Of a DNA stretch of 25,835 bases, positions 1 through 25,835 are shown piece after piece. The notes under the pieces are model-generated. The model ran no database searches. It was not told the DNA's origin and saw only the letters and a program-made list of their open reading frames with translations. The first letter of the stretch is position 1, and every line of letters begins with the position of its first letter. Both the position numbers and the translations under genes were made by a program. The stretch is from an uncultured bacterium (GTDB lineage Bacteria > Caldisericota > Caldisericia > B22-G15), in NCBI GenBank assembly GCA_965612865.1, contig CBFDTJ010000013.1, positions 1-25,835 on the forward strand. The letters run 5' to 3'.

Positions 1-3000
1 GATAATAAGTAGTTTTTGTAGATACATATAAATCCTCTCCTTCCTGATATTTTGGACTTCCTGCTTCTAATTCACTTACTGGTGCGGTGTTATCCAGATA
101 ATATGTTGCCCGCTTTGTAAGCTCTGTATTTCCTATTACATCAACACTGTAATAATCCACATAATAAATTCCATCTTCTCCTACTATTGTAAATGTTCCT
201 TCATATATTTCCCAGCTGCTTTCTGCTATCTGCTTGCTGCTTACTCTGTACCATGTCTTATCCACTCCCAGCCCTATCCCATCCCCTACTTCTACCAGGT
301 CATCTACTGCAGTCAAAGTTATTGGTGTTTCAGAAGTTATATAAGTTGAACCATCAACAACATAATCCGGTTCCCCATGAGAAATTGTTGTCCGTGGGGG
401 CTGTATATCCCAGATTACTTCAAATCTTCCACTTGAAACTTCACTCCTATGTCCTGCCCAGTCCTCTGCTTCTATCTTCAGTACATAAAATCCATAGGTG
501 GGTAAATCCAGCGGCTCTATCTTATCCACTAACTTTACATAATACTTCTCTCCAATCTTACTTTCATCTTCTGCTTCTACTACTTCTAAATAAGCAGTAT
601 ATTCATAAGGTCCCGCATCGGTAATATTAAATGAGATTTCTATTAAATTCTTTTTAGCAATAAATTCCTCTCCCCCTTTTGGAGATATAATTGTGATTTC
701 TGGTGGACTGTCATCAAGATAAACTTTTAATACTTTCTCCTCTTCTTTATTTTCCACATTATCTATTGAATAATAAGTAATCAAATGCTCTCCTTCTTCT
801 CTTTTTATATCTTCAATTCCATATAAACTGAAATAATCAAATTTTGCCGGAATACTTTGAGATGTAAAATCCTCTCCATTTGTTGCTCCTAATCCTGCTT
901 TTAAATTACTCTCCAAAAACTCATATTCTCCTATCTTACTCCAGTTCAGACCGTCTGTGGAGTAATAGAAGTTATAATTTCCCTTTTTCTTAACTTTAAG
1001 ATAAATAAAATCAACATTAATCCAGTTTATATCATTTACAATCTCTTCGTATTCACCATTTACTTCCTTACCAGCTATAATTTTCTTTCCATTTTCATAA
1101 CCTTTTACAAGTTTCAAGTAATTATCATCATCTTGATAAATATATATCCCTGCTTCCTGCCCTTTTATCCGGGGAGAAAACTCTAACTTTGTCTCTACTG
1201 CCCAACTTTCTTCGGAATATAGTGTGCTCCTTAAAAGGATATTTTGTTGATTATTATTAACTTCTTTTAAACTACCATAATCAGTATAAATTATAAGGAA
1301 TTCTCTCTCTTCCCTTAACGTCCAATTCTCATTATTTTCTCTTAACCACTCCCACTCAGAAGAGAGTTCTTGCAGATTGAATTCATCCTTCCAGGAAGTT
1401 CGTTTCCTTTCTCCCAGAATAAAAGAACCCACATAGATTTCATCAAAACCATAATCCAGACGATAAAAAGTTTGTTTGATGCCACTGAGATTATCTCTTG
1501 CCTTAATTAAAAATGGAGTGTATGAGGTAAGTAAAAATTTCTCCTGCCATTCAAGATGAGGAGAACCCGGTTTGAGAATACTCAAAGGAGGCGATGTATC
1601 CAACACCACCTCAAGAGTATGAATCTCTTCTTCATTTCCTACCACATCCACACTATGATATTCTATCTTATGTACTCCTTCCTTTGAAAGGTTGAAAGGA
1701 GCAGTATAAATTGATACCGTACCATTGTCAATTCGATAATAGGTTCTGTCCACTCCCAGCCCTTCTCCATCACCTACAGTAAGTAAATCATCCTCTGCTT
1801 TTAACGTAAAAAGAGTGGTTCTATTTACAAAAACCGGCTCTTCCCAGTATTTAGGAGTTGAAATCTGAATTTCTGTTCTGGGGGGAAGTAAATCATGTAT
1901 CACCTCAAACGTCCCGGAAGTGGAAATAATCTGATTAAATGCCCAGTCTCTTGCTTTCACATAAAGTTGCCAGAAACCATAATCAAGATCTCCAGGTTCA
2001 ATCTCTTCCCCTAAATTTACCGCTACTGTAGTTCCTTTTTCCAGATGTTTCAACCAGGCATAACCAGTAGGATATGGGTCAAGATTATCCTTTATTAAAT
2101 AATCTATTTTAATTTTATCCAAAGTGGCAATATACCTTTCCCCTTCGCGTGGACTCTCTATGGTAATCTCCGGAGGTGTATAATCAATAATAAATCTTCC
2201 AGAAGTGTCAATAGACTTATTTCCAGCTAAATCTTCCATTTTGACCCAGATTACAGTTTCTCCTTCTGGATCCTCTTTTGTTACAATATACCGATAATGA
2301 TAAGGAGAAGAGTGACTGACAAAAGTAGCTGGTCTACTATTAATTAACACTTCAGGATTCCGGAGTAAATCTTCTGATACCAGAAAGTATATATCCACTT
2401 CCTCTAACGAAACAACATCTGGAAATGTAAGAATTCTTATTACCTCAGGTGGTGTGGTATCAATTAGAACTTTATATATCTTTTCTTTTTCTTGATTCAA
2501 AACATTATCTATAGCATAATATTTTATTTGATAGACTCCTTCCTCATTAAATGAAAAAGAAGAAATATATTCTTCATATGGCAAATCATTGATGCTAAAG
2601 AATATTTCTTTTACTCCACTCAGACTATCTGTGCTCTGGAAAGCAAAAAAGTCCATGTTGTTAGCATAATCCTTTTCTCCATCATTATAAAGCAAACGAG
2701 AAGCAAAGAGATGAGTTTCAGGTGGAGTCCTATCAAGAATCACTGTGCTGGACTTAAAAATTTCAATATTTTCCAAATAATCTTCCGTCCAGAAATCAAC
2801 TCGATAAGAGCCTTCTTCTCCTTCTATCCTGAATGGAAATTCATAAAGTTGCCAATCCCCCTGATTTATACGGTAAAAACTTGCTTCTACACCACAGGGA
2901 TAAATCCCCTGATCTCGAGAAATAATCGTCAGTTCTGTATGAGAAGAAATGTAATTTTTATACCGCGGCATCCCAATTTCCAGAAAGGATACAGGTTCAC

Positions 3001-6000
3001 TATTATCAACTGTCAATTTACAGATATCTACTGAAGATTGATTGCCAAGATTATCACAAGCTCTAACTTTCAGTTCATAACTCCCTTCTTCATTTAAACT
3101 GAAAGCCTTTTGATACTCCTGCCAGGACCCTTCATCTATCTGATACTCAATTCTCCTTATCCCTGAACCTTCACCATCATCTGCCCTGAGGGAAATATGC
3201 GTGTAAGAAGAAATCCAGTTTCTACTGGCAATATAATACGGTGGAGAAAATGAAATTTCTACATCCGGGGGTGTACAATCAAGATACAGAGTAATACTAC
3301 CTGAAAAAACATTTTCCACTTTATCTTCGGCTCGATATTCAATTATTCTTTCTCCATCATCTCCAGTTAAGGTTATTGGCTGAGTGTATTTCCGCCATTC
3401 TCCACCTTCAATCCGATACTCCAGTTTTTCTAGTCCCGCTGGAATTACTCCTTTATCCTGGCTATAAAGATTCACCTCTGTTTTAGAGGTAATATAATTC
3501 TCATATTGCGGCTCTCCCAATCCAACCAATACCACCGGAGGAGTGGTATCAACAATAATTACCCTGGAATGGATACTTTCTTCATTCCCTAAATAATCTA
3601 TTCCATACCATTCTACAGTAACAACTCCCTCTTCAGCAAGTTTTACAGGAACAGTATAAACTTTCCACTCGCCTCCTCCAATACGATATTTTATTTCTTT
3701 TAAACCCGAACCAGCGTCTTCTCCAACAAAAGCAAGAGAAGTACGGGTGGAAATATAAACATTGGATAAATCTTCATACCGGGGCTCACCCACAACCAGA
3801 TCGGTCCGGGGTGGAACTGTATCCAGAGAAATATTTAAAGTGCGGGTAGACTCAAGGTTGCCCACAAAATCCTTGCTTCGATAGAGTAGCTTCTCAATAT
3901 CTTCTGAATCTATTCTAAACTCTCTCACATATACATACCAGTTCTCTCCCTGATCCAGTGAATATTCTGTTTTCCAGACTCCTGCTCCTGAACCATCATC
4001 GCTTACAAAATAAAATAGTGTATGTGTGGTGACATAAACAACATTATCTTTAACATATTGTGGGCCTCTCATCTCCACCGAAGTCGTTGGAGGAGTTCCA
4101 TCAAGATATATCTGATATTCTCTTATTTCTTCCTCATTACCCGCTCTATCCACAGCATGATACTGAATTATATGCTCTCCTTCTTCAGAAATGAAAAAAG
4201 GCTCTTTGTAAATAGTTATGGGCCCTGCATCTACCATATACTCTATATAACTGACTCCTGAAAGATTATCTGTAGCAGTAACAACAAAAGAAGAAGTTAT
4301 CACCGCATACTTTCTATCTTCCTTAATAAAAACTGGCTCTGTCAAACTAATTTCAGATATTGGAGGAATATCGTCAGGAATAGTGATCACAAAAACTTTA
4401 TCTGAGGGAGCACTTTCATTTCCAGCTTTATCCACAGCAGTAATCCAATAAGACTGAACTATCCCCGCCACCGCTTCAGTATCATAATAAACCGTAAACT
4501 TATATGGCTTTTGATTTAATTTTTCACCATCTCTATAAATATAATAACCCGCTAAGTCCTCTTCTGTATTGGGCTGCCAGAAAAGTTTCACTGTATTTAT
4601 ATTTAACACTTCGTATCCTAAACCGGCAGGCGCTTGAGGCGGGATTTCATCAACTCTGATTGTTACTCTCTTTATCTCTTCTTGATTGCCAAATATATCT
4701 TCACTGTAATAAGAAATTTCATATTTGTCCTTAACCTGCTCTGAACCCCGCAAAATTACCTGTTTCAAAACAGGACTCACATTGTTGTCTTCTGTAACAA
4801 AAACAACCTTATATTGAATATACCTTCCTGGAGGAGAGGTGATTTTTGCTCCTGTCTGAGTATATGGGGAAGACCAGTCTGACCAGGTTGAATCAGGCTG
4901 AGAAGCATTTCCGGTGCGGGTGTAAAAAGTAAGTGAAGTACCCGGAGGAACCTCACTCTCCCATTCAATATTTTCCCATGTGACTAAAGCTCCAGCATCA
5001 AAAATTGTAGATATAAATTCACCACTGGTAACATACGTTTCTGGAATCACATCTACAAAAATTTCTCCACCAGCCCCTTCCAGAATCATCCACTCACTCC
5101 CATCCCAGCGGGTTTTTATAAGATCACCGTAACTCCTTATATAAAGATAATCATTCAGTGTGTCATAAAAAACTGACATAGGACAAAGATACTCCTTTCC
5201 ATCCGGTCTTTTATCCATTACCTCCCAAATGGTACCACTCATATTGGTCTTTACTACTCTGAAGTTAAATCTATCAGCTACATATATCACATCCTCCTCA
5301 GGATCATAGGATACATCCATAGGAGAAGCAAATTCTCCTATTCCTTCTCCATACTTACCAAGAGTCTTCCATCCAGAACCATCTATTTTTGTTCTCACGA
5401 TACGGTGATTACCATAATCAGCCACATAGATAAATCCTGTGTTTGGGTCATAATCTATCCCTTTAGGAGAGTTAAACCCACCAAGAAAATTAGTTGCATA
5501 TCCTCCTATCTTGCGTTTGGCTATCCGCCCATACCTTTCTTCTGCAACATAATAATATCCTCCAGCAACGTCAACATCTAAACCTGTGGGTTGATGTATA
5601 TAAAAGATCCTATATACCCTTCTATTTTTATATCTATAAACATAGTTTCTACCATAGTCACTCAGATAAAAATAACCACTATTGCGGTCATAATAAATGC
5701 CATAAAGATTATAGAAATCCCAGGGCTCAGTATAGGTCTTCCATTCACTACCATCCATTTTACAACGGATAATTTTATTCCCTTTGGCGACGTATACAGT
5801 AGAAAGATTTTGAGACAATGTGATTTTATCTCCTTTAAGAAAAGTATTACTAAACTCCCCGGATTGCCAGTCCTTCATATCAGAAATGACAGATGGAACA
5901 ATCTTCTTTACCTGAAAATATAATGGGGAAGTATAACTCTGCCACTCTCCTCCATCTATTTGAAAACGGGTAACCTTCACTTCTATATTATCGGTGGGAA

Positions 6001-9000
6001 CAAATCCTACCGGAGTAAGAGAAGATATCCAGATCCCTTCTTTTTCATACCATGGGCCATAAACTGCAATCTCTGTGACCGGAGCAACAGTATCAAAAGA
6101 AACTTCGAAAGATTTTATAATTTCCTCATTTCCCACATTATCGATACTTCTGTATTCAAATAAATATACATCCTGTGTAACACTAACAGGATCAGAGTAT
6201 ACATGCCATTCTCCTCCATTTAATCGATACAAAATCTGGTTTACCCCGGAAGCATATGTATCTTTATAAATATCCTGTGCCTGAATGGAAACCTTTGTAT
6301 TCTTATTGAGATAAACTTTATCATCTATCCGGTAATAAGTACCCGTAAAATACACCATTGATTCAGGGGGTGTGGTATCAACATAAACAGTAAACACCTT
6401 TTCTGATTCCCAGTTTCCTGCTTTGTCCACTGCTCTGTATCTTATGGTATGCAATCCTTCTTCAGTAAAAGTTATTGATGTGGTATAAACAATATAACCC
6501 ATCTCATCAATATTAACTTCTATATAATCCACCCCGGAAAGAGTATCTTTTGATTCAAGCCAGTAATAAAAATTCAAAGGAGCATAATTTATTCCATCTC
6601 GATTATATAGATCTCCACTTGTCTTAACCACAGTTACCGGAGGTTGTGTATCCTTAATTTCCACAGTAACTATGGCAGGTTCACTTTCATTACCCACCAG
6701 GTCAAAAGCGGTAATTTTATATTCATGTCTCCCTAAAGATACATTTTTATCAGTTATATGTTCTATATCAGCAGATACTGTTCTGATCCTTTCACCATCA
6801 CGGTAAATATAATATCCACCAAGATCTCTCTCCTGATTTTTTATCCAGCTAAGAGATACATCATCTACTCCCCAGATACTTCCCCTGAAATTTCTCACTT
6901 TTGCAGGTGGTTCATTATCTAAAAATACTTCAGTCGACTGCTCTGCCTCTGTATTTCCCCAGTAATCTTTGCTGAAATATCTTATTTCTGTTAAAGGAAT
7001 CACCTTCAACCTAACTTCTTCAAGCTGTGGAGGAGAATCTCCTTCAACAAAAAATTCGGCTTTGATCTGGATATACCTCTCCAGGGGGCAAATAGCTCTC
7101 TCCCCCTGTGAACTATAGAGTTCTGACCAGTCACTCCAGGAATAATCTGGAACCGGAGTATTACCTGTCCTTATTCTTAACCCAACAATACCCGGAGAAG
7201 CTGACCAATAAATATAACGACAGAGTACTTCTTCACCGACATCTATTACTTCTGACAGAGACTCTCCACTAACACTTGCTTTACCCTGAGTAAACATGAT
7301 ACCTCTTGGCCGGGAAACATTTGCTATTACCTGCCAGATACTGCCATCTATCTTTGTCTTTACAATTCTATCATTGTAATAATCCGACACATACAATTCA
7401 TCTGTATCCGGATCAACGGCTATATCATAAGGACAATAAAATTGCCCGGGACCTCCTCTCCCCCACTTTCCATAAGTCTGCCATATACTACCATCCATTT
7501 TTGTCTTCACAATATAACATCCCCAGTAATTGGTTAGATATATTGAGCCATCTCGGGGATTGTAATCCAGACCATACATGTCTTTCAATTTATAATTGTA
7601 ATAATAAGAATACCCGGAACCGTCAGGATTCATCTTATAAATTCTTCTGTATCCACGATCAAGAACATAAAGTTTATTCTCCTCAGGATCATAATCAATA
7701 TCTATTCCATTATTCAGTGCCCAGTAATAGAGACTCTCATAATTCCACCACTCACCAAATTTCTGCTTCCTTATATAATCGGAATAAAGAATATACATAT
7801 TTTCTTCCTGATCAACTGCTATAGAACGTATCCCGGAATGATGTTCATATTGAAAATTACTTCCATCCGGAAGCATTCTTCTTACATAATAACTAGCATC
7901 AGCTACATAAATATAATTCCCATCGTACCAGACTCTGTTAGCTCCCCAGAATTTACCCGAAGCAATTTCAGTTTTTTCACTCCCATCTGTCTTCATCCTT
8001 ACAATTCTATCCGGAAGTGCCACATATAACCATTTCTCTGGCTCTCTATACTCAAGATTTGCAATCTCAAAATTTTTTATTTTCAAAGTATATGGCTTCT
8101 TACTACTGGTGATGGTAAAAACTGCTTTGGTTCCTGCAACTATATTCCACTCATCATCGAAAGCATAATGAATCTCTTTCACTCCAGAAAGATCATCACT
8201 TGTTTCTATTGTAAATGGAGTATTCAAACCCACTATATTACCGGTAAGAACTGGTTTGCCAATAATTAAATTACTAACAGGAGAAGTATTATCTTCCCAG
8301 GAAATGTTTATCCTGCCACTTGTATCCATTCCTTCGTTATCAACAAGATCCTTCCCTTTTATAGTAATAGTGTAAACTCCGGGCAAATCCTGTGGAGTTA
8401 CCTGATATTTATAATGATATCGCCGGATCTCACTATCATAGGTAACATACTGAGCTCTTTTCTCTCCCACATAAACTTCTGGTGGTTCTTTTAAATCTTC
8501 AGAAACAAGAAAAAGTATGGTTGCTTCTTCCAGTCCTACTTCTGGCCATGGATAAACCAATACACCACTAAAAACCGGAGGAGTGGTATCAACTCTGAAT
8601 TCCTTACCTGTAAATATCTCCCCTTTATTACCCAATCTATCCACTGCATAAGCAGATACAATATAACTTCCTTCCTGAGTAAAATAAATAGGATGCTCAT
8701 ATTCCTTCCACTCTCCCTGATTTACAGAGTAATAAATTATATCCACTCCAGAAGCTACTCCTTTCACCTCAGGATCAGTAGCAAGAATTTCAATCGGTGT
8801 TGAAGAACTGATATAAATAACTCCCTCTCGTTCATAACCGGGATATCCTGCTTTAACCTCACATACAGGCCCCGTAGCATCAGTATAAACTTTTCTATCT
8901 TTTATCTCTTCTTTATTTCCATATCTATCCTGACTATAAAATTCTATAAGATTTATCCCTTCTTCAAGAATAAATGGTTTTGAATACAAAATCCATTCGC

Positions 9001-12000
9001 CATTATTAATCCTGTAAAAAGTTTTTTCCACTCCTGAAGGAATATATTCTCCCCACGGGTCAACAGCAATGAACTTTATTTTTGTATCCCGGGAAGCATA
9101 ATGTCCATCAGATGTAGGATACTGTTTTCCATCCACAAATTCCAGTTCAGTAATCGGCGGGGTACTATCTCTTCCAGCTTTTACTCCTATACAGTTAGAT
9201 ATTCCTGACCAGTTACCTGCCTCATCCTGTAAACGCAAAGCAAAATAGTATGTTAAACCGGAAGTTAAACCAGAAACAACAATTCTCTCAATCTGGCCGG
9301 GAACTGTATCTGTATCCCACAAAAGCTCATAGGGAGCTATCTCCCATTCACCATCATTTAAGATTTCTTTCATATCTGAATACTTCAACCAGTATTTTCC
9401 TCCTATAATATTCCCCTGTATCCCATTATCTCCAGTCGCCCTCCAGGAAAGAACCACATTTCCTTCATCAGAGGCAATTGCCTGTAAATCAGATATAGAA
9501 GCCGGAGGAATCTCATCCAGAGGTATACCACTTGCAGGGAAAGACTTTGGTCCTTCTCGCAATTTAGAATCAAAAGCAGCCACTCTGAAGAAGTATTTCT
9601 TTCCATCAATTAAATCTGTAATATAACACTGATTACTATCAGCAGATTGAGTGGCTATTAATCTATATCCTCCCACTTTCTGAGTACTCATATATATTCT
9701 ATACCCTGCTACTCCCCCGCTTACTTTCTGCCAGGTTATAACCAGCGCCTTCCCCACTCCCGGATTTCTGACTTCCACATTCTCAACCCGTACCAGAACC
9801 GGCATCCCCACCAGGATGCCATCACTGCTTCCTACCGCACTTATGAGGTTACCTCTATTTATGGTTATCACATCAAAATAGTATCTCTTTCCAGCTTCCA
9901 GATTCAAATTCTGGAGGAAAACACTCTGTTCTTCTCCAACAGAAGTCCAGTTTTTTACAATATTATAATCCTCTAAAATAGGCGCTTTGTAAATTGCATA
10001 TTTTTCACCTTCTCCATCGTATCCATCAATTAAATAAATATCCTTCCCTCTTACCACCACATCATGAAAATATCTTCCTCCGGGTAAATAATCCACCTGC
10101 CAGTCTTCAAGTGAACCGTCTCCTCTGATTCTCGCATAGTATATCCTGTTACTTACTTCGTTTGTATCCAGATTATACCCGCCAAATATATAAAGCACAT
10201 CCCGCCAGGTAAACATTGTATGAGCCCATAATCTTTCCGGTAATTGTGGACCTTCTATCCACTCACCGGTTATATCCCCTGTTACAGGGTCAATTTCTGC
10301 AAAAAATATTCTATCTTCTTCAAGAATATAAATTTTATCACCAAATCCTGCAGCATACCGATAATAACCGGTCTGAGGCAAACTTATCCCGCTTATCACC
10401 CACTCTCCTATACTCCCATCTTCATTGATAGGCGCGGAAAAATAAATCCTGTATTCGGGATAAACTTCTGTTACCGGCCAACCGTAAACCTCCTCTGTCT
10501 CTGTATATAAACCTCCGGTAACATAGATTCTATTGGAAAAAATAAATGCAGAACTTTCGTAAAGTGTTTCTACCGGTAGAGGAGAGGCAGTCTGCCAGTT
10601 TTTAATCTCTCCGGTAAGAGGATCAGGCTTTGTATAATATACTTTATTGGTGTAATAACCGGCAATAAGATAAATATATCCCCTGTAACTCAAAGCAGAA
10701 AAACGACTCATCTTCTCAGGAACATCCAGGGTTCTTTTCCAGGTATCAGGATTTATCAAACCATCGGATTGAATTCTGTTAAAATCAACTCTCACCAGTT
10801 CCTCATTATCAGCATACCTCTCTGCGCCTATTATGTAGATAAAGTCATTACAGATGACCGCTTTTACTTCCTCTCTTAAGGGTGGCAAATGATATCCTGT
10901 TAATGTCCACTTTCCTATTCCACGTGGAATTATGGAATATATACGAAATTGATTATCCATTATTCCACTTCCAGGATATGGATCAAAAGAATACCACTGA
11001 CAGTATAACTCATCCGTGGAAGGAGTAAAATCTCCCTCATCTTCCACAACCGGCATTGTGGGAGGAGTATTATCCACAATATATTCGTATTCGACTCTTA
11101 CTGGAATTTCTGCTTCTGCTGTATTGCCAAAAAGATCCGTTGCTTTTATCCTGATCCTATACTCACCTTGAGGAACAATTCTTCCTCTATCATCCAGCCC
11201 ATTCCAGACCACTTCATTTACTCCTTTTTCCCCTCTCAAATCCTCAAAAATTGTTCTGATACACTCATTCTCATTGTTGAAAACCCTAACCGAAAGCCAG
11301 GGAATGTATTCTGATTCATTATCGGCCAGATGAAAGGTTATGGTTGAAACCTCATTTATTCCGTCTCTATTGGGTGAAAATTCAGCAGGAGTAGCAACTA
11401 AATTACTGATTACCGGAGGTTCTTCATCTACTACATTTAAGAGGGCAAAAACTCCCGGTTTTTCCACTTCTCCAACAATACGATGATTATATTTATCTAC
11501 AAATTGATAAGAAACTTTTATCCATTTATTTTCTTCATTATCAAAACGATAAATTCTCAAAGCTCCTCCATATTTGTCATCGGTATAAGGTATATCAATA
11601 CAATAAGGATGTTCCCGAGTAAAACTTAAATTTTCCGGAGTATATCTATAAAGATTTGACTCTAAATAAACATACTCACCCAGATCAGAAAGAGCTTTCC
11701 ACATTTCTTCGGGAATTTCCTTCTCCGGTATTTCTTCACATTGAATTTCTCCCCATTCTACCGGCTTCTCCAACCAGTCAATAATACTAATAACAGACTT
11801 TGAATTGCCCATTAAATAAGGGAATTCCCTCCTTCTTGCCTGAATTTCAAATTTAAAAATCCCCGGTGAAGGCACCACCCCTTCCGGCAAAGTGACCTTA
11901 TACCAGGTCCTGCTTTTACCTTCCTCATACTCCTGCCATCCGGAATCATAAAGAAGAATATCATCCCTGCCTTTCAGGATTATGTTATGTGACTCAAGAA

Positions 12001-15000
12001 TCTTCTCTTTTTCGTATTCTGGAAAAACACCTGAAATTCTATAAACAATTCCTGCCCCTATCTCATTTTCCTCTGGATAATACTCCTGCTCCTGCCAGCT
12101 TAAATCATAAAATATTTCAATATAAGGTATCCCTGTATCAATCCTGACTTTAAACTCTTTACTGTGAAATTGATCGGGATTGGTAAGACTCACTCCACTT
12201 ATTACTCCTTTATATACTCCAGAAACAAAACCTTCTCCGTTCCATTCCACACAGTTTATCCCACCACGAGATTTAAAATCTGAAATTACAGGATGACCTT
12301 CAATATTAATGTTGATTCTACCCTCTTCTGTTGTATTGAAGAAGATTACTGTTTTCTCACCATAATATGGATTAAATGTCGCCGGATCAACACCTGCACA
12401 GGTAATTCTAAAGGGAACATTATCTACTTTTACATTTAATGAAACAACAGCAGATATATTCCCTGCTCTATCCACGGCCTTCACACTTATAGTATGTACT
12501 CCCTCTTTTTCTCTTTTTGTCTGCCATTTATAAACGAAATATTCTCCCTCTTTATTTTCGTTTACGCTCCGTGTGGAACCATCAATTATAAACCAGACTT
12601 TCTCTATTCCAGAACCATCATCTTTTGCCTCAACTCTTATCTCCACTTCTCTACTTACAACTTCGCCCTCAGAAGGAGTTAAAATTCTGACCGAAGGAGA
12701 CCTGGTATCAAGTAAAATGCTTTTACTTACCGCAACACTCTTCTTCCCTTCAAGATCTTCCACCTGGACATAAACTGTTTTTAAACCATCTTCTTCACTC
12801 AATAAAAATGGAAGTTCATAATAAAGTGGTTGCCAGGATGCACCCAGGAGCTCTGAATTTTCTGAAACTCTTACCTGTGTACAAAAATCAGAGGATTTTA
12901 TCCTTATTTTTATATTCCTCTCATTGGTATATTTCTCTGAATCAGTATCTCTATCAAGCAATTTCAAGGAGACAACCTCTGGCAAAGGCAGATTTACCTT
13001 AATTCCTTTTGAAGTCATAATTTCACTCCAGCGTCCTGCACCATTTCTGGCCTTCACTTTAAAATAATAACTTTCTCCCGGTATTAAACCCTCACCAGAG
13101 ACAGAAACACTTCCTACCCTGCTCTCCTGCCAGTTAACCAGATTTTCATCTCCAGAACTTATCCCTGTATAAAATATATCCCTTTTCTTTCCTTCATTAT
13201 TTTCTCCACCAAAAAGAAAAATTTTATCACCCAGAACCAGAGTTTTTATTCCTTTCATCGGTTCAGGAAGAAGTGTTGTTTCCTTCCAGTCTCCAATATT
13301 TCCATTCTCATCTATCTCTGCAAAAATCACTTTGTCCATAAGATTTTCCTCTTCTCCTCCTATAACATAAATCTTATTTCCGGCAACAACCACTGAATAA
13401 CTCTTCAGGAAAGAAACCGGAAGTAACCCAACCTCTTCCCAGCCCTTTCTTAAACTTCCATCCTCAAGAACTTCCCCTCTATATACCTTATTACTCCAGG
13501 GATATCCTCCCACTATATAAATGAAATTACGATATACCCCTGCACCAAAATTTTTCAAAACATCCTGTGGTAGATTATCTATCATTATCCAGTATTTTAT
13601 CTCACCATCAGGAGAGGGCCTTGTCCAGTAAACTTCTCTATTACTTCCCCCAAGAATATAAATCCTATCCCGACATACAACCGCCACATGGCCAGATTTA
13701 CTCGCAGGAAGTGCGGTGGTTTCTCTCCAGTCAGTAATTCTTCCATCAAGTTCTGGAACCGTATAATAAACTTTATTTACAGGATATCCATTTATATCTC
13801 TACCACCAAACAAATAAATCTTGCCTGCATAGGAAATAGCTGCAGCATCATATATCTTTCCATCCAGAGGTTCTTGCTTTTCAAAATAAAAATTCCAGAT
13901 GTTATTCGTTTCTTTTAATTCTCCTTTATACACCTCTTGCGTATTATATCCACCAAGAAGATATACACATTCCTTCCTGCCTGTAAAATGCCTTACTACA
14001 GAAAATCCCCAGTTTATATCCTGTGGAATATCAGAAGCAATCTCTGTCCAGATTCCTATCCTCCCATCAGAAAGAACTTTTGAGTGATAAAAAATATTAT
14101 CGACTTTTAAATATATATCGTTTTCTAAAACTGCTAATTTTCCATTCGCTATTCCATCAGGTAAAGAAACTGTGGGATGCCATATACTTAAATGTCCGGT
14201 AGATGAGTCAATCTCTGTGTAAAACACCTGGTTACTTTTCTTCCATTCCTTATTATAACCACCAAAGACATATATCTTGTCATTAATAACCGTTGCTACA
14301 GATTGTGCTCTTTCTTCTGGTAGAGGAATGGTTCTATTCCAGAATGATAAATCTCCTGTTTCTGAATCCACATAAGCAAAATAAACATCTTTTCTCCACT
14401 TCCATTCTCCATCTATACCACCAATAACGTAAATTCTATTGTCCTTTACCGCAAAGGAATGATATTGCAGAGGGGAAAAGAGTTTTCCTGCCTTCCAGGG
14501 AGTGGAAATAGAACCATCCTGATTTATTCTTGCATAAAAAATATCATCACTTACCTTATACTCTCCATTTTCTCTTTTTAATCCTCCCAGAATATAAATC
14601 CATCCATTTGAAATACTTACTGAAAATCTTGAAATATCTTCCACAGGTAAAGGCTCCACCTCCTGCCAATAAGAGATATTACCTCCAGAGTCAACTTTTC
14701 CATAATAAACTCTCTTTCCTTCAACTCTATAAGCATAGCCGTTATAAACATTGAAGAAACAAACTCCCTCAGGCTGGGTATAACTTTTTTCCCAGCTTCC
14801 CAGATATCCTCCACCATTCATTCCCACAGCATACTCATAACTATCAATTCCGCTTTCAGGGTCCTGAGAAGAGAAGTTTGCTATCAGAGCCTCTCCAGAA
14901 TTTACTCTATCCTTTTCCACCTCTATCAACGGAACTTCCGGTGGAGTTCCATCGTATCTTAAAATAATACTGGCATTATTCCTGTAATCCACATTTCCTG

Positions 15001-18000
15001 CTCTATCCTTAAGCCAGAGGTATAAAGGATTCTCACCATGTAGAAATGTTCTTGCTGTAAAGGGTTTTTCTTCTGTATAAACTCCATCTTCATTATTTTC
15101 CGGTGGAGTTCCCACTTTCCAGTAAGCTCCTTTTATTCCAGAAAAATCAACAGGATTCTTCCAGTCAATGACATATACTCCATCACATTTCCAGCTGGCT
15201 TCTTTCCTTCCATCTGCTGTCAAATCACCGGGTGAAGCAGGAGCTTTTTCATCCACAGTTGGACTCAAGAAATAATACGAAAAACAACTTATTGGTGCTG
15301 TAATGGTGTTATTTACCACATCTATCGTGGCATTCTCCAGCGCCTCCCATTTTTTCTCTTCAAAAACATAGTGATATATCTTTATTGTCTCTGTACTCTC
15401 TTCAATCCTTTCTCCGGTCTTTTCATCCAGTGGAAGATCTTCTTCTCTATATCTCATTGTCAAATACGCATTATAAAAGCCCGGTGGTGGTTCATTGAAC
15501 TTTAATGTGGGTTTAAATTCATATACATAACCTCCAATAACAAAATAGTCTCCTTCCGGTGGATTATCAGCAATATCTTTAAAAGTAGTGGTGGAAATTG
15601 GTGTTATGGTTATATATTGAGTGGTGTCATACCAGCCATTTTTTAATTCAACCTGAACATTTCCCCATGGGTCTTTAACTATCCCTCCTGAAGGATGAAC
15701 CTCCGTTCCTATCAATACCGTAATCGTATCTTTTACAACTTCATTAACGATTAATCTTACATAATATTTTCCATTAAATCCCGTAACATCCCAGAAACCA
15801 AGATAATCTTCTTCCAGTACCGGTATATCTGATTCTTTTATCAAATACCATGTGACCTTATCAGTTGAATATTCCACCCGATAATAGCTGACATCTGTTC
15901 CTGTTACAAAAGGCGCCCATCCTTTTATAGGAATATAAACATGTCCCGACTTAACCTCTGGATTTAACCTTACAGTAAAAGTATCAGCATTTACATTTAA
16001 AAGTAAAAAGTCATCCTTTGTATCATCTCCATTCCATTCAAAAATATATTCAGGGTTATTTTGTTCTGTATCCGGGTAGAATGGGCCCTCTATCATCCAG
16101 GAACTCCTCCGTCTATAACTTGTCCAGATATCACCTTCTATTTCTGGCCAGATCTGAATTCTCTTCACCTCATCAGGTGATGAAAGATAATTATAGCCAC
16201 TTTTTCCAATATCAAATACACCACCAAAAGTAGTTGTTGCTTTTAAATTAAAAAATAGAGATTTCCTCTCTTGGTTTATTCTTATATTCTCTACTTTTAT
16301 ATTTATATCCTCTGGATATTGATAGGCTATATCAACATTCCCACTAATTATCTCTCCTTGTGGGGAACTACCATCTCCTCTTTTTAACAAAATTTCAATA
16401 TTTCCCCGTTCATAAATAGAGTTGTTACTCACATATTGATCTTTATACTCCTTTTCCCCTGTAAGTATATATTCTGTCCAATAATTTACCCAAATATTTG
16501 CTGCTCCATAGGAAATATCTTCACCAAAAATTTCATAAGTAGCTCCATCTGCCCATAACCAGAATTGAGTTTCTCCCGCAGGAACCTCAAAGTAAAATGT
16601 CTCTTCTCCCCAACTAGGAAAAACATAACCCCACCATTCTGTATCACCAATATTAACCCACTCTCCAGCAGAAATATCTTTTATTTTTTTATAATAGTAA
16701 TTTTCTCCTATAACTGCCCAAAGTATATACATTGTTGTGGGACGATTAAACATTATCCCAGCAAAACAATTATCTTCCCATTTAGCTCTAACTTTTACAA
16801 ATTGGTTTCTTGAGTATCTTATTAAAATGGGACCTTTACCTACCCCTCCTTGACCTTCTTTACTATGATGCTCTTCTTCCTCTTTTTCTTCTATTCCGCT
16901 TACTATTATCTTATAATCAAACTTCCTGTAATCCTCTCCTTCTCCTCTCTGCCTCCAAGAAAACCATAATCCTCCTTCTGCGTTGTTATCTGGAAATTCC
17001 ACTAACTCAGGTGGGTGGGGCAGAACTGCTGGGTATGTGCTTATATTGCTTTCATTTCCAACATTATCAATTGCATAAAAGTAAATATGATGAACTCCAG
17101 AACTTAATCCAAGTAAAAACTGCTCTCTTACTTCATCCGCTTCATAACTTACCCAATCTCCATCATCTATCTTTACTTTTATCTCCTTCACCCCACTTTC
17201 ATTGTCTGTTGCTGTTATCCTGTAATAATAATCCTCATATACATAACCCTTATCTATCTTCCCTTCTACAATTATTTTTACATCTGGAGGAGTTCCATCT
17301 ACATTTATCTCCATCTCAATTTCTCTTGATTTATTTCCTGCAAAATCTATAGCGTAATAACTGATTCTATGTGTTCCTGATGAAAAAGTTAAAGGCTGAG
17401 TATATAAAAGATAATCCACATCTGTCTCTGTCTTATAGTAAATTCTATCTTTATCAGTTAATCCAATAAAGTCATTCTCAAGACAAAACTCTGTCTCTGG
17501 AGAATACCATGCTTTTACTTCCACTGCTTTTGTGCTTATACTTATTACCTGTGAAACTACTCCTGCAGTCCCTTCTTGAGGTAATTCTGTTGTTGCTACA
17601 GGAATTGTATCTATTACTACATAATACTCTCCGCTTGCTGGATTTCCTGCCATGTCTTTCCCTGTTATGATTATTTTTGTTAGACCATTTGGCGTATTTC
17701 CATCAATTATCAAACTTCCTGTATATTTTATTCTGTCTGTTATGTCCCGATATAAACTCTCTAAAATTCCTTTTGCTTCAACCTCAAAATTTAATTCCTC
17801 CATCTGTTCGCTCGTTCCTACCTCTATTTCACTAACCCCTAAGGGTATCCAGTATCTCTCATTCTCATCTTTGTTTAATTCAATACCTGCACTTGTTATT
17901 GTCATTGTTGTAATTTCAGGGGTTTTATCGTTATCAACTATAATTTCTAATTCTGCTGTTGCTTGATGATTATCCACATCTGAAATATTTACTGTTAAAG

Positions 18001-20167
18001 TATAGACCCCATCCAAAACTTCCGTGGTATCCCATATCCCATTATTCCACCCAGATATTAAATCACTTCCCGAACTTAGTAAAGAAGCATCTCCATATAG
18101 CTTATATTCATGATATCTCTCCGAAGCAGAACCAGTCATTTTTACATAGCCATAGATTATATCCTGCTTTGTTGTTTTATCACTCTTTGCTATTGTCTTA
18201 AATTCTATTCTATACATCTCCTGGCCGTCTATTAAATAATTAGCTGAATATATCCCGTAAGTATTTGTTATCCATTGATTTTGACTGTCCCTTGCTAAAA
18301 CTGTAAACTTTACATTCCCTTCAACCGGAGAAATGGCACTGTTTGGTTTATATATTCCCGCATCTTCTATCAGGTTTATTTCTTGAACTCTAGCATCATT
18401 TTGATCATATATTTTTATTTTCTTAAAATATGGATATCCATCATCAAAATGTTTATCATCTTGAAAGCAATAAATTAATGGATTAATATAAACATCTCCT
18501 TCTTTTACCTCATAATGTAGATGATTTTTAGAATCCGTTTCTGCTAATATATCACCCTTATAAATTACTTGTCCAGGTACTGATAACTGCTTGTTTTGTA
18601 TATGAATATAAGCTGTTTTTGTATCAAATACTCCTTCATGACTAAGAATAACAAAATCATTACCAATATCCCCATCACTCCTTATATACCCCTTATCAGC
18701 AGCATAAATTTTTGTACCTTTTGAGCCATCAATATCAATCCCTGTATGAAACCGCGTTGGTATACCGTCTGCAACAGGGCGTGGATCACCAAATACACTA
18801 TTAATCTGAGTATGTTCCCAATCCATTGGCCATCTTAACCACAGAATTGGCGGGTCAAATCCAAGATAATAATAACTTTCCACTTCTACCTTCTCATTGT
18901 ATGGATCTTGGGCAGATATTTTTACTCTTATCTGATCATAAACTAAATTATTCTCGTCATTCGGAATTTTTACTGTAAAAGAATAATCTCCAGTTGACTG
19001 ACCAGTAAGTGTCGCCGAAGAAATAGGAATTCCACTCCTTATATTTTTTACTTCCCATTCCACTTTCATAACATTTCCGTCAGATATAGAATAATTGAAG
19101 GTTACCTCCTCTCCAGGGTCTATATTATCGCCATCTATAACAGGCTCAAGAATTGTTACTACTGGTTGGGTAGTGTCATTGGGAATTCCTTTTTTAGTAT
19201 CCGAATAATAGCTCCTATTCCCTGCATTATCCTCTGCCTGAACTCTAAAATAATATCTAACTCCTGTTATCAAACCTTTTGCTGTATAGTAATTATTTGT
19301 TGTGGTATCTTCCTGTTTATTCTGTGTAAACTCACTATCAGTCGCCCATTCAACTTTGTAATGTTTCACTCCACTCCCTGTATCTGTTGAACTATTCCAT
19401 GTTAAATTTAACTCTACTCCTGTCCCCGGGTCTGTTATATTTAGATTTGAAGGAGTTGTAGGTGGTTGAGTATCTTTTTTAAATGTTATACTATCAGAAG
19501 CACTTAACCCAACTTTATCATAAACCCTGATATAAATTGTATTACTTCCTTCACTTAAACTTGACCAGGGAACTCCCCAGTTTGTTGTATATGAATAGCA
19601 ATCAGTTGTAAAAATATTTATCCATGCTCCATCAGAACCGATTTTATATTGAGCATAATCCAATCCGCTTTCATAATTCCCCTCTTCATCAACATCCACA
19701 AAATCTACATCTATTACATTCCCGGGATCAGATTTATACCATCCAGTAGTTGGGTATTGAGATTGCCAAACCTCTATAGTAGGATTTGTAGTATCATAAG
19801 GATATGTTATTGTCAACTTACATTCTGATGAACTCCCTCCATAAGAACTCTTTACTATTATATAGTAAGTCTCTGTTCCAGAAGGAGATACTGAATATGA
19901 TATGCTTTCATCTAAGTTGCCCGGATTTCTTGACGAAGCCACTTCATTAAATCCTGCGTCCAAAAGTTCCAAATCATAATTACATCCCTCAGGAATATTT
20001 TCAAGAGTAACAGAAATATTGCCGGTATAATTAACTTGTTTAGTATATGATTTTGAATCATTATCTCCCCCAAGTGTAAAGTAATAAATATCTGTATCAG
20101 CGTCTATGTTGGTATTCCATAAGAATAAATAAGTAAAAATCAAGAATAATTTAATTTTTAACTTCAT
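1..20167 (-). CDS. Giant secreted multidomain surface protein (>=6722 aa, 3' end beyond the window): PPC-like, FN3, M23 peptidase, ZU5-like x2, Kelch, FlgD-like Ig, NHL-like, ConA-like and many Ig-like repeats
   Basis: ATG at 20167-20165 overlaps the TGA of the 535-aa ORF. N-terminus MKLKIKLFLIFTYLFLWNTNIDA looks like a signal peptide. Manual translation stays open in one frame down to ...YLDNTAPVSELEAGSPKYQEGEDLYVSTKTTYY at the window edge. The ORF track lists no stop-terminated ORF in this frame, which agrees with an ORF open to the edge. Confidence 0.95.
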   Translation of the reverse strand, partial: MKLKIKLFLIFTYLFLWNTNIDADTDIYYFTLGGDNDSKSYTKQVNYTGNISVTLENIPEGCNYDLELLDAGFNEVASSRNPGNLDESISYSVSPSGTETYYIIVKSSYGGSSSECKLTITYPYDTTNPTIEVWQSQYPTTGWYKSDPGNVIDVDFVDVDEEGNYESGLDYAQYKIGSDGAWINIFTTDCYSYTTNWGVPWSSLSEGSNTIYIRVYDKVGLSASDSITFKKDTQPPTTPSNLNITDPGTGVELNLTWNSSTDTGSGVKHYKVEWATDSEFTQNKQEDTTTNNYYTAKGLITGVRYYFRVQAEDNAGNRSYYSDTKKGIPNDTTQPVVTILEPVIDGDNIDPGEEVTFNYSISDGNVMKVEWEVKNIRSGIPISSATLTGQSTGDYSFTVKIPNDENNLVYDQIRVKISAQDPYNEKVEVESYYYLGFDPPILWLRWPMDWEHTQINSVFGDPRPVADGIPTRFHTGIDIDGSKGTKIYAADKGYIRSDGDIGNDFVILSHEGVFDTKTAYIHIQNKQLSVPGQVIYKGDILAETDSKNHLHYEVKEGDVYINPLIYCFQDDKHFDDGYPYFKKIKIYDQNDARVQEINLIEDAGIYKPNSAISPVEGNVKFTVLARDSQNQWITNTYGIYSANYLIDGQEMYRIEFKTIAKSDKTTKQDIIYGYVKMTGSASERYHEYKLYGDASLLSSGSDLISGWNNGIWDTTEVLDGVYTLTVNISDVDNHQATAELEIIVDNDKTPEITTMTITSAGIELNKDENERYWIPLGVSEIEVGTSEQMEELNFEVEAKGILESLYRDITDRIKYTGSLIIDGNTPNGLTKIIITGKDMAGNPASGEYYVVIDTIPVATTELPQEGTAGVVSQVISISTKAVEVKAWYSPETEFCLENDFIGLTDKDRIYYKTETDVDYLLYTQPLTFSSGTHRISYYAIDFAGNKSREIEMEINVDGTPPDVKIIVEGKIDKGYVYEDYYYRITATDNESGVKEIKVKIDDGDWVSYEADEVREQFLLGLSSGVHHIYFYAIDNVGNESNISTYPAVLPHPPELVEFPDNNAEGGLWFSWRQRGEGEDYRKFDYKIIVSGIEEKEEEEHHSKEGQGGVGKGPILIRYSRNQFVKVRAKWEDNCFAGIMFNRPTTMYILWAVIGENYYYKKIKDISAGEWVNIGDTEWWGYVFPSWGEETFYFEVPAGETQFWLWADGATYEIFGEDISYGAANIWVNYWTEYILTGEKEYKDQYVSNNSIYERGNIEILLKRGDGSSPQGEIISGNVDIAYQYPEDINIKVENIRINQERKSLFFNLKATTTFGGVFDIGKSGYNYLSSPDEVKRIQIWPEIEGDIWTSYRRRSSWMIEGPFYPDTEQNNPEYIFEWNGDDTKDDFLLLNVNADTFTVRLNPEVKSGHVYIPIKGWAPFVTGTDVSYYRVEYSTDKVTWYLIKESDIPVLEEDYLGFWDVTGFNGKYYVRLIVNEVVKDTITVLIGTEVHPSGGIVKDPWGNVQVELKNGWYDTTQYITITPISTTTFKDIADNPPEGDYFVIGGYVYEFKPTLKFNEPPPGFYNAYLTMRYREEDLPLDEKTGERIEESTETIKIYHYVFEEKKWEALENATIDVVNNTITAPISCFSYYFLSPTVDEKAPASPGDLTADGRKEASWKCDGVYVIDWKNPVDFSGIKGAYWKVGTPPENNEDGVYTEEKPFTARTFLHGENPLYLWLKDRAGNVDYRNNASIILRYDGTPPEVPLIEVEKDRVNSGEALIANFSSQDPESGIDSYEYAVGMNGGGYLGSWEKSYTQPEGVCFFNVYNGYAYRVEGKRVYYGKVDSGGNISYWQEVEPLPVEDISRFSVSISNGWIYILGGLKRENGEYKVSDDIFYARINQDGSISTPWKAGKLFSPLQYHSFAVKDNRIYVIGGIDGEWKWRKDVYFAYVDSETGDLSFWNRTIPLPEERAQSVATVINDKIYVFGGYNKEWKKSNQVFYTEIDSSTGHLSIWHPTVSLPDGIANGKLAVLENDIYLKVDNIFYHSKVLSDGRIGIWTEIASDIPQDINWGFSVVRHFTGRKECVYLLGGYNTQEVYKGELKETNNIWNFYFEKQEPLDGKIYDAAAISYAGKIYLFGGRDINGYPVNKVYYTVPELDGRITDWRETTALPASKSGHVAVVCRDRIYILGGSNREVYWTRPSPDGEIKYWIMIDNLPQDVLKNFGAGVYRNFIYIVGGYPWSNKVYRGEVLEDGSLRKGWEEVGLLPVSFLKSYSVVVAGNKIYVIGGEEENLMDKVIFAEIDENGNIGDWKETTLLPEPMKGIKTLVLGDKIFLFGGENNEGKKRDIFYTGISSGDENLVNWQESRVGSVSVSGEGLIPGESYYFKVKARNGAGRWSEIMTSKGIKVNLPLPEVVSLKLLDRDTDSEKYTNERNIKIRIKSSDFCTQVRVSENSELLGASWQPLYYELPFLLSEEDGLKTVYVQVEDLEGKKSVAVSKSILLDTRSPSVRILTPSEGEVVSREVEIRVEAKDDGSGIEKVWFIIDGSTRSVNENKEGEYFVYKWQTKREKEGVHTISVKAVDRAGNISAVVSLNVKVDNVPFRITCAGVDPATFNPYYGEKTVIFFNTTEEGRININIEGHPVISDFKSRGGINCVEWNGEGFVSGVYKGVISGVSLTNPDQFHSKEFKVRIDTGIPYIEIFYDLSWQEQEYYPEENEIGAGIVYRISGVFPEYEKEKILESHNIILKGRDDILLYDSGWQEYEEGKSRTWYKVTLPEGVVPSPGIFKFEIQARRREFPYLMGNSKSVISIIDWLEKPVEWGEIQCEEIPEKEIPEEMWKALSDLGEYVYLESNLYRYTPENLSFTREHPYCIDIPYTDDKYGGALRIYRFDNEENKWIKVSYQFVDKYNHRIVGEVEKPGVFALLNVVDEEPPVISNLVATPAEFSPNRDGINEVSTITFHLADNESEYIPWLSVRVFNNENECIRTIFEDLRGEKGVNEVVWNGLDDRGRIVPQGEYRIRIKATDLFGNTAEAEIPVRVEYEYIVDNTPPTMPVVEDEGDFTPSTDELYCQWYSFDPYPGSGIMDNQFRIYSIIPRGIGKWTLTGYHLPPLREEVKAVICNDFIYIIGAERYADNEELVRVDFNRIQSDGLINPDTWKRTLDVPEKMSRFSALSYRGYIYLIAGYYTNKVYYTKPDPLTGEIKNWQTASPLPVETLYESSAFIFSNRIYVTGGLYTETEEVYGWPVTEVYPEYRIYFSAPINEDGSIGEWVISGISLPQTGYYRYAAGFGDKIYILEEDRIFFAEIDPVTGDITGEWIEGPQLPERLWAHTMFTWRDVLYIFGGYNLDTNEVSNRIYYARIRGDGSLEDWQVDYLPGGRYFHDVVVRGKDIYLIDGYDGEGEKYAIYKAPILEDYNIVKNWTSVGEEQSVFLQNLNLEAGKRYYFDVITINRGNLISAVGSSDGILVGMPVLVRVENVEVRNPGVGKALVITWQKVSGGVAGYRIYMSTQKVGGYRLIATQSADSNQCYITDLIDGKKYFFRVAAFDSKLREGPKSFPASGIPLDEIPPASISDLQAIASDEGNVVLSWRATGDNGIQGNIIGGKYWLKYSDMKEILNDGEWEIAPYELLWDTDTVPGQIERIVVSGLTSGLTYYFALRLQDEAGNWSGISNCIGVKAGRDSTPPITELEFVDGKQYPTSDGHYASRDTKIKFIAVDPWGEYIPSGVEKTFYRINNGEWILYSKPFILEEGINLIEFYSQDRYGNKEEIKDRKVYTDATGPVCEVKAGYPGYEREGVIYISSSTPIEILATDPEVKGVASGVDIIYYSVNQGEWKEYEHPIYFTQEGSYIVSAYAVDRLGNKGEIFTGKEFRVDTTPPVFSGVLVYPWPEVGLEEATILFLVSEDLKEPPEVYVGEKRAQYVTYDSEIRRYHYKYQVTPQDLPGVYTITIKGKDLVDNEGMDTSGRINISWEDNTSPVSNLIIGKPVLTGNIVGLNTPFTIETSDDLSGVKEIHYAFDDEWNIVAGTKAVFTITSSKKPYTLKIKNFEIANLEYREPEKWLYVALPDRIVRMKTDGSEKTEIASGKFWGANRVWYDGNYIYVADASYYVRRMLPDGSNFQYEHHSGIRSIAVDQEENMYILYSDYIRKQKFGEWWNYESLYYWALNNGIDIDYDPEENKLYVLDRGYRRIYKMNPDGSGYSYYYNYKLKDMYGLDYNPRDGSIYLTNYWGCYIVKTKMDGSIWQTYGKWGRGGPGQFYCPYDIAVDPDTDELYVSDYYNDRIVKTKIDGSIWQVIANVSRPRGIMFTQGKASVSGESLSEVIDVGEEVLCRYIYWSASPGIVGLRIRTGNTPVPDYSWSDWSELYSSQGERAICPLERYIQIKAEFFVEGDSPPQLEEVRLKVIPLTEIRYFSKDYWGNTEAEQSTEVFLDNEPPAKVRNFRGSIWGVDDVSLSWIKNQERDLGGYYIYRDGERIRTVSADIEHITDKNVSLGRHEYKITAFDLVGNESEPAIVTVEIKDTQPPVTVVKTSGDLYNRDGINYAPLNFYYWLESKDTLSGVDYIEVNIDEMGYIVYTTSITFTEEGLHTIRYRAVDKAGNWESEKVFTVYVDTTPPESMVYFTGTYYRIDDKVYLNKNTKVSIQAQDIYKDTYASGVNQILYRLNGGEWHVYSDPVSVTQDVYLFEYRSIDNVGNEEIIKSFEVSFDTVAPVTEIAVYGPWYEKEGIWISSLTPVGFVPTDNIEVKVTRFQIDGGEWQSYTSPLYFQVKKIVPSVISDMKDWQSGEFSNTFLKGDKITLSQNLSTVYVAKGNKIIRCKMDGSEWKTYTEPWDFYNLYGIYYDRNSGYFYLSDYGRNYVYRYKNRRVYRIFYIHQPTGLDVDVAGGYYYVAEERYGRIAKRKIGGYATNFLGGFNSPKGIDYDPNTGFIYVADYGNHRIVRTKIDGSGWKTLGKYGEGIGEFASPMDVSYDPEEDVIYVADRFNFRVVKTNMSGTIWEVMDKRPDGKEYLCPMSVFYDTLNDYLYIRSYGDLIKTRWDGSEWMILEGAGGEIFVDVIPETYVTSGEFISTIFDAGALVTWENIEWESEVPPGTSLTFYTRTGNASQPDSTWSDWSSPYTQTGAKITSPPGRYIQYKVVFVTEDNNVSPVLKQVILRGSEQVKDKYEISYYSEDIFGNQEEIKRVTIRVDEIPPQAPAGLGYEVLNINTVKLFWQPNTEEDLAGYYIYRDGEKLNQKPYKFTVYYDTEAVAGIVQSYWITAVDKAGNESAPSDKVFVITIPDDIPPISEISLTEPVFIKEDRKYAVITSSFVVTATDNLSGVSYIEYMVDAGPITIYKEPFFISEEGEHIIQYHAVDRAGNEEEIREYQIYLDGTPPTTSVEMRGPQYVKDNVVYVTTHTLFYFVSDDGSGAGVWKTEYSLDQGENWYVYVREFRIDSEDIEKLLYRSKDFVGNLESTRTLNISLDTVPPRTDLVVGEPRYEDLSNVYISTRTSLAFVGEDAGSGLKEIKYRIGGGEWKVYTVPVKLAEEGVVTVEWYGIDYLGNEESIHSRVIIVDTTPPVVLVGLGEPQYENYITSKTEVNLYSQDKGVIPAGLEKLEYRIEGGEWRKYTQPITLTGDDGERIIEYRAEDKVENVFSGSITLYLDCTPPDVEISFSPPYYIASRNWISSYTHISLRADDGEGSGIRRIEYQIDEGSWQEYQKAFSLNEEGSYELKVRACDNLGNQSSVDICKLTVDNSEPVSFLEIGMPRYKNYISSHTELTIISRDQGIYPCGVEASFYRINQGDWQLYEFPFRIEGEEGSYRVDFWTEDYLENIEIFKSSTVILDRTPPETHLFASRLLYNDGEKDYANNMDFFAFQSTDSLSGVKEIFFSINDLPYEEYISSFSFNEEGVYQIKYYAIDNVLNQEKEKIYKVLIDTTPPEVIRILTFPDVVSLEEVDIYFLVSEDLLRNPEVLINSRPATFVSHSSPYHYRYIVTKEDPEGETVIWVKMEDLAGNKSIDTSGRFIIDYTPPEITIESPREGERYIATLDKIKIDYLIKDNLDPYPTGYAWLKHLEKGTTVAVNLGEEIEPGDLDYGFWQLYVKARDWAFNQIISTSGTFEVIHDLLPPRTEIQISTPKYWEEPVFVNRTTLFTLKAEDDLLTVGDGEGLGVDRTYYRIDNGTVSIYTAPFNLSKEGVHKIEYHSVDVVGNEEEIHTLEVVLDTSPPLSILKPGSPHLEWQEKFLLTSYTPFLIKARDNLSGIKQTFYRLDYGFDEIYVGSFILGERKRTSWKDEFNLQELSSEWEWLRENNENWTLREEREFLIIYTDYGSLKEVNNNQQNILLRSTLYSEESWAVETKLEFSPRIKGQEAGIYIYQDDDNYLKLVKGYENGKKIIAGKEVNGEYEEIVNDINWINVDFIYLKVKKKGNYNFYYSTDGLNWSKIGEYEFLESNLKAGLGATNGEDFTSQSIPAKFDYFSLYGIEDIKREEGEHLITYYSIDNVENKEEEKVLKVYLDDSPPEITIISPKGGEEFIAKKNLIEISFNITDAGPYEYTAYLEVVEAEDESKIGEKYYVKLVDKIEPLDLPTYGFYVLKIEAEDWAGHRSEVSSGRFEVIWDIQPPRTTISHGEPDYVVDGSTYITSETPITLTAVDDLVEVGDGIGLGVDKTWYRVSSKQIAESSWEIYEGTFTIVGEDGIYYVDYYSVDVIGNTELTKRATYYLDNTAPVSELEAGSPKYQEGEDLYVSTKTTYY
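815..1400 (-). other. Domain of giant protein: concanavalin A-like lectin/glucanase (beta-xylosidase C-terminal-like)
   Basis: WKDEFNLQELSSEWEWLRE...NILLR...WAVETKLEF...QEAGIYIYQDDDNYLKL...IYLKVKK...FYYSTDGLNWSKIG...KAGLGA...AKFDYF. Confidence 0.8.
2462..4372 (-). repeat. Seven tandem ~90-aa Ig-like repeats (OmpL47-type) within giant protein
   Basis: Units start DDIPP, DGTPP, DTVPP, DTTPP, DCTPP, DNSEP and DRTPP. They share (S/A/C)G(V/L/I)...Y.I..G.W..Y..P(F/I)...EG...I.Y...D..(G/E)N.E. Further copies occur near 17050-17600, 8590-9170, 6095-6655 and 1-1900. Similarity is at protein level; the DNA is diverged. Confidence 0.85.
4735..5910 (-). other. Domain of giant protein: NHL-like beta-propeller plus 'WSDWS' beta-sandwich (module 2)
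   Basis: FNSPKGIDYDPNTGFIYVADYGNHRIV and GEFASPMDVSYDPEEDVIYVADRFNFRVV are canonical NHL blades. Then YVTSGEFISTIFDAG...RTGNASQPDSTWSDWS...GRYIQYKV...SPVLKQVIL. Confidence 0.82.
6995..8100 (-). other. Domain of giant protein: NHL/YWTD-like beta-propeller plus 'WSDWS' beta-sandwich (module 1)
   Basis: Blades WLYVA, YIYVAD, IAVDQEENMYIL, DYDPEENKLYVLD, DYNPRDGSIYLT, GQFYCPYDIAVDPDTDELYVSDYYNDRIV. Then SGESLSEVIDVG...RTGNTPVPDYSWSDWS...RYIQIKAEF...PQLEEVRL. Confidence 0.8.
9180..9790 (-). other. Domains of giant protein: two tandem FN3-like domains
   Basis: LVITWQKVSGGVAGYRIY...ITDLIDGKKYFFRVAAFD and DEIPPASISDL...VVLSWRATGDNG...VSGLTSGLTYYFALRLQDEAGNWS. Confidence 0.75.
9975..10920 (-). repeat. 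Domain of giant protein: six Kelch-type blades (block 2)
   Basis: FIYIIGA, YIYLIAG, RIYVTGG, KIYILEE, VLYIFGG, DIYLIDG, each preceded by W...(L/V)P and followed by (V/I)(Y/F)(Y/F)...DG/TG. Confidence 0.85.
11095..12420 (-). other. Domains of giant protein: FlgD-like Ig (~12130-12420), ZU5-like 2 (~11435-11760), FlgD-like Ig (~11095-11425)
   Basis: TFNPYYGEKTVIFF...VEWNGEGFVSGVY; LYRYTPENLSF...IDIPY...LRIYRFDNEENKWIKV...VDKYNHRIVGEVEKPGVFAL; EFSPNRDGINEVSTITFHL...VWNGLDDRGRIVPQGEYRIRIKATD. Confidence 0.7.
13160..14820 (-). repeat. Domain of giant protein: about 11 Kelch-type blades (block 1)
   Basis: Repeated W...LP.......IY(I/V)(L/I/F)GG...V(Y/F)Y...(D)G.I units, e.g. WIYILGG, RIYVIGG, KIYVFGG, VYLLGG, KIYLFGG, RIYILGG, FIYIVGG, KIYVIGG, KIFLFGG, plus two degenerate blades. 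Confidence 0.85.
15266..15710 (-). other. Domain of giant protein: ZU5-like domain 1
   Basis: SGGIVKDPWGNVQVEL...ITITPI...VYEFKPTLKFNEP...LTMRYREEDLP...KIYHY...KKWEALENATIDVVNNTITAPISCFSYYFL follows the bacterial ZU5-like pattern that normally ends in HFS. Confidence 0.6.
18470..18840 (-). other. Domain of giant protein: M23 family Zn-metallopeptidase (LytM/lysostaphin-like)
   Basis: RWPM...INSVFGDPR...RFHTGIDI (HxxxD at 18734-18748)...KIYAADKG...TAYIHI...GQVIYKGDILAET...HLHYEV (HxH at 18515-18523)...INPL. Confidence 0.9.
19180..19473 (-). other. Domain of giant protein: fibronectin type III
   Basis: DTQPPTTPSNLNI...LNLTWNSSTDTGSGVKHYKVEW...YTAKGLITGVRYYFRVQAEDNAGNRS. Confidence 0.8.
19800..20095 (-). 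other. Domain of giant protein: PPC-like (pre-peptidase C-terminal type) beta-sandwich
   Basis: GNISVTLENIPEGCNYDLELLDAGFNEVASSRNPGNLDESISYSVSPSGTETYYIIVKS fits the PPC pattern (YDL.L.d.....vasS...g..dE.i......gtYYi.V). Confidence 0.7.
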
Positions 20168-21771
20168 TCCTTACTTTTTCCTTCTTCAAGTTTTTTCAAT
20201 ACCTCTGGATGAATGATTGGGAATCTTCTTAGTATCCTCTCTTTTCCCCGGATTAATGTTCCACCTCCAAAACCATCTTTTACTTCAATATACCATCTAT
20301 CTTTAACATAGGAGAGGTGCCCCATCAAATTGTGCTTCACTTCAAATTCAACTAACTCCATCTCAATCCTTGTCCCCATCCGTATATCAATATGATCTTT
20401 TATTTTCCTCTCAATCCTTTTAAGTTCTTTTAGCGCATGCTTATTTAATCCTCTTTCTTTAGCTGTCTCTCTAATTTCTCGTACTTTCTCTCTTAAATAC
20501 TTTAACATCTTCTTCTGCTGCTTTACTTCCTGTGGAATCTTTTTTTCTTCTATTATCGCTTTCTTTTTCTCTCTCAATTTTTCTAAAACCTTCCTCTGTT
20601 TTTTCAAAAATTCTTTTGCTCCTTTCACAGTGAATATATATTTCTCTACTTTCCCTTCATATTCTGTTGTTATAAATATCTTACTTCCATCCTCACTAAA
20701 TTTCATTTCTTTTACAGGGCAAACCACTATACTACTGCCACTCTTCAATCTTTTCCATCTCCATACATATCCTTCTATCGGAAGCATAATACTTCCAATC
20801 TTTTTTCCTGTTTTTACTTCATATATATCTATAAATGGCTTAATGAAATCTTCTAAATGAAAGGATAACTCTCTCTTTGATAATTTATCTTCACTAACTC
20901 CCATAATCCTGTAGTATTCTTTTACTAATTCTCTAGTTGGAAGATTTTTCCTTAATTCATCACTCTCAAAATGAGGAGGGCGTCGTAGAGCAGCTAAATA
21001 TTTTTCATCCGGACTATAACTTATCGCTCTACTCTTACAGATAAGCTTTTCTGCTTTGATACTAAAAACTATATAGGTTATTTTACCTTTCCTCTTTTCT
21101 TTGCCTATCATTAATTTCAGTTTTGGTGAAAATTCTAATGTATCTTTCTCTCCACCAAGAAAATGTCCTTCATATTCCATCTCTGAAACTAACTTACCTT
21201 TTTTGTTAATAACCAAAATATTAATAATCAATGGTGGAGGAACTAATTCCTGGGGATACAATACCAAACCTACTAATTCTCCTTGTTTAGAAATTCCTGC
21301 ACTTCCACTTGGATATCTCCCATATCGCTCTTTAAACCATTTAAGACTTTTTTCCCAAAGCACCTTAAGATTAACATTATCAAAAAGAATTATTTTTTCA
21401 TCTTCTGAATATCCACTAGGTCCCCAGGGCCTAATAAGAGTACAACTTTTATCCTCTGAAATGTAAATTCTAACATCCTCACATTCTTTTATAATTTTAC
21501 CGGTATTTTTATCAAACAATTTAAAATATTTTGCTTCATCAGCATATATCTTTTCTATCTTTAAATTTCTTGCAATTATTTCCTCCCTTTGAGGATTCAT
21601 TAATGCTTCTTCATATGCCTTGTATGCTTCAATATCAAAATTAGTCTTCTTTTGTGATGGAGAACCTGTCTTTCTCTCCTTTGCCACTTCACTTGTCTGT
21701 TCAGGTATCTCTTTCTTCTCAGCATAAACCGTCATCACAAAAATAAATAAAATCAAAATTATCTTCCTCAC
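20164..21771 (-). CDS. Secreted hypothetical protein with WD40/YVTN-like propeller repeats and a K/E-rich coiled-coil segment
   Basis: 535-aa ORF with GTG start preceded by GAGGAGG. Signal peptide MRKIILILFIFVMTVYA. Blade-like motifs KLFDKNTGKII, ILFDNVNLKVLW, LEFSPK, ISYSPDEKYLA, IDIYEVKTGKKI, MKFSEDGSKIFI. ATGA overlap with the giant gene. Confidence 0.8.
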   Translation of the reverse strand: MRKIILILFIFVMTVYAEKKEIPEQTSEVAKERKTGSPSQKKTNFDIEAYKAYEEALMNPQREEIIARNLKIEKIYADEAKYFKLFDKNTGKIIKECEDVRIYISEDKSCTLIRPWGPSGYSEDEKIILFDNVNLKVLWEKSLKWFKERYGRYPSGSAGISKQGELVGLVLYPQELVPPPLIINILVINKKGKLVSEMEYEGHFLGGEKDTLEFSPKLKLMIGKEKRKGKITYIVFSIKAEKLICKSRAISYSPDEKYLAALRRPPHFESDELRKNLPTRELVKEYYRIMGVSEDKLSKRELSFHLEDFIKPFIDIYEVKTGKKIGSIMLPIEGYVWRWKRLKSGSSIVVCPVKEMKFSEDGSKIFITTEYEGKVEKYIFTVKGAKEFLKKQRKVLEKLREKKKAIIEEKKIPQEVKQQKKMLKYLREKVREIRETAKERGLNKHALKELKRIERKIKDHIDIRMGTRIEMELVEFEVKHNLMGHLSYVKDRWYIEVKDGFGGGTLIRGKERILRRFPIIHPEVLKKLEEGKSKE

Positions 21772-21846
21772 TTTATCCTCCTCTTGATTTTTGGTTCGAA
21801 AAATGCATATTAATCCTTATCTTCCTCATTTTCCCTCTCACGGCTT

Positions 21847-21870
21847 CGTCATCCCGGGTTATTCCCGGGA
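21847..21870. repeat. GC-rich palindrome resembling a CGTC-tagged REP-like element
   Basis: CGTCA-TCCCGGG-TTATT-CCCGGGA: perfect 7-bp stem in an AT-rich intergenic region, preceded by CGTC. Confidence 0.45.
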
Positions 21871-22013
21871 AGCATTGTCATACCACAGGGAAAATAAACG
21901 ATGAGAGAAATAAACTCTGCTGGTGGCAGGCTGATTCTTTGTAGACTGGAGGAAATTAATGGTGGCTAAACTGATAGAATAAGAGAATAATTCTCTTTTA
22001 TCTCCTCCCATCG

Positions 22014-22028
22014 CTAATTTTAAATTAG
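22014..22028. promoter_or_regulatory. Palindromic candidate operator overlapping the -10 box
   Basis: CTAATTT-T-AAATTAG, a perfect 7-bp inverted repeat with a 1-nt spacer. Confidence 0.4.
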
Positions 22029-22050
22029 TAAATCTTTATTCCGTTGTCAA
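22022..22050 (-). promoter_or_regulatory. sigma70-type promoter upstream of the 535-aa gene and giant gene
   Basis: Minus strand TTGACA (22050-22045), a 17-nt spacer and TAATTT (22027-22022): perfect -35, optimal spacing, partial -10. Confidence 0.6.
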
Positions 22051-22073
22051 GATAAATTTTCCAATTTCTGGAA

Positions 22074-22877
22074 TTAAAATTTAAATCCCGACGGGAAAAA
22101 GGTTAATTTTACTTTTTTCTGTATAATGCCAAATCTATTTTTGGGAGAAAATAAATAACGTCCTTTTTCTTCAGGTTTTCCTTCTAAATATAGGACAACA
22201 TCTACCAGATGTTCAAGTAGTGAGGGGCCGGTGATTTTACCTGATTTGGTTAAATGTGAGATTAAAATTATGGCTAACTCTTTACTTCTTGCAAGGGATA
22301 TTACTTCTAAGGTTATTGCTTTTAACTGACTGTAACTTCCTGGAAGGGCATTTACTCTTTCATCATAAAGCCGATTAATGGAATCGAGAATAAGTAATTT
22401 AGGGTTGAGTTTGAGAGTATAATCTATAATCTCTGTTAATTCAGTTTTTGTGAACAGATAAAGATATTTTTCTCTTATTTTTAATCTTTTTATTTTTAGA
22501 TTTAATTGTTTTATTGTTTCTTCGGAAGAGATATAGAGTGTAAAACCATATTTTTGGGAAAATCTTGCTCCTAATTGTAAGGCAAGGGTGGATTTTCCTA
22601 TGCCATGTTTTCCTCCTAAAAGAATTACACTTCCTGAATAAATTCCTCCTCCAAGGAGATTATCTAAAGATTTTATTTTTAATGGATAAAATTTTACTCT
22701 TTCGGTTTTTAAATGGGTAATTACTTCTGGTTTTTCTTCTTCATCAAAGGTTATTAAATCCAGCGGTAATTCTTTGATATGTCCTCTCATTTTACAATAG
22801 GGACAGAAGAGGGGTTTTTTACCAGAGGAAGTGGAAGATAACTTTCTACCACAGGAAGAGCAGATGTATTTTAACAT
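22074..22877 (-). CDS. radA: RadA/Sms-like ATPase lacking the C-terminal Lon-like domain
   Basis: N-terminal C4 finger (CSSC-x15-CPYC), LDNLLGGG, Walker A GKHGIGKST, YISSEE, Walker B LLILDSI, GP..LEHLVDVV and the KNRFG signature. Only 267 aa. Confidence 0.8.
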   Translation of the reverse strand: MLKYICSSCGRKLSSTSSGKKPLFCPYCKMRGHIKELPLDLITFDEEEKPEVITHLKTERVKFYPLKIKSLDNLLGGGIYSGSVILLGGKHGIGKSTLALQLGARFSQKYGFTLYISSEETIKQLNLKIKRLKIREKYLYLFTKTELTEIIDYTLKLNPKLLILDSINRLYDERVNALPGSYSQLKAITLEVISLARSKELAIILISHLTKSGKITGPSLLEHLVDVVLYLEGKPEEKGRYLFSPKNRFGIIQKKVKLTFFPSGFKF

Positions 22878-22879
22878 AG

Positions 22880-23605
22880 TTAGAAGGGTGAAGGTCGCTC
22901 CGCTGAAGGTTGGAGTTCTCTCAGTCTTAAATAGTATTTACCATTTATATCTACATAAAAGTCCATCTGATATTTTTTGCCAGGGTCAATTGGAATAAGA
23001 ATTATACGGTTTTCAGTCTGAGGTGTTTGTTTTTCGGTTTTTAAAGGTTCTGGTTGATAGGGATATTTCTTTATCTGCCAATAGGAGAGGATTTTTTCTT
23101 CTTCTGGTCTTTCTCTTATCTCTTTTCTCCAGTATTCTTTTTTTATTATTTTTACCTGTGGGAATAGCATTATTTTCGCAAGTCCTTTATCAAGAAGAAT
23201 TTTATTAAGGCATTTTTTGTCATTATTGTAAAAAATTAATCCAAGAATTCTATTATATGGGTCAATAGGATAATCTTTTTGATAGATTATTGTTACTGTT
23301 CTATTTAAAATCTCCCTTTCTACAAACTCTTTTGCTTTTATTCCTTCTTCTGTTGGTAGTTCAGGAGTATCTATTCCTAAAAGACGGATTTTTCTTCCTT
23401 TTTTGTCAATTAATGTATCTCCATCTATTACTCTTACTATTTTTGTGGTGTATTTCTTATGGGGAGTACTCAAGTCAAGGAAAGGGAAATTGCTTTCTGC
23501 ATAAAGAGAAAGAAGAAATGTAATAGATAGAAGTACGCTTCGCTGAAGGTAGAAGAATTGCTTTTTAGCCTTTAACCTTGTCACTTTATCTTTGCTACTT
23601 TTCAT
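22880..23605 (-). CDS. Thermonuclease (staphylococcal nuclease, SNase) family protein, probably exported
   Basis: VIDGDT, IRLLGIDTPE, D.Y.RILG and LNKILLDKGLA motifs. Hydrophobic stretch SVLLSITFLLSLYA near the N-terminus. Confidence 0.88.
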   Translation of the reverse strand: MKSSKDKVTRLKAKKQFFYLQRSVLLSITFLLSLYAESNFPFLDLSTPHKKYTTKIVRVIDGDTLIDKKGRKIRLLGIDTPELPTEEGIKAKEFVEREILNRTVTIIYQKDYPIDPYNRILGLIFYNNDKKCLNKILLDKGLAKIMLFPQVKIIKKEYWRKEIRERPEEEKILSYWQIKKYPYQPEPLKTEKQTPQTENRIILIPIDPGKKYQMDFYVDINGKYYLRLRELQPSAERPSPF

Positions 23606-24608
23606 CTGCTATTACTTTATTTCTTTCTTCTTTCGCTTTTAAGAGTGCTAAATCTGCTTTCCTTACCAGTTCTTCAGCTGTCATGCCTATCTTATACTCG
23701 GCTACTCCTATTGATAAAGTAACCCTAATCTCTTTCTCTGGCTCACTACTTACTGCTATCTGTTTACTTATCTTTATCCTTTCTTCTACTTCTTTCCTCA
23801 ATCTCTCTGCAATGGATACTCCTTGTTTTACATCAACATCTAAAAGTATTATACTGAACTCCTCTCCTCCCCATCTTGCTATTATGTCTTTATCACGAAA
23901 ATGCTCCTTAAATAATTTTGCTATTTCTATTAAAATCTCATTTCCTTTCTGATGACCAAATGTATCATTTATTCTTTTGAAGTGGTCAAGATCAATCATA
24001 AGAAGAGAAAATTTTCTCTTTTCTCTCTTTGCTTTATCAATTAAATCATCTAATCTTTCTTCAAAATACCATCTTGTAAGAAGCCGTGTTAAACTGTCAT
24101 ATCTTGTCATGTTTTTTAACTTTAAATTGACCAGAACCTGTGCTGTTATTCCAGGAAAGATGTCAAATAACAGTGGTGCTTGTTTTATTCCATTTCTCAT
24201 TTTTATCACTATCATTCCAATGGTATTTTCCTGATAGATTATGGGGATATAGAGAAAGCTATTTTTATAGATTACTTTCTTCTTCTGAATGTATTTTTCT
24301 GCTTCTTTTTTTATTTCTTCTCTTTCTTCTGATATCTCTCCCTGTTCTTTTATTTCTTCCAATTTTCCTTCTTTAACACAGAATAATAAACAATATTCTC
24401 CTGAGCTTGCTTTTAGATAAATCCTGCATATCAGGGTTAATAATTTATCTTTTTGTCTTAAGGTTGTTACTTTTTGTGAAAGGTCTTTAATAAGATTTAA
24501 GTCTTTTTTGAAAATCTGTTGCTGTTTCTGGTATTTTTTCTTTAAGTGGAGATGTCTTAAAAATAGAAATATGAAAAAAAGAAATATTATTGAGAAGAGA
24601 ACTATCAT
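23595..24608 (-). CDS. Membrane-anchored GAF-like + GGDEF diguanylate cyclase
   Basis: N-terminal TM helix; GAF-like region (LYIPIIYQENTIGMI); DSLT.L, MIDLDHFKRINDTFGHQKGN, RDKD (RxxD I-site), RWGGEEF, TLSIGVA, AD.AL..AK...RN. Confidence 0.92.
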   Translation of the reverse strand: MIVLFSIIFLFFIFLFLRHLHLKKKYQKQQQIFKKDLNLIKDLSQKVTTLRQKDKLLTLICRIYLKASSGEYCLLFCVKEGKLEEIKEQGEISEEREEIKKEAEKYIQKKKVIYKNSFLYIPIIYQENTIGMIVIKMRNGIKQAPLLFDIFPGITAQVLVNLKLKNMTRYDSLTRLLTRWYFEERLDDLIDKAKREKRKFSLLMIDLDHFKRINDTFGHQKGNEILIEIAKLFKEHFRDKDIIARWGGEEFSIILLDVDVKQGVSIAERLRKEVEERIKISKQIAVSSEPEKEIRVTLSIGVAEYKIGMTAEELVRKADLALLKAKEERNKVIADEK

Positions 24609-25195
24609 CTCAATCCTTTTTTTATTGCGATATAGGTTAGAATTGGATAAATTATGTATTTAAAAAGTTTTATGTTCTCTTCTATCTCTTTAATTGTTCT
24701 TGCTGAACTTTTATATGGTATGTAAATCATATCTCCGTATTGAAGTTGATAATCTATTCTATTTTCAAAAATGTCTGATAATTCAAACTCTCTCCATTCT
24801 CCATCCTGATAGATGTAAATTAATCCCTCTGCTTTCTCTGAGATTCCTCCTGAAAGTGCAATAATTTCAGCAATGGTCCCCTGGGGATATTTTCCGGGTT
24901 TTATCACCTCTTTGTCTCCTAATATAATGACTGATTCTTCTGTAGGCTTTATTGAGATTATGTCTACTTCTGGGTGATATACTCTTTTTAAATACTCTTC
25001 TGCTTCTTTTAATGTTTTTCCTGACAATTTCAATTCACCAAATCCTGGTAAATATATGTTTCCATCTGGTAAAACATTAAATTCTCTTTCCTTCTCTTTT
25101 AAGGATATTTTGATTACATCTCCTGGTGAAATTGTGTAAGGATATAATAGATTACTTACAAACATTATAAGTGTTATAATCTTCAATTCTTTCAC
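24605..25195 (-). CDS. Polysaccharide export (Wza/Poly_export) + SLBB domain protein, short form
   Basis: YTISPGDVIKI, VLPDGNIYLPGFGELKLSGKTLKEAE, VIKPGKY, EIIALSGG, LQYGDMIYIP and a C-terminal hydrophobic/amphipathic helix. Confidence 0.8.
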   Translation of the reverse strand: MKELKIITLIMFVSNLLYPYTISPGDVIKISLKEKEREFNVLPDGNIYLPGFGELKLSGKTLKEAEEYLKRVYHPEVDIISIKPTEESVIILGDKEVIKPGKYPQGTIAEIIALSGGISEKAEGLIYIYQDGEWREFELSDIFENRIDYQLQYGDMIYIPYKSSARTIKEIEENIKLFKYIIYPILTYIAIKKGLR

Positions 25196-25725
25196 ATCTT
25201 TATCTCTCTTATCATTCTGTCTATTTCCTGATAGAGGTCTTTTACTTTTCTGTTGTTAAAAATTATATAGTCAGGTGTTACTTTTTCATAATTTATAGAG
25301 TCCTCTATATTTTGATAGATAAGTGAATCAATTGAACCATCCCTTTTTAAGAGTCGTTTTATCCTTATTTCCTCTTTTGTTTGAATTAAAACTGATTTAA
25401 AACCTCTTTCTTTTAACCAGTTATATTCTGATTGATGTCTTACATCTGGTATTACTATTCCTTGCTGGCTGAAATTTGTGGAAAGAAATTCTTCAATTTG
25501 TTTCTTAAGATTAAATATCCATACTTCTGGATGTATCTCTTTAAGTTTTTTACTTATGATGCGATATAATCTGTAATCCTGTTTTAAAAAGTATAAATAT
25601 TTTTCTGCAATTTCTCTTATTGGTGTATCAATAAATATACTTACAAAGTTGTATTTTATTGTAAGATACTTGGCAACTGTTTCCTTTCCAGAACCTATCT
25701 CTCCAAATAGGAAAATTCTATACAT
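25192..25725 (-). CDS. P-loop nucleoside monophosphate kinase-like protein (dNMP kinase / dephospho-CoA kinase-like)
   Basis: GEIGSGKETVA P-loop, IVIPDVRHQSE (DVR..E motif), R.KRLLKRDG lid, DYIIFN. AAGGAGG upstream. Confidence 0.78.
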   Translation of the reverse strand: MYRIFLFGEIGSGKETVAKYLTIKYNFVSIFIDTPIREIAEKYLYFLKQDYRLYRIISKKLKEIHPEVWIFNLKKQIEEFLSTNFSQQGIVIPDVRHQSEYNWLKERGFKSVLIQTKEEIRIKRLLKRDGSIDSLIYQNIEDSINYEKVTPDYIIFNNRKVKDLYQEIDRMIREIKM

Positions 25726-25835
25726 TTTTCTATCATTCCTCCTTTTGGTATTTTTCCTTTTCTTCTAAATTTTTCTATCTCTCTCTCAAGATGAGAAATT
25801 TGAGTATAGAGTTTTTTACTTAAATCTTCATAGTA
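25695..25835 (-). CDS. 3' end of a hypothetical protein entering from the right edge
   Basis: Open frame YYEDLSKKLYTQISHLEREIEKFRRKGKIPKGGMIEKCIEFSYLER* ends in TAG at 25697-25695 and overlaps the kinase gene by 31 nt. Confidence 0.55.
   Translation of the reverse strand, partial: YYEDLSKKLYTQISHLEREIEKFRRKGKIPKGGMIEKCIEFSYLER

Follow-up and report, generated by a model that had tools for sequence, protein, structure and literature searches.

The described systems closest to the locus analysed here are giant bacterial surface adhesins, of which the giant gene reported below is an unusual member and not a new kind of system. According to PMC9143113, SprB is a repetitive 669-kDa T9SS (type IX secretion system) adhesin, held at the cell surface by the adjacent PorP-like barrel SprF. 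The SprB/SprF system of Flavobacterium johnsoniae resembles the giant protein in its Sec signal peptide, its similar size and its repetitive, beta-rich surface structure; moreover, two relatives of the giant gene (C50 and L028) end in a T9SS-like C-terminal domain (CTD), with a PorV/PorP-family barrel gene immediately after, in the order described for sprB and sprF in that source. The two systems differ in that the giant gene's own C-terminus lies beyond the contig, searches of the bin detected no T9SS core, the CTDs of the relatives score at or under the Pfam cut-off, SprB works in gliding motility, and the host here is by its label not a member of the Bacteroidota. SprB is not known to carry a peptidase or propellers.

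The giants of Omnitrophota and further phyla, as presented in a preprint (West-Roberts et al. 2023, bioRxiv 10.1101/2023.11.21.568195), are very long mosaic proteins encoded by small genomes; they are proposed to attach to other cells and digest their walls, and are concealed by assembly fragmentation. These giants are described there as having at least 30,000 aa, many transmembrane regions and SecA-DEAD domains, whereas the protein reported here has at least 6722 aa, no transmembrane helices and no SecA domain (the SecA family is absent from its Pfam matches), and thus lies outside that class as the preprint defines it. The terms M23, Kelch, NHL, T9SS and Caldiseric have 0 occurrences in the text of this preprint.

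At the level of single domains, the shaft repeat of the giant protein is the domain found in Leptospira OmpL47 and NF047446 proteins; OmpL47 is a protein model of 336 positions, whereas the giant protein holds 23 copies, three of which host inserted domains. As for the M23 endopeptidases (Pgp3/Csd3-type 6jmx, TagE 5j1l and MepM), all their metal-binding and catalytic residues are kept in the giant protein's domain, although these enzymes have a few hundred residues and act on their own or a competitor's wall, whereas here the domain makes up less than 2% of a putative stalk protein.

Extent of the giant gene and assembly support

The window, i.e. the whole stretch of 25,835 nucleotides that was analysed, is an entire contig (C13 of genome G000), and the giant gene therefore runs off the assembly. 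With open ends allowed in the ORF listing, one minus-strand frame extends over positions 2..20167, with an ATG start, an open 3' end and 6722 codons whose translation contains 0 stops. The default listing of the same region shows 26 short ORFs of 60-180 aa and misses the giant frame, since open-ended ORFs go unlisted; the gene that the earlier note called hidden is indeed absent from the default list, but this is an artefact of the listing rule and not biology. As stop codons make up roughly 7% of triplets at 36% GC (our own estimate), it is effectively out of the question that 6722 codons stay open by chance. The giant gene is real and exceeds 20,000 bases. Like hidden, the epithet giant of the earlier note is overstated, as the product, with its 6,722 or more residues, remains under the 10,000-aa threshold for "large" in the giant-gene literature. 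Even in its truncated form, the product has a mass of at least 767 kDa and a pI of 4.6. A hydrophobicity scan of the 6722 aa gave one borderline 19-residue window above 1.6 and otherwise none, i.e. no transmembrane helix, and Tandem Repeats Finder detected 0 DNA-level arrays within the gene.

The uninterrupted frame from the ATG at 20167 to the window edge, as claimed earlier, is borne out both by computational translation and by other assemblies. In a second public MAG assembly, two contigs overlapping each other by 123 bp correspond to window positions 271-16875 and 16753-25823, at 99.95% identity with 0 gaps, and their frames are open at 5534 aa and 1138 aa. A Logan contig of run X1 (17,242 nt) matches window positions 1130-18371 with 0 differences; given that the source sample may have been X1 itself, the contig counts as an independent assembler and not as independent data. 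The JGI gene call P0159 (1069 aa), made on a contig version measuring 25,861 bp, shows full identity over 1052 aa and is then frameshifted, which is consistent with a putative deletion of the 41 nt at window positions 16970..17010 (minus strand; JGI call comparison), splitting the ORF after aa 1052. Overall, the frame is intact in two other assemblies, and one public contig version carries a deletion that would split it.

This version and its 1069-aa call could mean that the giant frame is a chimeric join of paralogous repeat genes, or that the frameshifted form is the true population and the gene is dead. The second assembly also breaks at 16753-16875, 100-250 bp from the deletion site, Logan contigs have a loose end at 17052, and the same bin holds paralogs at 86% DNA identity. 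Three assemblies are nevertheless identical base for base across the deletion site, the gene lacks DNA-level tandem repeats, its frame is open over 20,166 nt, and another organism has a homolog that is colinear over 2100 aa (aa 834-2942), across the suspect site. An artefact or a dead gene is therefore regarded as highly improbable. In public gene calls, the giant gene is present only as unnamed pieces of 5534, 1138 and 1069 aa; metagenome assembly routinely misses or breaks up surface proteins of giant size.

Concerning the left end, the first 1.1 kb of the contig are repeat-rich, with short unitigs totalling a depth of 99 vs. 29 elsewhere, which accounts for the contig break. The break site itself (2..409, minus strand; repeat search) covers the final complete OmpL47-type repeat together with 30 opening positions of the one after it, and its DNA is 86% identical to paralogs on contigs C50 and C59. 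No MAG contig end overlaps the left end of C13 by at least 15 bases, and the whole genome has only 2 distinct contig-end overlaps of at least 20 bases, neither of them on C13. The second MAG stops at window position 271 and gives no 3' extension, and the scan of one metagenome for such an extension found only a 48%-identical homolog. A Logan loose end at window position 17 was rejected as a continuation, its sequence reading like the C50 paralog. The edge phases are compatible with a join from C13 to C111 as well as from C62 to C111.

Domain architecture of the giant protein

The earlier description of an exported scaffold that combines binding modules with a cell-wall peptidase is supported by profile searches and translation (all the features below lie on the minus strand). 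Read from the translation, the N-terminus (aa 1-23, MKLKIKLFLIFTYLFLW...IDA; 20099..20167) has a Lys-rich n-region, a hydrophobic core and an IDA-D site, and the signal peptide reported before is thus visible as a signal-peptide-like segment. It is followed by a possible PPC-like beta-sandwich (aa 24-120; 19808..20098), for which the earlier assignment to PPC is tentative: Pfam gave no match to PPC (PF04151) at E <= 1 for aa 24-235, and the likeness is transitive: in P0169, on which Pfam recognises three PPC stretches, three segments align with aa 22-120 (pairwise E 4e-7 to 5e-5), and the best of the Pfam stretches (residues 134-198) covers one of these segments. A profile search placed an fn3 domain at aa 238-318 (19214..19456).

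The peptidase is a Peptidase M23 domain at aa 472-563 (18479..18754), matching PF01551 at 46.6-50.8 bits (cut-off 28.7) over profile positions 1-96 of 96. Its HTGID, AYIHI and HLHYE motifs align to HSGTD, YYHL and HLHF of 6jmx, and in the alignment to a second solved peptidase, 5j1l, the HxxxD, the middle His and the HxH are all conserved. The domain is accordingly a predicted peptidoglycan endopeptidase with all zinc and catalytic residues in place (the third being the His of AYIHI), in line with the cell-wall peptidase named in the earlier note; we take the LytM/lysostaphin class to be its kin.

OmpL47-type repeats gave 23 repeat matches in the protein, including two at aa 871-1049 (17021..17557) and seven consecutive ones at aa 5265-5903 (2459..4375). 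The last 1000 aa match NF047446, the OmpL47-type domain, at 207.3 bits (cut-off 40); this model has 35 matches in the genome, 20 of them on C13, where 15 of the 20 exceed the cut-off. NF047441, the Leptospira OmpL47 equivalog, reached 205.8 bits and not its cut-off of 250.

The Kelch, NHL and ConA-like modules named earlier were all recovered by profile searches, and each is nested inside a beta-sandwich repeat. Kelch matches reach 139 bits (Kelch_1 76-80 bits, cut-off 20.1), and the Kelch regions are bracketed by fn3 halves: one fn3-like domain is split by a propeller region of about 530 aa (aa 1767-2390; 12998..14869), a second one by another Kelch propeller (aa 3062-3450; 9818..10984). Three OmpL47-type repeats are found as complementary half-copies flanking, respectively, an NHL propeller (57 bits, cut-off 20) with an extra module (aa 3959-4417; 6917..8293), a second NHL propeller (aa 4692-5173; 4649..6094) and a ConA-like domain of GH43_C2 (89 bits) and DUF1349 type (aa 6190-6485; 713..1600). 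The reassembled protein is thus a clean example of a design rule in which binding modules are nested in shaft repeats. Its combination of modules, said earlier to fit no characterised protein, remains without a counterpart: among 806 scored candidates of near length class, a single one matched, covering 8% of the query.

About 1300 aa (1090-1635, 2590-2950 and others) have no family match. The first block (aa 1090-1635; 15263..16900) is, among the stored search matches, common to the homolog P0009 only; an Atlas search with aa 1090-1860 returned no usable match, and an AlphaFold model of aa 1090-1640 from a 2-row alignment (mean pLDDT 39.2) was set aside.

The ConA-like domain, together with weak matches to chitobiase C-terminal, RGI-lyase and CBM-like domains and the label chitodextrinase, which the source gives to relatives retrieved by a search with the N-terminal 860 aa, could suggest a cellulosome-like scaffold that would bind particulate polysaccharide or other polymers for detritus feeding, with M23 as one degradative head of several. 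The carbohydrate-type matches are, however, accessory beta-sandwich domains, and profile searches of 22 overlapping segments found no glycoside hydrolase or lyase catalytic domain. A hidden enzyme could still lie within the stretches without family match; as a whole, such a scaffold appears quite unlikely.

Relatives, the coupled upstream gene and proposed function

The 535-aa gene upstream (20164..21771, minus strand; translation and family searches) ends in a TGA that overlaps the ATG of the giant gene (ATGA), and the two are translationally coupled. Its protein is hydrophobic at the N-terminus and comprises a WD40-like beta-propeller as well as a long hairpin of helices, with no Pfam or NCBIfam family found. 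The pairing recurs in another MAG, where P0009 (MBU2528333.1, partial, 2565 aa; colinear with aa 834-2942 at 45% identity) and P0007, a homolog of the upstream protein at 48-52% identity, lie two locus tags apart on the same 35,582-bp contig. Further neighbours of the giant gene include a GGDEF and a polysaccharide-export gene.

Since the giant gene's own C-terminus lies beyond the contig end, its anchoring and orientation rest on relatives. The metagenome homolog L028, 48% identical over the last 700 aa of the giant protein, runs about 350 aa further, through DUF7305, a bactofilin-like stretch and a Por_Secre_tail match of 23.4 bits (below the cut-off of 27), and the gene directly after it belongs to the PorV/PorQ family (199.8 bits, cut-off 90). 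The paralog on C50, in the own bin, ends in the same way, with Por_Secre_tail at 28 bits (over the cut-off of 27), and adjoins a PorV-family gene (172.9 bits); contig C111 is a fragment with repeats, an NHL module and the beginning of this CTD. As for the secretion system itself, searches of the 87.6%-complete MAG for SprA, GldM and GldK gave no match; with the controls likewise silent for SprA and GldM, this negative carries little weight in either direction. A literature search returned nothing on Caldisericota with type IX secretion and nothing relevant on Caldisericota with a giant protein. No ortholog of the giant gene was found in 40 relatives (2 of the same genus and 38 others), and conservation therefore lends no functional support.

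With slightly better than even confidence, the giant protein is interpreted as a C-terminally anchored adhesin stalk that would present a peptidoglycan endopeptidase to other cells or to wall debris. The product would be a Sec-exported, soluble and acidic megaprotein acting as a cell-surface stalk, its shaft probably formed by about two dozen OmpL47-type and fn3-like beta-sandwich repeats, with the Kelch and NHL propellers and the ConA-like lectin fold as putative heads for binding sugars or surfaces, inserted within single repeats, and the predicted M23 zinc endopeptidase, its catalytic residues intact, close to the N-terminus. Judged from the paralog and the closest homolog, the missing C-terminus would probably comprise some further repeats, a beta-helix and a T9SS-type CTD, the latter tethering the protein to a PorV/PorP-like outer-membrane barrel. 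Such a C-terminal tether would leave the M23 end farthest from the cell, so that the stalk may attach the cell to other cells or wall debris, where it would cleave cross-links of the peptidoglycan in the service of antagonism, predation or scavenging. An intact peptidoglycan endopeptidase on an adhesin stalk would be a candidate means by which a sediment bacterium with a small genome attacks walls in a contact-dependent manner or scavenges necromass.

M23 domains also work on the own cell wall, which counts against a lytic tip. The protein might instead be a structural part of the envelope (a sheath, an S-layer-like coat or a cell-cell cohesion fibre of the producer's filaments or aggregates) whose M23 domain remodels the cell's own wall: MepM, ShyC and Pgp3, to which the domain is closest in NCBIfam (at scores far under each cut-off), act on own peptidoglycan, the huge size and many repeats of the protein resemble those of coat proteins, and the GGDEF and polysaccharide-export neighbours suggest a matrix context. 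With the C-terminus as anchor, however, M23 would be more than 6000 residues from the cell, the multiple lectin-like propellers suggest foreign ligands, and the lack of the gene in the 2 same-genus and 38 other relatives would be odd for a core envelope part. This self-directed role is considered unlikely.

A more specific form of the adhesin-stalk interpretation, to which we give little credence, is a contact weapon or feeding organ: on a CTD-tethered stalk of a few hundred nanometres (our estimate), the nested heads would seize a cell and the distal M23 would open its wall, with the upstream propeller/coiled-coil protein as a partner. If this were true and the contig belonged to the Caldiserica-labelled genome, a lineage without detectable BamA would have gained an outer-membrane-type sorting module together with such a protein family.

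Host assignment

The host label of the contig is doubtful. Contigs with giant genes can bear a codon-usage and gene-content signal that calls the bin into question, which matters for claims on phylum ownership. In the present case, the chances appear evenly balanced that C13 and the paralog contigs come from an unbinned diderm with T9SS-like sorting and not from the Caldiserica-labelled genome; this bears on the owner of the gene and not on its nature.

Tetranucleotide distance places C13 at rank 71 of 84; since the protein's repeat composition confounds such a comparison, synonymous codon usage was used instead. Seventeen of the 111 contigs (114.6 kb, including C13, C50, C59, C62, C91 and C64) favour the synonymous codon usage of the giant gene, their deviation vectors correlating with that of C13 at 0.63-0.83, whereas the remaining contigs average -0.06 (SD 0.28). 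A foreign origin would account for this, although one non-suspect contig reaches a cosine of 0.72, and the deviant contigs carry mostly flexible-genome cargo (RHS, toxin-antitoxin, restriction/defence, glycosyltransferases), whose codon usage is deviant in any genome. The second MAG, moreover, binned the same contigs with this genome, and marker-based contamination is 0.69%.

In terms of gene content, the codon-deviant contigs bear PorV-family barrels and two TonB-dependent receptors. The search for Omp85/BamA was positive in 0 of 41 genomes of the class, the own genome included, and in 7 diderm controls, so that an outer-membrane anchor would not suit the labelled host unless the contig is foreign. 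Among 93 genomes of the phylum, the PorV family is present in 2 and the upstream gene in 1, the own genome only. A TonB receptor was also tried as a taxonomic marker and set aside as uninformative, the receptor of the same-genus genome G001 being about 39-40% identical in the plug region and not an ortholog. Finally, the Atlas clusters nearest to the PorV-like protein, given here as a lead only, are commonest in Elusimicrobiota, Bacteroidota and Fidelibacterota.

Support for the open frame

On the minus strand, one frame runs from the ATG at 20167 to base 2 without interruption (6722 codons, zero stops, open at the 3' end), as found with an ORF listing that admits open ends and with translation, which bears out the uninterrupted frame described in the earlier note. 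That note had also called the gene hidden: the default listing for 1-20160 does omit it, giving just 26 short ORFs of 60-180 aa, but solely because ORFs that overrun the contig go unlisted. The window is an entire contig (C13) of a MAG of 1.42 Mb (111 contigs, completeness 87.6%, contamination 0.69%). The stop codon and 3' end therefore lie outside the assembly, and the true length is at least 6722 aa.

The same gene is present in a second public MAG (Caldiserica bacterium), on two contigs corresponding to window 271-16875 and 16753-25823, which overlap by 123 bp and match the window with 99.95% identity, 0 gaps and a total of 14 mismatches. Their frames remain open over 5534 aa (both ends open) and 1138 aa (3'-open). 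Of the Logan contigs of sequencing run X1, one of 17,242 nt is identical to window 1130-18371, and another of 3135 nt covers the sequence from 18347 onward; as X1 is possibly the source sample, this agreement represents a different assembler and no new data.

An improbable alternative is that the frame is an artefact or a dead gene. On a 25,861-bp version of the contig, JGI called a gene of 1069 aa, whose product matches the giant for 1052 aa and then runs out of frame, and the loss of 41 nt (window 16970-17010) would give exactly this product. These 41 nt are intact in three assemblies, and the deletion is regarded as a slip in assembly or a minor variant. No DNA tandem repeats were found within the gene, and a homolog from another organism, colinear with the giant over 2100 aa, supports the frame as real.

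Modular organisation of the product

The giant is secreted, soluble and built of repeats; its M23 site is intact, and its propeller and lectin modules are nested. The product has a mass of at least 767 kDa and a pI of 4.6, and no transmembrane-like segments besides one borderline window. Its translated N-terminus reads as a signal peptide, as the earlier note had proposed. The domain order was obtained from profile searches and from an HMM built on one repeat of the giant. Kelch, NHL, ConA-like and M23 peptidase modules, all claimed previously, were recovered by the profile searches, whereas the PPC module (aa 24-120) retains transitive similarity only, Pfam PPC giving no match at E <= 1.

This PPC-like sandwich is followed by a beta-sandwich (aa 125-232), tandem copies of which also occur in the related protein P0160, and, in the profile searches, by an fn3 domain (aa 238-318), an Ig/PKD-like domain (aa 335-405) and the M23 peptidase (aa 472-563). 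Aligned to solved M23 enzymes, the latter retains HxxxD, the middle His and HxH, and, judging by these residues, is probably catalytically active. Two OmpL47-type repeats (aa 871-1049) and a block without family match in profile searches (aa 1090-1635) precede a widespread fn3-like unit (aa 1639-1745). A representative search with aa 1090-1860 returned 853 proteins at E <= 0.001; among the 150 matches listed, most align only around this unit. Then come a Kelch region (aa ~1810-2340), a Big_7/OmpL47 repeat (aa 2490-2582), a FlgD_ig-like domain (aa 2958-3010), a second Kelch propeller (aa ~3090-3400), two fn3 domains C-terminal to it, and a long run of OmpL47-type repeats, among which are two NHL propellers and a single ConA-like (GH43_C2/DUF1349) domain.

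With the HMM from one repeat, a total of 23 OmpL47-type matches was found in the giant. Three repeats are present as complementary halves (model positions 1-56 + 69-93, 1-64 + 66-93 and 1-65 + 64-93), which bracket both NHL modules and the ConA-like module. Fn3-like domains likewise enclose the Kelch regions, as shown by a C-terminal fn3 half (aa 2350-2385) and by paired motifs (1767/2364 and 3062/3426). All binding modules that can be recognised are thus loop insertions in repeats of the shaft, the stalk of OmpL47-type and fn3-like units.

The missing 3' end, relatives and known giant proteins

The left 1.1 kb of the window is spanned by short unitigs with a summed depth of 99 vs. 29 elsewhere and shares 86% DNA identity with contigs C59 and C50 of the same MAG; a repeat at this place explains the contig break. 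No contig-end overlap with C13 was found among the MAG contigs, and the second MAG stops at window 271.

The last 700 aa of the giant have a homolog (48% identity) on metagenome contig L028 (3-3080), which extends ~350 aa further; this part has additional repeats, DUF7305, a bactofilin-like beta-helix and, at its end, a Por_Secre_tail-like stretch (23.4 bits, below the cut-off of 27). Directly after it lies a PorV/PorQ-family gene (3094-4005; 199.8 bits vs. a cut-off of 90). An insertion in the equivalent shaft repeat of this homolog ends LamG/ConA-like by sequence reading, with no profile match. A paralog of ~1560 aa on C50 (L029 1302-5988), frameshifted near 3337-3380, combines a signal peptide and the same shaft repeats with DUF7305, a bactofilin-like stretch and, at its end, a Por_Secre_tail match above the cut-off (28 bits), and is followed by a PorV/PorQ-family gene (6513-7499). 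Relatives of the giant thus terminate in a T9SS-like C-terminal domain beside a PorV-family barrel.

Of the other paralog contigs, C59 has the start of a shorter paralog, with its signal peptide. C111 (1.8 kb; L030 3-1802) encodes a 600-aa fragment, open at both ends, with shaft and NHL repeats, which stops inside the same C-terminal domain, and C62 (8 kb; L031 3-8018) is a single frame of 2672 aa, likewise without either terminus, in which numerous right-handed beta-helix/NosD repeats precede the same shaft repeats as in the giant. In repeat phase, C13 breaks off at position 30 and C62 at 58, and C111 begins at 66; C111 could be preceded by either of the two, and C62 or C111 could be part of the giant gene. 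The product would be about 7100 aa long if it ended like the L028 homolog, and possibly >10,000 aa if C62 belongs to the gene.

Among 40 relatives (2 of the same genus), aa 1-1500 gave single-domain matches only, and the last 1500 aa a weak single-domain match in three at E <= 1e-10. In the near-length class of a 5.8-billion-protein collection, one of the 806 scored candidates matches aa 1-1900, at a coverage of 8%.

In layout, the giant resembles T9SS giant adhesins, of which it may be a candidate member, its own C-terminus being off the contig. According to PMC9143113, the repetitive 669-kDa protein SprB is kept in place by its neighbour, the PorP-like SprF. By analogy with SprB/SprF, an outer-membrane barrel may tether the giant by its C-terminus. 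The M23 end would then be the part most distant from the cell, and might there attach to and cleave the walls of other cells or debris of cell walls. Rival explanations are a self-directed envelope or cohesion fibre, and a polymer-binding feeding scaffold with enzymes yet to be recognised. The giant is best read as a surface adhesin of a known class, its novelty being the M23 tip and the consistently nested module design. It is not the equivalent of Leptospira OmpL47 (205.8 bits vs. a cut-off of 250). Omnitrophota giant proteins, as portrayed in a preprint (bioRxiv 10.1101/2023.11.21.568195), have at least 30,000 aa, many TM regions and SecA-DEAD domains; the protein of the window is of another type, below the threshold for 'large' given there, and the preprint has zero mentions of M23, Kelch, NHL, T9SS or Caldiseric.

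The coupled upstream gene and the genome of origin

The ORF upstream of the giant (535 aa; window 20164-21771, minus strand) ends in a TGA that overlaps the giant's ATG as ATGA; a purine-rich stretch precedes this ATG. The upstream protein has a hydrophobic N-terminus and no Pfam or NCBIfam family. Modelled with an alignment of five rows (mean pLDDT 76.2, pTM 0.62), it comprises a beta-propeller and, after it, a long helical hairpin; Foldseek retrieved WD40-type propellers at low TM-scores (0.13-0.32), which support the predicted WD40-like propeller as a fold class only. Four homologs were found (49-68% identity). One of them (P0007) lies two locus tags from P0009 (MBU2528333.1), a partial protein of 2565 aa colinear with giant aa 834-2942 at 45% identity, on one 35,582-bp contig of an unclassified MAG. 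The upstream gene is thus not only coupled to the giant but conserved with it beyond their own genome. Within the phylum, it was detected in one of 93 genomes, namely its own, and not in the other 92.

Upstream of the pair (window 22074-25725, minus strand) are genes for a KaiC/AAA_25-like ATPase, an SNase-domain protein, a GGDEF diguanylate cyclase, a Poly_export-domain protein and an AAA_18 kinase-like protein. For the GGDEF protein, 10 of 12 relatives give matches, at the domain level only (34-38%).

Seventeen of the 111 contigs (114.6 kb) are closer to the giant's synonymous codon usage than to that of the large core contigs: C13, C50, C59, C62, C91, C60, C64, C65, C93, C111, C110, C104, C82, C98, C109, C80 and C78. 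Every paralog contig of C13 is among them. Correlation of codon deviation with C13 is 0.63-0.83 in the set, vs. a mean of -0.06 (SD 0.28, maximum 0.72) for the other contigs. That the set was mis-binned from a diderm organism appears about as probable as that it is a genuine flexible island. Both PorV-family barrels and two TonB-dependent receptors are in the set. Omp85/BamA was detected in none of the 41 genomes of the class, this MAG included, vs. 7/7 diderm controls; the PorV family occurs in 2 of the 93 genomes of the phylum, and Plug domains in 4 of 41 genomes and in none of three single-contig genomes. The deviant contigs also bear RHS, toxin-antitoxin, restriction and glycosyltransferase genes, a typical flexible-genome cargo, and in the second MAG the same contigs are binned together with this genome. 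The identity of the gene is unchanged by the question of its host.

On C104 (L050 2-2155, minus strand), a 718-aa ORF cut by the contig end begins inside another M23 domain, and C82 (L051) has two RHS-repeat ORFs. Further very long ORFs are found on contigs C65, C81, C93, C60, C4, C5 and C10, with lengths of 2292 aa (5'-open), 1777 aa (3'-open), 1507 aa (both ends open; Big_1/invasin-type), 2144 aa (Kelch, CarboxypepD_reg and a FlgD_ig end), 2870 aa, 2368 aa and 2591 + 2224 aa.

Follow-up and report, generated by a model that had tools for sequence, protein, structure and literature searches.

The question raised by this locus is whether the accessory modules of a giant surface protein lie between the domains of its stalk or inside them. 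The window, i.e., the whole stretch of 25,835 nucleotides analysed, is an entire contig (C13) from an uncultured bacterium with a small genome (1.42 Mb in 111 contigs) that carries several paralogous giant genes. We found a single minus-strand ORF of 6722 aa that is still open where the contig end cuts its 3' end, the true length being above 6722 aa. Its N-terminus looks like a signal peptide by eye and is followed by FN3, PKD and M23 peptidase domains (Peptidase_M23, 46.5 bits over a Pfam cut-off of 28.7). HxxxD and HxH motifs can be recognized by eye in the peptidase domain. A preliminary description of this DNA had held that accessory modules interrupt the stalk domains, and this was found in five cases, three of them with half-domains giving complementary profile matches on the two sides of the insert. 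The features are listed in Table 1 (residues a..b correspond to nucleotides 20167-3b+1..20167-3(a-1)).

Table 1. Coordinates of the giant ORF, its five split stalk domains with their inserts, and the uninterrupted repeats.
Feature	Position (nt)	Strand	Residues (aa)	Remarks
Giant ORF	2..20167	-		6722 aa; signal-peptide-like start by eye; 3' end off contig
Kelch host 1 N-half, FN3-like	14783..14953	-	1739-1795	
Kelch insert 1	13142..14782	-	1796-2342	~547 aa; Pfam Kelch families
Kelch host 1 C-half	12980..13141	-	2343-2396	Pfam fn3 positions 47-82 of 84, E 5.2e-5
Kelch host 2 N-half, FN3-like	10907..11077	-	3031-3087	
Kelch insert 2, six-bladed Kelch propeller	9962..10906	-	3088-3402	315 aa; AF2 and Foldseek
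Kelch host 2 C-half	9797..9961	-	3403-3457	61% identical module end in P0158
NHL module 1 host N-half, OmpL47	8111..8296	-	3958-4019	Both profiles, deletion product
NHL module 1 insert	6998..8110	-	4020-4390	Linker, NHL propeller, ~95-aa sandwich (~aa 4295-4390); Pfam NHL
NHL module 1 host C-half, OmpL47	6908..6997	-	4391-4420	Both profiles, deletion product
NHL module 2 host N-half, OmpL47	5912..6100	-	4690-4752	Both profiles, deletion product
NHL module 2 insert	4730..5911	-	4753-5146	Linker, NHL propeller, sandwich (~aa 5041-5146)
NHL module 2 host C-half, OmpL47	4640..4729	-	5147-5176	Both profiles, deletion product
ConA host N-half, OmpL47	1409..1606	-	6188-6253	Both profiles, deletion product, MAFFT; AF2 pLDDT 93-97
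ConA-like insert, GH43_C2/DUF1349-type	806..1408	-	6254-6454	PF17851, PF07081
ConA host C-half, last two strands	704..805	-	6455-6488	Both profiles, deletion product; AF2 pLDDT 92-98
Tandem uninterrupted OmpL47-type repeats, n=7 (empty sockets)	2450..4381	-	5263-5906	Repeat HMM
Further uninterrupted repeats, n=8	17009-17584, 8579-9172, 6086-6658, 1589-1903, 83-418	-		Repeat HMM

The stalk repeat is an Ig-like domain of about 100 aa that corresponds to the OmpL47-type domain (NCBIfam NF047446), which matched the ORF with 131 bits (three stretches) and 683.6 bits (14 stretches, in the protein's second half), the cut-off being 40. The repeat consensus GxWxxYxxPFxxxEEGxxxIxYxAxDxxGNxE agrees with the motifs noted earlier (W..Y..PF.I and I.YYS.D..GN.E). 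With an HMM made from the 15 uninterrupted copies of the ORF (the repeat HMM), the split copies were recovered as aa 3958-4007 (hmm 4-58) plus 4393-4420 (hmm 73-100) around NHL module 1, aa 4690-4752 (hmm 3-68) plus 5147-5176 (hmm 71-100) around NHL module 2, and aa 6188-6253 (hmm 3-69) plus 6455-6488 (hmm 68-100) around the ConA-like module. All three splits are located in the same loop, as had been proposed for this repeat, and this loop lies directly ahead of the final two strands. The second, independent profile agreed: NF047446 matched the N-halves at positions 5-36, 17-39 and 9-28 and the C-halves at 45-66, 43-68 and 41-67, while an intact control repeat gave positions 8-66 with 74.4 bits. 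Every half scored under the NF047446 cut-off, which is expected for half a domain. When the inserts were deleted in silico, the joined halves matched the repeat HMM end to end in a single match each, at hmm 2-100 for NHL module 2 (77.8 bits) and the ConA host (77.4 bits) and at hmm 4-100 for NHL module 1 (43.3 bits).

The ConA-like module provides the structural counterpart. Its insert matched PF17851 (GH43_C2) with 89-94.8 bits over positions 1-201 of 203 (cut-off 22.7) and PF07081 (DUF1349) with 37.6 bits (cut-off 32.4). In the MAFFT alignment all of the intact repeats (15/15) bridged it with a single gap of 203-205 columns opposite aa 6252/3-6455/6. The AF2 prediction of host plus insert was confident for the host residues (1-66, pLDDT 93-97; 271-300, pLDDT 92-98), with only two strands after the insert (residues 274-284 and 293-299). 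The insert itself was modelled with low confidence (pLDDT <50) because the alignment has only two sequences there. Once the insert was trimmed, the host model superposed on single Ig/PKD/FN3-like domains with 82-92 residues aligned, a span that exceeds the residue count of either half. The match to 4l9d_A covered 82/82 residues (rmsd 2.1, Z 8.7) and that to 2yn3_A, a domain of the SiiE adhesin, had a Z of 9.0; since values of 8-9 are barely above the background of 7-8 stated for the tool (VIA), they indicate a common sandwich and no specific relative. In the model, then, the two halves form one confident Ig-like sandwich, a prediction that shares its basis with the sequence evidence, since an alignment of intact repeats drove it.

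The two NHL modules interrupt their hosts with a composite insert. The propeller was assigned by the Pfam NHL profile (PF01436, 56.3-57.3 bits, cut-off 20), and the sandwich of module 2 had no Pfam family match. The two modules are paralogous to each other (396 aa aligned at 29% identity, E 1.9e-36). The same NHL plus sandwich cassette was found un-nested and N-terminal (residues ~20-490) in 13 other proteins, with OmpL47 repeats downstream of it in 12 of them.

The Kelch blocks had been described as splitting one FN3-like domain type at the same point, and they do so at the same alignment column: the two deletion products aligned (1-108 to 2-112) in one HSP spanning the junction, with 32.7% identity and E 1.2e-12. 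The exit loop is roughly mid-domain, between the ‘SGI..Y.Y..G’ strand and the ‘..NW’ strand. An HMM of these hosts matched two uninterrupted domains of P0080 (hmm 14-109, E 4e-15; hmm 2-109, E 3.4e-12), and this collinearity supports, at the level of sequence, that the FN3-like halves are one domain. Only the C-half of host 1 matched Pfam fn3, falling slightly short of the cut-off (23.8 against 25 bits), and an uninterrupted P0080 domain had no Pfam match at E<=1. Against the canonical FN3 domains of the ORF, hhalign aligned 26 columns only (probability 87.7%), which are the conserved ‘YYF.V.A.N..G..S’ stretch near the C-terminal end. For these reasons we have labelled these hosts FN3-like, a family without Pfam match. 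The structure prediction that the preliminary description had called for joined the halves of the ConA host, but left the FN3-like host 2 unfolded (residues 1-47 and 373-427, pLDDT <50, from a 7-sequence alignment). That flanking halves make one domain is supported for the OmpL47 hosts by two profiles, deletions and AF2, and for the FN3-like hosts by sequence comparison only.

As for the Kelch inserts, Pfam matches were clear (PF24681, 151.7 bits, cut-off 50; Kelch_1, 73.9 bits, cut-off 20.1). Insert 2 was modelled with pLDDT ~80-90 and retrieved with Foldseek the Kelch domains of LZTR1, KLHL12 and Keap1 (E 1e-13 and weaker, TM(target) 0.70-0.75). Insert 1 is about twice as large and matched insert 2 in two regions by BLAST; it probably comprises two propellers.

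Similar arrangements were found in other proteins. The best 150 of 44,281 OmpL47-containing representatives contain 1442 intact domains. Among them, inserts of at least 100 aa were located at hmm ~59-69 in P0026 (two), P0028 (one) and P0094 (two), and P0098 had four at hmm ~42. Other proteins carry in the OmpL47 loop either Laminin_G_3, as in P0094, or an unnamed insert of ~150 aa; across proteins the loop holds at least four unrelated passenger types. The Kelch composite recurs in the distant protein P0121, where the same FN3-like halves flank a Kelch-like insert of ~650 aa (25% identity to insert 1 over 584 aa, E 1.7e-29). The fragment P0158 ends in Kelch blades and a host C-half (61% identity), consistent with the composite as far as it reaches. 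On contig C59 the ConA-in-OmpL47 arrangement is duplicated as a unit.

Given this nested sequence architecture, the identified passengers and the one folded host, the ORF probably codes for a giant surface protein that is fibre-like, exported by Sec and organized on a split domain plus passenger plan. The chain would thread through small beta-sandwich stalk domains, leave five of them at one hairpin to let a passenger fold (one or more Kelch propellers, an NHL propeller with a small sandwich, or a ConA-like jelly-roll), and then complete the host. The stalk would remain continuous from end to end, with the passengers, which are probable binding heads for carbohydrates or proteins, hanging from it. 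There are three or more types of insertion (Kelch into FN3-like, NHL plus sandwich into OmpL47 and ConA-like into OmpL47), which would have spread by duplication as complete host and insert units. In the OmpL47 loop, separate lineages would have taken up different passengers independently. A sideways ‘bottle-brush’ geometry and an adhesin function may be expected from the analogy with RTX adhesins. The passengers would bind ligands, and surface anchoring would depend on a C-terminus that lies off the contig. ‘Adhesin’ may be too narrow a label, as the protein also has an M23 peptidase domain.

The earlier idea of reusable sockets holds in that the OmpL47 loop accommodates unrelated inserts here and elsewhere, but not as five separate plug-in events: the NHL pair is paralogous, the Kelch composite is present in P0121 and the ConA unit has been duplicated on C59. 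For this reason, sockets under ongoing exchange, with the five modules as so many recent diversifying plug-ins, seem to us quite improbable. Active swapping would fit the different passengers in the same OmpL47 loop of one protein, the un-nested NHL plus sandwich cassettes and the fact that the relatives searched share none of the passengers: the Kelch insert matched none of 92 other genomes of the phylum (E<=1e-8) and the ConA insert only one, a search of 40 relatives with the passengers gave NHL-repeat matches only, and OmpL47 matches number 32 in G000 versus 0-2 in each of 20 relatives. However, the two NHL modules are diverged, the Kelch composite is common to P0121 and, as far as the fragment reaches, P0158, so that these units must be old, and the GC3 of the inserts (0.26-0.32) is near that of the hosts (0.23-0.27), giving no sign of recent import. 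A search for homologues with the same host emptied or re-filled, proposed in the preliminary description, found no close one among the 40 relatives or the 92 other genomes.

A different function is conceivable without changing the nested layout. The protein could be a surface enzyme scaffold or attack device whose passengers are catalytic or hold substrates (NHL/SGL lactonase-like, Kelch mutarotase-like and GH43_C2-like modules) and work together with the N-terminal M23 domain. The peptidase domain with its motifs, the small genome and weak, sub-cut-off matches to enzyme models (mutarotase/NanM for the Kelch part, Arylesterase/ScyF for the NHL part) point that way. Still, we consider it unlikely, since these enzyme-family matches are far under the curated cut-offs (e.g., TIGR03548, 63.8 bits against 243.2), a signal peptide, a long stalk of Ig-like domains and folds resembling lectins together follow the plan of fibrillar adhesins, and related proteins have an Ig stalk tipped by the NHL plus sandwich cassette. 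That the nesting arose from mis-joined repeats in a metagenome bin is scarcely credible, even if the genome is in 111 contigs with several paralogous giant genes and the contig ends within a repeat common to C50 (85.7% DNA identity, 427 nt). The ORF stays open over 20,166 nt, and the same nested layouts occur in the unrelated P0121, P0094, P0028 and P0026 and on C59. A contig of 16,605 nt from another public record, which may share source data, is 100% identical over 7281 nt spanning the C-half of Kelch host 1, the whole of Kelch module 2 and the whole of NHL module 1.

The split domain plus passenger plan, the reading we prefer, has a known parallel. A reference on this subject is Graham et al. 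(2024, Proteins 92:933). Split Ig-like (BIg) extenders are described in RTX adhesins, which are secreted by the type I route, namely MpIBP, Vibrio cholerae FrhA and Aeromonas hydrophila AhLap, where they project ligand-binding domains off axis (PMC12077191, PMC10865825). As in those proteins, the chain leaves a small beta-sandwich stalk domain, forms a whole passenger and comes back to complete the host, some passengers are lectin-like, and there are several split domains per protein; the OmpL47 exit directly ahead of the last two strands is also in the same topological place as reported for many split RTX extenders. A split stalk domain with a passenger was found five times here, one host fold being confidently modelled. 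The N-terminal retention module and BIg extender array of RTX adhesins were not found in the ORF. In contrast to RTX adhesins, the hosts are OmpL47-type and unnamed FN3-like domains, the passengers include beta-propellers (Kelch, NHL) and a two-domain cassette, and the splits extend over ~4700 aa instead of clustering in a C-terminal ligand-binding region. No Pfam RTX/HemolysinCabind repeats were matched in the 6722 aa present (aa 1-6722 scanned); the C-terminus itself falls outside the contig. In the C50 paralogue the chain finishes with DUF7305 and a Por_Secre_tail-like domain (26.4 bits, cut-off 27), unlike the beta-roll and T1SS signal of RTX adhesins. The C50 and C111 paralogues both have a tail resembling the C-terminal sorting domain (Por_Secre_tail/CHU_C) of type IX secretion cargo, with a score slightly below the cut-off for C50.

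Other comparisons are less close. In P0185, P0179, P0189 and 10 other metagenome proteins with a tip adhesin on an Ig stalk, the same cassette (27-34% identity, ~280-385 aa) is terminal, and here it is nested within a repeat. In domain insertion generally, a passenger with adjacent N- and C-termini sits in a surface loop of its host; what differs here is that a single repeat family receives inserts in the same loop repeatedly, both within one protein and in different lineages. The OmpL47-type domain is named after OmpL47 of Leptospira. The parts of the OmpL47 literature consulted, which all concern Leptospira or another pathogen, describe no split OmpL47 domain, and in the literature searched we found no paper combining ‘split domain’, ‘beta-propeller’ and ‘adhesin’.

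The split-domain idea is already published for RTX adhesins and no principle is changed by our results, which extend the design to other stalk families, other passengers and a little-studied phylum. Most giant surface proteins of uncultured bacteria lack annotation, and split stalk domains point to their probable ligand-binding parts. The occurrence of at least four passenger types in one OmpL47 loop can serve annotation pipelines and shows, by natural example, where loops tolerate insertions. It is possible, if rather doubtful, that the OmpL47 hairpin before the last two strands and the mid-domain loop of the FN3-like hosts are general insertion-permissive sockets, with ready-made binding cassettes moving in and out of them between tip and nested positions. 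The split BIg extenders of RTX adhesins use the same topological place. The cassettes would be propellers, LamG/ConA jelly-rolls and two-domain units. One structural rule would then govern side-arms on Ig-like stalk domains under any secretion system, which would help to locate the binding heads of giant proteins that by the tens of thousands lack annotation, and to engineer display scaffolds. As a minor point of delimitation, the span given earlier for the five modules (722..14953) ends exactly at the first base of Kelch host 1 and starts inside the last half-domain of the ConA host (704-805).

The window is one entire contig (C13) of a 1.42 Mb genome in 111 contigs, and a public contig was 100% identical to it across 7281 nt. 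The giant ORF, on the minus strand, starts at position 20167 and is still open, without a stop codon, where the contig ends (base 2); it encodes 6722 aa with an N-terminus that by eye is signal peptide-like. The Pfam and NCBIfam models found FN3, PKD and M23 peptidase domains in the N-terminal region, as well as Kelch and NHL blocks (two of each) and a single GH43_C2/DUF1349 ConA-like domain. The stalk repeats, of ~100 aa each, correspond to NCBIfam NF047446 ("OmpL47-type beta-barrel domain"), which scored 683.6 bits in 14 stretches of the second half of the protein (cut-off 40).

The preliminary description had proposed that accessory modules interrupt stalk domains, and this is confirmed by half-domain matches, by deletion products and by the AlphaFold2 model of the ConA host. 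A repeat HMM, trained on 15 uninterrupted repeats of the giant protein, recovered the intact copies and three complementary pairs of fragments (Table). The independent curated model NF047446 agreed, with N-halves ending at its positions 28-39 and C-halves beginning at 41-45; an intact control repeat was covered at positions 8-66. In MAFFT alignments all 15 intact repeats crossed the ConA insert with a single gap, 203-205 columns long, and both NHL inserts were likewise bridged when four repeats were used. With all 15 repeats, every repeat spanned both halves of the NHL hosts, the first long gap opening at aa 4007 (14/15) or aa 4752/3 (15/15); the remaining gap was fragmented and the gap lengths of NHL 2 were odd, so that the four-repeat run was relied on. 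After in silico deletion of the inserts, the joined halves each gave one end-to-end match to the repeat HMM, with 77.8 (NHL 2), 77.4 (ConA) and 43.3 bits (NHL 1), against 90-118 bits for the intact repeats that are themselves its training set. The reading of the OmpL47 host halves as parts of one domain holds.

Table. Coordinates of host domains, inserts and other features (residues refer to the giant protein unless another protein is named; hmm, position in the repeat HMM).
Feature	Nucleotides (strand)	Residues (aa)	hmm	Remarks
Kelch host 1		1739-1795 + 2343-2396		Insert of ~547 aa, Kelch repeats
Kelch host 2		3031-3087 + 3403-3457		Insert of 315 aa, Kelch propeller
NHL 1 host		3958-4007 + 4393-4420	4-58 + 73-100	N- and C-fragment
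NHL 2 host		4690-4752 + 5147-5176	3-68 + 71-100	N- and C-fragment
ConA host		6188-6253 + 6455-6488	3-69 + 68-100	N- and C-fragment
P0026			~59-69	Same loop as giant protein; two unnamed inserts, 146-158 aa
P0028 (one insert), P0094 (two inserts)			~59-69	Same loop; 209-231 aa
P0098		1136-2485 of P0098	~42	Different loop; four paralogous inserts, 159-170 aa, 3-keto-disaccharide hydrolase-like
NHL linkers, ~45 aa	window 5770-5911 (-)	4753-4800; also 4020-4060		Link host N-half to NHL propeller
Peptidase_M23	window 18479-18754 (-)	472-563		N-terminal region; 46.5 bits, cut-off 28.7
685 aa preceding Kelch host 1	window 14954-17008 (-)	1054-1738		No Pfam family at E<=0.01
445 aa preceding Kelch host 2	window 11078-12412 (-)			FlgD_ig the sole Pfam match
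Upstream ORF, 535 aa	window 20164-21771 (-)			Same strand; no Pfam match; 4-nt overlap with giant gene start
Genes further upstream	window 22074-25725 (-)
Contig break	window 1-424			Within repeat
C50 paralogue	L018 4837-5988 (+)
C111 paralogue	L019 3-1802 (+)
C62 paralogue	L020	~200-1830 of C62 ORF		Four tandem ~410-aa units

The ConA unit was modelled with AlphaFold2 from an alignment of its copy on another contig (C59) and 15 intact repeats. The host reached pLDDT values of 93-97 (residues 1-66) and 92-98 (residues 271-300) in a model that these intact repeats steer toward a complete domain, with exactly two strands C-terminal to the insert. The ConA-like homologues were left out because MAFFT shifted them onto host columns, and the insert was therefore folded from two sequences, with low confidence (pLDDT 26-47). 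Once the insert had been trimmed away, 82-92 residues of the host model could be superposed on single Ig/PKD/FN3-like domains, among them 4l9d_A (82/82 residues, rmsd 2.1 A, Z 8.7), the SiiE adhesin domain 2yn3_A (Z 9.0) and 2c4x_A (Z 9.3), where Z values of 8-9 are near the stated background of the tool. Since the superposed length exceeds the residues of either half, both halves are predicted to form one sandwich.

The two Kelch blocks had been described as splitting one FN3-like domain type at one point, and at the level of sequence this is confirmed. The insert-deleted hosts 1 and 2 aligned in one HSP over the junction (1-108 to 2-112, 32.7% identity, E 1.2e-12). An HMM built from these two deletion products matched twice, uninterrupted, in the unrelated database protein P0080 (aa 1267-1358, hmm 14-109, E 4e-15; aa 1815-1916, hmm 2-109, E 3.4e-12), which has a short "GG-T" turn at the position matching the Kelch inserts. 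In the distant protein P0121 both host halves surround ~650 aa with 25% identity to Kelch insert 1 (584 aa aligned, E 1.7e-29), and the fragment P0158, 61% identical, terminates in Kelch blades and the host C-half. The host domain is called FN3-like tentatively. Pfam fn3 matched C-half 1 alone among the Kelch host halves (positions 47-82, 23.8 bits, cut-off 25), no Pfam family was found for the intact P0080 domain, and hhalign aligned only 26 columns with canonical FN3 domains. The model of Kelch insert 2 had TM(target) values of 0.70-0.75 to the Kelch domains of LZTR1, KLHL12 and Keap1 (Foldseek). Modelled by AlphaFold2 together with its insert (7-sequence alignment), Kelch host 2 gave pLDDT 80-90 for the propeller and <50 for the host halves, too low to judge the FN3-like host fold either way; for ConA, whose host halves fold confidently as one, structure prediction bears out a single host domain.

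A profile of the intact repeats matched 44,281 cluster representatives among 1.84 billion (E<=1e-3), and we surveyed the best 150 of them (1442 intact domains), a top-ranked sample and not a random draw. Inserts of at least 100 aa in OmpL47 domains were present in four of these best 150 proteins, and within the same sample of the 44,281 representatives the occupancy of the loop was well below 1% of domains. Gaps of 46-49 aa only were seen in P0063 and P0075. The suggestion that the OmpL47 loop is a reusable socket is upheld by P0026, P0028 and P0094, where this same position holds other inserts, unnamed in P0026 and, in P0094, including one that contains Laminin_G_3 (163.6 bits, Pfam). Across proteins the loop holds at least four unrelated passenger types. 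The position occupied in P0098 is a second socket within the OmpL47-type domain family. This protein has a type-IX tail and four OmpL47 repeats, each split by an insert of ~165 aa. Near-length homologue searches with the ConA module (six matches, including the C59 copy) and Kelch module 2 (four matches) returned too few proteins for a socket survey.

Of the earlier interpretation, the one-domain hosts and the reused OmpL47 loop stand, the sideways projection of the heads and the adhesin function are putative, and five independent plug-ins do not stand. The NHL modules are paralogues (29% identity across 396 aa, E 1.9e-36), the Kelch composite, with counterparts in P0121 and P0158, predates the giant protein, and the ConA unit, host included, has its second copy in a different gene on C59 (71% protein, 86% DNA identity). 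The five modules therefore amount to about three insertion types, spread as whole units of host and insert. In pairwise identity the hosts of NHL 1 and NHL 2 are no closer mutually than to other repeats, which leaves duplication of host plus insert and independent insertion undistinguished for this pair. GC and GC3 showed no clear difference between inserts and hosts, so the composition of the inserts is not foreign. The comparison of homologues provided the other fillings of the loop in database proteins, but no emptied or re-filled sockets among 40 relatives and 92 other genomes of the phylum. In the 40 relatives NHL module 2 matched nothing but NHL repeats, the Kelch insert had no match in the 92 genomes at E<=1e-8, and the ConA insert matched in one of the 92 (G056), rejected as a filled socket since its surroundings were not OmpL47. 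There were 32 OmpL47 matches in our genome against 0-2 per genome in 20 relatives. Bins frequently come without repeat-rich genes, and absences in relatives are therefore weak evidence.

The NHL+sandwich unit is a cassette in its own right. NHL module 2 gave 137 matches at E<=1e-5, and a split OmpL47 domain was found in none of the 120 longer proteins examined. In 13 of these 120 the NHL+sandwich lies at the protein's own N-terminus (residues ~20-490), with OmpL47-type repeats downstream in 12. The sandwich alone (40-51% identity) was found behind other propellers in peptidase-S55-type proteins. By eye, the NHL linkers are similar to the beginning of the terminal cassettes of P0185, P0179 and P0189 ("W..T.W...F"). 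The linker may form one strand of the sandwich, the NHL propeller being then nested in the sandwich and the sandwich in the OmpL47 repeat.

The founding paper of the split-domain design is said to be that of Graham et al. 2024. The design has been published for RTX adhesins (PMC12077191, PMC10865825), and the insertion position reported for many RTX split domains matches that of the OmpL47 hosts here. In contrast to RTX adhesins, the giant protein has other host families, no RTX repeats in the part present (its C-terminus lies beyond the contig), a paralogue terminating in a Por_Secre_tail-like domain, passengers that are propellers, one being a two-domain cassette, and split domains distributed along the stalk. 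The split-domain design would here occur outside RTX adhesins. A full-text literature search found no publication joining split domain, beta-propeller and adhesin, and, in a separate search on OmpL47, the papers among those listed deal, by title and opening of the abstract, with Leptospira or another pathogen.

Paralogous OmpL47-rich giant proteins are encoded on at least four other contigs of the genome (C50, C62, C59 and C111). Contig C13 breaks within a repeat with 85.7% DNA identity to C50, whose paralogue ends in DUF7305 and a Por_Secre_tail/CHU_C-like tail (26.4 and 23.5 bits, slightly below the cut-offs). The C111 protein has by eye a similar-looking tail, for which Pfam gives no such family, and a terminal, un-nested NHL propeller. 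These are candidate type-IX-like sorting tails in this phylum. In C62 the tandem units look by eye like a right-handed beta-helix (NosD-like), with an "NNWWG...Y..D" motif after each and OmpL47 repeats at the end of the protein. The M23 domain of the giant protein has HxxxD and HxH motifs by eye. A cell-wall hydrolase carried by an adhesin-like fibre could indicate that the protein attaches to other cells or attacks them. The genes further upstream code for a KaiC-like ATPase, an SNase-like nuclease, a GGDEF cyclase, a Poly_export protein and an AAA kinase-like protein.
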